Assembly (NCBI GenBank): GCA_034660415.1
Contig: JAYEJE010000084.1
Location: 1-43,373 of the forward strand
Direction of reading: 5' to 3'
Origin: Methanobacteriota archaeon
GTDB lineage: Archaea; Halobacteriota; Syntropharchaeia; Alkanophagales; Methanospirareceae
DNA: 43,373 nucleotides
In this document: piece by piece, positions 1 through 43,373 of the stretch
How the letters are laid out: every line of letters begins with the position of its first letter
How positions within the stretch are numbered: the stretch's first letter is position 1
Notes under the pieces: model-generated
Databases searched by the model: none
What the model saw: only the letters and a program-made list of their open reading frames with translations
Told to the model about the DNA's origin: nothing
Program-made: the position numbers and the translations under genes

Positions 1-887
1 CCCACAAAGACCGTCTTACCGTACTCGATATACTGCGCGGTGATCCGGACGGCAAAACAAGGAGTTATTTGTTCAATGAAGAAGCTTTCGACCTGCTGGA
101 AAGATTTGGGGTTTCTAAAAAACTAATTTCCCAATTACAAGAGCGGGTTTCTGATAAAATACTGGATGAAGTGCAGATGCAGCAATTGCTAGGAGTTGTC
201 TTCCCCGATCAGGGTAAGGGCAAAATCAGACGGACAATGATTCTGGAAGCGGCAGCTATTGCTGCTTATCACCAGCAAACCGACTTCCCCATTGTGAAAG
301 TACTTTTGAGCGATGATGCGCCCCAATACAAGCTGCTTATATATTGGCAAGCACTGTGCTGGGTTCACGACGGACGAAACTACAAGAAGTTGCGCCCCGT
401 AGTGCCAGTACACCGTGAGAAACTCGATGAATTTCGGGGTAAATACTGGGATTATTACCGTAAACTCTCGAAGTTCTGGGAAAATTCGTCTCAAGAGGAG
501 GCTGAAGCACTATCGGCGAAATTTGATCAATTGTTTTCCACGAAAACCGGGTATCCTGCTCTGGATGAGCGGATTGCAAAGAGTAATGCTAAAAAGTCGG
601 AGCTCCTAATGGTGTTGAAACACCCAGAGCTTCCTTTACATAACAACGATGCGGAATTGGGTGCGAGAGCACAGGTTCGCAAGCGTGACGTAAGTCTGCA
701 TACAATGACCGAAGATGGTACAAAGGCTAACGATACCTTTTTGACGATTGGTCAGACTGCGAAGAAGTTAGGTGTGTGTGCGTATGAGTACATCTATGAT
801 CGAATCAGTAAGCGTTTTCGCTTGCCTTCGCTTGCGGAACTGATTAGAGCAATGAGGTTTCCAGAGAAAGACTACGATACGGGTTAG
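1..887 (+). CDS. IS66-family-like DDE transposase, C-terminal part; the 5' end runs off the window
   Basis: The reading frame is open from base 3, with no stop before the listed TTG at 69. SDDAPQY, CWVHDGRNY and HNNDAELGARAQVRKRDVS followed by TAKKLGV resemble the DDE core and C-terminal helix of IS66-type transposases. Confidence 0.6.
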   Translation, partial: HKDRLTVLDILRGDPDGKTRSYLFNEEAFDLLERFGVSKKLISQLQERVSDKILDEVQMQQLLGVVFPDQGKGKIRRTMILEAAAIAAYHQQTDFPIVKVLLSDDAPQYKLLIYWQALCWVHDGRNYKKLRPVVPVHREKLDEFRGKYWDYYRKLSKFWENSSQEEAEALSAKFDQLFSTKTGYPALDERIAKSNAKKSELLMVLKHPELPLHNNDAELGARAQVRKRDVSLHTMTEDGTKANDTFLTIGQTAKKLGVCAYEYIYDRISKRFRLPSLAELIRAMRFPEKDYDTG

Positions 888-1361
888 GATGAAGGCTGTT
901 TGTTGGGCGTGGTATATTTTCCTGGACATATCGCAAAGTGCAGTAGAATAAGGATAGTCATGTATGACTGGACTGTATGTCCTAACTGGGGGTAACTCTG
1001 AGAAGTAGTATATCTTCAAGTCTATTACCAATCAATTTGAAGAGGATACAAAAGAATTAATACCTGCATTAGTAAATGCCTATAAAGAAGTCTTAAAGAG
1101 AAACGAATAATCAAATAAATAACTTTTATATGTTTACTTTAAGGTGTAGCCCTGCGCCTAAAAACAAATACAGAATCCTTGTAAACCGTAGAACTCAATA
1201 ACTATGAGCATCCTCTTGATGCCTCCCGATTCATCGGGAGGTCCGTGACTTAGACATATCACAATTATCTAATTATGTTTAACCACATATAACTTTTTGT
1301 ATAAGCGACGTTAAAATCATTAATCTTGACATCAATTCCATATGCATTGCTGAATTGTAGT

Positions 1362-3497
1362 TTATTCCGGAATTATTTGAGTTTTATCCAACAATTTCGC
1401 TGCCTTCACCACTAATCTTGCAGTATTCTCGTCCTCCTCCACTATCTCACTTTCCATTATAACAAGCCTTTTCTGGAACATTGGCCCATCCAACACTAGA
1501 GATTCAAATTCACCACCTTCTCCTGAGATGTTCAAAAAATATTTGTTCCGTGCAACCAATCGGTCAACATCCGCCACGGTTATCTTTCTACCAAGCCAGC
1601 TCTTGTCTAAACCATAAGCACTAATACCCGATAAAATCACATCGAAATAGGATATCACGAGCCGCATCTCCGTCTCCTGGTTCATATGCCATAACGGGGA
1701 GAACACTTTGAGGTCTTCTTCTGCTGCTATCCGTTCTATCCGCTCTTTTTGGTAATTACTCCATAATGCACCTGTTATAACGCCTTCTATCCCGTATATC
1801 CGCTTTGCATTCCTTAATGCATCGCGCAAATCATCCAGTTCCTCTTCTTTCTTGCCTTCCGTCTCTTTCATTATTATAGGCAAACCAATCGCCTCGGCTT
1901 GCAGCTTTGCCAGGTCTATTGCAGGAGTATGAAACATATAAGACACAGGATTCAGACTTTTCAGGGTGATAAGACATACCACAGGGTAGCCTACCTTCCT
2001 CATGAGCCAGAGCGCGTAAGTACTATCCTTACCCGAACTGAAGAGACAACCCAACTTCACATTTCGCGATGGATATAACGTTTTGAGGTATTCTCTTTTA
2101 TACTTATATCCTTCTCGTCTGGCGATTTTATCTATCGCTTTAAGGAAGTTTGAGCCATACTGTACCGCCCTTTTTTTCCTGCTCGCAACCGCCACGAGAC
2201 CAAGGTCTCGTGCTATCTCCCTTAATATCACTCGGTTCACATCACCCGCCAGTTTATACGCTGCGGGTATTTTCAATGCGTAATCCACAAGCTCAGTAGC
2301 CAAAAATGGAGCTCGCAACGAAATCCCGTGCGCTCTCGCCACCTGTTCATCTCGATAAAGGTCACTCTCATACAACCACCTGATACCCGATAGGCATTCC
2401 GTGTTCAACTCATTCGGTTTCACATGTTTATGTCTCCTGTATCCTGCGAACAGCTCCTCGGTGCCGAGACCATATAATAACGTTTTTATGCCTTCCGCCC
2501 TCGCGTACTCACATGCTACATATAGCGGTAATGCCACACTTACTTTCACAACGTCTGTATCATCGATCCAAGAAACGACTTCATGGAGCGGCTTCTCAAG
2601 CAGATCCGCCCTCATTTTTATTAGGTTCAGCTTTAAGCCCAAATCCGCAGCAATCTGCTTCGCATAGTCCAAATCCTCCGCATCCTTCATACCTGGCTCT
2701 TCAACCGCCACTGTATAGCAAACAAAATCCGCGTCTAATTCCTTACATAAATACGCGATGAGTGTGGAGTCCAATCCACCGGAAAAGAGTACACCAAATC
2801 GTTCATCTGGCGGTATCAACCTCTGGATACTCGCACGCAGCAAGTTCAGCAATTTCTCCTTTATCTCTACCTTATCTGACTTTAGCTCGGGCACGATGGA
2901 GAAGAAGTCCCTTTTCTCGAAGCATAATCGGTCTTCTTTTATCCTATATCTCAAGAATGTTCTCGGTTCAAGTCCAATTGCATGATAAAATCCCATCGCT
3001 TCCAATGCCTTTCGCTCCGATGCAAATGCAAATCCATCGTTATGTGCGAAATAAACAGCTTTCAATCCCACTATATCTCTGGCTATGTACAACTCATCGT
3101 CTATCCAATATGCAAGGGCATAAGCACCTTCGATCTTAGAGAGAAAAGCAAAAGAACCCTGTTTCTCTACTAATCTTAGAAGCATGTCATAGCTGTTTTC
3201 GCCTTCTATATCGTATTCGCCCTTTAATTCGTTCAAATTATATATCTCTGCGTCTGCTACGAACTTGCTTTCTAAGCCTTTTGTTGAAAGAGCTGAGTTA
3301 GCGTAACAAAACCCCATACAATTTCTACTACCTTTATCCACTTTTTGGCTTAAGTCTTGCAGGTCATGGGAATAGAACTCGCCGTTTTCCGTGCATAACC
3401 CAAATAGCACCTCATCTTTACCTCTCTGCACTTCTAAACTCTTGAGTACAAGCTCCACTGATCTCTTATTGTTAAAAACGCCCGTTATTCTATTCAT
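1362..3497 (-). CDS. Fusion of an asparagine-synthase-like domain (AsnB family, no N-terminal Cys nucleophile) and a Dph6/MJ0570-like (DUF71) ATP pyrophosphatase
   Basis: 711-aa ORF. The first PP-loop is VLFSGGLDSTLIAYL (AsnB-type) and the second is CLFSSGKDSTYALWLM (diphthine-ammonia ligase type). The N-terminus is MNRITGVF rather than MCG. Confidence 0.7.
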   Translation of the reverse strand: MNRITGVFNNKRSVELVLKSLEVQRGKDEVLFGLCTENGEFYSHDLQDLSQKVDKGSRNCMGFCYANSALSTKGLESKFVADAEIYNLNELKGEYDIEGENSYDMLLRLVEKQGSFAFLSKIEGAYALAYWIDDELYIARDIVGLKAVYFAHNDGFAFASERKALEAMGFYHAIGLEPRTFLRYRIKEDRLCFEKRDFFSIVPELKSDKVEIKEKLLNLLRASIQRLIPPDERFGVLFSGGLDSTLIAYLCKELDADFVCYTVAVEEPGMKDAEDLDYAKQIAADLGLKLNLIKMRADLLEKPLHEVVSWIDDTDVVKVSVALPLYVACEYARAEGIKTLLYGLGTEELFAGYRRHKHVKPNELNTECLSGIRWLYESDLYRDEQVARAHGISLRAPFLATELVDYALKIPAAYKLAGDVNRVILREIARDLGLVAVASRKKRAVQYGSNFLKAIDKIARREGYKYKREYLKTLYPSRNVKLGCLFSSGKDSTYALWLMRKVGYPVVCLITLKSLNPVSYMFHTPAIDLAKLQAEAIGLPIIMKETEGKKEEELDDLRDALRNAKRIYGIEGVITGALWSNYQKERIERIAAEEDLKVFSPLWHMNQETEMRLVISYFDVILSGISAYGLDKSWLGRKITVADVDRLVARNKYFLNISGEGGEFESLVLDGPMFQKRLVIMESEIVEEDENTARLVVKAAKLLDKTQIIPE

Positions 3498-3503
3498 TTC
3501 TCG

Positions 3504-3638
3504 TTGTATATAAAGTATAACTACCTTCTATTAAATTTAGGACACAGATTTACACTGATTTACGCGGACTTTCTAAACTAAATTTGCGTTTGACATTGTT
3601 GATCTTTATAATCTGTGTCAATAATTTATTTTCTTGTG
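3504..3638 (+). repeat. Copy 1 of a ~135-140 bp repeat with a MITE-like core (GACACAGATT ... AATCTGTGTC) built from 10-bp-periodic decamers
   Basis: TTGTATATAAAGTATAACT ... GACACAGATTTACACTGATTTACGC ... AATCTGTGTCAATAATTTATTTTCTTGTG matches the reverse complement of 23676-23817. Confidence 0.75.
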
Positions 3639-3671
3639 TTTTTTTTACACCGCTATACAATCTACTATTTA

Positions 3672-3682
3672 TCTTTATATGA
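3672..3682 (+). promoter_or_regulatory. TATA box candidate for the tRNA gene
   Basis: CTTTATATGA lies about 37-45 nt upstream of the mature tRNA 5' end. Confidence 0.35.
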
Positions 3683-3716
3683 ATCCCTGTTTTATTATAT
3701 TGTAGGTAGAGAATAA

Positions 3717-3791
3717 AGCGGGGTAGGGTAGTTAGGAGATCCCGTCGGGCTCATAACCCGGAGATCGATGGTTCGAATCCATCCTCCGCTA
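3717..3791 (+). tRNA. tRNA-Met(CAT): Archaeal initiator tRNA-Met (anticodon CAT)
   Basis: Hand-folded cloverleaf. Acceptor stem AGCGGGG/CTCCGCT with an A1:U72 pair. Anticodon stem TCGGG/CCCGG carries three consecutive G:C pairs, with loop CTCATAA. T arm is GATGG-TTCGAAT-CCATC. Discriminator is A and no CCA is encoded. Confidence 0.9.
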
Positions 3792-3810
3792 TTCTATTAA
3801 CGGAAGTAGA

Positions 3811-5064
3811 ATGATAATCAATTCCGACCTACATATCCATTCACGCTATTCTGCAGCTACTTCACCGCGTATGGATCTACCCACGTTGGCGAAAGAAGCG
3901 TCAAAGAAGGGTATGCAGCTACTCGGTACCGGTGACTGCTTACATCCAAAATGGTTAGCTTGTATAAGAGAGCTGGAAGAGAGTGGAGGCATCTTCTCCT
4001 TTAAGGGTAGCGAAGAAGGCACTAATTTTGTGCTCACGGTGGAAGTGGAAGATGAGCGAAGAGTGCACCATTTACTTATCTTGCCGTCCATCTCAAAGGC
4101 AGAAGAGCTATACGAGTCGTTTAGAGCGCATTCATTGAATATAGATAGGGATGGTAGACCTTCGCTGCGACTGAGTGGCCAAGAGATAGCAGACCATGCA
4201 AAGGCTGCGGAAGCGCTTATAGGACCTTGTCACGCGTTCACACCATGGACCGGTTTATATGCGTATCACAATTCGCTGAAGGAGTGCTATTCTGATCTGG
4301 TAGGGTATATTTCCTTTGTTGAATTGGGGTTGAGTGCGGATTCATCATATGCCGATAGAATAGGTGAGCTGAGGGATCTTACGTTTTTGACTAATTCCGA
4401 TGCGCATTCGCCTTACCCTATTCGGCTGGCGCGAGAGTTTAACCGGTTTCACGTAGAGGCGATGGGTTTTGACGAGTTGAAAGCGGCGATAGAGCGAAAA
4501 AGCGGTAGGAAGCCAGTGCTTAATGTCGGATTCCCACCAGCGGAGGGCAAGTATAATGAAAGCGCGTGCATCAGGTGCTACAAACATTATTCGCTCAGCG
4601 AGGCGATTATAGTGGGATGGCGATGTGAATGTGGAGGTATGATAAAGAAAGGGGTAAGAGACCGGGTGAATGAGCTTGCAGATTGCGATTACACACATCC
4701 GGAGCATCGTCCACCTTATCTGCACTTGATACCGCTGGCTGAAATAATCGGATTGGCATTGCATAAGTCCGTGACTTCAAAGGCGGTAACAGAGATATTG
4801 GGCTCGCTACTTTCTGTATTTGGTACTGAGGTTAACGTGTTGGTGGATGCACCACTAGACAATTTCCATAAAGCTAATTTGGACGATCGAGTGGTAGAAG
4901 CAATAGCAGCATTTAGGGGCGGTGAAATACGAGTTATAGCTGGTGGCGGAGGGAAATACGGTGTTATCGAGCTAAAACCAAAAGGTGGTGAAATGAAGGA
5001 AGAAGAAGTAGGGGAAGATAGAGGAAGAGGACAAAAGGGGCAGCGTTCTTTGCTTGATTTTTGA
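3811..5064 (+). CDS. endoQ: Endonuclease Q (PHP domain plus Zn-ribbon; cleaves at deaminated bases)
   Basis: IINSDLHIHSRYS, GPCHAFTPWTGLY, NSDAHSP, CxxC...CxC, KKGVRDRVNELAD, RPPYLHLIPLAEIIG and GGGGKYGVIE follow the Pyrococcus EndoQ pattern as I recall it. Confidence 0.85.
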   Translation: MIINSDLHIHSRYSAATSPRMDLPTLAKEASKKGMQLLGTGDCLHPKWLACIRELEESGGIFSFKGSEEGTNFVLTVEVEDERRVHHLLILPSISKAEELYESFRAHSLNIDRDGRPSLRLSGQEIADHAKAAEALIGPCHAFTPWTGLYAYHNSLKECYSDLVGYISFVELGLSADSSYADRIGELRDLTFLTNSDAHSPYPIRLAREFNRFHVEAMGFDELKAAIERKSGRKPVLNVGFPPAEGKYNESACIRCYKHYSLSEAIIVGWRCECGGMIKKGVRDRVNELADCDYTHPEHRPPYLHLIPLAEIIGLALHKSVTSKAVTEILGSLLSVFGTEVNVLVDAPLDNFHKANLDDRVVEAIAAFRGGEIRVIAGGGGKYGVIELKPKGGEMKEEEVGEDRGRGQKGQRSLLDF

Positions 5065-5183
5065 TTGCTTTTCTACCTGAATTTGCAACAGCATTAACTG
5101 TTGATGACGGTGGAACAAGTCTTTAAAGTTTCACTTGGTTTCTTTTTGATGAATAAATTCTTCTTCTTTTCAAACTGACCAGC

Positions 5184-5341
5184 ATGGCGGGGCTATACGA
5201 GGACAACCTCTTCCTGACCTATCTTCATGAGTTCTTGGACCTCGAGCCTAAGGTCAAAGAGACGGGCGTATTGTGGAGCGGGGCACTCATGAGGAGCTGA
5301 TGGATTGTCGCGGTGAGTATGCCGAGCTGTTTGAGATCTAG
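5184..5341 (+). pseudogene. Remnant of an ABC exporter (MsbA-like). Linker and extreme C-terminus are joined by an internal deletion and a frameshift.
   Basis: One frame reads AGLYEDNLFLTYLHEFLDLEPKVKE. The +1 frame then reads GRIVERGTHEELMDCRGEYAELFEI-stop. The whole NBD core between them is missing. Confidence 0.55.
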
Positions 5342-5440
5342 GCAAGACACTATCTGTGAGGTAGGTGCGTGATGAAAAAATTATTAATTCCGCAACAAGT
5401 TTAATTACTATTTCAGTAATCAACTATATATATACGAAAA

Positions 5441-6037
5441 ATGAAATGGATAGAAATCATGAAGATGATTGCGGATAATGGAATAAGCATCTTTACCGTT
5501 TCAGAATTCAGAAGAGTAACGGATCTTTCTGAGACAGCGGCGCAGAAATTCGTGGAGCGATACGCAAAAAGAGGTTTATTAACGCGTTTAAAAAAGGGGA
5601 TGTACATGGTCACAGACAACCCCTCTCCCTCGCTCCTTATATCAAATAGGCTTTACAGGCCCTCATATGTATCTTTTGAATCCGCCCTGAGCTACCATAG
5701 GATAATCCCGGAAACCGTTTATGCCGTAACCGCGGCTACGACTAAACCGACACGAAACTTTGACGTGGCTGGGAAAGCTTTCATCTATCATAAAATCAAA
5801 ACGAATGCGTATACCGGCTATGCTCCAACGAGAATAGGCAATGAGGTGATCCTGTTAGCCACTCCAGAGAAGGCATTGGTAGATTATCTCTATCTCGTCA
5901 ACTTAGGTAAGAAGCCCCTTTACGAACGTCTTGAATTCAGAGAGTTAAGTAAAGAGAAAATTGTAGCTAATACGATTCTTTTTAGACGTCCTTCTTTTTA
6001 CAAATGGGTGCAAAATGATATCATCAGAGACAATTAA
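5441..6037 (+). CDS. abiEi: Type IV toxin-antitoxin antitoxin, AbiEi family
   Basis: 198 aa with an N-terminal wHTH. It overlaps the downstream AbiEii-like ORF by 23 nt, which is the typical operon layout. Confidence 0.7.
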   Translation: MKWIEIMKMIADNGISIFTVSEFRRVTDLSETAAQKFVERYAKRGLLTRLKKGMYMVTDNPSPSLLISNRLYRPSYVSFESALSYHRIIPETVYAVTAATTKPTRNFDVAGKAFIYHKIKTNAYTGYAPTRIGNEVILLATPEKALVDYLYLVNLGKKPLYERLEFRELSKEKIVANTILFRRPSFYKWVQNDIIRDN

Positions 6038-6734
6038 GGAATTTGCACTGAAGAACCAGACAACTGAGCTGAATATCGCTCGCGAATACCTCCAGAACCT
6101 ATTCCTCTGTTATTTCTATCAACAGGATAGGTCAGAAACAATTCTTTTCAAAGGAGGAACTGCGTTAAAATTAATACATCAAAGCCCGCGTTATTCCGCG
6201 GATTTGGATTTTTCGAGCACGGTAGCCACGGAACGGGATATAACAAGCGTAATCGAAAAAACCATGATTGAGGTCAATCGAGAAGGGGTGGACATGAGTA
6301 TCATTGAGACGAAATTAACATCAGGCGGCTATCTCGCCATAATAGAGGGGAATGTAGGGGAGTGGAAAATCAGCATTCTTATCAATATTTCATTAAGGCC
6401 AAAGAAGGTAGAAAAGGAAGCTGTAATGATTACGAATCCCTTTTTGCCCCCTTATCTCCTTTTATCGCTTCAGGAGGATCTGATAGTTCTAGAGAAGATC
6501 AGTGCGCTTCTTGATCGCAAAAAGCCGCGGGATTTCTTCGACCTCTATTTCATGCTCAGAGCAGGTATGTCACGGAAAATCGTGGCTGCACACAAAGCCA
6601 AACTGATGGGTGAAGTCGAAAAAATAGACGACAAAGCCATAAGTAACGAATTGAAGCTATTCCTCCCGCGGAGTTATTGGCCTGTTCTGAGAGAGTTTCG
6701 GAAAAGCCTATTAAAAGAATTGAAAAGACGCTAA
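6015..6734 (+). CDS. abiEii: Nucleotidyltransferase toxin, AbiEii/AbiGii family
   Basis: FKGGTALKL ... YSADLDFS motif typical of AbiEii, plus the C-terminal KPRDFFDLYF motif. Confidence 0.75.
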   Translation: MISSETIKEFALKNQTTELNIAREYLQNLFLCYFYQQDRSETILFKGGTALKLIHQSPRYSADLDFSSTVATERDITSVIEKTMIEVNREGVDMSIIETKLTSGGYLAIIEGNVGEWKISILINISLRPKKVEKEAVMITNPFLPPYLLLSLQEDLIVLEKISALLDRKKPRDFFDLYFMLRAGMSRKIVAAHKAKLMGEVEKIDDKAISNELKLFLPRSYWPVLREFRKSLLKELKRR

Positions 6735-6752
6735 TATCTCCGCGTTGATAAA

Positions 6753-8429
6753 TCACGTAGTTTTCTTGACGCCAACGCAAACCTCAGAAGCACGCCATAT
6801 CGCTTCTATATAGCCCATATCGGAATCACTCAATAACCCCTGGATGTCAATATCGCTTCTATCGCCTACTTCGCCTACCACAGTAAACTCAAGCCGTGCT
6901 AATTCCGCAGATCCGTCAATTGTCGAACCCGAGAAGCTTGCGAAAGCAAAAACCTTCACTGTCCCGGCAGTACCTGTGTCTTGCAGCCATGAAGACCAAC
7001 TTGAAATATCTGACCCTTGTTCTACGTTTGTTAGCATTATAACAGACGGGTCGTAGCTCAGATTGAACATAACCATCGCGAGGTCGCTAACAGTATCTAT
7101 ATTTACCGTGGCGGTGAAGTTCTCTATGACTTCCAAGGGGTTTTCTACTGAAACGGTAACGGGATAATACACGAAGGATGCATTTGCTGATGATAATATA
7201 TCCGATTGAGGAGACCATTCAATAAGATACAACGCTGCTGGTATGTTCTCTTCGCACGTAGGTATTATCAGGTCTTCGGGCAGTTCAAACGGTTTACCAC
7301 CGCCATCCCACAAGTTTTTTGGCCTTAACTCAACGGTAAATGCTGCAATATTATACGCGCCATAAAGCCAATCATCAGAATCGCCACTTGCTCTGTAAAG
7401 ATTAGATGCCTGTCTAGCAGAGTAGTTCATTCCGTGTACATCTCTAATTGCATTAGCCATATCCTCAGCCATATTACTCAGTTGCTCTTTATGCGGTGCT
7501 GCATCATTTGTATAACCCCAGGGATAGAGAACTAACTGAGAATAGCTATGATAACTTATAGAAGCGTAGAACTCATGTGTAGCTACGAAATCACGTATCG
7601 CTTGCGTTTCCGGCTCAGAAAAGGGTGCTACGCCCCGGTAAGTCTCCTTTTCGGGATCATCACTTGAACCCGCAAGACCCCAGTTATAACCGAAATTTCT
7701 ATTCTGATCAACGCCGAAAGAGCCATTACCATTGTCTCTTCTATTCTTTCGCCAGTTTCGATCATATGTGCGGCTATATTCTAGGCCATCGGGATTGACC
7801 AAAGGCACAATCCAAATCTCACGACTGTCTACCAACTGCTTTACCTTTTGATCTGTACCATAAAGATCCAGAAGATACTTAGCAAGATAAAACGGGACTT
7901 CAACGGAAATCCATTCGCGTGCATGGATCCCGCCCATGAACAGTATATCTGGTTCATCCCTTTCTTCGATTGTTACATTGTCACTGATTTTTATTGCCAA
8001 AATATCTCTATCAGCAATTCCTACTGTCTTTTCCCAGCTATCGCCTATATCATACAGCTTTGTGATATTTGGATAGAGATCTACAAGATTTTTGAGGTCT
8101 GTCTTCAAAGTGCTGTAAGAATGGTATGCTGTCTGAGAGGATACTGGAACAGCTCCCAGCTCAAAAATTTTTCCGCGTAATAGCTCTACACTATAACCTT
8201 TCCCTTTCAGGTCTATTATCTGCCTGTCACAAACCCTCGCTATTACTCGCCCTTGATCTACTTCCCATAGATCTAATCCCAAATCCGATAAGATATCCAC
8301 ATCATCCTGGTTTTCGATATAAACAGTGACCAATTTTTTGGCATTCAAATCGTCAGTCCCGATTGCACTGGCTATAAATATCGCGTTTAATAGCATCAAT
8401 CCGAATAAAATGGCAGTTCTTTTCTTCAT
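6753..8429 (-). CDS. Secreted M14 zinc carboxypeptidase with a C-terminal cohesin-like domain
   Basis: Signal peptide MKKRTAILFGLMLLNAIFIASAIG. GGIHAREWIS (HxxE) and SYHSYSQL motifs of the M14 family. The C-terminal block FNLSYDPSVIMLTNVEQG is cohesin-like. Confidence 0.8.
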   Translation of the reverse strand: MKKRTAILFGLMLLNAIFIASAIGTDDLNAKKLVTVYIENQDDVDILSDLGLDLWEVDQGRVIARVCDRQIIDLKGKGYSVELLRGKIFELGAVPVSSQTAYHSYSTLKTDLKNLVDLYPNITKLYDIGDSWEKTVGIADRDILAIKISDNVTIEERDEPDILFMGGIHAREWISVEVPFYLAKYLLDLYGTDQKVKQLVDSREIWIVPLVNPDGLEYSRTYDRNWRKNRRDNGNGSFGVDQNRNFGYNWGLAGSSDDPEKETYRGVAPFSEPETQAIRDFVATHEFYASISYHSYSQLVLYPWGYTNDAAPHKEQLSNMAEDMANAIRDVHGMNYSARQASNLYRASGDSDDWLYGAYNIAAFTVELRPKNLWDGGGKPFELPEDLIIPTCEENIPAALYLIEWSPQSDILSSANASFVYYPVTVSVENPLEVIENFTATVNIDTVSDLAMVMFNLSYDPSVIMLTNVEQGSDISSWSSWLQDTGTAGTVKVFAFASFSGSTIDGSAELARLEFTVVGEVGDRSDIDIQGLLSDSDMGYIEAIWRASEVCVGVKKTT

Positions 8430-8745
8430 CGCTCTAATGTCTCTTCTGCCGAATTCGTTCTATACTCTCTATTATCGGATACAAGTTAAAGATGATAAAG
8501 GTGTATCGCGGTATAAAATTTCTGTTCTCACTAAAGAGCAAAAGGAGATTATTGAAAAGTTGGGATTTGAGGATGCGCTATTTTAGGGTTGGAGCCTATA
8601 CAACGCTGAAAGTCGGGATATAATGCTTTGGTGTTAGATTTTCAACATTTCCCTCCTGTATTATTTCTTTTTATTTTTCTCACGAGCCCGAAGTCCTATC
8701 CCCTCTGCAAGCTTAGATAAATTTGAAAAAGAAAAAAATTGCTCA

Positions 8746-9555
8746 TCACCTGTTCCTTCTATGCGCCATATAGGCAACTGCTAAAATGCCTGCAATTGTG
8801 AATACCACCTCAAATCCCGGCTCTTTCGGTGCTGGTGCTGACGCTGACGCTGGTTTTTTAACACCTACAAAAAGTTCCTGGTCAGGTTGCAGTAAAAACT
8901 TATCCCTCGTATCTGCCCATTTCGACTTGAATGTCTTCTTTTCCGCTGCCGTTGCTTCTGCGGGTACACTGAACTTCACCTTTTTCCGTAGTTCGAAGTA
9001 GCCTTCCGGGAACACTCCCTCTTTCACTGCGACCTCGTAACAGTCCCCAGTTGATTTTCGGCAGATGTCGAACCTGAAATTATCTCGAGTATTATCCTTT
9101 GCTATTTTCTTCAAGTTCGATTGGCTCAGGTCCATTACTTCAGTCCCGTCAGGCAGAATTATCTTATACTCGCCTTCCGTTTTCGTTTCTATCCCCGCCC
9201 CTGTCCCCGTAATGTATCGAAAACAATCCTTGGAACCAAGAGTAGCAAGCCTGCTGATTATCTGGATGTCATCTCTTGCGGGTATCTCCTCGCCCCATAT
9301 TTCCGATATTCCTAACTGAGATGCCCTGAATGCACAAGCTCCACATCCACAAATAGCTCCGTGATATTTCCCTACGTCTTCTATTGATATTTCAAGCAGC
9401 GTATCACCATCATAAATTGAAATGGGCGCTAGCTCGTATTCCGGTAGCGGTTTGGCACCTGGCATGTGTGCATCAACGGAAATAATCGCTGTAGATACTG
9501 CAAGCAAAACCAACGACATAACCACAACTGTTTTTATTTTATCTATTCTTTTCAT
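8746..9555 (-). CDS. Surface-anchored protein: signal peptide, recurrent Cys-containing domain X, PGF-CTERM anchor
   Basis: Signal peptide ends VDA-HMPG. Domain X motifs are KYHGAICGCGACAFRAS, IPARDDIQIIS and VFPEGYFELRKK. The C-terminus PGFEVVFTIAGILAVAYMAHRRNR is a canonical PGF-CTERM. Confidence 0.7.
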   Translation of the reverse strand: MKRIDKIKTVVVMSLVLLAVSTAIISVDAHMPGAKPLPEYELAPISIYDGDTLLEISIEDVGKYHGAICGCGACAFRASQLGISEIWGEEIPARDDIQIISRLATLGSKDCFRYITGTGAGIETKTEGEYKIILPDGTEVMDLSQSNLKKIAKDNTRDNFRFDICRKSTGDCYEVAVKEGVFPEGYFELRKKVKFSVPAEATAAEKKTFKSKWADTRDKFLLQPDQELFVGVKKPASASAPAPKEPGFEVVFTIAGILAVAYMAHRRNR

Positions 9556-9565
9556 TTTTTTTTCT

Positions 9566-10780
9566 TTATCTCCTCCTGTATCTCACTATCACAACTGCTA
9601 TAAGCCCTACAATAATTATCACGAATGATACTGCACCGCCAATAGGAGCCACATCCGTTCCTTTACTTTTCACGTTAGAAAGATAGGTCGTCAGGTCGCT
9701 ATGCTTGATTTCTACTGTCTCTCTACCGTCTTTCAGTTTTAACGGCTTCTGCTCTGTAATCACCGTTGCCAGGTCGGTAGAATGGATGTGAACATCACTT
9801 GAAAATCCTTTGAGCTTTTTCATCTCCTCCAGCATCTCACTCCCTTTTTCCTTTACCTCTTCTCTATCATCGGTCTTTTCTATCTCGTCCAGATACCCCC
9901 CGGTCCTGTATATAGAACCCATGAGCTTATGCGACAGGTCATGCAGCATCGCTGCCTCCACTTCGCCCTTACCCATCTCCTCTGCTACTGGCACCATCGC
10001 GCCGTGTATCAACTCATGCATTTCGCCTATGCACACTGATGCCTCCTCCGATTTCTCACGGAGTGCTTCTAATTTCCCTTTATCTCCACTTTCAGTAAGT
10101 TCGGCAGCGAGACAAAGCATAGTGCCTTCATCCCCCACTTTGCCTACGATGAGCGCATCAAGATGGTGGGCATAATTGTCGTGAAGTTCATTCGATAGCC
10201 TCTTTCCTATTGACTCTGTGAGTTTAGGTAAAATCTTGCTTTCCATATCACCAAGCCGGCTTTCTTCATACCACTTCAATGTCTCCCCTCTTGCCTTTTT
10301 GTTCCTTAGCTCAAAGTAGCCTGCCGGGAATATACCCGGGATTTCTTCCTCTGCTTTCCATACGTATTCCTCACCACTCCTCATATTGACAAACGTAAAT
10401 TCAAAGTTCTCTGCTCTCAGGTTCTTCTCACTTGTCCCTGCTGGTGTTTTTATCTCGTATTCACCCGGCTTCGTGCTTATCCATTCCGGTGGTGCATCTC
10501 CCTCCGGCTGACCTATGATAACTTGAATGACCTGCTCAGCAGCCGGAGTTGGCAGTTTACTGATTATGTTTATGTCACTTCGCCGTGGTGCTTCACCTTC
10601 CCACAGGTTATCTATGGCATCACCCGTTGCCCTGTACACAAAATCCGCGGAAAAATCCGTCACCGCCTCTGCTTCTTCTGCTGCTGCTATTTGAACGGGG
10701 AACGCATTTACTAATATCGCCGCTAATAATATTACTACTGCGGTGGCTCTAATTTTTCTCCATTCCTTTTCTTTTTTCAT
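9566..10780 (-). CDS. Surface-anchored protein: Cys-less domain X, His-rich helical region, C-terminal TM anchor (tandem paralog 1)
   Basis: Signal peptide present. LWEGEAPRRSDINIISKL and IFPAGYFELRNKK are domain X motifs. HDNYAHH, MHELIHGAM and HDLSH helices follow. The C-terminal TM segment ends RYRRR. Confidence 0.7.
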   Translation of the reverse strand: MKKEKEWRKIRATAVVILLAAILVNAFPVQIAAAEEAEAVTDFSADFVYRATGDAIDNLWEGEAPRRSDINIISKLPTPAAEQVIQVIIGQPEGDAPPEWISTKPGEYEIKTPAGTSEKNLRAENFEFTFVNMRSGEEYVWKAEEEIPGIFPAGYFELRNKKARGETLKWYEESRLGDMESKILPKLTESIGKRLSNELHDNYAHHLDALIVGKVGDEGTMLCLAAELTESGDKGKLEALREKSEEASVCIGEMHELIHGAMVPVAEEMGKGEVEAAMLHDLSHKLMGSIYRTGGYLDEIEKTDDREEVKEKGSEMLEEMKKLKGFSSDVHIHSTDLATVITEQKPLKLKDGRETVEIKHSDLTTYLSNVKSKGTDVAPIGGAVSFVIIIVGLIAVVIVRYRRR

Positions 10781-10784
10781 ATCT

Positions 10785-12071
10785 TCACTTGCTCCTTTTA
10801 ACTACTATCCCCAGTGCTGCGAGCCCGGCAACGATTATTCCGAAGGCTATGGCACCACCGGTGGGAAATGGCTCTTTTTCTTCCTCTTCCGCCTCACTTA
10901 TCTTCGATAGGTATGTTGTTAGGTCGCTATGTGCGATATTGACTGCTTCAGTACCGTCTTTCAGCTTTAACGGCTTCTGCTCTGTGAGCACCGTTGCTAA
11001 GTCGGTAGAATGGATGTGAACCTCACTTGAAAATTCTTTGAGCTTCTTCATCTCCTCCAGCATCTCACTCCCTTTTTCTTTTACCTCTTCTATATCATCG
11101 GTCTTTTCTATCTCGTCCAGATACCCCCCGGTCCTGTATATAGAACCCATGAGCTTATGCGACAGGTCATGCAGCATCGCTGCCTCCACTTCGCCCTTAC
11201 CCATCTCCTCTGCTACTGGCACCATCGCGCCGTGTATCAACTCATGCATTTCGCCTATGCACACTGATGCCTCCTCCGATTTCTCACGGAGTGCTTCTAA
11301 TTTCCCTTTATCTCCACTTTCAGTAAGTTCGGCAGCGAGACAAAGCATAGTACCTTCATCCCCCACTTTGCCTACGATGAGCGCATCAAGATGGTGGGCA
11401 TAATTGTCGTGAAGTTCATTTGATAACCTCTTCCCTATGGATTCTGTAAGTGCTGACGACACTTTTTCTTCCATTTTCCCAAGCTGACTTTCTTCATACC
11501 ACTTCAGTGTCTCTCCTCTTGCCTTTTTGTTCCTCAGCTCGAAGTAGCCTGCCGGGAATATACCCGAGATTTCTTCCTCGGCTTTCCATACGTATTCCTC
11601 GCCGCTCCTCACGGCAACAAAAGTAAATTCAAAGTTCTCTGCCTTCTGGTTTTCCTCGCTCGTTCCTCCAGGTGCTTTAAGCTCGTATTTGCCCGGCTTA
11701 TCACTTGTCCATTCCGGTGGTGCTTCTCCCTCCGGCTGACCTATGATAACCTGAATGACCCGCTCAGCAGCCGGAGTTGGCAGTTTACTGATTATCTTTA
11801 TGTCACTTCGCCGCGGTGCTTCTCCTTCCCACAGGACATCTATAGCATCGCTTATCGCTCTGTATGCGAAATCCGCAGAAACGTCTATCTCTGCTGCTCC
11901 CCCTCCTGCTCCTGCTGCTCCTTCCACGTATTTCGGGCATTCTTCTATCGGCACCCAGCCTTCTGGTATATGCGCCTGCCCCGGAAACGCGAATGCACTG
12001 AGCAATACCGTTGCCAGTACTATTCCTATTACAGCAGTTTTGAGTTTTCTCCTGCTCTTTTCTCTTTCCAT
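10785..12071 (-). CDS. Surface-anchored protein, tandem paralog 2 of 9566-10780
   Basis: Same architecture as its neighbour. The signal peptide ends GQA-HIPEG. The central and C-terminal region is almost nucleotide-identical to the neighbour. Confidence 0.7.
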   Translation of the reverse strand: MEREKSRRKLKTAVIGIVLATVLLSAFAFPGQAHIPEGWVPIEECPKYVEGAAGAGGGAAEIDVSADFAYRAISDAIDVLWEGEAPRRSDIKIISKLPTPAAERVIQVIIGQPEGEAPPEWTSDKPGKYELKAPGGTSEENQKAENFEFTFVAVRSGEEYVWKAEEEISGIFPAGYFELRNKKARGETLKWYEESQLGKMEEKVSSALTESIGKRLSNELHDNYAHHLDALIVGKVGDEGTMLCLAAELTESGDKGKLEALREKSEEASVCIGEMHELIHGAMVPVAEEMGKGEVEAAMLHDLSHKLMGSIYRTGGYLDEIEKTDDIEEVKEKGSEMLEEMKKLKEFSSEVHIHSTDLATVLTEQKPLKLKDGTEAVNIAHSDLTTYLSKISEAEEEEKEPFPTGGAIAFGIIVAGLAALGIVVKRSK

Positions 12072-12162
12072 TTAGTTCCTATCACCTCTACTCCACTCTA
12101 CGTGTTTACAATCCGCTCTACTCTACTCTACTCTACTTCGCTCTCTTTTGCTTTACTCCCTT

Positions 12163-12200
12163 TCCCTAAAAAAAAATAAGGGAAAAAAATTTGTTTGTTT
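12163..12200 (-). terminator. Oligo-T terminator candidate after the 12232-13482 gene
   Basis: On the minus strand, T7 and T9 runs flank a short CCCT/AGGG stem about 30-70 nt past the stop codon. Confidence 0.3.
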
Positions 12201-12231
12201 TTATTTATTGTAGCGGTAATCGGTCACCCCT

Positions 12232-13482
12232 TTACCTGGTTCTTCTAAGTACTAAGTAGGCAACTGCTGAAATACCTACAATAGCGAAAATAGCTTCGAA
12301 TCCTGGTGGTGTAGGTGTGGGTGTCGATGCTGCTGCTGGCGCCGCTGGTGCTGCTGCTGCTATTGTATATTCAAGGTCTTCTAAATTGAGCCTCATCGCT
12401 TTGCTAGCATCATCGAAAGCATGCAGAGCATTGTGTATGGCATCTGCAGCACTTTTGGCTTCCGGTGATGCTATGACGTCCGGATCCTCTATAAGCACAT
12501 GTACCAACTCATGTGGCGCTTTACCTATAACCGGCAACTCCATTGTAGTTGCAAAGTCAGCTGCATCTATCGTGTCTTGATGCAGTTTTCGCAGTGCTTC
12601 GATTTTTCCCACAGTAACCAAAATTTTTGCTGTGTCCTTCTCAGGTGCGGCTTTGTATGTATCTAGCTTCGCGATATTGTTTTCCATATAAACCCCGATG
12701 TGCGCGAGAGCATGGGAACTCAAATGAACTGTCTCAGCCTTAGCTGCCAGTTCATCCGGTATACCTTCTACACCAAGGATCGCGTCCGTCTGCATGTGTA
12801 TGACCTCGGTGGCGTCTATAAGCTCAGCCATATCTTTGTCAATTCCTTCCACCACCGCGGATATATCTACTATAACTGGTGGCTCTGCTAATGTATATTC
12901 AAGATCTTCCAAATTGAGCCTCATCGCTTTGCTAGCATCATCGAAAGCATGCAGAGCATTGTGTATATCGTCTGCAGCACTTTTGGCTTCCGGTGATGTT
13001 ATGACGTCCGGATCCTCTATAAGCACATGTACCAACTCATGTGGCGCTTTACCTATAACCGGCAACTCCATTGTAGTTGCAAAGTCAGCTGCATCTATCG
13101 TGTCTTGATGCAGTTTTCGCAGTGCTTCGATTTTTCCCACAGTAACCAAAATTTTTGCTGTGTCCTTCTCAGGGTCTGCTTTGTATGTATCTAGCTTCGC
13201 GATATTGTTTTCCATATAAACCCCGATATGCGCGAGAGCATGGGAACTCAGATGAACTGTCTCAGCCTTATCTGCCACTTCTTCCGGTATACCTTCGACA
13301 CCAAGGATCGCGTCCGTCTGCGTGTGTATGACCTCGGTGGCTTCTATAAGCTCAGCCATATCTTTGTCAATTTCTCCCACCACTGCGGATACATCTTGCG
13401 CCATGACTGTCGCAACACTCGTTGTAACAAACAGCATTGCTATTGCTACCGCAACAATTCCTACCATTCGTTTTGTGTACAT
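12232..13482 (-). CDS. Surface-anchored His-rich helical protein: two ~176-aa repeats plus a PGF-CTERM anchor
   Basis: Signal peptide present. Each repeat carries HALAH, HELVH and HNALH (HxxxH) motifs. The C-terminus is PPGFEAIFAIVGISAVAYLVLRRTR. The ATG at 13482 lies 8-9 nt after GGAGGTGA. The ORF-track GTG at 13494 sits inside that SD sequence. Confidence 0.7.
   Translation of the reverse strand: MYTKRMVGIVAVAIAMLFVTTSVATVMAQDVSAVVGEIDKDMAELIEATEVIHTQTDAILGVEGIPEEVADKAETVHLSSHALAHIGVYMENNIAKLDTYKADPEKDTAKILVTVGKIEALRKLHQDTIDAADFATTMELPVIGKAPHELVHVLIEDPDVITSPEAKSAADDIHNALHAFDDASKAMRLNLEDLEYTLAEPPVIVDISAVVEGIDKDMAELIDATEVIHMQTDAILGVEGIPDELAAKAETVHLSSHALAHIGVYMENNIAKLDTYKAAPEKDTAKILVTVGKIEALRKLHQDTIDAADFATTMELPVIGKAPHELVHVLIEDPDVIASPEAKSAADAIHNALHAFDDASKAMRLNLEDLEYTIAAAAPAAPAAASTPTPTPPGFEAIFAIVGISAVAYLVLRRTR
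12340..13395. repeat. Internal tandem duplication, 2 x 528 bp, about 95 percent identical at protein level
   Basis: Residues ~34-209 and ~210-385 align almost residue for residue. The shadow ORFs at 12700 and 13228 are offset by exactly 528 bp. Confidence 0.85.
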
Positions 13483-13562
13483 CTTTTTTTTCACCTCCTA
13501 ATAATTTTGTTTTATTTACCTCTTTTTTAGTTGAGGATATTCATTCTGTATCTCTTTCTTAT

Positions 13563-14081
13563 TCAAATATCCCTCTCCTTTTTAGTTGAGGACATTAATT
13601 CCTTATCACCAATTGTGGATTTTACTTCTTCTTTTTCTTTACTCCAGCTCCTGATAAAAAAAATCATCACCAAAGAGAAAGGAAGTAACCAGGTTGCCGT
13701 GGGATAAGGAGGCGCATAATATTTCAAAAACCCATAAAGGGTGTAGGTCCATGACCCCTGTCCAGATAATGACCCGCAAATCATTTTTAGTATGTCGCAT
13801 CCAGCAAGTATCCACAACATTATCACGCCTATAAGTGAAGTTCCAAAACCTTCGGGGTCCGAAAAGCGAAATGCTCCCCACATTATTAGCAGCCCGGCAA
13901 AGAAGGTAACTATCCCCCTCCACAGGCACATCCAGTCCATTGATTCAGGAAAAAGTTTAAACCATTCCGTAGCCCATAGTTCTGTTATGCCAAGTGACGA
14001 AGCAAGCTCCCAGCAGCCAAACCACAGCGTCACTGCTCCCAATACCGCAAAATACACCGAGCCCCATTTCCAGTTGTCCAT
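13563..14081 (-). CDS. Trp-rich small membrane protein of unknown function, directly downstream of the FeoB permease
   Basis: 172 aa with about four hydrophobic segments. It starts 10 nt after the FeoB membrane gene ends. Confidence 0.5.
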   Translation of the reverse strand: MDNWKWGSVYFAVLGAVTLWFGCWELASSLGITELWATEWFKLFPESMDWMCLWRGIVTFFAGLLIMWGAFRFSDPEGFGTSLIGVIMLWILAGCDILKMICGSLSGQGSWTYTLYGFLKYYAPPYPTATWLLPFSLVMIFFIRSWSKEKEEVKSTIGDKELMSSTKKERDI

Positions 14082-14091
14082 CTTTTTACAT

Positions 14092-15321
14092 CTACACCCC
14101 CATAACAGAAACTATTCCTTGCATCAGCCCACCGAAAATGAAGAAAGAAACTAGCAGGACGCCGAGGCATTTCAAAAGATCTACCACTCCTGCTTCCTTC
14201 AAGATCATTATAAAAGTAGCTAAGCACGGGAAATATATGGTCACAAGAGTTACTGCGATAATCGTCTGCGCCACCGTCATTTTTATCGCACTAATCTGAG
14301 CCACTGCAACATCCTTCCTCAGGAAAGCCATTACCAGAGGTCCTGCGGTCTCTTCCGGCACCCCAAACCAATAGACAAACATCGGCGAGAGCACTGAACC
14401 AATCCAACCTATCACTCCTATCCAGTACAGTATGTTTACAATTAAGACACCAGCAAGCACCATCGGAATCGCCACCGCGATGAAACCTTCAACACGATGC
14501 CACACCTTACGAGCTATGTTTCTCCATGTCGGCGCCCGATAAGGTGGTACATCAATAAGCATCTCAGGACTCCTGCCCGGTGTAATTGCATCAAGGACAA
14601 ACCCAGCAATGAAAAAAGAGATAATACAATAAAGCAGAATCAGCCCAACATACTCGGGCACTACTGCAAGCATTACGCCAAGCTGTGCTCCACAAGGGAT
14701 AAATACGCCCAAAAGAGCCATCATCATAAACCTCTGCTTCTTGGTCTCTAAAGCTCGTGTCGCTTCTACGCCGGGGATATTGCATCCAAGCGAAAGAAGC
14801 ATAGGGACAGCAGCAAATCCGTGCAGTCCGATTTTATGGAATACCGTGTCTATTAAAGTAACCAATCTCGGCATATACCCCGTATCCTCAAGTATCGTTA
14901 GGATTATATAAAAAGCAAATACAGCAGGGAGAACGACCCCAATTGCAACGTAAAGACCGCTGGTTAGCACACCAAAATATTCGAATGCATGAAGTGCCGT
15001 GGGATCGCCCACAAGAATTCCATAGAGCAGGCTGCTTTCTTTTAACGTCGCTCCACCTCCCGGAACGGTCACCTTCAGCCAAGGTATAAGATACTTACTA
15101 AACACGGGGTCTAATAGCATCATGAGGAAACTCAAGCCAAAAGTAAAAAAGAAAGAGAAGAACCCAAACAGAACTGCTATCGCTAGAGGTATTCCGGTTG
15201 AAGGTCTGACAGTCAGCTCTCCTACTACATCTTTCAAGCTTCGCTCGTATTTCCCAAACCTAACCGTTTCTTTAGTTATCTTATCAATCAAGTCCCACCG
15301 TTCATCGCTTGTCAATGTCAT
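14092..15321 (-). CDS. feoB: FeoB membrane (permease) part, split from its G domain
   Basis: 409-aa polytopic protein with the nucleoside-recognition/gate regions typical of the FeoB C-terminal half, such as GLHGFAAVPMLLSLGCNIPG. Confidence 0.8.
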   Translation of the reverse strand: MTLTSDERWDLIDKITKETVRFGKYERSLKDVVGELTVRPSTGIPLAIAVLFGFFSFFFTFGLSFLMMLLDPVFSKYLIPWLKVTVPGGGATLKESSLLYGILVGDPTALHAFEYFGVLTSGLYVAIGVVLPAVFAFYIILTILEDTGYMPRLVTLIDTVFHKIGLHGFAAVPMLLSLGCNIPGVEATRALETKKQRFMMMALLGVFIPCGAQLGVMLAVVPEYVGLILLYCIISFFIAGFVLDAITPGRSPEMLIDVPPYRAPTWRNIARKVWHRVEGFIAVAIPMVLAGVLIVNILYWIGVIGWIGSVLSPMFVYWFGVPEETAGPLVMAFLRKDVAVAQISAIKMTVAQTIIAVTLVTIYFPCLATFIMILKEAGVVDLLKCLGVLLVSFFIFGGLMQGIVSVMGV

Positions 15322-15420
15322 TACTTAACTCAGCTCACCCGCCATAATTGCTTATTCAATAGACTTATAAATCCTAAATTCAAAATCCGAAATCCTAAAC
15401 AAAACCAAATTTTCCACTCT

Positions 15421-15951
15421 TTATTGAGCATATTCCACCCTCCCCATAATGTCCTCAATCTTAGCTGACGATGCATCTTCTATCCTCGAAACGAGTTCCT
15501 TTAGACCTTCGCCTGCTATCGCTACCGTAGGCACAATCGGGATTCCGAGAATGGCTTTTAATTTTTCCACATCCACTTCTATATTTTTGACCATCGTATC
15601 ATCCCACATGTTCAATGCAATTGCCACAGGATAACCGCGTTCAATAATTTCCAAAACCATGTAAAGACCACGCTCTAATTTTGAAGCATCGAGCACGCAT
15701 ACAACCACGGAATCGGGATTCTCCGCAAGCATTTTTACCGCCACTTCTTCTGCTTTGTCCTTCGGTTCCAGAGAAAATGCTCCTGGGATGTCTATGAGTT
15801 CTACATCTTCGTCTTCTAATCTCATATATCCCCGTGTATAATCAACAGTCGTGCCGGGATAATTCGACTCGATGACATTTGCCCCAGTGAGGCGATTAAA
15901 AAATACACTTTTCCCTACATTCGGATTCCCCATCAATAAAATTCTTTTCAT
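15421..15951 (-). CDS. feoB: FeoB N-terminal GTPase domain as a stand-alone protein
   Basis: GNPNVGKS (G1), DIPG (G3) and NMWD (G4). 176 aa. A 99-bp gap separates it from the permease gene. Confidence 0.8.
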   Translation of the reverse strand: MKRILLMGNPNVGKSVFFNRLTGANVIESNYPGTTVDYTRGYMRLEDEDVELIDIPGAFSLEPKDKAEEVAVKMLAENPDSVVVCVLDASKLERGLYMVLEIIERGYPVAIALNMWDDTMVKNIEVDVEKLKAILGIPIVPTVAIAGEGLKELVSRIEDASSAKIEDIMGRVEYAQ

Positions 15952-15954
15952 TAA

Positions 15955-16191
15955 TTAATCTCCAACATCCACGATGACTTTATCAGCCAGACCAAGACCC
16001 ACAGAAGTATTAGCTCTGCCCATTTCTATCACTACGGGTCCCTTTATAGGTTGCCGAGTCGTCATTCTCACCTTTTTACCTTCCCTGATGCCCATGCCCG
16101 CTATTTGTACCCTAAAATCCTCCGCTATCTCTTTTACCGTTCCCTCTTCATCAAAATCCATTTCGCTCAACTTCTTCTCCATTGCTCTCAT
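15955..16191 (-). CDS. feoA: FeoA (single SH3-like domain)
   Basis: 78 aa with the FeoA pattern GMGIREGKKVRM ... VGLGLADKVIV. Confidence 0.7.
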   Translation of the reverse strand: MRAMEKKLSEMDFDEEGTVKEIAEDFRVQIAGMGIREGKKVRMTTRQPIKGPVVIEMGRANTSVGLGLADKVIVDVGD

Positions 16192-16478
16192 ACCCTCCTG
16201 ACGATAACTTTTTGCGCCATTCCACGACCTATGGAAACCGTGTTTCTATCTACCTCTATTGTGACAGGCCCGTAACAGGAAATCATACGAACAATGCTGC
16301 CCTCAAATAGACCACGAAGGAGCAACTTCTGGCGAATGCCATGACCGCCTTCAATTGTCATTACTCTCCCCTGTTCTCCGGGACTCAATTGGCTTAAGGG
16401 CATCGAGTCACTGTAATTCTCAGTTACAAAAGACCTTTTCTCCTCCACCATATCGTTGCTCACGCACTCACCGCTCAT
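16188..16478 (-). CDS. feoA: FeoA (single domain)
   Basis: LSQLSPGEQGRVMTIEGG ... LRGLFEGSIVRM ... SIGRGMAQKVIV. Confidence 0.7.
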   Translation of the reverse strand: MSGECVSNDMVEEKRSFVTENYSDSMPLSQLSPGEQGRVMTIEGGHGIRQKLLLRGLFEGSIVRMISCYGPVTIEVDRNTVSIGRGMAQKVIVRRV

Positions 16479-16496
16479 TTCCTTTTCCTTTTTTTT

Positions 16497-17207
16497 CTAT
16501 TCCACTTGAACTTTCTCTGCGAGTCCTCGTCCGATGGTTACAAGTTGTACCCCTATTTTCGCAAGCACGTAAGTCCCTCTTTTTGGACTTGGAGGTGACG
16601 GCTCCTTCCGGACCAATGTTATCTCTTTATCTTCCACCATTCCGAGCAGTTCAAATTTCTCCTTAAGCGAGTCGCCACCGATTATCTTACTTATCTTCGC
16701 TTTATCGCCTTCTCCGAGATAATTAATCTGTATGAATTCTCCGTCACGTTCTATCAGCACCTTTGATGCCTGTCCTTCGCCCATGTTTATCTCCTTGTCG
16801 TCTATTTTAAACACAAGGGTATCATCTGCGAGATGACGAACGAACTCAACTTCGCCCCCTTTCTCTATGCCGAGTACAGAGAAGTTATCTTCGAACGTCT
16901 TCCCACCTTCTAACGTCTTTATCGTCCCCTTATCGCCATTCTCCAGTCGTAAAAGCGGAAGTGTTTCTCCGCCTTTCTCCACATACACCTTATCTGCCCA
17001 ACCGCGCGCTATGACTGCTTCTCTTCCTGCTGACACATTTAGCGCAATGGGCCCAGCATGAACATGCACAGGCTCAGTAGCAACTACGGTAAGTTCTGTT
17101 CCTTCGGAAATGCCCAAATCCGCCAGGTTACCTTTTACTTCTGAACCGCCGCCTATCTCTTTCACCGTTACTTTTACTTCCGGTTCGACTTCAGCTAATA
17201 TTTTCAT
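16497..17207 (-). CDS. Triple-FeoA-domain protein
   Basis: Three consecutive ~75-aa FeoA-like units, each ending in a xxGxGxAxKVxVE-type strand: ARGWADKVYVE, MGEGQASKVLIE and IGRGLAEKVQVE. Confidence 0.7.
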   Translation of the reverse strand: MKILAEVEPEVKVTVKEIGGGSEVKGNLADLGISEGTELTVVATEPVHVHAGPIALNVSAGREAVIARGWADKVYVEKGGETLPLLRLENGDKGTIKTLEGGKTFEDNFSVLGIEKGGEVEFVRHLADDTLVFKIDDKEINMGEGQASKVLIERDGEFIQINYLGEGDKAKISKIIGGDSLKEKFELLGMVEDKEITLVRKEPSPPSPKRGTYVLAKIGVQLVTIGRGLAEKVQVE

Positions 17208-17231
17208 TTTTTGTTTCCACTATTACAATCA

Positions 17232-17329
17232 TAAAGTTAGGAATACAAAAACCATGCCCTAAAAAGATTCGGTTTTGCAAAATAAACCTAAAAAAGTTAG
17301 GTTTTGAGACGAAAACCGATGATTTTCGC
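17232..17329 (-). promoter_or_regulatory. Shared promoter/operator cassette, copy A (upstream of Feo locus 1)
   Basis: Half-sites TTAGG 17237, CCTAA 17258, TTCGG 17268, CCTAA 17287 and TTAGG 17297, giving offsets 0/21/31/50/60. It also contains AAACCTAA-N5-TTAGGTTT, a perfect 8-bp-arm palindrome. Confidence 0.7.
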
Positions 17330-17394
17330 TCTCTCATTTCGATACGATCCGAAGCTTTAAATTAGGGCCCTTGGGAGAGTAAGCGATATATGTG

Positions 17395-18012
17395 CTAAGC
17401 ATGTGTTATCAGCGGAAGCGCAACCAAAGTTCCGATGAAAATCTCGTCTTCAGGCAAGCTCAGTAATTTTTCCCTGACTTCCAGTTCCCATCCCTCATAT
17501 CTTTCTCGCTCTTCCTCTGTCGGTTTCCTTGGAATTTCATGCTCTACTATGCTCCCCAGCTCAAAATACCCGTCTGGAAACAGCTCTGGTATTACCTGTA
17601 CCCTATACGAAGTATTCGTGGATTTCCGAATAAAGGTAAACACATAATTCCCTGTCGTCAGATGTTTCGCATCTGTCCCCTCCGGCGGCTCAAGCACATA
17701 ATCTCCTATTGTTCCTTCTTGCCATGGTTCCAATTCTATCCCCAGCATATACTTGAAAGTTAGCTGCGAACCCTTGGTAGGGAGCGTGCTGATTATCTTA
17801 ATATCCTCTCTCGCTGGTATTTCTTTATCTTCATGCCACAGCTTTGAAAGAGCAAATTGTGTTGCCCTGAAACCACTCGCCACGCATACGCACGGTTTTC
17901 CATCCATCGGTTCATCGCCATGCATTTCTGCATGCAATTTCGCTATTACTTCTATTCTTATTTTTACCTGTGTTCCTCTTCCATCCATTATTATAGGTTT
18001 TAACCTCTTCAT
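17395..18012 (-). CDS. Cytoplasmic (no signal peptide) domain X protein
   Basis: GKPCVCVASGFRATQ, IPAREDIKIIS, YVFTFIRKSTN and LFPDGYFEL align with the domain in 8746-9555 and with the C-terminus of 23906-25954. Confidence 0.65.
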   Translation of the reverse strand: MKRLKPIIMDGRGTQVKIRIEVIAKLHAEMHGDEPMDGKPCVCVASGFRATQFALSKLWHEDKEIPAREDIKIISTLPTKGSQLTFKYMLGIELEPWQEGTIGDYVLEPPEGTDAKHLTTGNYVFTFIRKSTNTSYRVQVIPELFPDGYFELGSIVEHEIPRKPTEEERERYEGWELEVREKLLSLPEDEIFIGTLVALPLITHA

Positions 18013-18050
18013 TTCTTTTCTTTTTCCTCCTTTCCTTTTCTCTCACCCGC

Positions 18051-18485
18051 TCACCACGACATGTCCTTCGTTATTTGCCCTATAAGGTAGCCAAAAGGCA
18101 GCGCTATGATAAAAAGCCATACCGACGGTGTGAATTGTACGAACCATAAAAAGTCTCCTTCTCCAAGCACATACGACACTGCATTCCCCCCTATTATTAG
18201 AATATACACAATACCGTAAACCAGTGATAGGAAGAAACCGCCGAGAAGGAAAGATAGACCTCTGTACTCGCCGTTAACAGCACCTTTTACGCCCGTCAGA
18301 TACGTCGCTGCTATCACAAAGAAAAAGAGCCCACCTAATGCATCATTACCGGGAATTACGCCTACTCTTCCTATACCTGAAACCTGGAAAACTATTTTGG
18401 CTGCTCCAATGCCAATATACAAGAGACCGAGAACTATCGCGTATATCCCTACCGTTTTTCCTATTCCTGTATCAAAATCGGACAT
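18051..18485 (-). CDS. Small membrane protein downstream of FeoB permease 2
   Basis: About four TM segments. The ATG at 18485 is preceded by GGAGGTAAAAAAAAG. The ORF-track start at 18527 would overlap the FeoB stop. Confidence 0.5.
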   Translation of the reverse strand: MSDFDTGIGKTVGIYAIVLGLLYIGIGAAKIVFQVSGIGRVGVIPGNDALGGLFFFVIAATYLTGVKGAVNGEYRGLSFLLGGFFLSLVYGIVYILIIGGNAVSYVLGEGDFLWFVQFTPSVWLFIIALPFGYLIGQITKDMSW

Positions 18486-18504
18486 CTTTTTTTTACCTCC
18501 TATT

Positions 18505-19854
18505 TCATACATGTATTGGCATTCCAAGCAAGAAGTGCCCTATTCCAATAATTATTAATGAAATGAGTCCTGCCAGTATCATCAGATACGCTATTGCAAA
18601 GAACATCCACTTCAATGACATCTCTCGCCATATCGTCGCCATACATGCCACGCAAGGAACGTATATCAAACTGAATGCCAGTAATGCGTATGCCGAAAGA
18701 GGCGTGAGTACAGTAGGTAAGACATCTGCCGTTTGCCCTAACGTCTCCATTGTTGCTACCACTGTCTCCTTCGCCATGAATCCGAAAAATAGTGCCACTG
18801 CAGTCTTCCAGTCCCAGCCGAAAATCTCGACTGACGGCTGGAGAAAGTGACCGATCATTGCAATATACGAGTTCTCTATCACAGTACCACCCTGTGTTGG
18901 ACCCCATGGTAACACCTGGAGGAACCAAACAATTACGACTATACCGAATATGATTGTCCCTGCTTTATATATGAACCATTTCCCGCGCTCCCACATGTGT
19001 AGAATTGAAGCTTTTGCTGTTGGTATTGCGTAGCGAGGCAGTTCCATCATGAAAGCCGAGGGTGACCCTTTGAACAATGTGTGTCGGAAAAGTACTGCCA
19101 TTGCTATCGCTAAAGCGACACCAAGGAAAACTATTGAAAATATCACCGTCCCTACCATTTCTGCGGGGAACATAGCACCTGCTATGAACGTGTATATTAC
19201 CATCCTCGCTCCACAACTTATTAAGGGGTTCACCAGTATCGTAAGTTTTCTGTCCTTTTCACTCCCTATGGTACGACATGCCATTACCCCCGGAATATTG
19301 CATCCAAACCCACTTATCAGGGGTATAAAAGACTTACCATGCAGCCCCAATTTATACATTGCTTTGTCCATCACGAACGCTGCTCTTGACATGTAACCAC
19401 AGTCCTCTAATATAGCGAGAACAAGGAACAACAGAAATATAATTGGTATGAATGACAAAACAGTACCCACTCCATTGAATACCGCATTGTTTAGGAAGGA
19501 TAGGACAATCTTATTTGGTATCACCGCATTTGTAAGGTCTGGAAGCCATGCACCAAAGATTTTATCGGATATTAGACTCTGGAACGGAGCCCCAAAAGTA
19601 AATACTAATTGGAATACAGCCCACATCAAAGCTATAAAAACGGGTATTCCAAGTCTCTTATTCAAAAATACGACGTCGAGCATGTCGTTAATACTCCATT
19701 CCCGCTTTTTATCTACCTTCATTGTTTTGCTCAGTATTTCGTCTATCTCATCGTATCTCTTCTCTGCGAGAAGTACTTCCGGCTCTTCTTGTTCTTCTTC
19801 TTCTTCTTCTTCTTCTTCTTCCAAAACTTCTTCTTCACTCGGTTCTTCACTCAT
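18505..19854 (-). CDS. feoB: FeoB membrane part 2 with an acidic poly-Glu N-terminus
   Basis: 449 aa with GLHGKSFIPLISGFGCNIPG and other FeoB gate motifs. The N-terminus is EEEEEEEEEEQEE. Confidence 0.8.
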   Translation of the reverse strand: MSEEPSEEEVLEEEEEEEEEEQEEPEVLLAEKRYDEIDEILSKTMKVDKKREWSINDMLDVVFLNKRLGIPVFIALMWAVFQLVFTFGAPFQSLISDKIFGAWLPDLTNAVIPNKIVLSFLNNAVFNGVGTVLSFIPIIFLLFLVLAILEDCGYMSRAAFVMDKAMYKLGLHGKSFIPLISGFGCNIPGVMACRTIGSEKDRKLTILVNPLISCGARMVIYTFIAGAMFPAEMVGTVIFSIVFLGVALAIAMAVLFRHTLFKGSPSAFMMELPRYAIPTAKASILHMWERGKWFIYKAGTIIFGIVVIVWFLQVLPWGPTQGGTVIENSYIAMIGHFLQPSVEIFGWDWKTAVALFFGFMAKETVVATMETLGQTADVLPTVLTPLSAYALLAFSLIYVPCVACMATIWREMSLKWMFFAIAYLMILAGLISLIIIGIGHFLLGMPIHV

Positions 19855-19871
19855 TTTTAGTTACTTGCACC

Positions 19872-20564
19872 TCACCCTGCTGCATCTATTATCTCCCCCT
19901 TATGTGGGCTCTCGTCTATCTCCTTCAATACTTCTTCGTCCTTCTCCAGCACTTTTATCGCAAGCCATCTCGTTGGATACTTGCTTGACAGACGCGTATC
20001 CTTTTTAATCCCCGCTTCTACCTTTTTTATCAGCGCATTTATGTCTTCACCATAGTCAATCGGGTTCGCTCTTTTCCCTTTCTCCTTCGCTACCTCCACG
20101 GCAACCTTTTTCAATTCTTCCATTCCCTCTCCCGTAGTAGCAACTATTGGCACTACAGGCATACCAAGTATTCCAGACAGTTTCTGCTCATCTATCTCTA
20201 TTCCTCCCACTCCTGTCCACTGATTGATAGTCAGCACTATTTTCGCCTCCAACTCAATCAAAAGGAATGTAAGGTACAGATTCCTCTCCATGTTCGTGTT
20301 ATTCACAATATCAATTACAGCATCCGGCTTCTCCTCCACGATGAAATTCCTCGCTACCAATTCATCCATTGAACGTGCAGTAAGGCTGTAAGTGCCAGGT
20401 AAATCAACAAGTTCTATCTCCTCTCCGTCATACTTGCATTTACCCGTCTTTTTCTCCACCGTCACACCAGGCCAGTTACCAACGTGCTCTTTCATTCCGG
20501 TAAGTTGGTTGAAGGCCGCCGTCTTACCTACGTTGGGGTTTCCTATCAAGGCTACCGTTATCAT
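19872..20564 (-). CDS. feoB: FeoB G domain plus helical domain as a stand-alone protein
   Basis: GNPNVGKT (G1) and DLPG (G3). 230 aa. Located directly upstream of the permease gene. Confidence 0.8.
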   Translation of the reverse strand: MITVALIGNPNVGKTAAFNQLTGMKEHVGNWPGVTVEKKTGKCKYDGEEIELVDLPGTYSLTARSMDELVARNFIVEEKPDAVIDIVNNTNMERNLYLTFLLIELEAKIVLTINQWTGVGGIEIDEQKLSGILGMPVVPIVATTGEGMEELKKVAVEVAKEKGKRANPIDYGEDINALIKKVEAGIKKDTRLSSKYPTRWLAIKVLEKDEEVLKEIDESPHKGEIIDAAG

Positions 20565-20570
20565 TTCTTT

Positions 20571-20822
20571 CTATCCTACTATTTTTACCATTATCTTCAT
20601 CGCTATTCCTCTACCAAGCGCAATTTTTGTATCGCGCACACCAATAAGTATCGTGCCTCCGGGATTTGATACCACAACCTTTACCTTTGTCGAAGGTGTA
20701 AAGCCCATTTCAGTAAGGCGCTGTGTCATTCCTCTACCTCCCCTCAACTCTACTATCTCTCCTTCTTCACCTTCAGCAAGGAATGTTAAAGGCACTGCTT
20801 GCACTGCTTTCGTTTCACTCAT
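20571..20822 (-). CDS. feoA: FeoA (single domain)
   Basis: 83 aa with LTEMGFTPSTKVKV ... ALGRGIAMKIMV. Confidence 0.7.
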   Translation of the reverse strand: MSETKAVQAVPLTFLAEGEEGEIVELRGGRGMTQRLTEMGFTPSTKVKVVVSNPGGTILIGVRDTKIALGRGIAMKIMVKIVG

Positions 20823-21064
20823 CCGCCCTCTTCTTTCACCTCCACCCTTATAACCTCTGCTTCCTCTTTCCTTAGCGTTAGGTTGTATCCTCTCAAAAGA
20901 AATTCCACCGGATCACCCATTGGCGCTTTTCTTACTACTTCTATCCTTGAACCCCTCACGATGCCCATGTCCATCATCCTTCTTCGCTCGCCACCACTTC
21001 CTCCAACATGAGTGACTTTGCATGTATCGCCCGGTTCCAGGTCACTCAAATTTCGCTCTACCAT
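20819..21064 (-). CDS. feoA: FeoA (single domain)
   Basis: 81 aa with LSDLEPGDTCKVTHV ... MMDMGIVRGSRIEV. Confidence 0.7.
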   Translation of the reverse strand: MVERNLSDLEPGDTCKVTHVGGSGGERRRMMDMGIVRGSRIEVVRKAPMGDPVEFLLRGYNLTLRKEEAEVIRVEVKEEGG

Positions 21065-21067
21065 TTT

Positions 21068-21775
21068 TCATTCCACCCAAACCTTTTCTGCAAGTCCTCT
21101 TCCAATGGTTGCAAACTGTTCCCCGATTTTCGCAAGCACGTATTTCCCCTGTTTTGGACTTGGTACGACTATCTCCTTCCTGACCAGAGTTATCTCCTTC
21201 CCTTCTGCCATTCCAAGCTGTTCAAATTTCTCCTTAAGCGAGCGTCCACCAATTATCTCGCTTATTTTTACCTTCTCACCTTCTTTTAGATAATTTAGCT
21301 GAACGGATTTCCCTGCTTTTTCTGCCACCACCTTCGATGCCTGACCTTCGCCCATACTTATCTCCGCGCCATCAACTTCAAACACTAGAATGACGTCAGG
21401 GAGATGGCCGATAAACTCAACTTCTGTTCCTATTTTAACTCCCAGCTCGCTGATCCAATCCTCAAAAGTCTCTCCTCCTTCGATAGATTTTATCAGTGCC
21501 TTCTCTCCTTCTTCCAGTGTTAAAAGAGGAAGCATTTCGCCTTCTTTCGCCACATACACCTTATCCGCCCATCCACGAGCTAAGACTGCTTCTTTTCCTC
21601 CTGTTTTCACTGAAATAGGTCCTGCATGTACGTGCACTGGTTCAAGGGCGATTACCCTAAGTTTAGTCCCTTCTTCAATGCCCAACTCCCTGAGATATCC
21701 TGTTACCTCTGAACCACCATCTATTCTCTTTACTTCTACCGCTATTTCAGGCTCAACTTCGCTTAATTGTTCCAT
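21068..21775 (-). CDS. Triple-FeoA-domain protein (paralog)
   Basis: Collinear with 16497-17207 and 21870-22577. The ATG at 21775 (MEQLSEVEPE) follows GGAGTGGGAG and gives 235 aa, matching the paralogs. Confidence 0.7.
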   Translation of the reverse strand: MEQLSEVEPEIAVEVKRIDGGSEVTGYLRELGIEEGTKLRVIALEPVHVHAGPISVKTGGKEAVLARGWADKVYVAKEGEMLPLLTLEEGEKALIKSIEGGETFEDWISELGVKIGTEVEFIGHLPDVILVFEVDGAEISMGEGQASKVVAEKAGKSVQLNYLKEGEKVKISEIIGGRSLKEKFEQLGMAEGKEITLVRKEIVVPSPKQGKYVLAKIGEQFATIGRGLAEKVWVE

Positions 21776-21799
21776 TTTTTCTCCCACTCCAAAACAAAA

Positions 21800-21835
21800 A
21801 TAAGAAAAAGGTCAGAAAAAAACAATCCTGACCAA
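21800..21835 (-). terminator. Hairpin plus T5, a possible attenuator between the two triple-FeoA genes
   Basis: GGTCAG (21810-21815) pairs with CTGACC (21828-21833), and a T5 run follows on the minus strand. Confidence 0.3.
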
Positions 21836-21869
21836 AACATTCGCACTCTTCTTTCCTTTTGATTCTATC

Positions 21870-22577
21870 CTACGCTACCGAGACCTTTTCTGCAAGACCT
21901 TTCCCGATGGTTACAAAGTGTTCACCTATTTTCGCAAGCACGTAAGTTCCCACCTTTGGACTTGGCACAGGCGCCTCCGTCCTGACCAACGTTATCTCTT
22001 TTCCTTCCGCTACACCAATCTGTTCAAATTTCTCCGTAAGCGAGGTTCCACCAATTACCTTGCTTGCTTTTCCCTTCTCGCCTTCTTTTAGATTGTTTAG
22101 TTGAACAGATTGCCCGTCCTTTTCTACTACCACCTTCGATGCCTGACCTGGACCCATACTCATCTCTGCGCCGTCAACTTTAAACACCAGAGTGACGTCA
22201 GCAAGATGGCGGGAGAACTCAACTTCGCTTCCTATTTTAACTCCCAGCTCTTCGATCCAAGTCTCAAAAGTCTTTCCACCTTCAATTGTTTTTACCGTTC
22301 CTTTATCTCCTGCTTCGAGTCTTAAAAGCGGAAGCGTTTCCCCGCCTTTCTCCACATACACCTTATCCGCCCATCCACGAGCTATGGTAAGTTCTCCTTC
22401 TCCGCTTTTCACTGAAATAGGTCCTGCGTGCACATGCACTGGCTCAGTAGCTACCACTGTAAGCTCGGTTCCTTCTGCAATGCCCAACTCCTCCAGGTGG
22501 CTGTTGACTTCCGCGCCACCGTCTATTTTTTCTACCCGTACTTTTACCTCGGGCTCAACTTCGCTTAATAGTTTCAT
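21870..22577 (-). CDS. Triple-FeoA-domain protein (paralog)
   Basis: 235 aa with the same three-unit layout. First gene after cassette copy B. Confidence 0.7.
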   Translation of the reverse strand: MKLLSEVEPEVKVRVEKIDGGAEVNSHLEELGIAEGTELTVVATEPVHVHAGPISVKSGEGELTIARGWADKVYVEKGGETLPLLRLEAGDKGTVKTIEGGKTFETWIEELGVKIGSEVEFSRHLADVTLVFKVDGAEMSMGPGQASKVVVEKDGQSVQLNNLKEGEKGKASKVIGGTSLTEKFEQIGVAEGKEITLVRTEAPVPSPKVGTYVLAKIGEHFVTIGKGLAEKVSVA

Positions 22578-22595
22578 TTTTTCTCTATCTTTACT

Positions 22596-22695
22596 TTAAA
22601 GTTAGGGATACAAAAATCCTTCCCTAAAAAGATTCGGTTTTATGAAACAAACCTAAAAAAGTTAGGTTTTGGGGTAGAAACCGCTAATTTCTGTC
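22596..22695 (-). promoter_or_regulatory. Shared promoter/operator cassette, copy B (upstream of Feo locus 2)
   Basis: TTAGGG at 22602 and CCCTAA at 22622, followed by TTCGGTTTT and AAACCTAAAAAAGTTAGGTTTT as in copy A. Confidence 0.7.
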
Positions 22696-22720
22696 ACGTG
22701 TGAAGTTCTCACTTCCTTTC

Positions 22721-23359
22721 TCACATCCTCGCCTCGTATTTTAGCTCTTTAAATTTAAGCGTAAATGATGTTCCCTCGCCTCTATCAAGTTCTATTGTGC
22801 CATCAAGTTGTTCTACTAATGCTGTTACTAACTGCAAACCTAGGGATTCTGTGTTTTGGGAATCCAAACATTCCGGGAAACCAACGCCATTATCACTGAC
22901 AATCAAAGTAAAGTCACCGTTCTTAAGTAGTTTATACAACCCGACTTGAATCTTTCCGTTCTTGCCACCAGGGAAAGCATGCTTAAGAGAATTTGATACA
23001 AGCTCGCTGATGATCAAACCACAGGGAACTCCGGTATTAATGTCCAGGAAAATATCTTTGACCTCTATATCCAGTTTGATGCCCTTTGGGTTGTAAGAGC
23101 GAAACAAATTACCGGTAAGACCATTGATATAAGCAGCAAAGTCAATTATTGCCAGGTCCTTGGATTGGTACAACCTATCGTGTATGAGTGCCATTGACTT
23201 GACACGATTCTGGGTATCCTTGAACATCTCCAATGCTTGTTTATCCTCTATACGTCTGGATTGAAGCCTGAGCAAACTGGAAATTATTTGCAGATTATTT
23301 TTTACGCGGTGGTGAACTTCCCGCAACAGCACTTCTTTTTCCATTCCCTTCTTCCACAC
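22721..23359 (-). CDS. Histidine kinase core (HisKA_2-type H box plus HATPase_c) with no sensor, TM or receiver domain
   Basis: The H box EVHHRVKNNLQIISSLL starts at residue ~13. N and G boxes are present (SNSLKHAF, DNGVGFP). An in-frame stop lies immediately upstream of the start. Confidence 0.7.
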   Translation of the reverse strand: MWKKGMEKEVLLREVHHRVKNNLQIISSLLRLQSRRIEDKQALEMFKDTQNRVKSMALIHDRLYQSKDLAIIDFAAYINGLTGNLFRSYNPKGIKLDIEVKDIFLDINTGVPCGLIISELVSNSLKHAFPGGKNGKIQVGLYKLLKNGDFTLIVSDNGVGFPECLDSQNTESLGLQLVTALVEQLDGTIELDRGEGTSFTLKFKELKYEARM

Positions 23360-23394
23360 TCATTTTTTTTAGGTTCTCCTAATTGGTAGGATGA

Positions 23395-23495
23395 TAAGGA
23401 ATTAGGCTCATAAATAATAGCCCCTAAAAAGGTTCAATTTTGGTAAATAACCCTAAAAAAGTTAGGTTTGGGGATAGAAACCGATGATTTTCGCT
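23395..23495 (-). promoter_or_regulatory. Shared promoter/operator cassette, copy C (upstream of the kinase)
   Basis: TTAGG at 23402 and CCCTAA at 23422 (offset 21), followed by AACCCTAAAAAAGTTAGGTTT. Confidence 0.65.
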
Positions 23496-23590
23496 ATACA
23501 TTCAGATTTCAAAAGCGGAAATCTTTTTTGTCCCTGAGATAAGGGAATGCAACAATTGATGATAAGATTCTCTGCTCCTTCTGGAGGATT

Positions 23591-23674
23591 ATCTCTTAGT
23601 CCGAGCACATACTCGATCTTTCGATTGTGATCGCTGTATGAAGATATGGACAAAGGCACAGCTAGTATTTTCGT
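23591..23674 (-). pseudogene. Fragment of a CbiX-like gene, paralogous to 23906-25954
   Basis: TKILAVPLSISSYSDHNRKIEYVLGLRD aligns with TKIIAVPLFISSHSGHIGEIEYVLGLRE of the intact gene. It is cut on one side by repeat copy 2 and on the other reads through into cassette C. Confidence 0.6.
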
Positions 23675-23675
23675 T

Positions 23676-23817
23676 CACAAGAAAAAATAAATTATAGACA
23701 CAGATTAACGCAGATTAACACAGATGATAAGAATCAACACGGTTAAACAAAAATAAATCTGCGTAAATCCGTGTAAATCTGTGTCTTAAAGAGAAGGAAG
23801 TTATACTTTATATACAA
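23676..23817 (-). repeat. Copy 2, in inverted orientation, of the ~140-bp repeat with the MITE-like core
   Basis: Its reverse complement reads TTGTATATAAAGTATAACTTCC ... GACACAGATTTACACGGATTTACGCAG ... AATCTGTGTCTATAATTTATTTTTTCTTGTG. The core has three decamers (ACACAGATTA-like) in each arm. Confidence 0.75.
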
Positions 23818-23905
23818 TAAAAAAGAAAAGACAAAGAACAGACGCCCATATTAGGCTTCTGCCCCTCCTAAATTTTATCTGTTTCGTTTCTAAAAACAAC
23901 TGGTG

Positions 23906-25954
23906 TCAATTACTTTCCTCGAAAATACTGTCCACTGGCAGATACATCAACTTCTCCTTTAGCTCTCTCCAGAGCAACTTAAACGCTTTCTTCTCCTCTT
24001 TCGTTACATCGCCTTTTCCCATTTTCGCCAATTTGCACTTCGTCCTCAGTTCAAAGAATCGTTCCGGGAATATCTCCTCCTCCACCCGGAGCGTGATTGA
24101 ATCATTGGTGGACTTCCGAGTGAATGTGTAGCCGTAGTTATCTGCCGTAATATTTACTATGTCTGCTCCTTCGTCAATTGTGAGGTCTTCTGTTGAACCC
24201 AATATGTATTCAAAGGTCATCATGTGTCCGTCGGATGGATGTCCGGAGTTAATTTTCACGTCACCTCGATGTGGTGTTCCGTTCCACAATTCTTCTTCTG
24301 AAAATGCTCGCAAGGTTGACTTGAATGCAGATGCCACACAGGGGCATATCTCTACCACACCCTCACCGTGATATTTTCCGGCGTCCTCTATTGTTATCGT
24401 TAGCAGTTCTTCTCCGTCGTATATCTGTACTGATGGGTAACTGAGCTCCTTAGCCACCATGAGTTCGATCCATTCTGCCACATTCGAATGCGGCGTCAGC
24501 GCTCTCTCCCCTTTTTCCGGATATGCGTAACTAATGTTCTTCAGCAGCTTTGGTATTTTTCTACCCGTGAAGTACCCTTCACTGACCATTAGCGGAACCA
24601 CAATAGAGTGAGATGTCGCGGAAACATTCTCCACCACCGCTCTTACTAAGAGGTCTGAATGTAGCGTCTCATTTGGAAATACAAATGAGTAGCGTACATC
24701 ATTTATATTGAGTCCCATTCCGTACCTCAATTTCAGTTTCATCTGCTCTGCCAGCGACTTGGAACTGCTCACCCAACCTGCAAAATTGGATTCATTACCT
24801 GTTCCGTGTGCAACAAGTACGATGGTTTCATTGGCTGGATCTTCGCTTAACGCAGCCGCACGATCCACCAGAATATCCGCAATCGCCCAGTGGTCATCAA
24901 TAGCATTCGTAAGTACAATCTCCGTTTCTGTATCAACGGGAACGAGTTCTTCTTCCTCCGCTTCTCCTCCGCCGTGGTGCTGCTTTGCTGTTACTCCCAT
25001 TGCGCTTACGGTCTCGACTATCGGCATGTAGGAAACGCGGTATCGCCCTTCAAGAGATACGATAGAACGTTCTAGCTCTTTCCCTTCGACAAATACCTGC
25101 ATGCTCATCGTCGTCAGTTCCTCGCGCAGCCCAAGCACATACTCGATCTCGCCAATGTGCCCGCTGTGTGATGATATGAACAGCGGTACTGCGATTATCT
25201 TTGTAACGCCCGCTTCATCGAGCTTGCCCACTGCAATGTTTATCGTCTCGTTCGGCACAAACTCCAAGAAGCCGAGTTCTATTGGGTACGGCGAACTTAC
25301 ATTCGCCACTACTGATCGAAGAGGAGCACACCATGAATCGCTCGGACTGCCATGTCCTACCACCAGAATGCCTATTTGTTCGTACTCCTCAACAGGTGCC
25401 TCTTTGATCCGAGTGAACGTACCTTCCCATTCTGCAACCACAATACCGGTTGTATTTTTCGCTGTCCAGGTCTTTACCGTGGTATTATCATCAACAAAAG
25501 TCTCACTCTCCTCACAGGTAACATTCTCCAGGATACCTAACTCGGGAAGACCGTCCATATCATAAGAGCTACCATAGCCATTTGGCAGTAAATCATAATA
25601 CAAGGGTTCCTCGTCTCCCTCCTTAATCGCAAACTTCTCTTTGTCCGCGTCCCACCAAGCTTCCCCGGTCTCTGCTCCCTCTTCTCCGTCCATTACCACA
25701 ACAAAATCGGCAGTGGTCGGTCCGGTCAGGCTAACAGTTCTCGTACCGATAGTGGGCATGGCCTGTTCACCTATCGTCATTGTGCCATTGAAGCTCCAGT
25801 TGCCGGAAAGCCGCTCGAAGAGTTCCTCAGCCGTTATCTGCTCTGATAGGTTGCTATCTTCGGCATTTGCAACTCCCGTAGATAACGTAAGAACACCCAA
25901 TAATAAGATGCATGTTAGCACTACAACAGCGTTTTTTCTTTTCGTTTCATTCAT
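23906..25954 (-). CDS. Secreted multidomain protein: signal peptide, beta-rich N-domain, two CbiX-type class II chelatase domains, C-terminal domain X
   Basis: Signal peptide ends GVANA-ED. The CbiX motifs are ILVVGHGSPSDSW ... AVPLFISSHSGH and IVLVAHGTGNES ... VVPLMVSEGYF. The C-terminus carries KYHGEGVVEICPCVASAFKS, YTFTRKSTN and IFPERFFELR. Confidence 0.7.
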   Translation of the reverse strand: MNETKRKNAVVVLTCILLLGVLTLSTGVANAEDSNLSEQITAEELFERLSGNWSFNGTMTIGEQAMPTIGTRTVSLTGPTTADFVVVMDGEEGAETGEAWWDADKEKFAIKEGDEEPLYYDLLPNGYGSSYDMDGLPELGILENVTCEESETFVDDNTTVKTWTAKNTTGIVVAEWEGTFTRIKEAPVEEYEQIGILVVGHGSPSDSWCAPLRSVVANVSSPYPIELGFLEFVPNETINIAVGKLDEAGVTKIIAVPLFISSHSGHIGEIEYVLGLREELTTMSMQVFVEGKELERSIVSLEGRYRVSYMPIVETVSAMGVTAKQHHGGGEAEEEELVPVDTETEIVLTNAIDDHWAIADILVDRAAALSEDPANETIVLVAHGTGNESNFAGWVSSSKSLAEQMKLKLRYGMGLNINDVRYSFVFPNETLHSDLLVRAVVENVSATSHSIVVPLMVSEGYFTGRKIPKLLKNISYAYPEKGERALTPHSNVAEWIELMVAKELSYPSVQIYDGEELLTITIEDAGKYHGEGVVEICPCVASAFKSTLRAFSEEELWNGTPHRGDVKINSGHPSDGHMMTFEYILGSTEDLTIDEGADIVNITADNYGYTFTRKSTNDSITLRVEEEIFPERFFELRTKCKLAKMGKGDVTKEEKKAFKLLWRELKEKLMYLPVDSIFEESN

Positions 25955-26130
25955 TTTTTCTTTCTTTTCACCTCCTAAAACATTTCTTTCTTTTATGCGA
26001 AGCGCTTTTGTAAAACTTTTTTGATAAAACAGTTCTTAAAAGTTTTGTAAACGCTTTTCTAACTGGTTTAAAGAACGCTTTACCAACAACTTTTTCGGTA
26101 AAGCCTTATGGTTTTCTTTAGAAAAAGGAT

Positions 26131-26225
26131 TTGTTGTTAGGGGCATATAAATCACGCCCTAAAAATGTTCGGTTTTGGATATAAAGCCGAAAAAGGTTAG
26201 GCTTTTTGGAAAAACCGACTCTGTG
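26131..26225 (-). promoter_or_regulatory. Shared promoter/operator cassette, copy D (~180 bp upstream of the CbiX fusion gene)
   Basis: TTAGG 26137, CCTAA 26158, TTCGG 26168, CCGAA 26187 and TTAGG 26197. In the gene-sense orientation the core reads GATTTATATGCC, a good TATA box. Confidence 0.75.
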
Positions 26226-26443
26226 CCTCTAATCTGTGCCCAACAGGTATATTAAATAGGCGGATGGTATTTGTTTACAGGTTAGGTTTTATTTACATCA
26301 TCTTCATCATGGCAGCCGTAGACATGTCGAATAGTGCTTGTATTAGCGATGGAACAGTTACTAATTAACATGCAAATCATATATCGCAAAAAATATGGCT
26401 GAGGACGTGTCATGGTTATTCATGCCCTCTCTCAGCTACATTT

Positions 26444-26908
26444 TTATTCAACTGCGTTCTTTCGCTTATCCGCTTCGCACGGATGCATTCCGGTCTCACA
26501 GAACGTTTTGAAGTGCTGAAGCCACTGTGGATAGTCGGGTGCGGACTTCACAAACCGCACAAAATTCTTCAACTGCTCTACCGTTTTCGTCTCCAATTCG
26601 TGCTCCATTATGCATGCATCTTTATTCGCTATTTTCTCGGGCACCTGTAGTATTTCCAGAAGTGCCCTTAGAGTATCATGCCGGTCCTTTACCAAGCTTC
26701 CTATCTCTCTCCCTTTTTGTGTTAATGTCACACCGTCGTATTTCCGATACACAACGTAACCGTTATCGTTCAGCTTCTTTAGCATCTCCACAACGCTTGA
26801 GGGCTGAATAGCTAAAGCCAGTGCTATATCCTTTACCCTTGTATATCCCTTCTCTTCTGAGATGTTCAGAATCGCTTCGAGATAGTCTTCCGCTTTTCTA
26901 CTTAGCAT
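26444..26908 (-). CDS. DtxR/MntR-family metal-dependent transcriptional regulator (no SH3 domain)
   Basis: The N-terminus AEDYLEAILNISEEKGYTRVKDIALALAIQPSSVVEMLKKL and the dimerisation helix with HELE follow the DtxR-family pattern. Confidence 0.8.
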   Translation of the reverse strand: MLSRKAEDYLEAILNISEEKGYTRVKDIALALAIQPSSVVEMLKKLNDNGYVVYRKYDGVTLTQKGREIGSLVKDRHDTLRALLEILQVPEKIANKDACIMEHELETKTVEQLKNFVRFVKSAPDYPQWLQHFKTFCETGMHPCEADKRKNAVE

Positions 26909-27118
26909 GGTAGGTATAATATTATTAGGGCAGCCTATAATTAAACACTTCTATTTTGATCAAACATGTGGTCTCTCCGCAATCAAGAAATTATTTTGGA
27001 TTATCATTCACAAAGAAAAAGAAAAAGCAGGGAACAGATGCCTTATATCTGCCCATCCACTTACACATCTTTGTCTATTTCCCTTTTACGTCAATCAACG
27101 GATATTCGTCTTGACTGG

Positions 27119-28228
27119 TCACTCTTCTGTCCGCTTCAGTACTTGGGTACCAGCACCGTTAAACAGCAAATTATCGTCGCTGTCATATATGCGCCATATC
27201 CAATTCAGGAAAATCTCGGGCCCATTCGTTCCTTCTTCTATTATTCCTGTAGCAACAGATTCAAAACCTATTTTGCCCATACCTTCTGCTTCCATATAAC
27301 CTGCATTCGCGAGCATTATATTGTTTCCTATCGTAGAGCCTTGAGATATACTTCCTTCATCATCTGTTACCTTAAGCAAGGAGCCGTGTTGTTCAATGGT
27401 ATGCGTTCCTGTTACTTGTTCAAGGAATTCGGGTATGAAGTTTCCCTCAAGATCCAGGAATATGCCTTCACCTGTTTTCGCGTATGTCCCCGAAATATTT
27501 ATTATCTCAGCAGGTAAAAACGCGGGGTCAAAGTTTTCCCATGGGTCTTTAAGACTTGGACTTTGACCTGCGAGCATCATGGCTCCCATCATCTCTGCTC
27601 CTTCCGCATATCCGTCAGCTACTGTTTCCATTGTGGTATCTTCAACAGCAAAAGTAGGATACCACATCGCATAGCTCGTATTGTTGATCAGATCATTAAA
27701 ACTGGTATTACCGTATCTCATGTGCCAGTGAACCATGCCACCTTCGTGAGAATGTACCTCAGTAAAAATGAGATACTTATACTCAGAACAAGCAGCATCT
27801 TCCGATGTCAGCTCGAACTTGTACCAGTCGAATTCCTCTTCTCCGAATGCAACTGTCTCTACACCTGCGCTTTCATATTCACAGTCGCATTTAACCGTTC
27901 CATCTGTGTTGTAATAGGTGATATTATTTTCTGCTATTCCCAAATCGCCGAAATTCGATTTATGCATTGCGTACAAGAAGCTCTTGGCATCGTTGGTAGT
28001 AAAGGTACCATCCCCGGCTGCTGCATTTGCTGCATCGGTCATGGCTTCGTAGACTGCGTCCATAGCAGGATCGTCAAGCATCGTTCCGACATTAAGCCAC
28101 GTCCCGTTCCAATCATTAAGTGGACTCGAATCTTCACTTGCAATTCCCGTTGACAGTGCAAGAACGCCCAATAATAAAACGCTTGTTATCACTACAATAG
28201 CACTTAATCTTCTTTTTGTTTTATCCAT
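27119..28228 (-). CDS. Secreted ZinT/YodA-like metal-binding lipocalin domain fused to an unknown C-terminal domain
   Basis: Signal peptide present. LNDWNGTWLNV, GIAENNITYYNTDGTVKCDCEY, YLIFTEVHSHEGGMVHWHMRYGN and MWYPTF run collinear with E. coli ZinT as I recall it. Confidence 0.65.
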   Translation of the reverse strand: MDKTKRRLSAIVVITSVLLLGVLALSTGIASEDSSPLNDWNGTWLNVGTMLDDPAMDAVYEAMTDAANAAAGDGTFTTNDAKSFLYAMHKSNFGDLGIAENNITYYNTDGTVKCDCEYESAGVETVAFGEEEFDWYKFELTSEDAACSEYKYLIFTEVHSHEGGMVHWHMRYGNTSFNDLINNTSYAMWYPTFAVEDTTMETVADGYAEGAEMMGAMMLAGQSPSLKDPWENFDPAFLPAEIINISGTYAKTGEGIFLDLEGNFIPEFLEQVTGTHTIEQHGSLLKVTDDEGSISQGSTIGNNIMLANAGYMEAEGMGKIGFESVATGIIEEGTNGPEIFLNWIWRIYDSDDNLLFNGAGTQVLKRTEE

Positions 28229-28400
28229 TTTTTTCTTTTCACCTCCTAAACAACTTTTTTACCTCTCAACCTTTCTTTCTGCGAAGCGTTTTTCATAAAC
28301 GCTTTGGTAAATGACTTAAAAGAAAGCTTGACCAAAGAAACAGTGATTTTTAGCTCCGCTGGTTTCTTTTAGTACAGGTTTTCTTTTCTAAAGAAAAAGT

Positions 28401-28495
28401 GTGTTGTTAGGGACATATAAATTACGCCCTAAAAATACTCGGTTTTGGATAACAAGCCGAACAAGGTTAGGATTTTTGGAAAAAACCTCGTTTGT
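28401..28495 (-). promoter_or_regulatory. Shared promoter/operator cassette, copy E (~180 bp upstream of the ZinT-like gene)
   Basis: TTAGGG at 28407 and CCCTAA at 28427, followed by CTCGGTTTTGGATAACAAGCCGAA and GGTTAGGATTTTT. The sense-strand core is AATTTATATG. Confidence 0.75.
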
Positions 28496-28570
28496 ACCTC
28501 TCATATGTGCCCAAGATATGTATTAAATAAAGGGATGGTATCAGGATTTTTGGAATAAGAGTTTTTCAGC

Positions 28571-28870
28571 CTATTTTCTCCCGATATCAAGGTCCATCGG
28601 ACCCATCGGCATCTCCTGCGTGCGTGACCGCAGCAATCTGAACCCGACTCGAAGCATGGAATCCGCGATAATGCCCTGATCAAAACCCCTGTCCTGACCA
28701 GTGAGCGCCATCGGGAGCCAGCCAGTAACCATCAGCTCTGGCTTCGTCCGTTCGTCTGCCAAGCCGTCAGAGAGTGTGATGAAGACGCCGTTTTGGTTCA
28801 GAGCATCAAATATCTTCGTGAGAAACGAGTCCATATCGTCTTTTAGAAAATTGAGTGTCGCAGATGCCAG
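28571..28870 (-). pseudogene. C-terminal fragment of a class I SAM methyltransferase; the SAM-binding N-terminal half is missing
   Basis: The stop-to-stop frame reads LASATLNFLKDDMDSFLTKIFDALNQNGVF... There is no GxGxG motif, and an in-frame stop sits at 28871-28873. Confidence 0.5.
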
Positions 28871-28925
28871 TCAACAAAAGCTTCGATTCTATCGGCGCAA
28901 TAAAAAAAGAAAAGTAGGCTCCCGT

Positions 28926-29297
28926 TCAAGCAGTAGAAGCCTTCCCGATTGCTTTAAGGAGCGCCATCATTATTCCCATCCCTTTTCGCACTTCCTCGTC
29001 CTTCATCGCTCCGATAAGACCCCATGTACCAAGTTCCGGCGGATTCAGCAATGCCTTGTCCAGTTCAGGGTCTTGTAGTCCCCTTCCCATTATGTCAATC
29101 AAATCAGTGCTCGCCATTGCATCCGTCAGCTTGAACAGGACGCACATAATCTCTGATATGTCATGCAGCATCTGGTCATTCATATAATCTCGCAGAAACC
29201 TGACTACGGTTAGTACTTCTACCAGCGCATCGTAGTCGGAAGGGTCTAAATCAAGCGTGATTGCCTCTTTTTCCTTTTCCATCTTTTCTTCTCCCAT
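28926..29297 (-). CDS. DUF1641-like small protein, the usual partner of FAD-dependent oxidoreductases
   Basis: 123 aa. The C-terminal GLIGAMKDEEVRKGMGIMMALLKAIG resembles the DUF1641 signature as I recall it. It lies 25 nt downstream of the oxidoreductase gene. Confidence 0.5.
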   Translation of the reverse strand: MGEEKMEKEKEAITLDLDPSDYDALVEVLTVVRFLRDYMNDQMLHDISEIMCVLFKLTDAMASTDLIDIMGRGLQDPELDKALLNPPELGTWGLIGAMKDEEVRKGMGIMMALLKAIGKASTA

Positions 29298-29322
29298 TTC
29301 TTCTTTTCACCCTTTTCTCCTA

Positions 29323-30525
29323 TTACATAAGTGCCTTAAGCCCCGCATCCCAGTAAATGTAGTAATACATCCGATAGAGGAACCAGCCAAGTCTAATTGC
29401 CTTGAACGGTTCGAGCGGCCTACCATAACTCCACGTCGGGATGTATGCTTCTCCTTTTGTATACGGTGTGTACGCGGCACTCACTAAGGGGCACCCCATT
29501 TCTCCCATGTATGATACTTTTGCGCCCTCGCCATTCCCTCGAATGTCATTTATCACGTTCTGACCCGCTATCAATGACTGGTAGTGTGTGCCTATGCCCG
29601 TCTTGATAATCTCCGCTGGACCCACATCGCCCAGGGCATAAACTTCATCGTAGCTCGCTTCGGCGCCTTGATACTGCAGCGTGTTCTTATTTATCGGTAT
29701 CCAGCCCTTCTCGTCGGTTATCTCGGAATTCACTAATGCCTGTGTGCATTTGTGCGGCGGTATTGTAATTAAAAGGTCATATTTTGTCCTTTCCCCGTTC
29801 GACGCTACGACTTCCTTCTTACCCTCATCTACCTCCGAAAGCCCGAAGTTCTTTACAACTTTGATATTCTGCTTTTCGAGTAATGGAGTCGCTACGTCGT
29901 CATATGCCTGTGGTCCCAAGAGTTCTGTGGGCCACAAGAGGCTGATTTCTATCTCCTTTCGCACTTCCTCGCCTCTAACGTATCTCAAGTAAGAGTCCAG
30001 CAGTATAGTGAACTTACCCGGAGCTCCCGGGCAAGGAATAGGCATTTGCGGCGTCATGATAACTATGTGCCCTTTATTGAAAGATTTTACCGACTCCCCA
30101 AGTTTAAAAGCGTCCTCTAACGACGTGTAGAATGTATTGAAATCGTTTGAAAGTCCCGGAACGCTTTCCACATCTGCTCTGCACCCAGTTGCAATCACGA
30201 GATAATCGTATGGATATTTCTTGCCACTCTTTGCCGTTACTTCCCTGTTTCCCAAATCCACATGCTCTACCTCGCCATCTTCTCCAAATGCTGTTTTTAC
30301 CCGCGGGCTAATCACTTTTTTTCGTGGTCGCTTTATGTCTTCCGGCGTGTACAGACCAAAAGGAATGAATGTGAACCCGCCCTGATTAATGCTCATATCG
30401 TTCTTGTCCAGTATTGTTATTTCCACCTCATCCTTAGCGATTTCCTGTCTGAACTCTCTCGCCACCTTGTTCGTCACTACTGACCCCGCGGCGCCAGCTC
30501 CTAACACCAACACTCTATCTGTCAT
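29323..30525 (-). CDS. FAD-dependent pyridine nucleotide-disulfide oxidoreductase (SQR/NDH-2-like)
   Basis: N-terminal VLVLGAGAAGS dinucleotide fold, a second fold near HIVIMTP and GDV near the C-terminus. 400 aa. Confidence 0.7.
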   Translation of the reverse strand: MTDRVLVLGAGAAGSVVTNKVAREFRQEIAKDEVEITILDKNDMSINQGGFTFIPFGLYTPEDIKRPRKKVISPRVKTAFGEDGEVEHVDLGNREVTAKSGKKYPYDYLVIATGCRADVESVPGLSNDFNTFYTSLEDAFKLGESVKSFNKGHIVIMTPQMPIPCPGAPGKFTILLDSYLRYVRGEEVRKEIEISLLWPTELLGPQAYDDVATPLLEKQNIKVVKNFGLSEVDEGKKEVVASNGERTKYDLLITIPPHKCTQALVNSEITDEKGWIPINKNTLQYQGAEASYDEVYALGDVGPAEIIKTGIGTHYQSLIAGQNVINDIRGNGEGAKVSYMGEMGCPLVSAAYTPYTKGEAYIPTWSYGRPLEPFKAIRLGWFLYRMYYYIYWDAGLKALM

Positions 30526-30540
30526 GGTAACCTTTGATGT

Positions 30541-30615
30541 TTGTTAGGTACATAAATAATGACCCCTAAAAATACTCGGTTTTGGATAAGAAGCCGAATA
30601 AAGTTAGGATTTCGG
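30541..30615 (-). promoter_or_regulatory. Shared promoter/operator cassette, copy F
   Basis: TTAGG 30544, CCTAA 30565, CTCGG 30575, CCGAA 30594 and TTAGG 30604. The first half-site is only 19 bp from the ATG at 30525. Confidence 0.75.
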
Positions 30616-30659
30616 TACGTGTTTGGCAGTTTATACCTGCCTCTGTGGATAACCAGAGG

Positions 30660-31055
30660 ATTCCACAGCTAACCCGCACTTGGTTCCAGTGTCGGGAGGG
30701 AGAGTACGTGCATGCTGACGCATATCGCAATAATGATCAGAATAACCTTGCCAATGAAAAACGGAACCACAACAACGGCTGAATACCCGATCGTTATGCT
30801 TAAAAACGCAATCGTCAGAATCTTTGTCTTCATCGGAATCCCCTTTCCCTCATGCCAGTTTTTGATATATTCACCAAACCAGCGGTTTGTGATGAGCCAG
30901 TGGTACCATCTCTCCGAACTCCTAGCATAGCATGCGAGAGCAAGCAGGAGAAAGGGCGTGGTCGGTAGAAGCGGCAGAACTATCCCCATGCACCCTATTA
31001 GGAGGGATGCTGTGCCTGCAATTCTCAAGAGCATGCATGTTGCCTGCTTCGATCG
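30660..31055. repeat. ~395-bp direct repeat, copy 1 (DUF454 gene body plus 3' flank)
   Basis: Aligns base for base with 40297-40692 at a constant offset of 9637, roughly 85 percent identical by eye. Confidence 0.8.
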
Positions 31056-31064
31056 CCCATACAT
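30669..31064 (-). CDS. YbaN/DUF454-family inner-membrane protein
   Basis: GIVLPLLPTTPFLLLALACYARSSERWYHWL matches my recollection of the DUF454 motif. 131 aa. Confidence 0.6.
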   Translation of the reverse strand: MYGRSKQATCMLLRIAGTASLLIGCMGIVLPLLPTTPFLLLALACYARSSERWYHWLITNRWFGEYIKNWHEGKGIPMKTKILTIAFLSITIGYSAVVVVPFFIGKVILIIIAICVSMHVLSLPTLEPSAG

Positions 31065-31224
31065 AGTTTTATCAGTGTTTATTATGTGTACAAATAATCA
31101 CCCCCATATTTTTTGGAAAAAAAACTCGCTATGTATCTTAGTTCCTGATCGAAGTCCCGTTCCACATTGTAAAACATCCGCTTTAACACCTTCGATATAT
31201 GCCATGCCGGCATTGTCTAAAAAA

Positions 31225-31318
31225 GCAGTGATTTATCACTGCGGAGATCGCCGAGGGCGCAGAGTTTAAGAGCGTTGCAATCCTAGTTTGGTTCTTCTAA
31301 TGCCTCTGCGTTCTCCGC
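31225..31318 (-). terminator. Nested GC-rich stem structure followed by T6 on the minus strand, downstream of the FeoC-like gene
   Basis: GCGGAGA (31241-31247) pairs with TCTCCGC (31312-31318), and CGCAGAG (31258-31264) pairs with CTCTGCG (31304-31310). The minus strand then reads CTGCTTTTTTAG. Confidence 0.3.
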
Positions 31319-31335
31319 GCACTCTGCGGTAAAAC

Positions 31336-31629
31336 TTAGGAGTATCGAGATTTTACTGGAAAATTCGACAGTGCCGCCATGCCCTTTTCAGTAAAGGCAT
31401 ACATCTTTACCCAGCCTTTTCTACCTCCAGGCACTGGTACACTGCATATTTTACTCATCGAGCATCTTGCACAGTCTTTCCCGGGGCAAACTTCGCAGAG
31501 ATAACCAGCACGAAACAGGAACTCTATTATTGCCACGAGTATAGACTTTCTCATATCTAACTCATTTGCAAGTTCGTCTAAAGTGCCTCCTTTCTCTATC
31601 CTATGTAGAAGTTCCCCTGTTACTGGCAT
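31336..31629 (-). CDS. FeoC-like winged-helix protein with a Cys cluster
   Basis: 97 aa. A wHTH (LDELANELDMRKSILVAIIEFLFRAGYL) is followed by CEVCPGKDCARCSMSKIC, which mirrors the E. coli FeoC layout. Confidence 0.55.
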   Translation of the reverse strand: MPVTGELLHRIEKGGTLDELANELDMRKSILVAIIEFLFRAGYLCEVCPGKDCARCSMSKICSVPVPGGRKGWVKMYAFTEKGMAALSNFPVKSRYS

Positions 31630-31701
31630 TTTCTTTTCCGAGCGTGTTGCATCAGTTCTTTTTTATCTGTCATTTTTTACCTTCGTTTATCATATCATTT
31701 A

Positions 31702-31775
31702 TTGTTAGGTACATAAATAATACCCTCTAAAAATGTTCGGTTTTGGCTAAAAAGCCGAATAAAGTTAGTATTTCG
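31702..31775 (-). promoter_or_regulatory. Shared promoter/operator cassette, copy G
   Basis: TTAGG at 31705 and TCTAA at 31726 (offset 21), followed by TTCGGTTTTGGCTAAAAAGCCGAA and AGTTAGT. Confidence 0.7.
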
Positions 31776-31832
31776 AGCGAAAGCCGTATAAATATCTTCC
31801 ATATTCTGGCTTTCCAAATATCTCACGCACAC

Positions 31833-33131
31833 TTATTCCCTCTCTTCATCCATGGTATTTATATGCCGGGTAACTGATCTACTGGCGATTACGTCTTCAA
31901 AATCCGCAGTAGTTATTGATAGCTTGCCTACCTTCTTCCCCCTCCTTTTTGCGTCCTTTGTTTTCTTTAGCCAGACCTCGGTGCAGATATTCGTGAGATC
32001 CCTACCAGTGCAGTTCTCAGGTGTCAGGTCAACGATGCGATCGAAATCTATGTCTTCGTCCAGGTTGTATTTGCTAGTCTTTATCTCGTAAATAGTACGC
32101 TTTGCCTGCCTGTCCGGAACAGGGACTTCTATCTGTTTGCTCCGTGATAGAATTGCATCGTCAACCCTGTCATCACGATTGCTTGTAAATATTGTGATGA
32201 TTGATTCACCACGCCGGTTGAAGCCATCGAGCTCTGCACACAACTGTAACATGGCAGTACGCACTTCATCACCCGCGTCTGTTTCTCCGCCATCAGTTCT
32301 ACGCTTCAGTGCGAGCCCGTCTATCTCGTCCATAAATACGATGCACGGCGCTTTTTTCCGTGCCAACTCATAAAGGTCGCGTATATTGGCTGATGTCGTC
32401 CCGAGCCATTTTTCTACGAGCTCTGGCGCATTAACGCCGATAAAAGGCACACCTGCTTCGTTAGCTACGGCTTCTGCCAGCATAGTTTTTCCCGTACCCG
32501 GAGGACCGACTAATAATAGGGCATTTTGGATTTCTACACCCGCTTCTGCCATTTCTTTGCTTATCTCCGGGTCGAGCTGAAGCTCTGTATGCTCCCGGAG
32601 TTTTTCCTTCACAGCCTCCAACCCTCCTATAGCCTCATATGTCACGTTTGAACACTCATTGACCACAAATTTCTCTGCTTTGTATTTGTAAGAATCCAGA
32701 AGTTCTAAAATATCGTAACTTTGCGGATTAAGGTCTACTTCCTTGCCAGGAACTATTACCTCTTTTGGAAATCGATGAGGTCTCGGAATGACGTGAATTA
32801 TTCTATTACCGCCATCAATCGAGACTAACACTTTGTCTCTTTTTTTCTCATATTTTACTACATAACCTCTGACCGCCGGAGTAGATTTAAGCTCTTTATG
32901 AATCTTGTATAGCTCATCAGTCGCCGTTTTTCGTTCTTGTTCCACCCTTCTATGCCCCAATCGAAGTTTATAAATCGCCTGTTCATACTCTATTAATCGT
33001 TCTACCTGCTTTGAAATTACATGTTCTGCAATCTCCATTTCATCTGTATAACCTGGTCGCTTTTCTTCTTCGTACAGCTCATCCAACAATTCCTCTTTTC
33101 TATCGGTTCCTACAAAATTAGCGGTCGCCAT
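31833..33131 (-). CDS. PAN-like AAA+ ATPase (coiled coil, OB-like domain, AAA module)
   Basis: Walker A GPPGTGKT, Walker B IVFMDEID and SRH TSNRDDRVDDAILSR. The N-terminal coiled coil and the GYVVKY ... VIVPGKEVDLNP OB-like segment are arranged as in proteasome-activating nucleotidase. The ATG at 33131 follows GAGGTGA, and the listed GTG at 33143 lies inside that SD. Confidence 0.7.
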   Translation of the reverse strand: MATANFVGTDRKEELLDELYEEEKRPGYTDEMEIAEHVISKQVERLIEYEQAIYKLRLGHRRVEQERKTATDELYKIHKELKSTPAVRGYVVKYEKKRDKVLVSIDGGNRIIHVIPRPHRFPKEVIVPGKEVDLNPQSYDILELLDSYKYKAEKFVVNECSNVTYEAIGGLEAVKEKLREHTELQLDPEISKEMAEAGVEIQNALLLVGPPGTGKTMLAEAVANEAGVPFIGVNAPELVEKWLGTTSANIRDLYELARKKAPCIVFMDEIDGLALKRRTDGGETDAGDEVRTAMLQLCAELDGFNRRGESIITIFTSNRDDRVDDAILSRSKQIEVPVPDRQAKRTIYEIKTSKYNLDEDIDFDRIVDLTPENCTGRDLTNICTEVWLKKTKDAKRRGKKVGKLSITTADFEDVIASRSVTRHINTMDEERE

Positions 33132-33161
33132 GTAAAGACTCACCTCATATTATAATCCGAT

Positions 33162-33240
33162 GTTGTTAGGTATACAAATAGCACCCCCTAAAAATGTTCG
33201 GTTTTGTCTAAAAACTCGAAGAAAGTTATGCTTTTTGGCA
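33162..33240 (-). promoter_or_regulatory. Shared promoter/operator cassette, copy H
   Basis: TTAGG 33166, CCTAA 33187, TTCGG 33197, TCGAA 33216 and TTATG 33226, giving offsets 0/21/31/50/60. Confidence 0.7.
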
Positions 33241-33328
33241 TCAGCCTACGAGGAACTTTTTAAGAAGAGAACGTTTGTAGTATTTTTCATTTTTGTATCA
33301 CCCCCATCTTCTTTCTTTACTTCTTAAC

Positions 33329-34618
33329 CTATTGAGCATAAATTCTCTTTGCAATTTTAGAAGTCTTCTCTTCAAGACTCGCGAGTTCTCCTTTACCCTT
33401 ATATAAATATTCCATCGCCATCTCCGTACCTATAGTATTCGCCCAGAACATACCCTCAGAGGTGAGTTCGACCTCATTCTTCCCGAGTATCATTTCCCCT
33501 CTATCCACGGAAGTTTCTATCGTTTTGGCAAATGCCTCAAGAGGATCAAAACCCCACCTCCTCATTGGCTCTTCAATATCTACCCTTCCGTATTGAATTT
33601 GTGATACGCACCAGAGTACAGGAATAATATTTCTAGGCACGCTAAAAACGTTTCCCTGTTTGTTCTGGATGTATTTTTCACTTGTAGATTTATGATTTAT
33701 GAAACAATCAGCCAAAAAGCCCGTTGCCCCAGCGCCTAAACCGAGAATATTTCCCAAACTATTGAAATAGGTAGAATAGCGGAACTTGTCCCGCCCGTTT
33801 GAAAAATGATTGATATTTACGTGATTATAGCCTTCATCTTCCAGAAAACTCTTTGCGTTTTCAAAACTATTCATTGCCGTTCCGATTGGAGGCTGCTCGA
33901 ATTGTCTGGCTATTGCCGTTTTGGGCGCATATATCAAAGGATAAAGAGAGATTCCATCAACCCCTATTCCCACCGCTTTTTGCAAATCCACAATTACATC
34001 CCTCATCTCTTGTCCCGGCAGATCATACAAAATGTCTATTGTAAGAAGCGGAAACATCCCTCTCGCTCTATTTAATTTCTTAACGACTTCTTTACCGCCT
34101 CCTCTCCTTCCAAGCATTTTTCTTAAACCCAGATTGAACGTTTGAACCCCTACACTCAAACGATTAACACCTAATTCCAGAAGCAAGTTCATTTTATCTT
34201 CTGTAAGTTCGCTTGCTGTTGTTTCAACACTGATTTCTGCATCGTTATCTATCTTAAATGTATCCCTCAGACCAGCAAATAACAACTTAAGTTCTTCTGA
34301 GGATAGAGATGTTGGAGTACCTCCGCCTACATATATGGTTTGTATGGAGGAAAAGTAATCGCTCCACTCGCTCGCTCCGTCCAGAATCGCGTCCACGTAT
34401 TTCAGCGTATTCTCTGTGGGTAACTCTTTTGTAAGAATGCAAAAAGTGCATCTACCAGCGCAGAAGGGTATATGTATATATAATGCACCCTTTTCACCGC
34501 CCTTTTCCCTTAATTTGTCGAACAGCCATTCAATATCCCTCTTTTTAAGATAAGGAAAGAATGGGAACAGTGTATCATGGTGTGATTTTAGCCATTTCCT
34601 TGTGTTATTATTATCCAT
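33329..34618 (-). CDS. HemN-family (class C) radical SAM enzyme. HemW, HemZ or ChuW/HutW-like function cannot be told apart by eye.
   Basis: CxxxCxxC is present as HIPFCAGRCTFC. YVGGGTPT and LSVGVQTF are HemN-family motifs. 429 aa. Confidence 0.75.
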   Translation of the reverse strand: MDNNNTRKWLKSHHDTLFPFFPYLKKRDIEWLFDKLREKGGEKGALYIHIPFCAGRCTFCILTKELPTENTLKYVDAILDGASEWSDYFSSIQTIYVGGGTPTSLSSEELKLLFAGLRDTFKIDNDAEISVETTASELTEDKMNLLLELGVNRLSVGVQTFNLGLRKMLGRRGGGKEVVKKLNRARGMFPLLTIDILYDLPGQEMRDVIVDLQKAVGIGVDGISLYPLIYAPKTAIARQFEQPPIGTAMNSFENAKSFLEDEGYNHVNINHFSNGRDKFRYSTYFNSLGNILGLGAGATGFLADCFINHKSTSEKYIQNKQGNVFSVPRNIIPVLWCVSQIQYGRVDIEEPMRRWGFDPLEAFAKTIETSVDRGEMILGKNEVELTSEGMFWANTIGTEMAMEYLYKGKGELASLEEKTSKIAKRIYAQ

Positions 34619-34631
34619 ATGTCTTCCAATT

Positions 34632-34829
34632 TTATTTAGAACTATTCTTTGATCTTATTGCTCGTAATCCAAAATCCAACTTCGACATAAAAAACATACT
34701 CGCTTCTGTATTGCTGGCGTTGAAACGATCAATATTAAATTCTTGGATCACCGGTGCCATAAGCGTCAAACTCCGCATCGCTACAAACATCAAAACCGCA
34801 TAGATTGTTACTTCTTTATTGTGACTCAT
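34632..34829 (-). CDS. Hypothetical 65-aa ORF between the Cys-rich ORF and the radical SAM gene
   Basis: Only ORF-level support. There is no SD-like sequence and no recognisable motif. Confidence 0.25.
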   Translation of the reverse strand: MSHNKEVTIYAVLMFVAMRSLTLMAPVIQEFNIDRFNASNTEASMFFMSKLDFGLRAIRSKNSSK

Positions 34830-34888
34830 TTTTCAATTGACAAGAAAAGAAAGGACCGGGCATTTAAAATTTTATTGCATTTTTGAAA

Positions 34889-35062
34889 TTATTTATTCCC
34901 TCCTTCATCCAACCCCTCTCCTTTCTCCCGCTTATCATTCTCCTTATTGCATCTGCACGCTTTACCCCGGCAGCACCCACCACCACAATTGCAGCTACTA
35001 TCGCACAGCGCAAGTGCAAGCAAAAACGCCATCTTCTCAACTATCTTTTTGCCTTCTTTCAT
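34889..35062 (-). CDS. Unlisted 57-aa Cys-rich small protein (below the ORF-track cutoff): MKEGKKIVEKMAFLLALALCDSSCNCGGGCCRGKACRCNKENDKREKGEGLDEGGNK
   Basis: Translated by hand. The ATG at 35062 lies 21 bp from the first half-site of cassette I, which matches the geometry at copies A, B and F. A basic and hydrophobic N-terminus ends LALC, followed by 7 Cys in 19 residues and an acidic tail. Confidence 0.55.
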   Translation of the reverse strand: MKEGKKIVEKMAFLLALALCDSSCNCGGGCCRGKACRCNKENDKREKGEGLDEGGNK

Positions 35063-35070
35063 AATGTACT

Positions 35071-35172
35071 AGTGTTAGGTTGTTAGGTATACAAATAGCA
35101 TCCCCTAAAAGAGTTCGGTTCTGTCTAAAAAGCCGAATAAAGTTGGGTTTTTGTAAAAAACCGATGATTTTG
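35071..35172 (-). promoter_or_regulatory. Shared promoter/operator cassette, copy I
   Basis: TTAGG at 35083 (with an extra TTAGG at 35075) and CCTAA at 35104, followed by TTCGGTTCTGTCTAAAAAGCCGAA, AGTTGGGTTTTT and AACCGATGATTTT. Confidence 0.7.
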
Positions 35173-35223
35173 TATTTTATCCTAAATTCTAATTAATTTC
35201 GGGTTTCTTCTTTTTTCTAATCT

Positions 35224-35253
35224 TGTTAGGGTTCATTATTTATGTCCCTAACA
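35224..35253 (+). promoter_or_regulatory. Core-only copy of the operator/TATA module, driving flavodoxin on the plus strand
   Basis: TTAGGG-TTCATTATTTATGT-CCCTAA has the same 21-bp spacing. It lies 46 nt upstream of the flavodoxin ATG, which has an AGGAGG SD. Confidence 0.7.
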
Positions 35254-35296
35254 GCTATACTAATCCCTACGTACAAAAAAAGGAGGATAGCTAAAA

Positions 35297-35740
35297 ATGG
35301 TAAAGGTAGTTTTGATATATGGTTCGACCACGGGAAACACGGAAGCATTGTCGGAACATGTAGCAGCAGGACTTGAGAGGGGGATGGCAGAAGTCACGGT
35401 AAAGGACGTGGCAAAAGCAAGTGTTGACGAACTCGCGAATTATGATGCGATCGTATTTGGGTGCTCCACCTGGGGCGAAGGCGATTTGCAGGATGATTTC
35501 TTTGATTTCCACGAAGCGATGGACGGGATCTCGCTGAAAGGTAAGAAGGCGGCGGTTTTTGGTCCAGGAGATAGTGAAGACTATCAGGATTCGTTCTGCA
35601 CGGCAGTGGACATCCTCAAGGAATCGCTAGAGGGTCATGGTGCCGAAATCGTTGCTGAAAGCTTCAAGATTGACGGAGAGGTTGAGCCTGCATTTGAAGA
35701 CGCCGAAGCTTGGGGATTGAAGGTTGCCAAAGCACTTTAG
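35297..35740 (+). CDS. Short-chain flavodoxin
   Basis: VLIYGSTTGNTE FMN-phosphate loop and the STWGEGDLQDD motif. 147 aa. Confidence 0.85.
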   Translation: MVKVVLIYGSTTGNTEALSEHVAAGLERGMAEVTVKDVAKASVDELANYDAIVFGCSTWGEGDLQDDFFDFHEAMDGISLKGKKAAVFGPGDSEDYQDSFCTAVDILKESLEGHGAEIVAESFKIDGEVEPAFEDAEAWGLKVAKAL

Positions 35741-35797
35741 CTTTGCTTTAATCCCGGTTTTATTTTTTCTACAAGAAGCAAAGAAAGAAAAGAAGAT

Positions 35798-36187
35798 ATG
35801 GACGTATTTACACACCACCTTCTGGAATATAAGAAAGGATTAAGAACCCTCGTCCTTCATACGACAAAAGTATCGAACAGAGATGCAATTAAAAAAAAAC
35901 TGGAGAGGGCAATGATAGCTCATTATATTCAAACGGTAAACCGAACGAAGATAAATGTCTTCTTCGGACATTCGATCTGCATAGATGTAATCAAACAGAT
36001 GAATTTTACATCATTGTCAAATCTGACCGATGATGAGGACTTTATTCTTGGTACGATGCTGGGCTATGATAGATTAAAGCAATGTGAACGTTATCTTAAA
36101 AGGAAGCGGAGTAGCAATAACTTGCCGAGCTGTAAACTTAAGACCCTATCCATCCCCAAGACCGAAGCGATTAGGGCTGTTGGTTGA
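35798..36187 (+). CDS. DUF2023-like protein, a family I recall as often adjacent to flavodoxin genes
   Basis: VFTHHLLEYKKGLRTLVLHT ... INVFFG ... DFILGTMLGYDRLKQCERYL resembles the DUF2023 pattern from memory. Confidence 0.45.
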   Translation: MDVFTHHLLEYKKGLRTLVLHTTKVSNRDAIKKKLERAMIAHYIQTVNRTKINVFFGHSICIDVIKQMNFTSLSNLTDDEDFILGTMLGYDRLKQCERYLKRKRSSNNLPSCKLKTLSIPKTEAIRAVG

Positions 36188-36239
36188 TTGGATATAAAGT
36201 AGGGAAAGTCATAATTACTGAACTTTTTACATACATGCA

Positions 36240-37022
36240 TCATTCAGAAGAGTTAGCTGGTCTTATAGGAACGATATAAGGCCTTCCACCGTGATTGTTC
36301 ACTTCCACTTCAACATCATAAACGTGCTTAATCTTTTCAGGCGTCAGGACCGAGGCAGCGTCTCCGGCATCAAAAATCTCGCCTCCGTTCATCATGACTA
36401 CTCGATCAGCATATCTCGAAGCAAGATTCAGGTCGTGGATAGCCATTACAGCCGAGATTTCCTTCTGCCTTACCAAATTCCGTATTATTTCCATCACCTC
36501 AAGCTGATGCTTTATATCCAGGTTTGAGGTAGGCTCATCGAGGAGGAGAACATCTGCTTCCTGAGCAAGTGCTCTTGCAATGGCCACCTTCTGCTGCTGA
36601 CCTCCACTGAGTTCGTTGAAGTCCCGCATAGCAAAACGTTCGATTCCCAACAGTTTCAATATCTCCTCAACCTTTTCTATGTCCTGTTCATCACTGTGCC
36701 ATCTAAGATGCGGACGTCTACCCATGAGAACGGTATCGAAGACAGTAGCAGGAAAAACGTGTGCAGAACCCTGCGGCACATAGCCCATATGCCTGGCGAT
36801 CTCAATCCGGCTCATCTTTTTTATCTCTCTTTCGTCTAGCAGTATGCTTCCATTAGCGGGCTTTAGAATCCGGTCTATGCATCTGAGCAGCGTAGATTTT
36901 CCCGCTCCGTTTGGACCCACTACGCCTAACATCTCCGATTCCGAAAGCTCTATACAGATATCCTTCAGTACATGCACACTTGCGTAATTAAATTCCAGTT
37001 CTTTTATTTTTAGTTTCGCCAT
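36240..37022 (-). CDS. ABC transporter ATPase of the iron-siderophore/heme/cobalamin type (FepC/HmuV/BtuD-like)
   Basis: Walker A GPNGAGKST, signature LSGGQQQ and Walker B LLLDEPTS. It is paired with a FecCD permease. Confidence 0.8.
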   Translation of the reverse strand: MAKLKIKELEFNYASVHVLKDICIELSESEMLGVVGPNGAGKSTLLRCIDRILKPANGSILLDEREIKKMSRIEIARHMGYVPQGSAHVFPATVFDTVLMGRRPHLRWHSDEQDIEKVEEILKLLGIERFAMRDFNELSGGQQQKVAIARALAQEADVLLLDEPTSNLDIKHQLEVMEIIRNLVRQKEISAVMAIHDLNLASRYADRVVMMNGGEIFDAGDAASVLTPEKIKHVYDVEVEVNNHGGRPYIVPIRPANSSE

Positions 37023-37030
37023 TTTTTAGT

Positions 37031-38101
37031 TCACCAGTATCCCCCCCTCCCTCTCAATATCAGGTAAATGAAGAGTGGAACGCCCAGATATGCGGTCATT
37101 ATACCCACAGGTAGAATAACCGGTGCCATGATTGTCCTTGCCGCAGTGTCTGCGGCGACAAGTAATATCGCTCCAACTAGACCAGATGTCGGAATCAGAA
37201 ATCTATTATCGCCGCCTATAACCATGCGACATATATGTGGGGCGACCAAACCAACGAATCCGATTGTGCCGGTGAAGCATACGATACCGGCAACTAAGAG
37301 TGATGCAAGCACCATCGTAATGATTCTAGTGCGCTCTACCTGGACACCCAAGCTTTTAGCTGTTTCGTCTCCTGCACCCAGCACGTTAAGATCCCACGAT
37401 TTCAGTATAAGCAAAGGAACACAGCATACTAGTACGACAGATACGAGTGACAGCTTTGACCATGAGGCCCTTCCAAGGGAGCCGACCATCCAGAATATCG
37501 CTCCTTTCACCGCTTCCGCTTCGGCAAAATATTGTAGCGTCATTGTCATCGCAGTGAAGAGATACATCATTGCAATGCCTGCCAGGATCATGCTCTCGGG
37601 TGTCGCACCCCTACGACTTGAAAGACCGAGGATAATGAACGAAACCACTAATGCGAAGGCGAATGCATTTCCTATTACCAGATATTGCCCACCGACGAAG
37701 CCGGCACCGGCAAGTATGCCAAGAGAAGCGCCAAATCCTGCGCCTGATGCAATACCAAGCGTATAAGGACTCGCAAGCGGATTTCTCAGCACTCCCTGCA
37801 TCACACATCCTGCAACACCGAGTCCAAAGCCCGCAGCAACGCCCATTAAGATTCGAGGCAGTCTCAACTTCCATACGCATATCTCGGCAAGTCTGCTCGA
37901 CTCGAAGTAGTTGGGTAAGAACCGATGAAGAAATGCGGAATACGCATCCCAGATCGATACATTTGCCGAACCGAGAGATGCCGCTAAGCCCGCGAGAATA
38001 AATAGTAGTGGGATGAGGATAAGAATAAAGGTTACTTTCCTGCCGATGAACTTCTGATATTGTTCCTTTATCGTACTACTCTTCCCCGGTACTGTTGCCA
38101 T
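37031..38101 (-). CDS. FecCD-family permease (BtuC/HmuU-like)
   Basis: 356-aa polytopic protein with RLPRILMGVAAGFGLGVAGCVMQGVLRNPLASPYTLGI, which is typical of FecCD. Confidence 0.8.
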   Translation of the reverse strand: MATVPGKSSTIKEQYQKFIGRKVTFILILIPLLFILAGLAASLGSANVSIWDAYSAFLHRFLPNYFESSRLAEICVWKLRLPRILMGVAAGFGLGVAGCVMQGVLRNPLASPYTLGIASGAGFGASLGILAGAGFVGGQYLVIGNAFAFALVVSFIILGLSSRRGATPESMILAGIAMMYLFTAMTMTLQYFAEAEAVKGAIFWMVGSLGRASWSKLSLVSVVLVCCVPLLILKSWDLNVLGAGDETAKSLGVQVERTRIITMVLASLLVAGIVCFTGTIGFVGLVAPHICRMVIGGDNRFLIPTSGLVGAILLVAADTAARTIMAPVILPVGIMTAYLGVPLFIYLILRGRGGYW

Positions 38102-38140
38102 TATCTCTTCTACCCAAAAATCTTTATCTAAAAAGTAAAA

Positions 38141-38232
38141 GTATTAGGTTAACAAAAAACATGCTCTAAAAATACTCGGTTTTGGATAAAAACTGAATAT
38201 AGTTAGGTTTTTGAGAAAAAGCCGATGATTTG
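38141..38232 (-). promoter_or_regulatory. Shared promoter/operator cassette, copy J (upstream of the ABC importer)
   Basis: TTAGG at 38144 and TCTAA at 38165 (offset 21), followed by CTCGGTTTTGGATAAAAACTGAAT, AGTTAGGTTTTT and AGCCGATGATTT. Confidence 0.65.
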
Positions 38233-38309
38233 GAATCTTAACGAAGCATAAATAAACCTGCTAAGGTAGCAAGCATAAGCGCAAATCCAACATTGATTTC
38301 CATTTTTCT

Positions 38310-38648
38310 TCACTCCCCCAATCGCTCACACAGAAATATCTTAACAAAATCTATCAGCCCGTAAGCCTCCGTAACGACTTTCAAACCGTGTTCTCGCAGC
38401 AACTCCTCAAGGTTTCGTTTCGCAAAATCTCGGTAATAGTTGCTCTCATAACGTGATGTAAATGACACGTGCAGCCATCTATGCAATTTGTTCTTCTTCT
38501 TAGCCACCCACAACATTTCTTCTGACAACTCAATCCCCATGACTTCATAACCCCTTTTCGCAAATGCAAACGCCTGTGTCCGGATTCTAGTGCAGACATC
38601 CAGAATTTTTATTTCGTCTCCTTTGTCAATCAGATCTGCAAAATAATG
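38310..38648 (-). pseudogene. Decayed class I SAM methyltransferase: no usable start, degenerate SAM motif, apparent internal loss
   Basis: The stop-to-stop frame reads HYFADLIDKGDEIKILDVCTRIRTQAFAFAKRGYEVMGIELSEEML... CTRIRT replaces the GxGxG loop. The first Met lies 36 codons into the frame. Confidence 0.5.
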
Positions 38649-38695
38649 TCACCTAAAAATGTTCGATTTTTAATAAAAACCGAAAGATATTGGAA
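38641..38695 (-). promoter_or_regulatory. Truncated cassette copy L, lacking the promoter-proximal TTAGG
   Basis: CACCTAAAAATGTTCGATTTTTAATAAAAACCGAAAGATATTGG aligns with the central part of the other copies. Confidence 0.45.
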
Positions 38696-38699
38696 CTAC

Positions 38700-39209
38700 C
38701 TATACAAATCTACCATCTGACCTCTTTTTATTTACATTGCGTGATTTCCCGGTAAGCCACCCTATTCGCTTTGCCATTCGAGAATCAAAATCAGGAACGT
38801 AGGGCTTTATATCTAACAGAGGACTCCCACCTAAAATGTCTACATCCTGAATATGGAGTATGCACCCTTCAACTTTGACACAACGCACCACAGAGATACC
38901 GATGGGATTAGGTCGCCCAGGGATTCTTGTGGCAAATACTCCATGCGTATTCTTATCCAGATATGGTGTGACCTCCAATGAATATGAATAGCCATCAGAT
39001 AGATGAAAATGATAAATCAGAATAATATGCGAAAAACCTTCAATGTCCTTGAGACCCGCACAGTATTTCGGGAATACCTCTACGGTTCCTGCAACTCCTT
39101 CGGCACCTGTTGGTTGTATGGGCATCCCTTTAGGATTCTTGAAAGGCGAGTGAATAATTCCTATTGGTTTGTACACAATTTCATTCATTTTTGTCATTTT
39201 TCTCTTCAA
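38700..39209 (-). CDS. trmO: TsaA/TrmO-like (YaeB family) SAM-dependent methyltransferase
   Basis: PIGIIHSPF, FSHIILIYHFH, GVFATRIPGRPNPIG and LLDIKPYVPDFD are hallmark YaeB/TrmO motifs. Confidence 0.7.
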   Translation of the reverse strand: MKRKMTKMNEIVYKPIGIIHSPFKNPKGMPIQPTGAEGVAGTVEVFPKYCAGLKDIEGFSHIILIYHFHLSDGYSYSLEVTPYLDKNTHGVFATRIPGRPNPIGISVVRCVKVEGCILHIQDVDILGGSPLLDIKPYVPDFDSRMAKRIGWLTGKSRNVNKKRSDGRFV

Positions 39210-40114
39210 TCCCTCTTAAACCTGTATACTTCACCGCGTTGCTCAATCAACGTGAATAAATTTCCCTTTGCAAAGAGGTCCATAAAATCTTTCTGGTTGA
39301 GATGTTCCGCGGTAGCAAAGAGAAATCCATCTGATTTCAATACCCGATGTAGTTCCTCCAACAATTTCACCTTATCACTTATCATCTGAAACACATCGTA
39401 TAATAAAACAACATCTACACTCCCATCGGGCAATCCTGTTTCTTGTGCTGAGAGAATCGTTTTGATGTTAGCGATTCTTTTCTTTTTGATTTCTTTCTCA
39501 ACTGCCCTTATAGCCAGAGGATGAATATCTAAAGCATAAACAATGCCATCATCGCCAACCAGTTTTGCCGCCGGGATACTGAAACTCCCTATTCCACATC
39601 CGTAATCCAAAATAGTTTGTCCTTTCTTGAGTTCCATCTCACGTAAGGTTCTTTCTGGCTTTTTAAATATGCTTCGCATGGTTAAAACCGTCTTCATTAT
39701 TGCAAAGCCAATGCGGGGCATCTTCTGCTTATCCATTCCACGTTTGAATATCAAACCCCGGAACATCAAAATAGCCACGATGAATTGAGAAACTGCAATG
39801 CATTCAAATATCATAAATATTGCCATTTTCTCCGTCAGAAACATTCTGAGCCCTAAATGGTGAATCATAACAATTGGGGTAAGCGGAATGATAATTAGCG
39901 GTGCCGTAGCAGCCAGCCAGTGCCATACTGACTTCTCCGCACCCGCATATTCCTTGAGCGCGAGAATGCCTATACTGATCGTTATAACTCCTGCGATTAG
40001 CCCGTATACCACTCCACGCGGGTAAACAAGACCATTTATATACCAAATTACTTTGACTGTAGGATATAATAAACCCAGTAAGATATAGAGGGCATACTTT
40101 TTAATTATTCTCAT
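39206..40114 (-). CDS. Membrane-anchored class I SAM methyltransferase (about four TM segments plus an MTase domain)
   Basis: The N-terminal half is hydrophobic. ILDYGCGIGSF (motif I) and VYALDIHP follow, and the 3' end overlaps the trmO-like gene by 4 nt. Confidence 0.65.
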   Translation of the reverse strand: MRIIKKYALYILLGLLYPTVKVIWYINGLVYPRGVVYGLIAGVITISIGILALKEYAGAEKSVWHWLAATAPLIIIPLTPIVMIHHLGLRMFLTEKMAIFMIFECIAVSQFIVAILMFRGLIFKRGMDKQKMPRIGFAIMKTVLTMRSIFKKPERTLREMELKKGQTILDYGCGIGSFSIPAAKLVGDDGIVYALDIHPLAIRAVEKEIKKKRIANIKTILSAQETGLPDGSVDVVLLYDVFQMISDKVKLLEELHRVLKSDGFLFATAEHLNQKDFMDLFAKGNLFTLIEQRGEVYRFKRD

Positions 40115-40296
40115 TTTGTTTGTTTATTTTTGTACTTATTCATTATGTATTTCGTGCTTTTAACCCCAGAAACGTATATTCAATAAATAAACGGTATCAC
40201 TTTTTGTTTTCCTCCCTCAGTAATCCTCACACCCCTTTCAGAACTCTTCATGAAGCAGCTTCTCTTCTAAACATGCTCAGTCCTCTATATGTTGTA

Positions 40297-40692
40297 ATTC
40301 CACAGCTACCCCGCACTTGGTTCCAGTGTCGGGAGAACGAGTACGTGCATGCTGACGCATATCGCAATAATTATCAGAATAACCTTGACGATAAAATACG
40401 GAACCACGACAACGGCTGAATATCCTATCGTCAGGCTTAAAAACGCAATCATCAGAATCTTGGTCTTCATCGGAATCCCCTTTCCCTCGTGCCAGTTTTT
40501 TATATATTCTCCAAACCAGCGGTTTGTGATGAGCCAGCGGTACCATCTCTCCGAGCTTCGGGCGTAGCAGCCGAGAGCGAGCAGGAGAAAGGGCGTGGTA
40601 GGCAGGATCGGCAGAACTATCCCCACGCATCCAATTATCAGGAATAACGTGCCCACGATTCGCAATAGCAACCCTGCCGCTGTGTTTGATCG
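40297..40692. repeat. ~395-bp direct repeat, copy 2
   Basis: See 30660-31055. Confidence 0.8.
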
Positions 40693-40806
40693 TTTATGTC
40701 CTGTCCCCTCCCTTTCATTGGTATAACCCGGCTGCGTTGCATCTCCGTACCGCTCGTTTATCAATTCCCCTTTTCTATCGGTTCCTACAAAATCAGAGAA
40801 CGCCAT
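40306..40806 (-). CDS. Chimeric YbaN/DUF454 paralog whose first ~30 codons and SD region copy the 5' end of the PAN-like AAA gene
   Basis: MAFSDFVGTDRKGELINERYGDATQPGYTNE compares with MATANFVGTDRKEELLDELYEEEKRPGYTDE. At nucleotide level 40720-40822 matches 33045-33146. The rest is collinear with 30669-31064. Confidence 0.6.
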   Translation of the reverse strand: MAFSDFVGTDRKGELINERYGDATQPGYTNEREGTGHKRSNTAAGLLLRIVGTLFLIIGCVGIVLPILPTTPFLLLALGCYARSSERWYRWLITNRWFGEYIKNWHEGKGIPMKTKILMIAFLSLTIGYSAVVVVPYFIVKVILIIIAICVSMHVLVLPTLEPSAG

Positions 40807-40832
40807 GTAAAGACACTCCTCCTATTAACGTC

Positions 40833-41225
40833 CTATTCAACGTTTTGCGTATAGCTAACATTCTTTTTACCCGTTAAGCACACGGCTTTTGTGTCATTCC
40901 CGATTAGTTCTGTTTCTTCAACCGCAAAACCTGCCTCATTTATCATTGCCGCAAGCTCGTCTTGGCTGAAACTATTATTATTTGACGGTAGTTTACCGAA
41001 TTTTTTTAGATAACGAATCACCAGTTTCATCTTTTTTAACAGGCTCATCCCATGTCCTGTAACATCAACGATTACAATCTGTCCATCGCTGCTTAGAACT
41101 CTGTGGCTTTCCTTTAGCACTGCAATTGGGCACTCTACAATGTGGGGCAGGTTCACCAGTAAAAGTGCATCGCCATGAAACGTCCTGGCAAGTTTACCCC
41201 AATATTCATGTTCACTTCCTGACAT
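40833..41225 (-). CDS. Truncated class I methyltransferase, C-terminal half only; possibly a pseudogene
   Basis: DALLLVNLPHIVECPIAVLKESHRVLSSDGQIVIVD matches post-motif-II MTase regions. There is no SAM-binding loop. Cassette K lies 70 bp upstream. Confidence 0.45.
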   Translation of the reverse strand: MSGSEHEYWGKLARTFHGDALLLVNLPHIVECPIAVLKESHRVLSSDGQIVIVDVTGHGMSLLKKMKLVIRYLKKFGKLPSNNNSFSQDELAAMINEAGFAVEETELIGNDTKAVCLTGKKNVSYTQNVE

Positions 41226-41289
41226 TTTTATCTCATTCTCCGTTCTAATAGGCCGTGGTAAAGACGTTAATCCTATTATTATAGTCTGA

Positions 41290-41375
41290 TGTTGTTAGGT
41301 ACATAAATAATAACCCCTAAAAAGATTTGGATTTAGCTAAAAAACCTAATAAAGTTAGGCTTTGATAATAAAAAC
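41290..41375 (-). promoter_or_regulatory. Shared promoter/operator cassette, copy K
   Basis: TTAGG 41295, CCTAA 41316, TTTGG 41326, CCTAA 41345 and TTAGG 41355, giving offsets 0/21/31/50/60. Confidence 0.7.
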
Positions 41376-41399
41376 CCAATTACCTTAGGAAGTAGTGTA

Positions 41400-41497
41400 G
41401 TGAAAAGACCTAAAAAAAGAACCTCCTTTTTCGGTAAACCCTTTTTCTTTTGAACAACAAAGTTGTTCCATCACAAAGTGATGTGAAAAAGGGTTTA
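41400..41497 (-). terminator. Y-shaped inverted-repeat structure plus a T7 run, immediately 3' of the GDT1-like gene
   Basis: The outer 13-bp stem is TAAACCCTTTTTC (41435-41447) with GAAAAAGGGTTTA (41485-41497). It encloses two hairpins, GAACAAC-AAA-GTTGTTC and CATCAC-AAA-GTGATG. A T7 run on the minus strand follows (41412-41418). Confidence 0.45.
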
Positions 41498-42052
41498 AAA
41501 CAAAAAGAAGGCAACGCCCATTAATATAAACGAAATTCCGGCAATTGTTGTTATTATTTCCCTATTCACTTTATCTGAAATGAATTTACCCGAATAGATC
41601 GCTATTACAGAAAGCAAACTCAACGCTATTATGACTCCTGTTAAAACCATTAAGCCATTGTATTGGGTTGCAAACAATCCAGTGGCGATTTGTGTCTTAT
41701 CGCCCCATTCCGAAACGAAAATCAGGATAAAACCTGAATAGAACGGGTTTTCAAAATGATATTTGGTTTTGGTTACTTCTCTTTTGTTTCTAAATATTAA
41801 CGTTGCGAATCCAAAAAGTATGAAAATGACGCCCGAAAGCATTTTTATCAATTCTCTGGGTGCAATATTTGTAATCCACTCTCCTGCTAAAATCGCTATT
41901 CCGTCTACTATCAGAAAAGCCAGTACTATACCAAGCAATAAGTGCAGGTGTTTGTCGGTTTTTGACGCTAAGAGCAGGGTAGATAGCTGCGTTTTGTCAC
42001 CTAATTCTGCTAATCCTACTACAACCAAGGGTATTAATATATCTGGTACCAT
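41495..42052 (-). CDS. UPF0016/GDT1 (TMEM165) family divalent cation (Mn/Ca) transporter
   Basis: The family signature occurs twice, as ELGDKTQ and EWGDKTQ. 185 aa with six predicted TM segments. Confidence 0.75.
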   Translation of the reverse strand: MVPDILIPLVVVGLAELGDKTQLSTLLLASKTDKHLHLLLGIVLAFLIVDGIAILAGEWITNIAPRELIKMLSGVIFILFGFATLIFRNKREVTKTKYHFENPFYSGFILIFVSEWGDKTQIATGLFATQYNGLMVLTGVIIALSLLSVIAIYSGKFISDKVNREIITTIAGISFILMGVAFFLF

Positions 42053-42053
42053 T

Positions 42054-42719
42054 TTATATCTTCATAAAATAAACAAGTATGCCCAAAATAATTAATACTA
42101 TTCCTGTGACAATTTTATCATGACGCTCTAAGAAACGCCACTCTATTTTCGCCACTCCTTTCAGACCCAAATTCACCATCAAAACCATGCCGAGAACTGT
42201 CACACCTACATATATGACGAGAACAGAGGATATACCAATCCAACCAAATGTTCCAGCGGTGAAACAATAAGCTCCAATTCCAACACAAGGTGAAAGAAAT
42301 AATGCGATGCCCAAAGAAGAAATTAATGCCAATTTCGGCTTTTTTGACGCTCCTTCTGTTTCTATTATTGGAGAGTGATGCTGACTGGGGTCCTCAAATT
42401 TAAACTTAAGTTTAAAATCGAGAAATAGATAAATGACACCCAAAACAACCAGAATCATGGGTGCGGAAAATCTCATTATTAGTTCATAAGTGGAAGAGAG
42501 TTTGTAGCCAATTAGACCAAGAAGAACACCAACTGAGATAGTGCTGATTATGTGTGGAATAGCAACGAGAGCAGTAGCTCCTAAGGTCTCTCCGTGCGTC
42601 CAATTCTCAGCTTTGCTGACTACGACGATAGGAATCCAGTGATTTGGCATCGGGGCATGAGCTACCGACAGAACCAATGCACCAAATAGAACATGCATCA
42701 ACTGCAAATTCATATCCAT
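42054..42719 (-). CDS. Polytopic membrane protein, a possible NicO/RcnA-like metal transporter
   Basis: HAPMPNHW in TM1 resembles the HAxxPGH-type motif. There is a central loop with HH and acidic residues. Weak assignment. Confidence 0.35.
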   Translation of the reverse strand: MDMNLQLMHVLFGALVLSVAHAPMPNHWIPIVVVSKAENWTHGETLGATALVAIPHIISTISVGVLLGLIGYKLSSTYELIMRFSAPMILVVLGVIYLFLDFKLKFKFEDPSQHHSPIIETEGASKKPKLALISSLGIALFLSPCVGIGAYCFTAGTFGWIGISSVLVIYVGVTVLGMVLMVNLGLKGVAKIEWRFLERHDKIVTGIVLIILGILVYFMKI

Positions 42720-42740
42720 ACTTATATTCTCTTTTCCTCC

Positions 42741-43166
42741 TCAAAAAAGTTGCTCGTTTAGCTGTTGCAGAATCTTCGTGAAAGTTACAATTTCATCCTC
42801 GCTTAGCAAAGACATCAACTCCTCGGTTAAATGCTGATGATGCTTGTGGTGATCTTCAAAGGCTTTCTTACCCGCGGGCGTAAGCTCTATTATATACGCT
42901 CTTCGATCTTCTTTCGTCGTCCCTCGTTTCGCATACCCTTTCTTCTCCAATCTATCCACCGTTACCGTGATGGTTCCGGTAGTGACCCCAAGCTTCTCCG
43001 CCAGCATCTTCATCTTCATTTCACCATGAGCACCCAGGATTTCAATGGCGTGGGTTTCTGAAAGCGTGAGGTCACTGGATCGTATTACCGAAGTTTCCCA
43101 GGAAGAGAACCGGTTAAAGAAGTTAATCATCTCATTCGTTAGTCGTTCCACATCGCCACCGCTCAT
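42741..43166 (-). CDS. MarR-family regulator with a His cluster, possibly an AdcR/ZitR-like metal sensor
   Basis: The MarR wHTH is LAEKLGVTTGTITVTVDRLEKKGYAKR. EDHHKHHQHL sits in the C-terminal helix, and ETHAIEIL in helix 2 is where AdcR places its metal ligands. Confidence 0.65.
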   Translation of the reverse strand: MSGGDVERLTNEMINFFNRFSSWETSVIRSSDLTLSETHAIEILGAHGEMKMKMLAEKLGVTTGTITVTVDRLEKKGYAKRGTTKEDRRAYIIELTPAGKKAFEDHHKHHQHLTEELMSLLSEDEIVTFTKILQQLNEQLF

Positions 43167-43373
43167 TTTTTTTCATCACTTATTTAGATAATCATATTGT
43201 ATAGTATTTAAACTATTTGGGTATTAAAATACTAAACCCTTTTCTTTCTATGGGGTCAAAATAAGGTTGGATTTTTAGGTTACTAAAATCCACCCACTGC
43301 ATCGCATTCTACCTCTATGTGTTGAATCAGAGGTTCCTCACTAAAAAGCGATAGTGATATATAGTAGTGGAAC

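What the first reader, a model, noticed from the sequence alone, without database searches (positions are those of the whole stretch)
8746..43166. System-level call: a ~34-kb co-regulated metal/tetrapyrrole capture island built largely from uncharacterised surface and cytoplasmic parts
Seen directly: one promoter/operator cassette precedes at least 11 transcription units, and a core-only copy precedes flavodoxin. Those units are:
- Feo locus 1, with four surface-anchored proteins downstream;
- Feo locus 2, with a cytoplasmic domain X protein;
- a sensor-less kinase;
- a secreted double-CbiX fusion;
- a secreted ZinT-like protein;
- an FAD oxidoreductase plus a DUF1641-like partner;
- a FeoC-like protein;
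- a PAN-like AAA ATPase;
- a Cys-rich peptide plus a HemN-like radical SAM enzyme;
- a FecCD/FepC importer that has no binding-protein gene;
- a truncated methyltransferase.

A DtxR-family regulator sits in the middle of the island. Established knowledge: Feo, flavodoxin, ZinT, DtxR and FecCD-type importers are classic metal-starvation genes.

Inference: the unknown components belong to one undescribed archaeal pathway. These are domain X, the HxxxH helical surface proteins, the triple FeoA proteins, the secreted chelatase fusion and the AAA ATPase. The pathway would capture metal or metallated tetrapyrroles at the cell surface and hand iron to Feo or the ABC importer.
Basis: partly seen in the sequence, partly recalled or inferred. 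Interest (0 to 1): 0.85.

Follow-up and report, generated by a model that had tools for sequence, protein, structure and literature searches.

The report
ANME-1 iron-starvation regulon gene cluster
A methane-oxidising archaeon (ANME-1) keeps about 33 kb of metal-uptake genes behind 13 copies of one conserved promoter/operator, most likely an iron-starvation regulon under a DtxR-type repressor, which marks several uncharacterised surface and cytoplasmic proteins as candidate iron-acquisition parts.

Summary
A 70-100 nt cassette occurs 12 times on the minus strand (17.2-41.4 kb), and a core-only copy faces flavodoxin. A 40-nt pattern matches 11 times, against 0 expected. Each copy sits just upstream of a gene or operon.

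The same cassette precedes the same gene families in 59 loci, almost all labelled ANME-1/Methanophagales, so the window is very probably ANME-1. The cassette holds two 23-bp dyads (AAAnCCKAA-N5-TTMGGnTTT) 29 bp apart and a CCTAAC half-site, placed around TATA-like elements. A two-domain DtxR/MntR-family gene lies beside a cassette in 16 of those loci.

Best reading: an iron-responsive DtxR-type repressor regulon. That is a known kind of system, but undescribed for ANME-1.

- "Domain X" is a divergent, mostly secreted FmdE-fold domain, often fused to CbiX/CbiK/ferrochelatase and conserved next to Feo.
- The HxxxH proteins are an orphan helical family found mainly in ANME-1. One homologue sits beside CbiMNQO.
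- The radical SAM enzyme is closest to the ChuW/HutW heme-degrading model but below its cutoff.
- "FeoC-like" has no sequence support.

The idea of one surface tetrapyrrole-capture pathway remains plausible but unproven.

The parts
17214..17317 (-). Cassette copy c17k, upstream of Feo locus 1
   Evidence: E 3.9e-19
16497..17207 (-). Triple-FeoA protein (236 aa), first gene of Feo locus 1
   Evidence: Pfam FeoA x3. Orthologues follow the cassette in 16 or more loci
15955..16478 (-). Two single-domain FeoA genes (16188-16478 and 15955-16191)
14092..15951 (-). Split FeoB: GTPase (15421-15951) and membrane part (14092-15321)
   Evidence: FeoB_N; Gate + FeoB_C
13563..14081 (-). 172-aa multi-pass membrane protein, conserved directly after FeoB
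   Evidence: No Pfam family. Conserved position in at least 11 loci
12232..13494 (-). HxxxH helical surface protein: signal peptide, two helical repeats, PGF-CTERM
   Evidence: 6 conserved His per repeat; no PDB relative
9566..12071 (-). Two paralogous surface proteins (10785-12071 and 9566-10780): signal peptide, degenerate domain X lacking CxC, His-rich helical domain, C-terminal TM anchor
   Evidence: synteny
8746..9555 (-). Surface protein: signal peptide, full domain X (FmdE-like), PGF-CTERM
   Evidence: conserved after Feo
22579..22682 (-). Cassette copy c22k, upstream of Feo locus 2
21068..22577 (-). Two triple-FeoA genes (21870-22577 and 21068-21787)
18505..21064 (-). FeoA, FeoA, FeoB GTPase (19872-20564) and FeoB membrane part (18505-19854)
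18051..18527 (-). Small membrane protein. Its 85%-identical counterpart in a related contig carries a precomputed PF27307 (MJ0565) hit
17395..18012 (-). Cytoplasmic domain X protein (205 aa), FmdE fold
   Evidence: Pfam FmdE 27.3 bits. AF2 model pLDDT 89. Foldseek top hits 2glz, 2gvi, 3d00
23379..23482 (-). Cassette copy c23k
22721..23359 (-). Histidine kinase core without a sensor domain (HisKA_2 + HATPase_c)
   Evidence: Not found in the other loci
26114..26216 (-). Cassette copy c26k
23906..25954 (-). Secreted fusion: signal peptide, unknown N-terminal domain, two CbiX domains, C-terminal domain X
   Evidence: Cassette-preceded orthologues in 5 loci
28384..28487 (-). Cassette copy c28k
27119..28228 (-). 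Secreted ZinT-like protein with an extra C-terminal domain
   Evidence: Pfam ZinT 48 bits
26444..26908 (-). DtxR/MntR-family regulator (two domains, no SH3 domain), downstream of ZinT in the same cassette-driven unit
30521..30621 (-). Cassette copy c30k
28926..30525 (-). SQR-like FAD oxidoreductase (29323-30525) and DUF1641 protein (28926-29297)
31682..31786 (-). Cassette copy c31k
30669..31629 (-). 97-aa Cys-rich protein ('FeoC-like', family unsupported; 31336-31629) and DUF454 membrane protein (30669-31064)
   Evidence: Cassette-preceded in 4 loci and found at the end of Feo-1 loci
33143..33246 (-). Cassette copy c33k
31833..33131 (-). PAN-like AAA ATPase (432 aa from the ATG). Its C-terminus ...MDEERE has no Tyr at the penultimate position
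   Evidence: Cassette-preceded in 6 loci
35060..35162 (-). Cassette copy c35k
34889..35062 (-). Cys-rich 57-aa ORF
34632..34829 (-). Remnant of the N-terminus of an MFS transporter (pseudogene)
33329..34618 (-). HemN-like (class C type) radical SAM enzyme, closest to the ChuW/HutW model
35179..35257 (+). Core-only cassette copy facing flavodoxin
   Evidence: (E 2e-4)
35297..36187 (+). Flavodoxin (35297-35740) and DUF2023 protein (35798-36187)
   Evidence: Divergent pairing with the radical SAM unit is conserved
38121..38224 (-). Cassette copy c38.1k
36240..38101 (-). FecCD permease (37031-38101) and ABC ATPase (36240-37022); no binding-protein gene
38622..38710 (-). Weaker cassette copy c38.6k, upstream of a 76-aa methyltransferase fragment (38310-38540)
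   Evidence: (E 1.6e-10)
41272..41372 (-). Cassette copy c41k
38700..41225 (-). Truncated methyltransferase (40833-41225), chimeric DUF454 (40306-40806), SAM methyltransferase (39206-40114), TrmO_N-domain protein (38700-39209)

Best explanation
The region is the clustered iron-starvation regulon of an ANME-1 (Methanophagales) archaeon.

Each transcription unit carries the same composite promoter. It contains two copies of a 23-bp dyad, AAAnCC(T/G)AA-N5-TT(A/C)GGnTTT, with centres 29 bp apart, and a CCTAAC half-site about 31 bp further downstream. These elements flank and overlap the TATA-like elements and the expected transcription start.

When iron is sufficient, the metal-loaded two-domain DtxR/MntR-family repressor (26444-26908) would bind these sites on one face of the DNA. 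That would block TBP/TFB or RNA polymerase. The repressor gene lies inside a cassette-driven unit, so it would also regulate itself. When iron is scarce, all units are derepressed together.

The derepressed modules are several, not one linear pathway:
- two Feo Fe(II) importers with multiple FeoA domains and small membrane partners;
- surface-anchored or secreted metal-binding proteins (FmdE-like domain X, His-rich helical proteins, ZinT);
- a secreted CbiX-CbiX-FmdE fusion that could bind or demetallate metal-tetrapyrroles;
- a FecCD-type ABC importer;
- a ChuW/HutW-proximal radical SAM enzyme, with a divergently transcribed flavodoxin that could serve as its reductant and as a ferredoxin substitute;
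- accessory proteins (PAN-like AAA ATPase, SQR-like flavoprotein, kinase core).

Shown: the cis element, its placement, its conservation, the gene families, and the linkage to the regulator gene. Inferred: repression, iron as the signal, and all biochemical roles of the uncharacterised proteins.
For: The cassette is real and non-random.
- 11 pattern matches against 0 expected.
- 13 nhmmer hits in the window.

The cassette is conserved, not just recently duplicated.
- The exact 40-nt pattern occurs in 59 genome loci, nearly all ANME-1/Methanophagales MAGs, plus Syntrophoarchaeum and Methanolliviera bins.
- 118 profile hits show invariant positions interleaved with free positions.
- The same positions are conserved in 35 hits that were not selected by the search pattern.

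The same genes follow the cassette elsewhere.
- Triple FeoA 16 loci, FeoA 12, AAA 6, CbiX fusion 5, 'FeoC-like' 4, flavodoxin 4, ZinT 3, FecCD 2.
- In some bins also FecB-type binding proteins, MFS transporters and NosD-like proteins.

The regulator is linked to the cassette.
- A DtxR orthologue lies next to a cassette in 16 loci, and inside a cassette-driven unit in the window, L038, L061 and L045.
- Every orthologue resolved at these positions has ligands D8 E11 H77 C99 E102 H103.
- Its closest solved relative is B. subtilis MntR, E 5.5e-25.

The operator resembles known DtxR-family sites.
- The half-site pentamer CCTAA/TTAGG also occurs in the motif of the Haloferax volcanii DtxR-family repressor TroR, TTTAGGC-N3-CCTAAAA.
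- That motif likewise occurs in tandem about 30 bp apart and mediates iron-dependent repression (PMC10783522).

Iron is the likely signal.
- Feo and flavodoxin are classic iron-limitation genes.
- DtxR/FeoAB co-response has been reported in a methanogen (PMC8516115).

The unknown proteins fit a metal-handling role.
- FmdE fold of domain X.
- FmdE genes are mostly adjacent to metal transporters, and the domain binds Zn through FHGHxC (PMC2954224).
- Of 100 domain X relatives, 25 carry CbiX, 4 ferrochelatase, 3 CbiK, 2 ZinT and 1 a Shr heme-binding domain.
- The radical SAM enzyme scores best on the ChuW/HutW model.
Against: - There are no expression data, transcription start sites or binding data. 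Repression, the regulator's identity and the metal signal are all inferred.
- The dyad has the pentamers in the order CCTAA-N5-TTAGG. This is the reverse of the arrangement in IdeR and TroR boxes.
- The regulator is closest to Mn-sensing MntR, and it keeps the MntR-type D8.
- The regulon contains ZinT, which responds to Zn in bacteria. Zn, Co or Ni control is therefore not excluded.
- Another DNA-binding protein in the regulon, such as the 97-aa Cys-rich protein, could be the direct regulator.
- Which of the two T-rich elements is the TATA box is unknown.
- Some 'Methanolliviera' and 'Nitrosotalea' loci may be mis-binned ANME-1 contigs. L058 is 98% identical to the window. The true taxonomic breadth is therefore uncertain.
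Confidence: 0.65

Rival explanations
1. The uncharacterised parts form one dedicated pathway. Surface-anchored domain X and HxxxH proteins and the secreted CbiX-CbiX-FmdE fusion capture metals or metallated tetrapyrroles (heme, possibly F430 or corrinoids) outside the cell. They strip or pass on the metal and deliver Fe(II) to Feo or the ABC importer. Imported tetrapyrrole is opened in the cytoplasm by the ChuW-like radical SAM enzyme.
For: - Domain X is recurrently fused to class II chelatase domains and once to a Shr heme-binding domain, in secreted proteins.
- Domain X and HxxxH genes directly follow Feo genes in many loci.
- The first CbiX half keeps both conserved His motifs (GHGS and SGH).
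- The radical SAM enzyme scores best on the ChuW/HutW model, and flavodoxin is divergently paired with it.
- ChuW uses reduced flavodoxin as its electron donor (PMC10114669).
- Bacterial precedents: the P. gingivalis surface CbiK-like IhtB is a putative dechelatase encoded with an ABC importer (PMC12094164). In B. fragilis, heme is dechelated in the periplasm and FeoAB is needed to take up the released iron (PMC6460266).
Against: - No biochemical evidence exists.
- The radical SAM enzyme scores 216 bits against a cutoff of 400, and its nearest non-ANME relatives are also below the cutoff.
- An HxxxH homologue is attached to CbiMNQO without a cassette.
- The modules occur independently in other genomes.
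- In relatives, the radical SAM unit carries a Cys-rich peptide and an MFS gene, which suggests a different role.
Confidence: 0.18
2. The cassette is a shared regulated promoter, but the controlling factor or signal is different. Candidates are Zn, Co, Ni or Mn limitation, sulfide or redox state, or a regulator other than the DtxR homologue. Examples of such regulators are the 97-aa Cys-rich helix-turn-helix-like protein or a response regulator partnered with the kinase core.
For: - The regulator is closest to MntR.
- ZinT and FmdE-type domains bind Zn in characterised relatives (PMC2954224).
- The pentamer order in the dyad differs from that in IdeR and TroR boxes (PMC10783522).
- A kinase core and a small Cys-rich protein are themselves cassette-driven.
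Against: - The gene most often found behind the cassette is FeoA/Feo.
- Flavodoxin is a member.
- The DtxR gene is the only regulator consistently adjacent to cassettes across genomes (16 loci). The kinase was not found in any other locus.
- C99 replaces the MntR carboxylate E99 at the position of DtxR C102. By recollection of Guedon & Helmann 2003, this position is tied to Fe versus Mn selectivity.
Confidence: 0.14
3. The cassette is only a strong constitutive promoter, or a repeat spread by recent duplication or mobile-element activity, with no regulatory meaning.
For: The island shows recombination relics. DUF454 is duplicated at about 91% DNA identity. One DUF454 copy has a chimeric 5' end taken from an AAA gene. 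There are gene fragments, and the CbiX and ZinT units share a leader and signal peptide.
Against: - The element is conserved position by position across genomes whose orthologous proteins are only 50-80% identical, with free positions in between.
- It carries clear dyad symmetry.
- It is restricted to one functional class of genes and absent from the housekeeping genes in the window.
Confidence: 0.03

Closest known systems
DtxR-family iron regulons of archaea (Haloferax volcanii TroR; Halobacterium Idr/SirR; DtxR/FeoAB in methanogens)
   Same: - A DtxR-family repressor gene is linked to iron-uptake genes.
- The motif is semi-palindromic and built from TTAGG/CCTAA pentamers.
- Sites occur in tandem about 30 bp apart near the TATA box.
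- Feo and iron transporters are targets (PMC10783522, PMC5737653, PMC8516115).
   Different: - The pentamer order within the dyad is reversed (CCTAA-N5-TTAGG).
- The whole promoter of about 70 nt is conserved as a unit.
- The ligand set is a hybrid (D8 with C99).
- Most of the regulon is clustered in one region of about 33 kb.
- The targets include FmdE-like, HxxxH, triple-FeoA, PAN-like and HemN-like proteins. I found these reported in no such regulon. No paper in the library holds the terms ANME-1, FeoB and iron together.
FmdE family (PF02663; PDB 2glz, 2gvi, 3d00)
   Same: - Same fold (Foldseek probability 1.0, E 5e-6 to 4e-3).
- The Pfam hit is above the gathering score.
- A His/Cys motif sits at the position of FHGHxC.
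- Genes are linked to metal transporters, and a TrmO_N (PF01980) gene is nearby. FmdE-PF01980 fusions are known (PMC2954224).
   Different: - Domain X is a small divergent subfamily: 225 clusters at 50% identity among 1.84 billion proteins.
- Most members start the domain at about residue 40-50, consistent with a signal peptide.
- The motif is H...CxC rather than FHGHxC.
- There is no zinc-finger C-terminal domain.
- Fusions are to CbiX/CbiK/ferrochelatase, ZinT, NosD and cell-surface anchors.
Extracytoplasmic dechelatase-type heme-iron acquisition in anaerobic bacteria (P. gingivalis IhtB/FetB with IhtCDE; B. fragilis periplasmic dechelation with FeoAB; HmuS)
   Same: A class II chelatase homologue is placed outside the cytoplasm, encoded with iron ABC-transporter or Feo genes and linked to iron limitation (PMC12094164, PMC6460266, PMC12583661).
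   Different: - The organism is an archaeon without an outer membrane.
- The chelatase is of the CbiX type, duplicated and fused to an FmdE-like domain.
- No activity is known. This is a resemblance in how it might work, not a membership.
ChuW/HutW/HmuW anaerobic heme-degrading radical SAM methyltransferases
   Same: - HemN-like architecture with the CxxxCxxC motif.
- ChuW/HutW is the best-scoring NCBIfam model.
- Expression is linked to iron limitation.
- A flavodoxin gene is adjacent (PMC10114669, PMC10404700).
   Different: - The score is 216 bits against a cutoff of 400.
- There are no ChuX/ChuY/HutZ-type partners.
- In relatives the operon contains a Cys-rich peptide and an MFS gene.
Feo systems (FeoA/FeoB/FeoC)
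   Same: FeoA SH3-like domains, the FeoB GTPase and the Gate/FeoB_C membrane domain are all present.
   Different: - FeoB is split into two genes.
- There are five FeoA domains per operon, including a three-domain protein as the first gene.
- No recognisable FeoC is present.
- Conserved extra small membrane proteins follow: an MJ0565-like protein and a 172-aa orphan.

Membership tests
DtxR/MntR family metalloregulator (protein 26444-26908) | N-terminal winged-helix DNA-binding domain (PF01325) | tested here: met
   E 6.5e-22, 77.9 bits against a cutoff of 26
DtxR/MntR family metalloregulator (protein 26444-26908) | Metal-binding/dimerisation domain (PF02742) with conserved ligand positions | tested here: met
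   E 1.7e-15. Aligned to B. subtilis MntR: D8, E11, H77, C99 (MntR has E99), E102, H103. The same set is seen in every adjacent orthologue resolved at these positions
DtxR/MntR family metalloregulator (protein 26444-26908) | Metal-dependent binding to a palindromic operator | not testable with these tools
   Only a dyad-symmetric conserved element and gene adjacency are available
DtxR-type iron regulon | A shared palindromic site overlapping the core promoters of iron-uptake genes | tested here: met
   Two dyads plus a half-site around TATA-like elements in 13 units. The transcription start is not mapped
DtxR-type iron regulon | Derepression under iron limitation | not testable with these tools
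   No expression data
FmdE (PF02663), for domain X | Profile match above the gathering score | tested here: met
   27.3 bits against 22.9 for 17395-18012, partial match. 50 of 100 family relatives match, best E 7e-27
FmdE (PF02663), for domain X | Alpha+beta core fold of 2glz/2gvi/3d00 | tested here: met
   AF2 pLDDT 89.4. Foldseek top four hits are the three FmdE entries, TM 0.45-0.62
FmdE (PF02663), for domain X | FHGHxC metal-binding motif plus a distal Cys | tested here: inconclusive
   The sequences show H(G)...CxC at the equivalent place in three of five window copies. It is absent from 9566-10780 and 10785-12071. Model coordinates could not be inspected
Class II chelatase CbiX | CbiX domain(s) with conserved His residues | tested here: met
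   Two CbiX stretches. The first half has GHGS and SGH; the second half has AHGT but lacks the second His
Class II chelatase CbiX | Metal insertion into, or removal from, a tetrapyrrole | not testable with these tools
   Needs a biochemical assay
ChuW/HutW heme-degrading radical SAM methyltransferase (TIGR04107) | Score above the curated equivalog cutoff | tested here: not met
   216.5 bits against 400. It is nonetheless the best model, ahead of STM4012 (184), HemW (159) and HemN (130). The nearest non-ANME relatives score 162-260 bits
ChuW/HutW heme-degrading radical SAM methyltransferase (TIGR04107) | Radical SAM CxxxCxxC motif | tested here: met
   CAGRCTFC in the translation. PF04055 E 3.5e-21
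Proteasome-activating nucleotidase (PAN) | Full-length match above the subfamily cutoff | tested here: not met
   251.9 bits against 500. It aligns end to end with PAN 6he5
Proteasome-activating nucleotidase (PAN) | C-terminal HbYX docking motif | tested here: not met
   The C-terminus ...NTMDEERE has no Tyr at the penultimate position. The motif definition is from my own knowledge
FeoC | Sequence similarity to FeoC (PF09012) | tested here: not met
   No Pfam hit even at E up to 5. No BLAST alignment to the E. coli FeoC sequence as I recalled it. Only a Cx4Cx2Cx5C pattern, and a position next to Feo genes in other loci
Feo transporter | FeoA, the FeoB G-domain and the FeoB membrane domain | tested here: met
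FecCD-type (type II) ABC importer | Permease, ATPase and a cognate substrate-binding protein | tested here: inconclusive
   Permease 310 bits and ATPase present. No binding-protein gene in this operon or in its close orthologous loci. One may be encoded elsewhere
PGF-CTERM archaeosortase substrates | C-terminal PGF motif, TM helix and basic tail | tested here: met
   PF18204 at 29 and 28 bits against 18.8, for 8746-9555 and 12232-13494

The most novel reading that the evidence does not exclude
ANME-1 archaea switch on an extracellular metal-tetrapyrrole salvage route when starved of iron.
- A secreted CbiX-CbiX-FmdE enzyme strips iron, or nickel or cobalt, from environmental heme, F430 or corrinoids at the cell surface.
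- PGF-CTERM-anchored FmdE-like proteins and six-His helical proteins relay the metal to split Feo transporters gated by multi-domain FeoA proteins.
- A ChuW-like radical SAM enzyme, powered by flavodoxin, opens imported porphyrins.

This would be the first archaeal heme-iron acquisition system and would assign a function to the FmdE fold.
Probability: 0.15. Interest if true: 0.85.

Novelty: new variant of a known kind. Interest (0 to 1): 0.6.

Why it matters
ANME-1 archaea are uncultured and consume much of the methane rising from marine sediments. They need large amounts of iron, nickel and cobalt while living in sulfidic settings where these metals are scarce. How they obtain the metals is essentially unknown.

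- **A regulon marker.** A promoter/operator signature conserved across the order lets the iron-starvation regulon be read directly from metagenomes.
- **A tool for field studies.** The signature gives metatranscriptomic studies a defined marker set for iron limitation in methane seeps.
- **Candidate new components.** It singles out several protein families with no known function as candidate metal-acquisition parts:
  - secreted FmdE-like domains fused to chelatases;
  - a six-His helical family found mainly in ANME-1;
  - triple-FeoA proteins;
  - small FeoB-adjacent membrane proteins;
  - a PAN-like ATPase lacking the usual C-terminal docking motif.
- **A long-standing question.** The FmdE fold has lacked a function since 2006-2010. 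This context makes a role in metal handling, or as a partner of chelatases, testable.

Tried and rejected
- **RNA element in the leaders.** The CbiX and ZinT units have leaders of about 175 nt. An alignment of five leaders gives no consensus structure (-0.12 kcal/mol, 4 pairs). Rfam finds only tRNA-Met in the window. Rejected.
- **FeoC identity of the 97-aa protein.** No Pfam or BLAST support.
- **Sequence search of domain X against the PDB.** Nothing significant. Only the fold search worked.
- **Fold search of the HxxxH model.** Only generic helical bundles, E at least 0.014 and TM below 0.2. No family could be assigned.
- **Bacterial-type promoter/terminator scan.** Counts were at or below chance, as expected for an archaeon. 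Not used.
- **Leyn & Rodionov 2015** (comparative genomics of archaeal DtxR regulons) **and Zhu et al. 2013** (P. furiosus DtxR). Neither could be read. I could not compare the dyad with their predicted motifs.
- **Metagenome scan for domain X.** Only 17 mostly short loci, all resembling ANME-1 contexts. No neighbourhoods from bacteria were obtained.
- **ChuW membership.** Tested through the nearest non-ANME relatives, which are also below the cutoff. The call remains 'closest to', not 'member of'.
- **Horizontally acquired island.** GC content is uniform across the window, 0.40-0.48, and synteny is conserved within the order. The left flank does carry an IS66 fragment, a tRNA gene and a toxin-antitoxin pair. 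Not pursued.

Full report
**1. The observation**

The window is about 43% G+C, and nearly all genes between 8.7 and 43.2 kb are on the minus strand.

The repeat finder reports a repeat family with 11-12 copies of 47-101 nt (D1/D3). Aligned on the minus strand, the 12 copies share 66% mean column identity and 23 invariant columns over about 90 nt.

A 40-nt degenerate pattern taken from that alignment matches 11 times at up to 3 mismatches. All matches are on the minus strand, and none occurred in 100 dinucleotide-preserving shuffles.

A profile HMM of the cassette finds the 12 minus-strand copies (E 5e-22 to 1.6e-10). It also finds a 13th, weaker copy on the plus strand at 35179-35257 (E 2e-4). 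This copy keeps only the downstream core, TTAGGG-N5-TTATTTATGTCCCTAAC, and lies 40 nt before the flavodoxin start codon.

Every copy ends 18-182 nt upstream of the first start codon of a gene or operon.

**2. Gene content**

*Feo locus 1 (cassette at 17.2 kb)*
- Triple FeoA, two FeoA genes, the FeoB GTPase and the FeoB membrane part as separate genes.
- A 172-aa orphan membrane protein.
- Four surface proteins:
  - 12232-13494 has a signal peptide, two helical repeats and PGF-CTERM.
  - 10785-12071 and 9566-10780 each have a signal peptide, a degenerate domain X, a His-rich helical domain and a C-terminal TM anchor.
  - 8746-9555 has a signal peptide, a full domain X and PGF-CTERM.

*Feo locus 2 (cassette at 22.6 kb)*
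- Two triple-FeoA genes, two FeoA genes and a split FeoB.
- A small membrane protein. Its 85%-identical counterpart in a related contig carries a precomputed PF27307 (MJ0565) hit.
- The cytoplasmic domain X protein.

*Further units*
- A 212-aa HisKA_2 + HATPase_c kinase core.
- A 682-aa secreted protein with two CbiX domains and a C-terminal domain X.
- ZinT followed by the DtxR-family gene.
- An SQR-like flavoprotein plus DUF1641.
- A 97-aa Cys-rich protein plus DUF454.
- A PAN-like AAA ATPase.
- A 57-aa Cys-rich ORF, an MFS remnant and a HemN-like radical SAM enzyme.
- Flavodoxin plus DUF2023, transcribed divergently.
- FecCD plus an ABC ATPase, with no binding-protein gene.
- A methyltransferase fragment.
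- A unit with a truncated methyltransferase, DUF454, a SAM methyltransferase and a TrmO_N protein.

*Corrections*
- The 'FeoC-like' label has no sequence support.
- The GDT1-membrane-MarR genes at 41.5-43.2 kb have no cassette in the window.

**3. Source organism and conservation**

The exact 40-nt pattern occurs in 59 stretches of the genome collection. Almost all are ANME-1/Methanophagales MAGs. A few are labelled Syntrophoarchaeum, Methanolliviera, 'Methanosarcinales archaeon' or, once, Nitrosotalea.

The closest loci encode proteins 90-99% identical to those of the window. The window is therefore very probably from an ANME-1 archaeon. Some odd taxonomic labels may be binning errors: the 'Methanolliviera' locus L058 is 98% identical to the window.

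With the profile, 118 cassette instances were collected from the window plus the 62 loci then in hand. The first ORF after each non-window cassette was compared with the window proteins. The counts were:
- triple FeoA 16;
- single FeoA 12;
- AAA 6;
- CbiX fusion 5;
- the 97-aa Cys-rich protein 4;
- flavodoxin 4;
- ZinT 3;
- FecCD 2;
- radical SAM 1;
- domain X 1.

Genes absent from the window also follow the cassette in some bins. These are FecB-type binding proteins, MFS transporters, NosD/beta-helix giants, a DUF2325 protein, an ExbB-like protein and a nitroreductase-like protein.

Synteny is conserved.
- The order [cassette]-tripleFeoA-FeoA-FeoA-FeoB_N-FeoB_membrane-172aa protein, often followed by a PGF-CTERM domain X protein and the 97-aa protein, recurs in at least 11 loci. 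Protein identities run from 35% to 94%.
- The divergent pair 'radical SAM <- cassette/cassette -> flavodoxin-DUF2023' recurs in four loci.

**4. Anatomy of the cassette**

The position-by-position profile reads:

AAAnCCTAA-CTTTn-TTAGGnTTT ... AAAACCGAA-CnTTT-TTAGGG ... TWTTTRTGTnCCTAAC

- The first two blocks are 23-bp dyads with half-site CC(T/G)AA and a 5-nt spacer. Their centres are 29 bp apart.
- The third block is a half-site about 31 bp further on. All three would therefore lie on one face of the helix.
- Highly conserved positions alternate with free positions, as expected for protein-binding sites and not for recent duplicates.
- The 35 instances that were not selected by the search pattern show the same conserved positions.

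Two T-rich elements could be the TATA box.
- TTTTTAGG lies inside dyad 2 and is preceded by a BRE-like CCGAA.
- TTTATATG/TATTTATG lies between dyad 2 and the half-site. It is identical to the TATA-like element upstream of the tRNA-Met gene in the same window.

With either choice, the conserved sites overlap or bracket the core promoter. That is the usual geometry for archaeal repressors.

No conserved RNA structure or Rfam family accounts for the conservation.

**5. The regulator**

Protein 26444-26908 has both DtxR-family domains and no SH3 domain. Its closest solved relative is B. subtilis MntR, E 5.5e-25.

Read from that alignment, the ligand positions are D8, E11, H77, C99, E102 and H103. 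This is the MntR set, except that Cys replaces E99. That position corresponds to C102 of DtxR, a residue tied to Fe versus Mn selectivity (my recollection of Guedon & Helmann 2003, which is cited in PMC8516115).

A DtxR orthologue lies next to a cassette in 16 other loci. Every one resolved at these positions keeps the same residues.

In the window, L038 and L061 the gene follows ZinT inside a cassette-driven unit. In L045 it follows the 97-aa protein. In L064/L065 it lies immediately upstream of a cassette. This is consistent with autoregulation.

The TTAGG/CCTAA pentamer and the roughly 30-bp tandem spacing recall the motif shown by ChIP-seq and reporter assays for Haloferax volcanii TroR, TTTAGGC-N3-CCTAAAA (PMC10783522). 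Within the dyad, however, the pentamer order here is reversed.

I could not read the comparative-genomics paper on archaeal DtxR regulons.

**6. Domain X**

*Copies in the window*
- Five window proteins share this domain of about 180 aa.
- Three carry an H...CxC motif.
- The two paralogues 9566-10780 and 10785-12071 lack it.

*Fold*
- The cytoplasmic copy gives a weak but above-threshold FmdE Pfam hit.
- Its AF2 model is confident, pLDDT 89.4.
- The top four Foldseek hits in the PDB are the three FmdE-family entries 2glz, 2gvi and 3d00, at probability 1.0.

*Size and architecture of the family*
- An exhaustive profile search finds only 225 clusters among 1.84 billion representatives. Most place the domain after about 40-50 residues, consistent with a signal peptide.
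- Of 100 members scanned, 50 match FmdE, 25 carry CbiX, 4 ferrochelatase, 3 CbiK, 5 SLH, 4 Cu_amine_oxidN1, 2 NosD, 2 ZinT and 1 a Shr-like heme-binding domain.

*What is published about FmdE*
- The structural paper reports a Zn site formed by FHGHxC plus a distal Cys.
- It reports that most family genes neighbour metal-ion transporters.
- It reports fusions to PF01980 (PMC2954224). A PF01980 (TrmO_N) protein is in the cassette-driven unit at 38.7 kb.

*Neighbourhoods*
- In ANME-1 genome loci and metagenome contigs, domain X genes sit beside Feo genes down to about 40% identity.

Domain X is therefore not a new fold. It is a distinct, mostly extracellular FmdE subfamily that partners with class II chelatases and Feo.

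**7. HxxxH proteins**

- The 420-aa protein has 59 detectable homologues. Nearly all named ones are from ANME-1/Methanophagales, with a few weaker hits labelled Altiarchaeota or Methanosarcinaceae. All are annotated as hypothetical or PGF-CTERM proteins.
- Each of its two repeats keeps six conserved His residues, including two HxxxH pairs.
- The AF2 model is confident and all-helical. It has no significant PDB neighbour.
- A 47%-identical homologue keeps the same place after Feo, followed by two proteins of about 400 aa (L064/L065).
- A 63%-identical homologue sits directly upstream of CbiM-x-CbiQ-CbiO with no cassette (L063).

This fits a surface divalent-metal-binding accessory that serves different importers. 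It does not fit a step in a single iron pathway.

**8. Other members**

*Radical SAM enzyme*
- It has the CxxxCxxC motif.
- It scores best on the ChuW/HutW anaerobic heme-degradation model, at 216 bits. It is ahead of STM4012 (184), HemW (159) and HemN (130), but well below the cutoff of 400.
- Its orthologues at 58% identity or more that carry a taxon label are nearly all from ANME-1. The next relatives, about 30% identical and partly from Lachnospiraceae, score 162-260 bits on the same model.
- ChuW takes electrons from reduced flavodoxin (PMC10114669). A flavodoxin-superfamily protein accompanies HmuW in Fusobacterium (PMC10404700). The conserved divergent flavodoxin is suggestive in that light.

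*A competing clue for the radical SAM unit*
- In more distant loci the unit reads cassette, then a 36-aa peptide (MSCECECDGRCKECRCKNRS...), then an intact MFS gene with faint EntS-type hits (MFS_3). In L014 the radical SAM gene follows.
- That layout would also fit a modified-peptide metallophore.
- In the window the MFS gene is only a remnant.

*AAA ATPase*
- It aligns end to end with PAN, but at half the cutoff score.
- Its C-terminus has no HbYX-type ending.

*CbiX fusion*
- Its first half keeps both conserved His motifs. The second half lacks one.

**9. Explanation and rivals**

The best-supported reading is a DtxR-type, iron-responsive repressor regulon. Its units are derepressed together and encode several uptake, scavenging and iron-sparing modules (confidence 0.65).

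It has real but indirect support and good bacterial precedents:
- IhtB/FetB (PMC12094164);
- periplasmic dechelation followed by FeoAB uptake (PMC6460266);
- HmuS (PMC12583661).

I give it about 0.18 as stated.

A different signal or regulator gets about 0.14. A non-regulatory repeat gets about 0.03.

**10. Novelty and interest**

DtxR-family control of Feo and iron genes in archaea is established. The kind of system is therefore known.

What appears to be new:
- the ANME-1 regulon itself; no paper in the library holds the terms ANME-1, FeoB and iron together;
- the unusually rigid composite promoter, conserved across the order;
- the set of uncharacterised families it ties to iron.

I rate it a new variant of a known kind, with interest 0.6. 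It still merits attention, because the finding makes metal acquisition in an important uncultured lineage directly testable.

Noticed in passing
window 30669-31064 and 40306-40806; 40685-40836 versus 33010-33161: The two DUF454 genes are DNA copies about 91% identical. The first ~35 codons and the ribosome-binding site of the second copy derive from the 5' end of an AAA gene like 31833-33131, but the cassette in front of it has decayed. The repeated cassettes seem to drive recombination within the island.
   Followed up: partly
window 34632-34829 (-); 28571-28834, 38310-38540 and 40833-41225 (-): Gene relics lie inside cassette-driven units. One is the N-terminal remnant of an MFS transporter that is intact in relatives. 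The other three look like methyltransferase fragments: 38310-38540 lies beside a methyltransferase match in L014, 40833-41225 has a weak Methyltransf_23 hit, and 28571-28834 has no family hit.
   Followed up: partly
window 34889-35062 (-); L010 537-647, L014 2616-2726: The Cys-rich peptide family (36-aa form MSCECECDGRCKECRCKNRS...) is followed in relatives by an MFS gene with faint EntS-type hits, and in L014 by the radical SAM gene. This could be a peptide metallophore or RiPP-like cassette rather than heme degradation.
   Followed up: partly
L063 10001-14325: A 63%-identical HxxxH PGF-CTERM homologue sits directly upstream of CbiM, a 158-aa ORF, CbiQ and CbiO (an ECF-type Co/Ni transporter). 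No cassette is present there. The same contig has a stand-alone cassette-driven triple-FeoA gene.
   Followed up: partly
alignment A3 consensus; window 8746-9555 and 10785-12071: Secreted domain X proteins have a conserved 'AHxP' directly after the signal peptide. The mature proteins would then start with His, a common metal ligand.
   Followed up: no
window 25955-26136 and 28229-28406 (-): The CbiX-fusion and ZinT units share a leader of about 175 nt, a strong GGAGGTGA ribosome-binding site and similar signal peptides. No conserved RNA structure was found.
   Followed up: yes
window 26444-26908 (-), C-terminal tail: The DtxR homologue has a C-terminal extension with CETGMHPC. This is a possible extra metal site absent from MntR.
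   Followed up: no
window 1-8429: The left flank carries an IS66 transposase fragment, an asparagine-synthase/diphthamide-synthase-like fusion (711 aa), tRNA-Met, an AbiEi/AbiEii toxin-antitoxin pair and a secreted M14 carboxypeptidase with a cohesin domain. None has a cassette.
   Followed up: partly
window 41495-43166 (-): A GDT1-family cation transporter, a 221-aa orphan membrane protein and a MarR regulator lie next to the island without a cassette. A GDT1 gene is also adjacent to cassettes in L007, L013, L025, L064 and L068. This may be a metal-efflux counterpart.
   Followed up: no
L024 93-1325, L026, L060, L064 4839-6152: In other ANME-1 genomes, a cassette-driven protein of about 410-440 aa with a coiled-coil region and a C-terminal DUF2325 domain lies between DtxR and the Feo operon. 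It is absent from this window.
   Followed up: no
L001 6558-11318; L034, L043, L052: In relatives, giant secreted NosD/beta-helix proteins follow the cassette. In L001 such a protein also carries CbiX-FmdE-CbiX domains (1586 aa).
   Followed up: partly

What the first reader, a model, noticed from the sequence alone, without database searches (positions are those of the whole stretch)
8746..25954. Recurrent ~140-aa domain X in five proteins (four with signal peptides, one without)
Five proteins share collinear blocks: 8746-9555, 9566-10780, 10785-12071, 17395-18012 and the C-terminus of 23906-25954. The blocks are:
- IED.GKYHG;
- CxC.A..F(R/K) (missing in the two tandem paralogs);
- LW....P.R.DI.IIS;
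- Y.FTF.RKST;
- (I/V)FP.G(Y/F)FEL(R);
- a terminal (E/S)(L/I)F.

The H-G...C.C...F-R start is loosely reminiscent of the FmdE family (HGHxCPG...G.R), but I cannot establish homology by eye. The context is always metal-related: after Feo loci, or fused to CbiX domains.

Two members appear to have a mature N-terminal His after the predicted signal cleavage site (VDA-HMPG and GQA-HIPEG). That residue could contribute to a metal site.
Basis: partly seen in the sequence, partly recalled or inferred. Interest (0 to 1): 0.7.

Follow-up and report, generated by a model that had tools for sequence, protein, structure and literature searches.

The report
Secreted FmdE-like domains in iron-uptake loci
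The repeated ~180-residue domain is real: it is a divergent, mostly secreted branch of the poorly understood FmdE protein family, found next to ferrous-iron (Feo) uptake genes or fused to secreted CbiX metal chelatases in many anaerobes, so it probably handles metal outside the cell, although no member has been tested.

Summary
Exactly five proteins in the window share one collinear domain of about 150-190 aa. Pairwise BLASTP E-values run from 1e-30 to 1e-3, and none of the five matched any of 1000 shuffled sequences.

- Profile-profile comparison with 98 canonical FmdE proteins gives 97.6-99.0% probability (best E 2e-18).
- An AlphaFold model of the cytoplasmic copy finds only the three solved FmdE structures.
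- Pfam PF02663 passes its threshold for one copy.

The metal site is remodelled. FHGHxC...Cys55 becomes YHG[D/H]xCxC, and Cys55 becomes Gly.

The window comes from an ANME-1 (Methanophagales) archaeon. All five genes lie in one co-directional cluster with a DtxR repressor and two split Feo systems, and that gene order recurs in other ANME-1 genomes.

The subfamily is small: 215 clusters among 1.84 billion representative proteins. It is mostly signal-peptide-bearing and spans more than ten anaerobic phyla. In 39 genome loci, FeoB lies within 10 kb in 18 and a TonB-dependent receptor in 19, against 2 and 4 of 120 canonical FmdE loci. Half of the long members are fused to CbiX chelatases.

Best explanation (inferred): an extracytoplasmic metal relay that feeds Feo and sometimes works with a secreted chelatase. 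It is a new variant of a known family, of moderate interest.

The parts
8746..9555 (-). X1 (269 aa). Signal peptide aa 1-29 (9469-9555). Mature FmdE-like domain starting at His30 (8848-9468), with site GKYHGAICGCGACAF at 9328-9372. PGF-CTERM surface anchor at 8749-8820.
   Evidence: ORF. PGF-CTERM Pfam 29 bits and TIGR04126. FmdE Pfam 15.3 bits, below the cutoff. hhalign of its homolog alignment against canonical FmdE, prob 99.0. AF2 pLDDT 95.8.
9566..10780 (-). X2 (404 aa). Signal-peptide-like N-terminus. Truncated FmdE-like domain (10199-10675) that lacks the beta-hairpin and His/CxC. About 180-aa helical His-containing extension (9656-10198). C-terminal hydrophobic anchor (9569-9655).
   Evidence: No Pfam FmdE hit.
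10785..12071 (-). X3 (428 aa), tandem paralog of X2 (74.5% identity). Predicted mature N-terminus His34 (HIPEGW...). Domain at 11427-11972 without CxC. Helical extension. C-terminal anchor at 10788-10880.
17395..18012 (-). X4 (205 aa). The only copy without a signal peptide. Complete FmdE-like domain, with a 10-residue insertion between His and CxC (LHAEMHGDEPMDGKPCVC, within 17857-17943). Lies between the two Feo loci.
   Evidence: Pfam FmdE 27.3 bits against GA 22.9. AF2 pLDDT 87.4. Foldseek top hits 2GLZ, 2GVI, 3D00. Only 7 homolog clusters.
23906..25954 (-). X5 (682 aa). Signal peptide (25862-25954). Unassigned N-domain (25385-25861). Two CbiX modules (24845-25384 and 24455-24844). C-terminal FmdE-like domain with KYHGEGVVEICPC (23909-24454).
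   Evidence: CbiX Pfam 6e-13 and NCBIfam CfbA. Alignment to CfbA 6M25 keeps His/Glu/His in module 1. Domain.
14092..17207 (-). Feo locus a: triple-FeoA protein (16497-17207), FeoA (16188-16478), FeoB GTPase domain (15421-15951) and FeoB membrane domain (14092-15321). Followed by a small membrane protein (13563-14081).
   Evidence: Pfam.
18505..22577 (-). Feo locus b: two triple-FeoA proteins, two single FeoA proteins, FeoB GTPase domain (19872-20564) and FeoB membrane domain (18505-19854). Followed by a small membrane protein (18051-18527).
   Evidence: Pfam.
26444..26908 (-). DtxR-family metal-dependent repressor, directly upstream of X5.
   Evidence: Pfam Fe_dep_repress and Fe_dep_repr_C. 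Conserved position in ANME-1 loci L002 and L009.
26158..26204 (-). Paired promoter-region element (AAGCCTAACCTTTTTCGG, then AAACCGAACATTTTTAGG 29 bp further on) upstream of X5. The same pair lies at 23423-23469, 22623-22669 and 17258-17304, upstream of the histidine-kinase, Feo-b and Feo-a operons.
   Evidence: 19 matches in the window against 0.28 expected, all on the minus strand. Alignment. Conserved at the same positions in other ANME-1 MAGs, with 3 hits in 954 kb of unrelated loci.

Best explanation
Domain X is a divergent, mostly extracytoplasmic branch of the FmdE (PF02663) superfamily.

Shown:
- It has the FmdE alpha+beta core.
- A remodelled copy of the FmdE N-domain metal site sits at the same place. 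His15 is kept. His17 becomes Asp/His, or Gly/Ala in the X1 clade. Cys19 is kept. The fourth ligand, Cys55, is lost (Gly), and a new Cys appears two residues after Cys19, giving YHG[D/H]xCxC.
- The subfamily is encoded next to Fur/DtxR-FeoA-FeoB operons and TonB-dependent receptors in many anaerobic phyla. It is often fused to secreted CbiX-type class II chelatases.

Inferred:
- The domain binds a divalent metal, most likely Fe(II), outside the cytoplasmic membrane. It then acts as a relay or chaperone that passes the metal to the Feo permease.
- In the CbiX fusions such as X5, the chelatase module would take the metal out of, or exchange it with, an environmental metallo-tetrapyrrole. The FmdE-like domain would accept that metal.

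In this ANME-1 archaeon:
- Three copies (X1-X3) are anchored on the cell surface.
- One (X5) is secreted with its chelatase.
- One (X4) is cytoplasmic and could receive the metal on the inside.
For: Homology:
- hhalign of the family against 98 canonical FmdE proteins gives prob 99.0 / E 2.3e-18, 98.9 / 2.4e-17 and 97.6 / 3.4e-12 for three independent family alignments. All three give the same residue register.
- For the X4 model, the four best Foldseek hits are the three FmdE structures, with E 2e-5 to 1e-2; the next hit has E of about 1.
- Pfam FmdE is above its threshold for X4 and hits 24 of 50 long family members, best 7e-27.

Metal site:
- The canonical ligands are His15, His17, Cys19 and Cys55, which bind Zn/Ni in crystals (PMC2954224).
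- YHG[D/E/H]xCxC occurs in 17 of 17 representatives with the tight motif.
- His and both Cys are at least 90% conserved in the X1-like alignment and in the bacterial alignment.

Location:
- 107 of 145 representatives have a signal-peptide-like N-terminus.
- Partner domains are extracellular: SLH, dockerin, NosD, Cu_amine_oxidN1, PGF-CTERM, Synerg-CTERM.

Iron link:
- In the window, DtxR, two Feo loci and all five copies are co-directional.
- The synteny is kept in ANME-1 MAGs.
- Among 39 loci from more than 10 phyla: FeoB in 18, TonB receptor in 19, Fur/DtxR in 19, flavodoxin in 10, any of these in 33. Among 120 canonical-FmdE loci the counts are 2, 4, 2, 1 and 11.
- HmuY sits next to some members.

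Chelatase link:
- CbiX occurs in 25 of 50 long members.
- CxC is kept in 31 of 34 CbiX-fused copies against 35 of 80 stand-alone copies.
- X5 chelatase module 1 keeps the catalytic His/Glu/His of CfbA.

Against: - No member has been studied experimentally, and no paper on it was found.
- The metal identity is not shown. Canonical FmdE crystals held Zn/Ni. The window also encodes a ZinT-like protein, and the closest solved relative of the CbiX module is the nickel chelatase CfbA.
- About a third of domain copies, including X2 and X3, lack His/CxC, so metal binding at this site cannot be the universal function.
- The high-confidence X1 model (pLDDT 95.8) did not retrieve the FmdE structures with Foldseek. 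Its best hit had E 0.39, to thioredoxin-like domains.
- One CbiX-X fusion in a cultured Desulfoscipio stands alone, without iron genes nearby.
- The context loci are longer (up to 20 kb) than the control loci (8 kb), although most Feo hits lie within 2-4 kb.
- Signal peptides were judged only by a heuristic.
Confidence: 0.5

Rival explanations
1. Thiol-disulfide redox protein. The FmdE core is a circularly permuted thioredoxin-like fold. The exposed CxC pair (CGC in X1, CPC in X5) would cycle between dithiol and disulfide. It might reduce Fe(III) or a disulfide, or keep the FeoB periplasmic cysteines reduced, rather than hold a metal.
For: - The best Foldseek hits of the X1 model are thioredoxin-like domains: ERp27 b domain, DsbA2, calsequestrin.
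- The FmdE paper classes the N-domain as a permuted thioredoxin-like fold.
- From my own knowledge, CGC and CPC motifs are redox-active in other proteins.
Against: - Those Foldseek hits are not significant (E 0.4-1, prob at most 0.2).
- The motif aligns exactly with the crystallographically defined metal site of FmdE.
- The invariant His, and the Asp/His two residues after it, are unexplained by a purely redox role.
- The middle residue of CxC is not conserved.
Confidence: 0.12
2. Tetrapyrrole-binding (hemophore-like) domain. It would bind heme or another metallo-tetrapyrrole through His/Cys axial ligation and present it to the CbiX module or to an uptake system, rather than bind a free metal ion.
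For: - Recurrent fusion to CbiX.
- Neighbours include HmuY and TonB-dependent receptors.
- One family member carries a Shr-like heme-binding domain.
- A nearly invariant Arg (92%) could bind a propionate; this last point is inference.
Against: - The Arg is also conserved in canonical cytoplasmic FmdE (GyRaA), so it is ancestral.
- The site geometry is inherited from a tetrahedral Zn/Ni site.
- Many members sit directly after FeoB with no tetrapyrrole-related gene nearby.
Confidence: 0.13
3. Handling of nickel, cobalt or zinc rather than iron. In ANME-1, which needs much Ni for cofactor F430, the secreted CfbA-like chelatase plus the FmdE-like domain would scavenge Ni, Co or Zn. The Feo-like permeases would then carry a metal other than iron.
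For: - The closest solved relative of X5's chelatase module is the Ni chelatase CfbA.
- Canonical FmdE crystals contain Zn and Ni.
- A ZinT-like gene with a similar 5' leader sits next to the cluster.
- DUF4198 neighbours occur in some bacteria.
Against: - Fur, flavodoxin, HmuY and TonB receptor neighbours across phyla point to iron.
- The CfbA match is weak (E 3e-4, below the NCBIfam cutoffs) and shows only the chelatase class, not the metal.
Confidence: 0.15
4. The similarity among the five proteins is compositional or due to chance, and no real domain exists.
For: None found.
Against: - Pairwise E-values down to 4e-30, and no hits to shuffles.
- 215 homologous clusters in an exhaustive search.
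- Confident AF2 folds.
Confidence: 0.01

Closest known systems
FmdE / FwdE family (Pfam PF02663; structures 2GLZ, 2GVI, 3D00)
   Same: - Same alpha+beta core, by profile-profile comparison and Foldseek.
- The metal-site motif is in the same loop, with His15 and Cys19 retained and the following G-x-R helix conserved.
- The C-terminal helical hairpin ending in ...ELF is conserved.
- The 2010 structure paper already noted that most family genes sit beside metal-ion transporters.
- The function of the family is unknown.
   Different: - Canonical members are cytoplasmic and often carry a C-terminal treble-clef zinc finger. They bind metal through FHGHxC plus Cys55.
- This branch is mostly secreted or surface-anchored and has no zinc finger.
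- It has YHG[D/H]xCxC with Cys55 replaced by Gly, and an extra N-terminal beta-hairpin.
- It is specifically linked to Feo, TonB receptors and Fur/DtxR: FeoB in 46% of loci against 1.7% of canonical FmdE loci.
- The sequences are too diverged for HMMER profiles to reach the PDB entries.
Extracytoplasmic class II chelatases (periplasmic CbiK(P) of Desulfovibrio vulgaris; outer-membrane CbiK-like IhtB of Porphyromonas gingivalis)
   Same: A CbiX/CbiK-type chelatase carrying a signal peptide and placed outside the cytoplasm. It has been proposed to bind heme or to remove iron from it. IhtB is as cited in PMC6460266; CbiK(P) is from my own knowledge.
   Different: Those proteins are stand-alone chelatases. 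Here the chelatase is fused to one or two FmdE-like domains, and often to cell-wall anchoring domains. The example in the window is archaeal.
Periplasmic heme dechelation coupled to FeoAB in Bacteroides fragilis (BtuS1/BtuS2, CobN-like)
   Same: A working model in which iron is released from a tetrapyrrole outside the cytoplasm, under iron limitation, and then imported by Feo. The dechelatase itself is unidentified (PMC6460266).
   Different: The protein families differ (CobN-like against CbiX plus FmdE-like). There is no experimental evidence for the system in the window.
N-terminal histidine (histidine-brace-type) metal sites of secreted proteins such as CopC/PcoC and LPMOs
   Same: The predicted mature N-terminus is a His directly after the signal-peptidase site. 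It is conserved as A|H-x-P-G in a clade of the family.
   Different: This is a resemblance from memory only. No second brace ligand is defined, and the fold and metal are different. Proximity of His1 to the His/CxC site could not be checked.

Membership tests
FmdE (Pfam PF02663) | Score above the Pfam gathering threshold (22.9 bits) | tested here: inconclusive
   X4 scores 27.3 bits, matching only the C-terminal half of the profile. X1 scores 15.3 and X5 12.2 bits, both below the threshold. X2 and X3 have no hit. Across the family, 24 of 50 long members hit at E<=1e-3, and about half of the X1 homologs carry a precomputed PF02663 assignment.
FmdE (Pfam PF02663) | Profile-profile homology to canonical FmdE proteins over the whole N-terminal core domain | tested here: met
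   hhalign against 98 canonical sequences taken from genome loci: prob 99.0 / E 2.3e-18 over 162 columns, and 98.9 and 97.6 for two other family alignments.
FmdE (Pfam PF02663) | Alpha+beta core fold of 2GLZ, 2GVI and 3D00 | tested here: inconclusive
   X4 model: the top four Foldseek hits are exactly these structures (E 2e-5 to 1e-2, TM 0.46-0.62). X1 model (pLDDT 95.8): no FmdE hit at E<=10. The secondary-structure order is the same in both models.
FmdE (Pfam PF02663) | N-domain metal site FHGHxC plus Cys55 (His15, His17, Cys19, Cys55) | tested here: not met
   His15 and Cys19 are retained. His17 is replaced by Asp/His (Gly/Ala in the X1 clade). Cys55 aligns to a conserved Gly. A new Cys lies at Cys19+2. 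The site is absent in X2 and X3. Note that 3D00, an accepted family member, also lacks two of the ligands.
FmdE (Pfam PF02663) | Second motif Asp58 / Gln61 / Thr67 at the dimer interface | tested here: inconclusive
   The Asp58 position is Asp in the bacterial clade (invariant D107 in A5) but only 45 of 132 across the whole family. Gln61 aligns to Glu. Thr67 is not conserved.
FmdE (Pfam PF02663) | C-terminal treble-clef zinc finger (present in about two thirds of canonical members; optional) | tested here: not met
   No Cys-rich C-terminal extension in any of the five copies.
CbiX / class II chelatase (for X5) | CbiX domain with the catalytic His-Glu-His triad | tested here: met
   Pfam CbiX 49 bits, two stretches. 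The alignment to CfbA 6M25 places VGHGS, LEF and SHSGH on the CfbA His9, Glu42 and His75 region (the residue numbers are from memory). The second module keeps only the first His (sequence).
PGF-CTERM archaeosortase substrates (for X1) | C-terminal PGF motif, hydrophobic helix and basic tail | tested here: met
   PF18204 29 bits against 18.8, and TIGR04126 28.7 against 24.5. X2 and X3 have an anchor-like C-terminus that no model detects.
Histidine-brace type N-terminal His site | His as residue 1 of the mature protein, with the amino terminus and the imidazole chelating the metal | not testable with these tools
   The cleavage site was inferred from sequence only. A|H-x-P-G is conserved in 69 of 212 proteins. 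The first 10 residues of the X1 model have mean pLDDT 89, but no coordinates were available.

The most novel reading that the evidence does not exclude
A self-contained extracellular metal-extraction module. A secreted, ATP-independent CbiX chelatase runs in reverse on environmental metallo-tetrapyrroles such as heme. It hands the released Fe(II) to a fused or neighbouring FmdE-like His/Cys domain, which delivers it to FeoB. This would supply both the missing anaerobic periplasmic dechelatase and the first dedicated extracytoplasmic partner of the Feo transporter. It would also give the FmdE family its first defined biochemical role, as a metal donor or acceptor.
Probability: 0.18. Interest if true: 0.8.

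Novelty: new variant of a known kind. Interest (0 to 1): 0.55.

Why it matters
- FmdE has been a widespread family without a known function since the 1990s. Feo, the main ferrous-iron importer of anaerobes, has no known extracytoplasmic partner.
- How strict anaerobes take iron out of heme without oxygen is unresolved.
- This is a small, clearly delimited subfamily with three properties together: it is secreted, it keeps a Cys/His site inherited from the FmdE metal site, and it is tied to Fur/DtxR-Feo-TonB loci and to secreted chelatases in more than ten phyla. That makes it a concrete, testable candidate for all three questions.
- For ANME-1, five copies and two Feo systems in one apparent regulon point to a heavy investment in metal capture in sulfidic sediment. 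This is relevant to the iron and nickel economy of anaerobic methane oxidation.

Tried and rejected
- **Sequence searches of the PDB:** searches with X4 alone, with a 12-sequence profile and with a 102-sequence profile found nothing relevant. Homology had to be shown by hhalign against canonical FmdE sequences that I fetched with a back-translated FHGHxCPG pattern.
- **Foldseek with the better X1 model:** it did not recover FmdE. I treat this as a limit of the search, not as evidence against homology, because hhalign on the same alignment gives 99%.
- **Does the N-terminal His compensate for loss of the His17-position ligand?** Counts over all retrieved homologs suggested so. The signal came from closely related ANME-1 sequences. 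Among 50%-identity representatives only two N-terminal-His proteins carry the tight motif at all, both with a ligand-capable residue (E, H) at that position, so the comparison cannot be made. I dropped the claim.
- **X2/X3 helical extension against the neighbouring 420-aa helical His-rich PGF-CTERM protein:** no similarity.
- **The two small membrane proteins after each FeoB:** no detectable similarity to each other.
- **Pfam at E<=10:** nothing for the X5 N-domain, the X2 extension or the small membrane proteins.
- **Rfam:** only a tRNA in the window, so no riboswitch in the long X5 and ZinT leaders.
- **The search for related loci with the broad alignment A4:** failed for lack of a conserved stretch. 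The bacterial-clade alignment A5 worked.
- **Desulfoscipio CbiX-X fusion:** its genomic context showed no iron genes.

Full report
**Observation**

- X1: 8746-9555
- X2: 9566-10780
- X3: 10785-12071
- X4: 17395-18012
- X5: 23906-25954

They share one collinear domain.
- Pairwise BLASTP E-values, computed for a nominal database of 1e8 residues, run from 4e-30 (X1-X4) to 3e-4 (X3-X5). None of the five matched any of 1000 shuffled sequences.
- A family HMM over every six-frame ORF finds exactly these five copies. A canonical-FmdE HMM finds no ordinary FmdE gene in the window.
- X2 and X3 are tandem paralogs (74.5% identity). They lack the His/CxC block, and X2 also lacks the N-terminal beta-hairpin.
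- X1 ends in a PGF-CTERM archaeosortase signal, and X2 and X3 have anchor-like C-termini.
- X5 carries two CbiX modules in front of the domain.
- X4 has no signal-peptide-like N-terminus.

**What the domain is**

- **Pfam.** Pfam gives FmdE (PF02663) hits: above threshold for X4 (27.3 against 22.9 bits), below it for X1 and X5, and none for X2 and X3.
- **PDB sequence searches.** HMMER searches of PDB sequences found nothing, even with a 102-sequence profile.
- **Profile-profile comparison.** I collected canonical FmdE genes from genomes with a back-translated FHGHxCPG pattern. I extracted 98 ORFs of 130-260 aa and ran profile-profile comparisons. Three different family alignments match canonical FmdE at 99.0%, 98.9% and 97.6% probability (E 2e-18, 2e-17, 3e-12), all in the same register.
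- **X4 model.** An AlphaFold2 model of X4 (pLDDT 87.4) retrieves the three solved FmdE-family structures (2GLZ, 2GVI, 3D00) as its only significant PDB hits.
- **X1 model.** The model of mature X1 is even more confident (pLDDT 95.8). Foldseek did not recover FmdE from it. It gave only weak thioredoxin-like hits. That fits the published description of the FmdE core as a permuted thioredoxin-like fold, but it is a discrepancy I could not resolve.

**The site**

In the solved FmdE proteins a Zn/Ni ion is held by His15, His17, Cys19 (motif FHGHxC) and Cys55 (PMC2954224). In the alignments:
- the family's His aligns with His15;
- its first Cys aligns with Cys19;
- its second Cys falls on the Gly two residues later;
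- the His17 position is Asp or His in most members;
- Cys55 aligns with a conserved Gly.

Among 50%-identity representatives with the uninterrupted motif, 17 of 17 read YHG[D/E/H]xCxC. X1 itself has Ala at the His17 position. X4 and a set of secreted members have a 10-35 residue insertion between the His and the CxC.

Over 132 domain copies the two Cys are 70% and 67% conserved. Structural residues (Arg49, Pro66, Trp59, Pro146, Phe192) reach 83-94%. About a third of copies therefore have lost the site.

**The subfamily**

- An exhaustive profile search of 1.84 billion representative proteins finds only 215 clusters at E<=1e-3, so this is a small offshoot of a much larger family.
- 107 of 145 complete representatives have a signal-peptide-like N-terminus (heuristic).
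- Of 50 members of 300 aa or more, 25 contain CbiX. Others contain SLH, Cu_amine_oxidN1, NosD, ZinT, dockerin, or a Shr-like heme-binding domain.
- Named examples include cell-surface proteins of Desulfoscipio sp. XC116, Moorellaceae, Dethiosulfovibrio (Synerg-CTERM), Alkanophaga and Methanophagales. They are annotated only by their other domains.
- Homologs of X1 come from ANME-1, Argoarchaeum, Methanomethylicota, Methanogenium, WOR-3 and Cloacimonadota. They are named 'hypothetical protein' or 'formylmethanofuran dehydrogenase subunit E'.
The first ten residues of the X1 model are confidently placed (mean pLDDT 89). I could not inspect coordinates, so whether this His reaches the site is open.

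**Context in the window**

The window is from an ANME-1 / Methanophagales archaeon: X5 is 85-89% identical to proteins of several such MAGs. Read along the minus strand, from high to low coordinates, the order is:
1. DtxR-family repressor
2. X5
3. a histidine kinase
4. Feo locus b: two triple-FeoA proteins, two FeoA, split FeoB
5. a small membrane protein
6. X4
7. Feo locus a
8. a small membrane protein
9. a duplicated helical His-rich PGF-CTERM protein
10. X3, X2, X1

Beyond the repressor, at higher coordinates, lie a ZinT-like protein, a flavodoxin/DUF2023 pair, a FecCD-type ABC transporter, a TrmO_N protein and a GDT1 cation exchanger. The order DtxR - X5 - Feo - (helical protein) - X recurs in other ANME-1 MAGs.

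A paired sequence element lies upstream of X5, the kinase, both Feo loci, the ZinT-like gene and most other metal-related operons. It consists of AAACCTAAC-TTTTT-TAGG and a second copy 29 bp on.
- It has 19 matches against 0.28 expected, all on the coding strand.
- It is absent upstream of the non-metal genes.
- It is conserved at the same places in the other ANME-1 loci, and nearly absent from 954 kb of unrelated loci.
- Its half-sites resemble those of DtxR/IdeR boxes (from memory).
- It may be the operator of a single metal regulon, but I cannot exclude a lineage-typical promoter.

**Context across phyla**

I retrieved 39 genome loci with the bacterial-clade alignment. They come from Cloacimonadota, WOR-3, Stahlbacteria, Ignavibacteria, Omnitrophota, Elusimicrobia, Caldiserica, Armatimonadota, Dehalococcoidia, Deltaproteobacteria, Argoarchaeum, Ethanoperedens and others.

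| Neighbour within the locus | X-family loci (n=39) | Canonical FmdE loci (n=120) |
|---|---|---|
| FeoB | 18 | 2 |
| TonB-dependent receptor | 19 | 4 |
| Fur or DtxR | 19 | 2 |
| Flavodoxin | 10 | 1 |
| Any of the gene families searched for | 33 | 11 |

- The neighbours are almost always on the same strand. The typical orders are Fur/DtxR-FeoA-FeoB-X or receptor-X.
- The control loci are shorter (8 kb against up to 20 kb), but most Feo genes lie within 2-4 kb of X.
- Individual look-ups show the same picture, including HmuY next to one member and a flavodoxin fusion in another.

**Mechanism**

*Shown:*
- Homology to FmdE.
- Inheritance and remodelling of its metal site.
- Predominantly extracytoplasmic architectures.
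- A specific and phylogenetically broad link to iron-uptake and iron-regulator genes.
- Recurrent fusion to chelatases whose first module keeps the catalytic His/Glu/His.
- Stricter retention of CxC in chelatase-fused copies: 31 of 34 against 35 of 80.

*Inferred:*
- The domain binds Fe(II), or another divalent metal, outside the membrane and relays it to Feo.
- In the fusions it exchanges the metal with the chelatase, possibly during dechelation of environmental metallo-tetrapyrroles.

The only experimental precedent I found is the B. fragilis work. [quoted passage not shown]

*Rivals* are a thiol-disulfide redox role, direct tetrapyrrole binding, and a Ni/Co/Zn rather than Fe specificity. 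None is excluded, and each would be settled by simple biochemistry.

**Comparison and novelty**

The family assignment is not new. Pfam already captures about half of these proteins, and the 2010 structure paper noted that FmdE genes tend to lie beside metal transporters.

I found four things described in no paper:
- the delimitation of a secreted, Feo/TonB/Fur-linked subfamily;
- its remodelled YHG[D/H]xCxC site;
- its fusion to secreted CbiX chelatases;
- the conserved mature N-terminal His.

I therefore class it as a new variant of a known kind, with moderate interest.

Noticed in passing
window 17258-17304, 22623-22669, 23423-23469, 26158-26204, 28457-28474, 30594-30611, 31726-31772, 33187-33204, 35104-35150, 38193-38210, 38652-38669, 41316-41362 (all minus strand): A conserved ~90-bp promoter-region element with two copies, 29 bp apart, of AAACCTAAC-TTTTT-TAGG(TT). 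It lies upstream of almost every metal-related minus-strand operon: 19 matches against 0.28 expected. It is absent upstream of the non-metal genes and of X3. It is conserved at the same positions in other ANME-1 MAGs. Its half-sites resemble DtxR/IdeR boxes in swapped order, so it could be the operator of the DtxR-family repressor at 26444-26908, or a lineage-typical promoter.
   Followed up: partly
window 25955-26160 and 28229-28460: X5 and the ZinT-like gene (27119-28228) share similar ~200-nt regions between the promoter element and the start codon, both ending in the same TTTAGGAGGTGAAAAGAAA ribosome-binding stretch. Rfam finds no riboswitch there.
   Followed up: partly
window 12232-13494 (-): A 420-aa secreted PGF-CTERM protein made of two nearly identical ~175-aa helical repeats rich in His (HxxxH-like spacing). 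It has no Pfam family and sits between Feo locus a and X3. It is conserved at the same place in ANME-1 locus L009. It is not detectably related to the helical extension of X2 and X3.
   Followed up: partly
window 9656-10198 and 10881-11426 (-): The ~180-aa helical, His-containing C-terminal extensions of X2 and X3 are almost identical to each other: the overlapping plus-strand ORFs 9810-10175 and 11038-11403 translate almost identically (one residue differs). The N-terminal domains have diverged more. This suggests recent duplication or gene conversion.
   Followed up: no
window 14092-17207 and 18505-22577 (-): Both Feo systems are split into a separate GTPase-domain gene and a membrane-domain gene. 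Each is preceded by proteins with three tandem FeoA domains (236-239 aa) as well as single FeoA proteins. Each FeoB membrane gene is followed by a small multi-pass membrane protein (13563-14081 and 18051-18527) with no family assignment and no mutual similarity.
   Followed up: partly
window 36240-40114 (-): A FecCD-type ABC permease and ATPase are followed by a TrmO_N (PF01980/UPF0066) protein and a SAM methyltransferase. PF01980 is a documented fusion partner of canonical FmdE (PMC2954224; PMC11237513), so a second FmdE-associated theme appears in the same island without an FmdE domain.
   Followed up: no
window 35297-36187 (+); also L017 8894-9664: A flavodoxin plus DUF2023 gene pair lies in the island. 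The same pair lies next to a family member that is itself fused to flavodoxin in an unrelated metagenomic contig. Flavodoxin genes are near the family in 10 of 39 genome loci.
   Followed up: partly
window 6753-8429 (-): A secreted M14 zinc carboxypeptidase with a C-terminal cohesin domain lies directly downstream of X1. It keeps this position in ANME-1 loci L002 and L004.
   Followed up: no
window 69-887 (+), 3717-3791 (+), 5441-6734 (+): An IS66-family transposase fragment, a tRNA gene and an AbiEi/AbiEii toxin-antitoxin pair flank the low-coordinate side of the island.
   Followed up: no
window 25385-25861 (-): The ~160-aa N-terminal domain of X5 (EELFERLSGNWSFNG...) has no Pfam match even at E<=10. 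It recurs at the N-terminus of a 1589-aa family member (P0008) that also carries NosD, CbiX and two X domains.
   Followed up: partly

Follow-up and report, generated by a model that had tools for sequence, protein, structure and literature searches.

Repeated probable promoter/operator cassettes before iron-uptake genes of an ANME-1-type archaeon and their linked candidate MntR-type regulator

The window analysed here is a stretch of 43,373 nucleotides (contig JAYEJE010000084.1) from a methane-oxidising, ANME-1-type archaeon. It carries a repeated, probable promoter/operator cassette placed before a dozen iron-uptake genes, and a gene for a DtxR-family protein (Table 1). The window was scanned with a PWM trained on cassette copies from other genomes. 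The 11 full copies scored 50–99 bits, whereas the best of 20 shuffles scored −19. A repeat search returned a 101-nt family (n = 11) and a 47-nt family (n = 12) at the positions named in a preliminary description of this DNA, and the copies aligned without gaps across ~85 columns. TTAGG-N14..18-CCTAA was matched 10 times in the window, with 0.29 matches expected. The cassette is a genuine feature of the window, and its copies are located as claimed. All of them are in non-coding DNA, and the 12 scored copies all point to the downstream gene. The flavodoxin copy, previously called core-only, was instead a degenerate full-length copy (19 bits) with an exact TTAGG-N16-CCTAA at 35226; it adjoins cassette I back to back. 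Copy L, a relic recovered by the repeat search, scored less than the 15 bits needed for listing in the PWM scan and stands before a decayed methyltransferase remnant.

Table 1. Cassettes, single-dimer boxes and the candidate regulator gene in the window
Feature	Position	Strand	Context	Evidence
Cassette A	17236..17321	-	Upstream of 3xFeoA (16497-17207), then feoA, feoB-N, feoB-C (14092-16478); ATG at 29 bp	PWM 99.2 bits; offsets exact; Pfam
Cassette B	22601..22686	-	Upstream of two 3xFeoA genes, two feoA, split feoB, FmdE-like gene (17395-22577); ATG at 24 bp	PWM 91.2 bits; Pfam
Single-dimer box TTAGGTTCTCCTAA, TTAGG-N4-CCTAA	23369..23382	.	Between cassette C and kinase ATG
Cassette C	23401..23486	-	Upstream of HisKA_2 histidine kinase (22721-23359)	PWM 67.2 bits; Pfam
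Cassette D	26136..26221	-	Upstream of 682-aa CbiX-domain protein (23906-25954); 182-nt leader	PWM 92.7 bits
Candidate cognate regulator, MntR-type DtxR family, 154 aa	26444..26908	-		Pfam PF01325 + PF02742
Box ATAGGCTGCCCTAA (gene sense)	26925..26938	.	Before regulator; putative autoregulation site
Cassette E	28406..28491	-	Upstream of ZinT-like protein (27119-28228), 178-nt leader; regulator gene downstream	PWM 91.9 bits
Cassette F	30543..30628	-	Upstream of Pyr_redox_2 (29323-30525) + DUF1641; ATG at 18 bp	PWM 81.7 bits
Cassette G	31704..31789	-	Upstream of 97-aa protein (31336-31629) + DUF454; arrangement orthologous in related loci L025, L053, L065	PWM 96.8 bits
Cassette H	33165..33250	-	Upstream of AAA ATPase (31833-33143), a gene also behind cassettes in 6 related loci	PWM 80.2 bits
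Cassette I	35082..35167	-	57-aa Cys-rich ORF (34889-35062), 65-aa ORF, HemN/HutW-like radical SAM (33329-34618); ATG at 20 bp	PWM 82.0 bits; ORFs; NCBIfam
Degenerate cassette	35167..35252	+	Faces flavodoxin (35297-35740) + DUF2023	PWM 19.1 bits
Cassette J	38143..38228	-	Upstream of FecCD permease + ABC ATPase (36240-38101)	PWM 50.3 bits; 1-bp deletion
Relic copy L	38631..38700	-	Before decayed methyltransferase remnant	Repeat search; remnant reading frame
Cassette K	41294..41379	-	Upstream of methyltransferase-like gene (40833-41225), DUF454, methyltransferase; arrangement orthologous in related loci L048, L059	PWM 87.2 bits

The conserved block is 84 bp long and has sharp edges. Half-site offsets of 0/+21/+31/+50/+60, as proposed before, were exact in 10 of the 11 full copies; the exception was copy J, in which the deletion shifts the last two half-sites by one. 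The per-copy check also bore out CCTAA as the fourth half-site in copies A, B, C, and K. The number of half-sites had to be raised from five to six by a weaker (T)TCGG at ~+80. In gene sense, the layout is (T)TCGG-N15-CCTAA, N5, TTMGG-N14-CCGAA, N5, TTAGG-N16-CCTAA. It can also be parsed as CCKAA-N5-TTMGG units 29–30 bp apart with half-units at both ends. The dimer-binding unit may differ from the long pairs of the preliminary description, because the long pairs have three internal spacings (N14, N15, and N16) and the CCKAA-N5-TTMGG pairing has only one. With 19–21 bp between its half-site centres, a long pair is too wide to be spanned by a single dimer. The offsets follow a period of 10.0 bp and not one of 10.5 bp. 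On a helix of 10.5 bp per turn, the half-sites are out of phase by −86 degrees at +50, −103 degrees at +60, and −137 degrees at +80; the proposed placement on one face fails at this pitch and is only approximate.

A TATA-like element (TTATTTAT/ATTTATAT) lies inside the last N16 in gene sense. As had been reported, copies D and E carry GATTTATATGCC and AATTTATATG between the pair of half-sites nearest the gene. Start codons lie 18–182 bp past the cassettes. The short distances described for copies A, B, F, and I were 18–29 bp, and the ~180-nt leaders of D and E were 182 and 178 bp. No start codon in the window is closer than 18 bp to a cassette edge, which keeps every one of them 28 bp or more away from the centre of the TATA-like element. 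In the tRNA-Met promoter of the window, TTTTATTATAT precedes the mature 5′ end by ~22 bp, which bears on the plausibility of the TATA-like element. Leaderless transcripts are plausible for copies F and I, whereas the gene behind cassette H probably uses a downstream ATG preceded by the Shine-Dalgarno sequence GAGGTGA. The three inverted repeats per cassette could also suggest a structured RNA in a transcribed leader, of the riboswitch or attenuator kind. We give this reading hardly any weight: no Rfam family was matched, the stems would be A/T-rich with loops of 14–16 nt, the TATA-like element is inside the cassette, and several start codons only 18–29 bp past it place the promoter inside or upstream of it.

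Conservation was counted in 84 non-redundant copies from ~47 assemblies. TTMGG was present at −17 in 64/82 and CCKAA at −27 in 38/82, with a background of ~1/82. Judged from these copies, purifying selection acts on the half-sites and leaves the spacers free. Position-specific conservation of this kind is one of the results that refute another reading, which we regard as most improbable: that the cassette is a MITE-like repeat, or a promoter fragment copied not long ago, and that its copies have no regulatory role in common. Many copies do occur within 24 kb, the cassette contains inverted repeats, and some pairs (D and E) show 84% identity and similar leader sequence. However, only 6 of 91 cassette cores overlapped ORFs against 73.5% expected (P ~ 1e-41), which supports the promoter/operator reading; all window copies face a downstream gene; and copies are found at orthologous genes across different orders. 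The genes behind the copies are non-homologous and hence were not copied along with them, and the sole copy that precedes a dead gene shows decay as well.

The cassette core was found at at least 80 loci in ~47 assemblies of ANME-1, Syntrophoarchaeum, and Methanolliviera. Genes directly behind cassettes encode 3xFeoA, FeoA/FeoB, FecCD/ABC, Peripla_BP_2, ExbB-like, and ZinT-like proteins. Downstream of related copies there are feoA/feoB, FecCD, and periplasmic binding protein genes. The flavodoxin gene belongs to these islands too: a cassette of its own precedes it in the window, and it was seen again in 10 related loci. The proposal of a shared iron-regulon module was supported, as iron-uptake genes follow the copies in ~47 assemblies and the window copies face their downstream genes.

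Two genes of the window had been offered as regulators, the DtxR-like gene and a MarR gene (42741-43166). In tblastn searches of the 80 cassette loci, the former was found in 15, whereas MarR and the histidine kinase were found in none. The MarR proposal was not supported. The MntR-type DtxR-family gene was the only recurrent transcription factor in the cassette loci. When loci were picked by the regulator alone, the same half-site grammar was present upstream of feoA in 5/5, and these were the sole exact matches within 12–20 kb. In three of the five, among them that of the cultured methanogen Methanohalobium evestigatum, the feo operon ends with the regulator gene. The presence of this grammar in M. 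evestigatum makes the cassette model testable.

The candidate regulator has two domains, a wHTH and a metal/dimerisation domain, and no SH3/FeoA domain was found by Pfam. Its closest solved relative is Bacillus subtilis MntR (E = 5.5e-25), and it scored 126.6 bits against NCBIfam MntR, under the cut-off of 138. It retains the ligands D8, E11, H77, E102, and H103 and the interdimer residues K20, Y22, R24, and D27, and it has the MntR-like Asp8, not Met10 of DtxR. Position 99 is Cys in all its archaeal orthologues. Cys99 is at the position of DtxR Cys102, and we take the ligand roles to be as in the 2003 work of Guedon and Helmann. We classed the protein as MntR-type, not classical DtxR/IdeR. 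Family and linkage both favoured the DtxR-like gene as the cognate regulator. Relative to B. subtilis MntR, residues that read the bases are substituted (H35Q and K41E), and therefore DNA specificity is not transferable from the MntR structure. Databases label the protein as Mn-dependent, and metals other than iron could be suggested by the ZinT-like and CbiX-like targets.

A classical TTAGG-N4-CCTAA box is present at two promoters in the window, and the one before the kinase gene is the only exact N4 box there. Related loci contain 17 exact N4 boxes, of which 12 were ≤90 bp downstream of a cassette. The second box directly follows a TATA-like TTTAATTA and is ~16 nt before the regulator ATG. 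TATA plus (A/T)TAGG-N4-CCTAA is kept upstream of regulator orthologues at 60–97% identity, and we infer that the box is an autoregulation site. The N5 unit and the N4 box, the latter bound by TroR and DtxR, have opposite half-site polarity, which therefore calls for one protein with two binding modes or for two paralogues. The linked MntR-type protein might thus read the N4 boxes only, with a DtxR paralogue or an unrelated factor on the 84-bp array. We consider this division of labour unlikely, though worth weighing. The N4 form is the only experimentally defined archaeal TTAGG motif, archaea have ~3 DtxR paralogues on average (PMC10783522), and the regulator's own promoter is mostly of the N4 form. 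However, one lineage has a perfect CCTAA-N5-TTAGG in place of the N4 box at the regulator promoter, sharing the central CCTAA, which suggests that one protein reads both. In M. evestigatum and two other Methanosarcinales, the regulator is in a feo operon with only the N14/N5/N16 array upstream, and no second recurrent transcription factor was found in the 80 loci.

The cassette is, in our view, probably a promoter of an iron regulon, with its TATA box set inside an operator array to which several dimers of the linked MntR-type regulator would bind, and a promoter with a repressor array is the most likely reading. The earlier proposal of an iron-regulon promoter/operator with DtxR-type half-sites and an internal TATA-like element was favoured in every computational test run; its half-site count, phasing, and MarR were not. 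Each cassette would join an operator of several sites to a full archaeal core promoter. Under Fe(II) sufficiency, the regulator in its metal-loaded form would bind the six TTMGG/CCKAA half-sites as several dimers. The most parsimonious dimer unit would be the 15-bp palindrome CCKAA-N5-TTMGG, with pentamers at ±3..7 from the dyad, repeated every 29–30 bp. The coated 84 bp would flank the TATA box within ~6 bp on each side, TBP/TFB or RNA polymerase would be excluded, and the iron-acquisition island would be switched off as one. At low iron, the apo-protein would leave and all promoters would fire. The extra TTAGG-N4-CCTAA box in a subset of promoters and in the regulator's own, placed where transcription is expected to start or slightly upstream, could act as a second lock and in autoregulation.

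The position of the array relative to the TATA-like element bears on repression versus activation. Two of the three palindromes are upstream of this element, where archaeal activators bind, and the units there might form an upstream activating sequence from which a low-iron factor recruits TBP/TFB. The 84-bp array of B. subtilis MntR serves activation (PMC11882963), and TroR is bifunctional (PMC10783522). Activation nevertheless appears improbable to us, since the half-site pair with the strongest conservation lies around the TATA element itself, extra boxes are at the expected start site, and the targets are uptake genes, which are repressed by metal-loaded DtxR-family proteins in every studied case.

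Compared with known systems, the cassette appears to resemble the Haloferax TroR sites and the 84-bp MntR array, with a spacing unlike that of any characterised operator compared; neither parse of the array matched a DtxR-family geometry among these. TroR of Haloferax volcanii, also of the DtxR family, is a repressor of iron uptake that binds TTAGG-N4-CCTAA in ChIP-seq and uses tandem sites spaced by ~30 bp (PMC10783522). The pentamers are shared, and the N4 boxes at 23369 and 26925 are the same as its motif TTTAGGC-NNN-CCTAAAA. Tandem sites at about this distance near the TATA box occur in both systems, and both fit iron-replete repression of iron-uptake genes. A difference is that the ANME cassette is mostly CCKAA-N5-TTMGG, equivalently TTMGG-N14/15/16-CCKAA, in a fixed six-half-site 84-bp module enclosing TATA, whereas a pair of tandem sites is present in the TroR promoter that was studied in detail. 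On the mneP region, four cooperative dimers of B. subtilis MntR cover 84 bp and read base pairs ±4..7 (cryo-EM; PMC11882963). This closest solved homologue is likewise two-domain without SH3, its several dimers span the same length, its helix reading at ±4..7 from the dyad fits the N5-unit pentamers at ±3..7, and its K20, Y22, R24, and D27 are kept. However, MntR sites are 18 bp, contiguous (19-bp period), of other sequence, and used for efflux activation in a bacterium. The ANME array has a 29–30-bp period and is placed over an archaeal TATA box before uptake genes, and its candidate regulator has E55/R58 charge-swapped, H35/K41 replaced, and Glu99 changed to Cys. Since the 29–30-bp period leaves gaps of 11–12 bp, MntR-type dimer–dimer contacts would need DNA bending.

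The DtxR/IdeR iron box TTAGGTTAGCCTAACCTAA has the same outer pentamers, and its 19-mer contains two overlapping TTAGG-N4-CCTAA-type units, like the N4 boxes of the window. As previously noted, the TATA-spanning pair of the cassette is 7 bp wider (N16 vs N9). The iron box takes two dimers on opposite faces of one 19-bp site, and DtxR/IdeR are three-domain proteins with SH3, whereas the ANME regulator is two-domain. Streptococcus mutans SloR occupies three palindromes with a footprint of 72–76 bp (PMC12096823). It is also a DtxR-family repressor binding cooperatively over a promoter of metal-uptake genes, but its half-sites are AATTAA-type hexamers, and its cooperativity comes via its own C-terminal FeoA domain, which is absent from the ANME protein.

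MDR1 of Archaeoglobus fulgidus, from Bell's 1999 work, reportedly has multiple operators, and in the archaeal "FetR" regulons predicted by Leyn and Rodionov in 2015, FeoAB is said to be the core of ferrous-iron regulons. To our knowledge, ANME-1, Syntrophoarchaeum, and Methanolliviera are outside that 2015 study; its Methanosarcinales motif may already cover part of the cassette grammar. The MDR1 consensus, as cited in PMC3074139, is GTT-N8,9-AAC, not TTAGG. A common feature is that MDR1 and FetR are archaeal DtxR-family repressors at promoters of metal-uptake operons.

The window was searched for the pattern TTAGG-N14..18-CCTAA, and 10 matches were found against 0.29 expected. A repeat search returned an 11-copy family of 101 nt and a 12-copy family of 47 nt, at the positions where a preliminary description had placed a repeated promoter/operator cassette (full copies A–K). 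The copies aligned without gaps over ~85 columns. With a weight matrix made from copies in other genomes, the eleven window copies scored 50–99 bits, whereas the best of 20 shuffles scored −19. These results bore out the repeated cassette. A per-copy check indicated that the sequence details quoted for copies A, B, C, K, D, and E and the start-codon distances were correct. The eleven full copies, like the genes behind them, were all on the minus strand. The twelfth copy was degenerate (19 bits); it was on the plus strand and faced the plus-strand flavodoxin gene. From each window copy to the start codon downstream (feo, FecCD, flavodoxin, or a related gene), the distance was 18–182 bp, and every copy enclosed a TATA-like element. 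Cassette I and the flavodoxin cassette were arranged back to back, their two arrays occupying ~170 bp of a 234-bp divergent intergenic region.

An information profile was calculated from 84 non-redundant copies, with coordinates counted relative to the AACCGA of the core. The conserved block extended from −45 to +38 (~84 bp) and had sharp edges. Each cassette contained six TTMGG/CCKAA pentamers, ordered in the gene sense as (T)TCGG-N15-CCTAA, N5, TTMGG-N14-CCGAA, N5, TTAGG-N16-CCTAA. The five half-sites described earlier were all present, but a sixth one inside the conserved block had been missed. The offsets given for the five (0, +21, +31, +50, and +60) were exact in 10 of the 11 copies; copy J had a 1-bp deletion. 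The N16 stretch was T-rich and TATA-like, with T at +23, +25–27, +29, and +31 in 83–98% of copies. Pentamer centers were at −45, −25, −15, +4, +14, and +35, and their separations were multiples of 10.0 bp. With 10.5 bp per turn, the phase of the distal half-sites was off by 86–137 degrees, contradicting the earlier claim that the half-sites lie roughly on one helix face. Sites at 10.0-bp multiples would share a face only on overwound or wrapped DNA.

A genome collection was scanned with the core AACCGAR-N2-TTTTTAGRG-N15-CCTAA, giving at least 91 matches in at least 80 loci. The matches listed came from ~47 assemblies (counted by accession prefix), nearly all of ANME-1/Methanophagales, with Syntrophoarchaeum and Candidatus Methanolliviera also represented. 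The window was near-identical to ANME-1 contigs, e.g. AG-394-G06. Outside the search pattern, 64 of 82 copies had TTMGG at −17 and 38 of 82 had CCKAA at −27, compared with a background of ~1/82. The preliminary description had raised the alternative of a repeat that scatters like a MITE, that is, a mobile or neutral element. Only 6 of the 91 listed cores overlapped a mechanical ORF of ≥100 aa, whereas such ORFs made up 73.5% of the DNA (P~1e-41). A same-strand ORF started within 300 nt downstream of 66 listed cores, and nine more were cut by contig ends. No MITE-like scatter was therefore seen. In addition, every window copy faces its downstream gene, conservation is position-specific, placement is at orthologous genes, and the single copy before a dead gene (relic copy L) is itself decaying. 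Together these observations refuted a mobile or neutral repeat. The genes behind the cassettes are non-homologous, so the cassettes were not copied along with genes. A structured RNA was also considered. Against it, Rfam 15 gave one window match only at gathering score, the tRNA-Met, and the promoter has to lie within the cassette.

Among the matches listed, the genes behind cassettes encoded triple-FeoA proteins (13), FeoA (~10), AAA ATPase (6), ZinT-like, FecCD, periplasmic binding, ExbB-like, and DUF2325 proteins, and a small acidic peptide. Flavodoxin genes were present in 10 of the 80 loci listed. The window has a G+C content of 43.5%, and its 17–43 kb part is an iron-acquisition island. 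FeoB is split in both of its feo clusters, and there are several FeoA genes as well as three triple-FeoA proteins. The island further encodes a FecCD/ABC importer, flavodoxin, exported proteins of ZinT-like and CbiX-domain type, an AAA ATPase, a radical SAM enzyme resembling HemN/HutW, and a 154-aa DtxR-family regulator. The genes behind cassette I may form an iron-regulated module for peptide modification, or one related to heme. The promoter of copy L and the methyltransferase remnant behind it appear to be decaying together. A frequent cassette target (11 loci, including L028, L020, L005, L046, and L030) was a protein of ~410 aa, in which a conserved N-terminus (RKRRIWELQ..T.CRILGL) is followed by a long coiled-coil-like middle and, at the C-terminus, by a DUF2325 domain. 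In the copies examined, this protein also had a TTAGG-N4-CCTAA box. A 55-aa acidic peptide behaved likewise.

Coordinates of features in the window
Feature	Position	Strand	Remarks
tRNA-Met	3717–3791		
PGF-CTERM surface-protein genes	8746–13494	−	Tandem paralogs
FeoB, one cluster	14092–15951		Separate GTPase and membrane ORFs
FeoB, other cluster	18505–20564		Separate GTPase and membrane ORFs
N4 box	23369		Between cassette C and histidine kinase gene
Leader of cassette D	25955–26136		
Regulator (DtxR family)	26444–26908	−	154 aa
N4 box	26925		~16 nt upstream of regulator ATG, straight after TATA-like TTTAATTA
Leader of cassette E	28229–28406		
Genes behind cassette I	33329–35062	−	57-aa Cys-rich ORF (LCDSSCNCGGGCCRGKACRCNKEN), 65-aa ORF, HemN/HutW-like radical SAM enzyme
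Cassette I (−) and flavodoxin cassette (+)	35082–35252	−/+	Meet at 35167
SAM-methyltransferase remnant behind copy L	38310–38640	−	No proper start; contains ILDVCTRIRTQAFAFAKRGYEVMGIELSEEML
MarR unit	41495–43166	−	MarR (42741–43166) at head, 221-aa protein of unknown kind, GDT1/UPF0016 cation transporter

Half-site spacings were counted in 500 kb of related DNA. Inverted pairs peaked at N4 (17), N14 (88), N15 (13), and N16 (122), and everted pairs had one peak, at N5 (162), with backgrounds of 0–5. The long pairs of the preliminary description thus have three internal spacings, whereas the CCKAA-N5-TTMGG unit has one. As a symmetric dimer requires constant internal spacing, the pattern suggests the N5 unit as the more parsimonious dimer-binding module of the array. 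The N5 unit had A/T tracts on both flanks and a period of 29–30 bp. Masking pattern-defined cassettes to isolate independent N5 units was confounded, as diverged cassettes evade the mask. What speaks for the N5 unit is therefore its constant spacing, compared with the variable spacing of the long pairs, together with the N5 units that stand alone in regulator promoters. The array spacing (N5 of opposite polarity, or N14/15/16, with a 29–30-bp period) was compared with the 19-bp DtxR/IdeR box, the N4 TroR box, and the 18-bp MntR site at a 19-bp period, and it fitted none of these characterized DtxR-family spacings. A long palindrome made of two overlapping classical 14-bp dimer sites was rejected: the inner positions of the logo were not TTAGG-like, and the sites would overlap by only 2–4 bp with dyads 10–12 bp apart, on nearly the same face. 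The pentamer centers did not fit an MntR-like 19-bp period. MDR1 was rejected on sequence as the closest analog, given its consensus GTT-N8,9-AAC as cited in PMC3074139.

The form TTAGG-N4-CCTAA, or its one-mismatch version, was found at two places, the sole window sites of the N4 form. Upstream of regulator orthologs (60–97% identity), a TATA element, (A/T)TAGG-N4-CCTAA, ~10–16 nt, and ATG were conserved in this order. In one lineage, the regulator promoter had a perfect CCTAA-N5-TTAGG instead, with the central CCTAA in common. In the related loci listed, 12 of 17 exact N4 boxes lay in the zone that reaches 90 bp beyond the downstream end of a cassette; this zone makes up 1.6% of the DNA. The N4 box is the exact ChIP-seq motif (TTTAGGC-NNN-CCTAAAA) of TroR, a DtxR-family repressor of iron uptake in Haloferax volcanii; TroR motifs stand in tandem ~30 bp apart in a siderophore-operon promoter (PMC10783522). 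In our own reading, the N4 form would be a single-dimer unit within the classical DtxR 19-mer.

The preliminary description had named a DtxR-like protein and a MarR as candidate binders. By tblastn, the regulator gene was found in 15 of the 80 listed 8-kb loci, and MarR and the histidine kinase were found in none of the 80. ORF clustering of the 80 listed loci found no other recurrent transcription factor. MarR was thus rejected as the cassette binder. Linkage in motif-selected loci is circular evidence, so five loci were sampled by the regulator protein alone: cultured Methanohalobium evestigatum Z-7303, two Methanosarcinales MAGs, a Methanospirareceae MAG, and a MAG labeled Methanomicrobia. 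In all five, the regulator adjoined or sat in a feoAB operon, and the sole exact grammar matches within 12–20 kb were directly upstream of feoA, with the order kept. These data favored the DtxR-like candidate. The M. evestigatum array read TTAGG-N14-CCTAA-N5-TTAGG-N16-CCTAA with CTATTAATATT within N16, and the regulator was the last gene of that feo operon. In this locus (L081; within CP002069.1, 1252507–1272944), the regulator gene occupies 10001–10438 and the feoA promoter 6868–6922. FeoB was split, as in both window clusters, in the Methanosarcinales loci L081, L082, and L084, and fused in L083 (Methanospirareceae) and L085 (the Methanomicrobia-labeled MAG). The exact sequence of the window's regulator had no match among public contigs.

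The MarR unit had no cassette upstream, and of its genes tested only GDT1 recurred in related loci (2 loci). MarR more likely controls the GDT1 transporter unit than the iron cassettes.

The regulator contained an N-terminal wHTH domain (PF01325, E=6.5e-22) and a metal-binding/dimerization domain (PF02742, E=1.7e-15). A third, SH3-like/FeoA-like domain was not found in its 154 aa, unlike in three-domain DtxR/IdeR. Its closest solved relative was B. subtilis MntR (E=5.5e-25), and it scored 126.6 bits against the MntR equivalog NF003025 (NCBIfam), below the 138 cut-off. The MntR ligands D8, E11, H77, E102, and H103 were invariant in archaeal orthologs, and position 99 was Cys, replacing Glu, in all of them. 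Guedon and Helmann in 2003 reportedly described the ligand roles of these residues. Position 99 is that of Cys102 in Fe-responsive DtxR/IdeR. The regulator clade also had a conserved C-terminal H-x4-C-x4-H-x-C motif, absent from B. subtilis MntR. It lies in an extension, SAPDYPQWL.HF..FC.TG.HPC (residues ~123–144, with His132, Cys137, His142, and Cys144), which may provide an additional metal site in place of the absent SH3 domain. Of the MntR interface residues, K20, Y22, R24, and D27 were kept and E55/R58 were charge-swapped. The base-reading residues H35 and K41 of MntR were replaced, which fits a different target sequence. In cryo-EM, four cooperative B. subtilis MntR dimers cover 84 bp, and in each 18-bp site bp ±4..7 are read by the helices (PMC11882963). 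The pentamers of the N5 unit are at ±3..7 from the dyad. SloR binds three palindromes with a 72–76-bp footprint, its cooperativity coming from its own FeoA domain (PMC12096823).

We propose that the core promoter of each cassette lies within a multi-dimer operator, to which the linked MntR-type regulator would bind in its metal-loaded form, the metal probably being Fe2+. With sufficient iron, the half-sites around the TATA-like element and the upstream units would be occupied, and the transcription machinery would not assemble. The N4 boxes would block some genes a second time, at the start site, and would also bring about autoregulation. At low iron, the regulator would be released and the whole island would be switched on. 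The main uncertainty, given the opposite polarity of the N4 and N5 units, is a different arrangement, with a second, unlinked factor on the array and the linked regulator on the N4 boxes only; we consider this unlikely. Still less probable is an activator role for the upstream units of the cassette.

Support for the N16 element as the putative TATA box is indirect. The tRNA-Met of the window has TTTTATTATAT ~22 bp upstream of its mature 5′ end. The smallest distance from a start codon to a cassette edge in the window was 18 bp. Following on the TATA assignment, leaders are predicted to be short or absent for F, I, B, and A. For copy H, a start at a downstream ATG behind GAGGTGA is more likely. 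The leaders of cassettes D and E had a ~35-nt element in common, AAACTTTT-N3-6-AAAAGTTT(T/G)ATCAAAA(A)CGCTTCGCA(G), which also occurred in many leaders of other MAGs (L010, L018, L031, L034, L040, L042, L046, L072, L078, and L079). It had no Rfam match, and RNAalifold gave no consensus structure for it. The element may be a second operator at the DNA level or, in RNA, a weak hairpin.

The regulator is without the FeoA/SH3 domain that links adjacent dimers in SloR, and the most frequent cassette-controlled genes encode stand-alone triple-FeoA proteins, with three paralogs in the window. These two facts led to a highly speculative idea, in which the array is the scaffold of a "repressosome" with a trans-acting cooperativity factor, the triple-FeoA proteins bridging dimers and giving a feedback loop. 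If so, dimers would be bridged at 29–30 bp with half-sites phased at 10.0 bp on wrapped or overwound DNA, and a target gene product would tune how cooperatively its own gene is repressed.

That DtxR-family proteins control iron uptake in archaea is already known, as are multi-dimer arrays within the family. The literature searched (ANME-1, DtxR, FetR, Methanosarcina iron limitation) contained no paper on the cassette. Outside this comparison, Leyn and Rodionov are said to have predicted in 2015 a Methanosarcinales motif, which may overlap part of the cassette grammar. As far as the searchable literature shows, four things are new: a fixed six-half-site 84-bp grammar enclosing a putative TATA box, a spacing unlike every characterized operator checked, conservation of the grammar from Methanosarcinales to ANME-1, and its spread over a dozen promoters of a single ANME-1 island. 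Judged from its sites, the half-site geometry that a DtxR/MntR-family protein apparently uses here is absent from the characterized members checked. ANME-1 consume much of the methane made in marine sediments and have an exceptional iron demand. To our knowledge, pure cultivation is not possible, and their gene regulation is almost wholly unstudied. The grammar offers a sequence-only readout of the iron regulon in ANME-1, Syntrophoarchaeum, Methanolliviera, and Methanosarcinales genomes, and a natural set of co-regulated archaeal promoters with the putative TATA box embedded in the operator. It also points to unstudied regulon members, namely triple-FeoA, AAA ATPase, and DUF2325 proteins, a Cys-rich peptide beside a radical-SAM enzyme, and CbiX-/ZinT-like exported proteins. 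As the same grammar lies upstream of the feo-dtxR operon of cultured M. evestigatum, the model is directly testable.

The PGF-CTERM genes, whose internal repeats were 86–97% identical in the repeat search, had no cassette and were unlinked to the iron island. The cassette region of L072 (CABGHH010000143.1, binned as Ca. Methanolliviera GoM_asphalt) equaled window copy E except for one base and closely matched ANME-1 AG-394-G06 (L001), so this contig probably belongs to ANME-1 and was mis-binned. A cassette variant of their own was present in other Methanolliviera contigs (L030, L035, L041, L056, and L073).

What the first reader, a model, noticed from the sequence alone, without database searches (positions are those of the whole stretch)
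33329..38101. HemN/ChuW-like radical SAM, divergent flavodoxin and heme/siderophore-type ABC importer: a candidate anaerobic tetrapyrrole-iron salvage module
Seen directly: a HemN-family radical SAM gene carries CxxxCxxC and GGGTPT motifs. It appears to be served by cassette I, with no recognisable cassette or terminator between. A flavodoxin gene diverges from the same intergenic region under a core copy of the operator. A FecCD/FepC importer lies next door under cassette J.

Established knowledge: ChuW/HutW are HemN-like class C radical SAM methyltransferases that open heme anaerobically to release iron. Their reported reductant is flavodoxin, and they are encoded with heme ABC importers under iron repression.

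Inference: this may be an archaeal counterpart. The FAD oxidoreductase with DUF1641 could act as a downstream reductase and the secreted CbiX fusion as the extracellular binder. A HemW heme chaperone or a peptide-modifying enzyme are equally possible from sequence alone.
Basis: partly seen in the sequence, partly recalled or inferred. Interest (0 to 1): 0.65.

Follow-up and report, generated by a model that had tools for sequence, protein, structure and literature searches.

The report
Archaeal heme-opening radical SAM candidate
An uncultured methane-oxidising archaeon (ANME-1) carries, inside its iron-starvation gene island, a radical SAM enzyme most closely related to the bacterial enzymes that break heme open without oxygen to free its iron; if it does the same, it would be the first such enzyme known in archaea.

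Summary
Window 33329-34618(-) encodes an intact 429-aa HemN-fold radical SAM protein with CxxxCxxC and GGGTPT. A short-chain flavodoxin diverges from the shared intergenic region. A FecCD permease/ATPase pair lies next door. All three units sit behind a palindromic operator, TTAGG-N14-16-CCTAA, found 10 times in the window against 0.16 expected.

The protein is not HemN or HemW. It belongs to an ANME-1-specific clade that is sister to the anaerobilin-synthase lineages: ChuW/HutW plus an HmuW-like clade. It shares their diagnostic motifs, including the N-terminal K-S-H-H-D found in characterised Fusobacterium HmuW. It fails NCBI's ChuW/HutW equivalog cut-off (216 vs 400 bits), but so do the HmuW-like proteins.

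Across ANME-1 lineages and a 36%-identical sister lineage, one link recurs but is not universal: the iron regulon (feoAB strings, ExbB-like uptake strings, the operator directly upstream). The flavodoxin and ABC pair do not recur in that way. Flavodoxin+DUF2023 is a generic iron-sparing operon, and the ABC substrate is undetermined.

Most likely function: iron-starvation-induced anaerobic opening of heme or a related Fe-tetrapyrrole (confidence about 0.5). It is a new archaeal variant of a known kind.

The parts
33329..34618 (-). 429-aa class C (HemN-fold) radical SAM protein, in an ANME-1-specific clade related to the anaerobilin synthases ChuW/HutW/HmuW
   Evidence: CxxxCxxC and GGGTPT are present. 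The best NCBIfam hit is TIGR04107 HutW, 216.5 bits, covering positions 33-414 of 419. The fold matches 1OLT at TM 0.70.
34632..34829 (-). Remnant (first ~45 codons) of an efflux-type MFS transporter gene; the rest is deleted
   Evidence: 73% identical to residues 2-45 of the intact 383-aa MFS gene that directly precedes the orthologue in L005.
34889..35062 (-). 57-aa Cys-rich small ORF, first reading frame after the operator; coding status unresolved
   Evidence: 17 protein clusters at 75% identity or more with frame-preserving indels and invariant C24, C26, C31. Substitution pattern is near neutral. Found only in close relatives.
35053..35171 (-). Promoter/operator cassette serving the minus-strand unit (Cys-rich ORF, MFS remnant, radical SAM gene); core palindrome at 35083-35108
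35226..35251 (+). Second copy of the operator palindrome, in the flavodoxin promoter region
   Evidence: sequence.
35297..35740 (+). Short-chain flavodoxin
   Evidence: TIGR01753, 134.5 bits, above the cut-off of 123.
35798..36187 (+). DUF2023 protein, co-oriented with the flavodoxin
   Evidence: PF09633, 130.6 bits. The flavodoxin+DUF2023 pair also occurs in L001/L002 and L005. The same pair is induced by iron starvation in Bacteroidetes (PMC10434189).
36240..37022 (-). ABC transporter ATPase (FepC/BtuD/HmuV type), substrate undetermined
   Evidence: corrinoid 254 bits (cut-off 537), heme PRK13548 245.5 (cut-off 261).
37031..38101 (-). FecCD-family permease, substrate undetermined
   Evidence: The orthologue in L001 carries PF01032.
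38121..38221 (-). Promoter/operator cassette copy upstream of the permease (core has one mismatch to the palindrome)
33143..33243 (-). Cassette copy upstream of the next unit (AAA ATPase 31833-33143, 97-aa ORF, DUF454 30669-31064)
26444..26908 (-). DtxR/MntR-family metalloregulator, the candidate repressor for the palindrome
   Evidence: MntR PRK03902, 126.6 bits (cut-off 138). A 61%-identical orthologue in L005 has Fe_dep_repress domains.

Best explanation
The 429-aa protein is an archaeal, ANME-1-specific member of the anaerobilin-synthase branch of class C radical SAM methyltransferases (relatives: ChuW, HutW, HmuW).

Inferred mechanism, by analogy:
1. A [4Fe-4S] cluster on C53/C57/C60 is reduced by reduced flavodoxin, which is plausibly the one encoded 680 nt away.
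2. The cluster cleaves a first SAM to the 5'-deoxyadenosyl radical.
3. That radical abstracts H from the methyl group of a second SAM.
4. The resulting methylene radical adds to a meso carbon of heme (or a related iron tetrapyrrole).
5. The macrocycle opens and Fe2+ is released.

Expression is inferred to be switched on by iron starvation. The control would be a DtxR/MntR-family repressor acting on the palindrome TTAGG-N14-16-CCTAA, which overlaps the core promoter.

In this genome the unit is eroded. The MFS gene that precedes the enzyme in a sister lineage is truncated, and the class I methyltransferase that follows it elsewhere is lost.

Shown here: the fold, the motifs, the phylogenetic position, the operator enrichment, and a recurrent (not universal) linkage to iron-uptake genes.
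Inferred: the substrate, the ring opening, the reductant, and the regulation.
For: Phylogeny
- NJ tree of 120 HemN-like proteins, 100 bootstraps. The ANME-1 clade plus the P0044-47 sister group has 100% support.
- That group joins [ChuW/HutW (100%) + HmuW-like] at 75%. E. coli HemW falls outside this group; E. coli HemN was the outgroup.

HMM scores
- NCBIfam best hit is HutW/ChuW, full length, 216.5 bits, compared with HemW 159 and HemN 130.
- HmuW-like proteins score 228-282 on the same model. True ChuW and HutW score 567 and 547.
- Against clade HMMs built here, the window protein scores 276 (HmuW-like), 232 (HemW side), 221 (ChuW/HutW) and 190 (PRK08629-like). E. coli ChuW itself scores 256 vs 225 on the first two.

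Motifs
- The N-terminal K-S-H-H-D is invariant in the archaeal clade. H13 is present in 97% of the HmuW-like clade and absent from the HemW side.
- The cloning primer for F. nucleatum hmuW (FN0771) encodes MFKIRYKSHHDV (supplement of PMC10404700). HmuW is a demonstrated anaerobilin synthase.
- The aligned His is the proposed heme ligand H31 of HutW.
- H271 (N-H-F/W) is shared only with ChuW/HutW.
- R166, Y281 and the C-terminal G-x-F-W-x-N are shared with both heme-degrading clades, not with HemW.

Context
- HmuW-like loci: 7/8 have FecCD and/or ABC genes within 6 kb, mostly just upstream, and 4/8 a flavodoxin-type gene. The 8th (L008) has FeoB and a short flavodoxin instead.
- ChuW/HutW loci carry ChuTUV, ChuX and ChuA.
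- HemW-side loci: 0/45 have a FecCD permease or flavodoxin hit; 4/45 have only a weak ABC-ATPase hit. PRK08629-like loci: 0/9.

Iron linkage of the archaeal gene
- The operator lies 22 nt upstream of the gene's true start in L100.
- The operator heads same-strand strings ending in the gene in the window, L005, L111, L092 and L112.
- feoAB is adjacent in L003, L100, L005 and the 36%-identical L112.
Against: - The protein fails the curated ChuW/HutW equivalog cut-off (216 vs 400 bits).
- It lies outside both characterised lineages, as an outgroup, so phylogenetic bracketing does not strictly apply. The joining node has only 75% NJ support.
- The reference set was chosen by similarity to the query. 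It lacks NosN, TbtI, YtkT, Jaw5, MenK/MqnK, HemZ and STM4012. STM4012 is the second-best NCBIfam hit at 184 bits.
- Two residues invariant in ChuW/HutW differ: the Arg at the T134 column and the Asp at the S224 column.
- No ChuX, ChuY or HmuF homologue was found in the window. The flavodoxin is an ordinary short-chain type.
- In three ANME-1 lineages the gene sits in non-iron contexts without the operator (L096, L098, L109).
- In two lineages it is flanked by an efflux-type MFS gene and/or a class I methyltransferase (MFS in L005; MT in L001/L002 and L005). That arrangement also fits a small biosynthetic cassette.
- No heme importer could be identified.
- In L091 the gene carries an internal deletion, so it is dispensable in at least one strain.
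Confidence: 0.5

Rival explanations
1. [quoted passage not shown] Candidates are another metallo-tetrapyrrole (Fe-coproporphyrin or siroheme from the archaeal heme pathway, F430, a corrinoid) or a small molecule. Together with the efflux-type MFS transporter and the class I methyltransferase that flank it in sister lineages, it would make and export an iron-starvation metabolite rather than degrade heme.
For: - MFS->rSAM->methyltransferase in L005 and rSAM->methyltransferase in L001/L002/L090.
- The MFS protein resembles drug/siderophore exporters, though only weakly.
- The clade is ANME-1-specific, with a gap from 58% to 36% identity to the next relatives.
- It lacks two ChuW/HutW-invariant residues.
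- It scores below the equivalog cut-off.
- The enzyme that makes the ANME-1 cofactor methylthio-F430 is still unidentified (PMC10702137).
Against: - The MFS and methyltransferase genes are lost or truncated in the window while the rSAM stays intact. They are also absent from most other contexts.
- No other biosynthetic genes are nearby.
- Every clade-specific motif it shares is shared with the heme-degrading clades.
- ChuW/HutW already accept metal-free porphyrins, so a tetrapyrrole substrate remains the simplest reading.
- Iron-repressor control is unexpected for F430 tailoring.
Confidence: 0.25
2. It is a heme-binding chaperone or trafficking protein of the HemW kind. It would deliver heme to apo-cytochromes when iron is scarce, without opening the ring.
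For: - The HemW HMM gives substantial scores: TIGR00539 159 bits and 232 bits on the HemW-side HMM built here.
- HemW is needed for growth under iron limitation in Moraxella catarrhalis (PMC13495026).
- ANME-1 are reported to make many multiheme cytochromes (own knowledge, not checked here).
- The HemW-type protein of Enterococcus faecalis has itself been linked to heme turnover (PMC12077173), so the boundary between the two functions is blurred.
Against: - It scores below the HemW cut-off (159 vs 205.4 bits).
- The HemW signature C-x-H-N-x-x-Y-W is replaced by D-K-F-R-Y-S-T-Y-F. The His column is Tyr, as in ChuW, HutW and HmuW.
- It carries the N-terminal extension with K-S-H-H-D that HemW proteins lack.
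- The tree separates it from the HemW side.
- None of the 45 HemW-side genes sampled has a FecCD permease or flavodoxin hit nearby; 4 have only a weak ABC-ATPase hit.
Confidence: 0.15
3. It is the housekeeping oxygen-independent coproporphyrinogen III dehydrogenase (HemN/CpdH), as databases annotate it.
For: Source annotations of the orthologues read 'oxygen-independent coproporphyrinogen-3 oxidase'. HemN is the only full-length structural match.
Against: - The HemN HMM gives 130 bits against a cut-off of 325.
- In the tree E. coli HemN (used as the outgroup) sits on a long branch apart from all other sequences.
- Established knowledge, not tested here: archaea make heme through the siroheme-dependent Ahb pathway, which has no coproporphyrinogen III step.
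- Iron-starvation induction of a heme-biosynthetic step would be paradoxical.
Confidence: 0.02

Closest known systems
HmuW of Fusobacterium nucleatum (anaerobilin synthase) and the HmuW-like clade in Campylobacter, Treponema, Firmicutes and Anaerolineae
   Same: - Best-scoring clade profile, 276 bits.
- The N-terminal K-S-H-H-D motif is identical to that of FN0771.
- Same length, about 405-430 aa.
- FecCD/ABC and flavodoxin genes are neighbours.
- Both fall below the TIGR04107 cut-off.
   Different: - About 30% identity.
- The ANME-1 clade branches outside this clade.
- The neighbour is a plain short-chain flavodoxin, not a heme-binding HmuF (Flavodoxin_3 with helical cap).
- No binding-protein gene.
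- K271 of the HmuW-like clade is His here.
- Archaeal host, and a DtxR-type operator instead of Fur.
ChuW (E. coli O157:H7) / HutW (Vibrio), NCBIfam TIGR04107
   Same: - Best NCBIfam hit, aligned end to end.
- Shares the N-H-[FW] motif, R-[DE]-[RK]-x-x-Y, G-x-F-W-x-N and the SAM-binding residues.
- Iron-repressed expression is predicted.
- Flavodoxin is the ChuW reductant.
   Different: - 216 vs 547-567 bits, with a cut-off of 400.
- Lacks the invariant Arg and Asp of that clade.
- No ChuX/HutX, ChuY/HutZ or TonB-dependent receptor genes nearby.
HemW heme chaperone (TIGR00539)
   Same: HemN fold, radical SAM core, tetrapyrrole-binding family.
   Different: Lacks the HNxxYW motif, has an N-terminal extension, scores below the cut-off, and falls in a separate clade.
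HemN/CpdH, PDB 1OLT
   Same: The only full-length structural match, TM 0.70. The residues around both SAM sites align.
   Different: 22% identity, 130 bits against a cut-off of 325, and a different clade.
Flavodoxin-DUF2023 iron-starvation operon of Bacteroidetes
   Same: The same two-gene pair sits behind the iron operator here and in L001 and L005. In Bacteroidetes it is induced 159- to 598-fold without iron.
   Different: Archaeal host. In L005 the flavodoxin ORF is cut short at 67 aa.

Membership tests
Radical SAM superfamily | CxxxCxxC cluster motif and the radical SAM core fold | tested here: met
   C53/C57/C60. PF04055 76.5 bits, cut-off 29.5. Fold match.
HemN-like / class C radical SAM methyltransferase fold | Radical SAM domain plus the HemN-type C-terminal domain; GGGTPT and the residues lining two SAM sites | tested here: met
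   Full-length match to 1OLT, TM 0.70 over 419 columns. phmmer hits are HemN and NocN. GGGTPT at 98-103. Caveat: Pfam HemN_C (PF06969) was not detected.
ChuW/HutW anaerobilin synthase (NCBIfam TIGR04107, equivalog) | Whole-protein score at or above the curated cut-off of 400 bits | tested here: not met
   216.5 bits. E. coli ChuW scores 567 and Vibrio HutW 547. HmuW-like proteins also fail, at 228-282.
ChuW/HutW anaerobilin synthase | Placement inside the ChuW/HutW clade | tested here: not met
   It is sister to [ChuW/HutW + HmuW-like], not inside either clade.
Anaerobilin synthases in the broad sense (ChuW, HutW, HmuW) | Clade-specific sequence motifs: N-terminal His motif, Y in place of the HemW His, R166 column, C-terminal G-x-F-W-x-N | tested here: met
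   K-S-H-H-D is also encoded at the N-terminus of FN0771.
Anaerobilin synthases in the broad sense | Residues invariant in ChuW/HutW (Arg at the T134 column, Asp at the S224 column) | tested here: not met
   Thr and Ser in the ANME-1 clade. The HmuW-like clade also has Ser/Ser at these columns.
Anaerobilin synthases in the broad sense | Encoded with heme-type ABC uptake genes and a flavodoxin-type partner, under iron repression | tested here: inconclusive
   Met in the window and L001 (FecCD/ABC, flavodoxin, operator). In other ANME-1 lineages the neighbours are feoAB, ExbB-type strings or unrelated genes. The transporter's substrate is unknown.
Anaerobilin synthases in the broad sense | SAM-dependent ring-opening methylation of heme with release of iron | not testable with these tools
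   Needs an anaerobic enzyme assay.
HemW heme chaperone (TIGR00539) | Score at or above 205.4 bits, and the C-x-H-N-x-x-Y-W motif | tested here: not met
   159.4 bits. The motif is replaced by DKFRYSTYF. The motif definition comes from PMC13495026 and PMC10114718.
HemN/CpdH coproporphyrinogen dehydrogenase (TIGR00538) | Score at or above 324.95 bits | tested here: not met
   129.6 bits.
DtxR/MntR-type iron regulon | Over-represented palindromic operator at promoters, and a cognate regulator gene | tested here: met
   10 copies against 0.16 expected. Regulator at 26444-26908. Actual binding was not tested.

The most novel reading that the evidence does not exclude
The enzyme is not a heme degrader. 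It would be the core of a minimal iron-starvation cassette, seen intact in locus L005 as efflux MFS -> class C radical SAM -> class I methyltransferase. That cassette would tailor and export a tetrapyrrole-derived or other small molecule, such as an archaeal metallophore. Alternatively, it would act on an ANME-1-specific cofactor such as F430, whose methylthio-F430 synthase is still unknown.
Probability: 0.1. Interest if true: 0.8.

Novelty: new variant of a known kind. Interest (0 to 1): 0.5.

Why it matters
In the papers found and read here, anaerobic radical-SAM heme degradation is described only in bacteria, mostly host-associated ones. None of the listed papers from four searches of the held library, nor the two ANME comparative-genomics papers opened, mentions a ChuW-type enzyme, HemN or heme in archaea or ANME.

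ANME-1 are uncultured archaea that control marine methane flux. From my own knowledge, not tested here, they invest heavily in iron: Fe-S enzymes and multiheme cytochromes.

An iron-starvation-induced heme-opening enzyme would give them a way to recycle or scavenge heme iron in sulfidic sediments, where free iron is scarce. It would also extend this chemistry to a third, archaeal lineage with a different regulator and different partners.

The hypothesis is directly testable with a single recombinant protein. The operator palindrome additionally defines a candidate iron regulon for an organism that cannot be grown.

Tried and rejected
- The genome-contig scan with the clade alignment used patterns that were too generic. 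79 of 80 loci were bacterial HemN-like genes and only one was ANME-1. These loci were re-used as phylogenetic and context references.
- The metagenome scan gave only 6 short loci.
- The sigma-70 promoter and terminator scans are not informative for an archaeon.
- The paper describing the ChuW catalytic Asp (PMC7189753) is not held. The published R311 numbering did not map onto the RefSeq ChuW sequence. Neither residue could therefore be tested.
- RiPP idea (the Cys-rich ORF as substrate): rejected. The ORF occurs only in near relatives and no other maturation genes are present. Its coding status stays open: indels preserve the frame, but substitutions look near neutral.
- Methylthio-F430 synthase idea: kept only as a low-probability reading, because the gene is under iron control.
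- The class I methyltransferase next to the orthologues has no specific family. Its best hit is CpaM, 48 bits against a cut-off of 180.
- Structure prediction adds only fold-level confirmation. Mean pLDDT is 72, and it is low at residues 19-41 and 299-327.

Full report
**What is there.** The window is a piece of an ANME-1 (Methanophagales) genome. The closest relatives of the target protein, at 58-93% identity, all come from ANME-1 MAGs and metagenomes. Most of the window is an island of metal-uptake genes: several feoA/feoB sets, a ZinT fusion, a secreted CbiX fusion and a DtxR/MntR-family regulator.

The genes named in the finding are at the stated coordinates:
- a 429-aa radical SAM protein, 33329-34618(-);
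- a short-chain flavodoxin, 35297-35740(+), above the TIGR01753 cut-off;
- a FecCD permease, 37031-38101(-), with its ATPase, 36240-37022(-).

**The 'cassettes' are real.** An approximately 100-nt repeat occurs 11-12 times, always just upstream of a gene start. Its core is the palindrome TTAGG-N14-16-CCTAA. It lies between a TATA-like T-rich stretch and the start codon, ending about 20 nt before the ATG. It occurs 10 times in the window against 0.16 expected by chance. One copy (35083-35108) faces the minus-strand unit that ends in the radical SAM gene. A second (35226-35251) sits in the flavodoxin promoter. A one-mismatch copy precedes the permease. A DtxR/MntR-family regulator at 26444-26908 is the obvious candidate binder. 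Binding itself is an inference.

- A 57-aa Cys-rich ORF (34889-35062) lies between the cassette and the enzyme. It starts 21 nt after the operator.
- A 65-aa ORF (34632-34829) follows it. This is the N-terminal stump of an efflux-type MFS transporter. The transporter is intact (383 aa) and immediately upstream of the orthologue in a 60%-identical ANME-1 lineage, L005.
- The flavodoxin is followed by a DUF2023 gene.
- No substrate-binding protein accompanies the ABC pair.
- In close relatives a class I methyltransferase follows the enzyme (L001/L002, L090, and also L005). Only a 22-residue trace of it remains in the window.
- In one strain (L091) the radical SAM gene itself carries a large internal deletion.

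The locus is therefore an eroded version of a fuller unit.

**What the enzyme is.** The fold is HemN-like over its whole length: the AlphaFold model against 1OLT gives TM 0.70 over 419 columns. The cluster cysteines, GGGTPT and the residues around both SAM sites align with HemN.

It is neither HemN nor HemW by the curated models. HemN gives 130 bits against a cut-off of 325, and HemW gives 159 against 205. The best, end-to-end match is the ChuW/HutW model at 216.5 bits, below that model's cut-off of 400.

I built a reference set from three sources: E. coli HemN, HemW and ChuW taken from annotated genomes; 80 HemN-like loci from GTDB species genomes; and database homologues.

In an NJ tree of 120 sequences with 100 bootstraps:
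- the ANME-1 clade plus a 36%-identical archaeal sister group has 100% support;
- it joins, at 75%, a group made of the ChuW/HutW clade (100%) and a second clade from Campylobacter, Treponema, Firmicutes and Anaerolineae;
- the HemW-type sequences fall outside this group, and E. coli HemN, used as the outgroup, sits apart on a long branch.

**The second clade is HmuW-like.**
- 7 of 8 of its genomic loci have FecCD and/or ABC genes within 6 kb, mostly just upstream, and 4 of 8 have a flavodoxin-type gene. Two further database members sit directly behind FecCD-ABC-binding-protein genes. The 8th locus, L008, has FeoB and a short flavodoxin instead.
- The taxa and synteny match those described for homologues of Fusobacterium nucleatum HmuW, a biochemically demonstrated anaerobilin synthase (PMC10404700).
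- These proteins also score only 228-282 bits on the ChuW/HutW model. The curated cut-off therefore excludes at least one functionally validated lineage.
- The label rests on taxa, synteny and the primer-encoded N-terminus. It does not rest on the full HmuW sequence, which I did not have.

With clade HMMs built here, the window protein scores 276 bits on the HmuW-like profile, 232 on the HemW-side profile, 221 on ChuW/HutW and 190 on a PRK08629-like clade. E. coli ChuW, a true heme degrader, scores 256 and 225 on the first two. The ANME-1 protein therefore fits the HmuW-like profile about as well as ChuW does.

**Motifs.**
- The archaeal clade has an invariant N-terminal W-x-K-[ST]-H-H. In the HmuW-like clade the corresponding columns are K in 87%, H in 97% and H in 87%. 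In ChuW/HutW the first His is present in 72%. The whole segment is absent from HemW-type proteins.
- The published cloning primer for F. nucleatum hmuW encodes MFKIRYKSHHDV. The characterised enzyme therefore carries exactly the K-S-H-H-D of the ANME-1 protein (residues 11-15).
- The aligned His is the one proposed as a heme ligand in HutW (H31; PMC10114669).
- The HemW signature H-N-x-x-Y-W is replaced. Its His column is Tyr (Y281), as in both heme-degrading clades.
- H271 (N-H-F/W) is shared only with ChuW/HutW. R166 and the C-terminal G-x-F-W-x-N are shared with both heme-degrading clades.
- Against membership: two residues invariant in ChuW/HutW are Thr and Ser here (Arg at the T134 column, Asp at the S224 column). 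The HmuW-like clade also lacks them.

**Context across lineages.** The flavodoxin/ABC neighbourhood is not conserved. Linkage to iron uptake recurs in most, but not all, of the lineages sampled.

| Locus (identity to the window protein) | Arrangement |
|---|---|
| L100 (69%) | Operator ends 22 nt before the gene's true ATG; feoAAB follows |
| L005 (60%) | Three palindromes between flavodoxin-DUF2023 and MFS->rSAM->MT; feoB and a DtxR gene nearby |
| L003 (73%) | Gene is followed by an operator and three feoA genes plus feoB |
| L111, L092 (75-76%) | Gene ends a same-strand string of ExbB-like, DUF2149, NosD/beta-helix and DUF2162 genes headed by the operator |
| L112 (36%, sister group) | feoA-feoA-feoB-MJ0565-feoA->rSAM, with a related palindrome at the head |
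| L096, L098, L109 | Unrelated neighbours, no operator |

**The neighbours.**
- The flavodoxin-DUF2023 pair is a known iron-starvation operon in Bacteroidetes, induced up to 598-fold (PMC10434189). Here it is best read as the general ferredoxin-sparing response. It is also a plausible reductant: ChuW and HmuW are reduced by flavodoxins.
- The ABC pair is equally close to corrinoid, heme and ferric-citrate systems. Calling it a heme importer is not justified.
- Nothing beyond shared regulation links the FAD oxidoreductase/DUF1641 pair or the secreted CbiX fusion to the enzyme.

**Most likely function and rivals.**
- Best reading, about 0.5: an iron-starvation-induced, flavodoxin-reduced enzyme that opens heme, or a closely related iron tetrapyrrole, to recover iron. 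The heme could come from the cell's own cytochromes as easily as from outside, which would explain the lack of a dedicated importer.
- Rival, 0.25: a class C methyltransferase with another substrate, possibly forming a small make-and-export cassette with the MFS and methyltransferase.
- Rival, 0.15: a HemW-like heme chaperone.
- Rival, 0.02: a true HemN.

**Novelty.** Four library searches combining ChuW/HutW/anaerobilin, methylthio-F430 or iron-uptake terms with archaea/ANME listed no paper that describes such an enzyme in archaea. Two ANME comparative-genomics papers contain none of the heme-, HemN- or iron-related terms I searched them for. I rate it a new archaeal variant of a known kind. 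It is a distinct clade with a different regulator and different partners, and it is unproven biochemically.

Noticed in passing
window 34889-35062 (-): A 57-aa Cys-rich ORF (MKEGKKIVEKMAFLLALALCDSSCNCGGGCCRGKACRCNK...) starts 21 nt after the iron operator. It has 17 database clusters, all 75% identical or more to the query (those named are Methanophagales), with frame-preserving indels and invariant C24, C26, C31. Substitutions look near neutral. It could be a metallothionein-like or lipobox-like small protein, or a non-coding leader.
   Followed up: partly
window 34632-34829; L091 477-776; window 31112-31177: The locus shows gene decay. The MFS gene is truncated to a 65-codon stump. In strain L091 the radical SAM gene has an internal deletion that fuses its N- and C-termini. 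Only a 22-residue trace is left of the class I methyltransferase that follows the enzyme in L001/L002/L005.
   Followed up: partly
L013 1661-3649; L027 14454-14798; window 30669-31064 and 40306-40806: In a Spirochaetales genome an HmuW-like radical SAM protein is fused to a C-terminal DUF454 (YbaN-like) membrane domain. A HutW locus in Endozoicomonas has a DUF454 gene 3 kb away. The window has two DUF454 genes in the iron island. DUF454 is reported as induced by iron restriction in Avibacterium (PMC7970244). This suggests a functional link between DUF454 and anaerobic heme handling.
   Followed up: partly
window 33020-33143 vs 40696-40815; L001 8452-8550: The first ~40 residues of the PAN-like AAA ATPase (MATANFVGTDRKEELL...PGYTDE) recur as the N-terminus of the second DUF454 protein and of the L001 DUF454 protein. 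This is a shared N-terminal module of unknown role.
   Followed up: no
window 23906-25954; 8746-9555; 9566-10780; 10785-12071; 17395-18012: There is a family of secreted or PGF-CTERM-anchored proteins sharing an FmdE-like Cys-containing domain (PF02663 detected in 17395-18012). One of them is fused to two CbiX chelatase-like domains. All lie in the iron island. A surface-exposed chelatase fold recalls the proposed extracellular dechelatases of some bacteria (own knowledge, not tested).
   Followed up: partly
L111 1238-8329; L092 545-8281: In two ANME-1 lineages the enzyme is the last gene of an operator-headed string encoding ExbB/MotA-like, DUF2149, NosD/beta-helix and DUF2162 proteins. This may be an energised surface uptake system.
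   Followed up: no
L002 2767-3215 (also L001 3013-3461): A CTP-dependent riboflavin kinase gene (wHTH plus kinase domain), split into 75- and 73-codon ORFs, lies between the iron operator and the radical SAM gene in the closest relatives. It is absent from the window. FMN supply for flavodoxin would fit the regulon.
   Followed up: no
window, 10 sites listed; L005 6727-6812: The operator palindrome often occurs as two or three adjacent copies, with the 24- and 26-nt forms alternating. In L005 three copies fill the divergent flavodoxin / MFS-rSAM intergenic region.
   Followed up: partly
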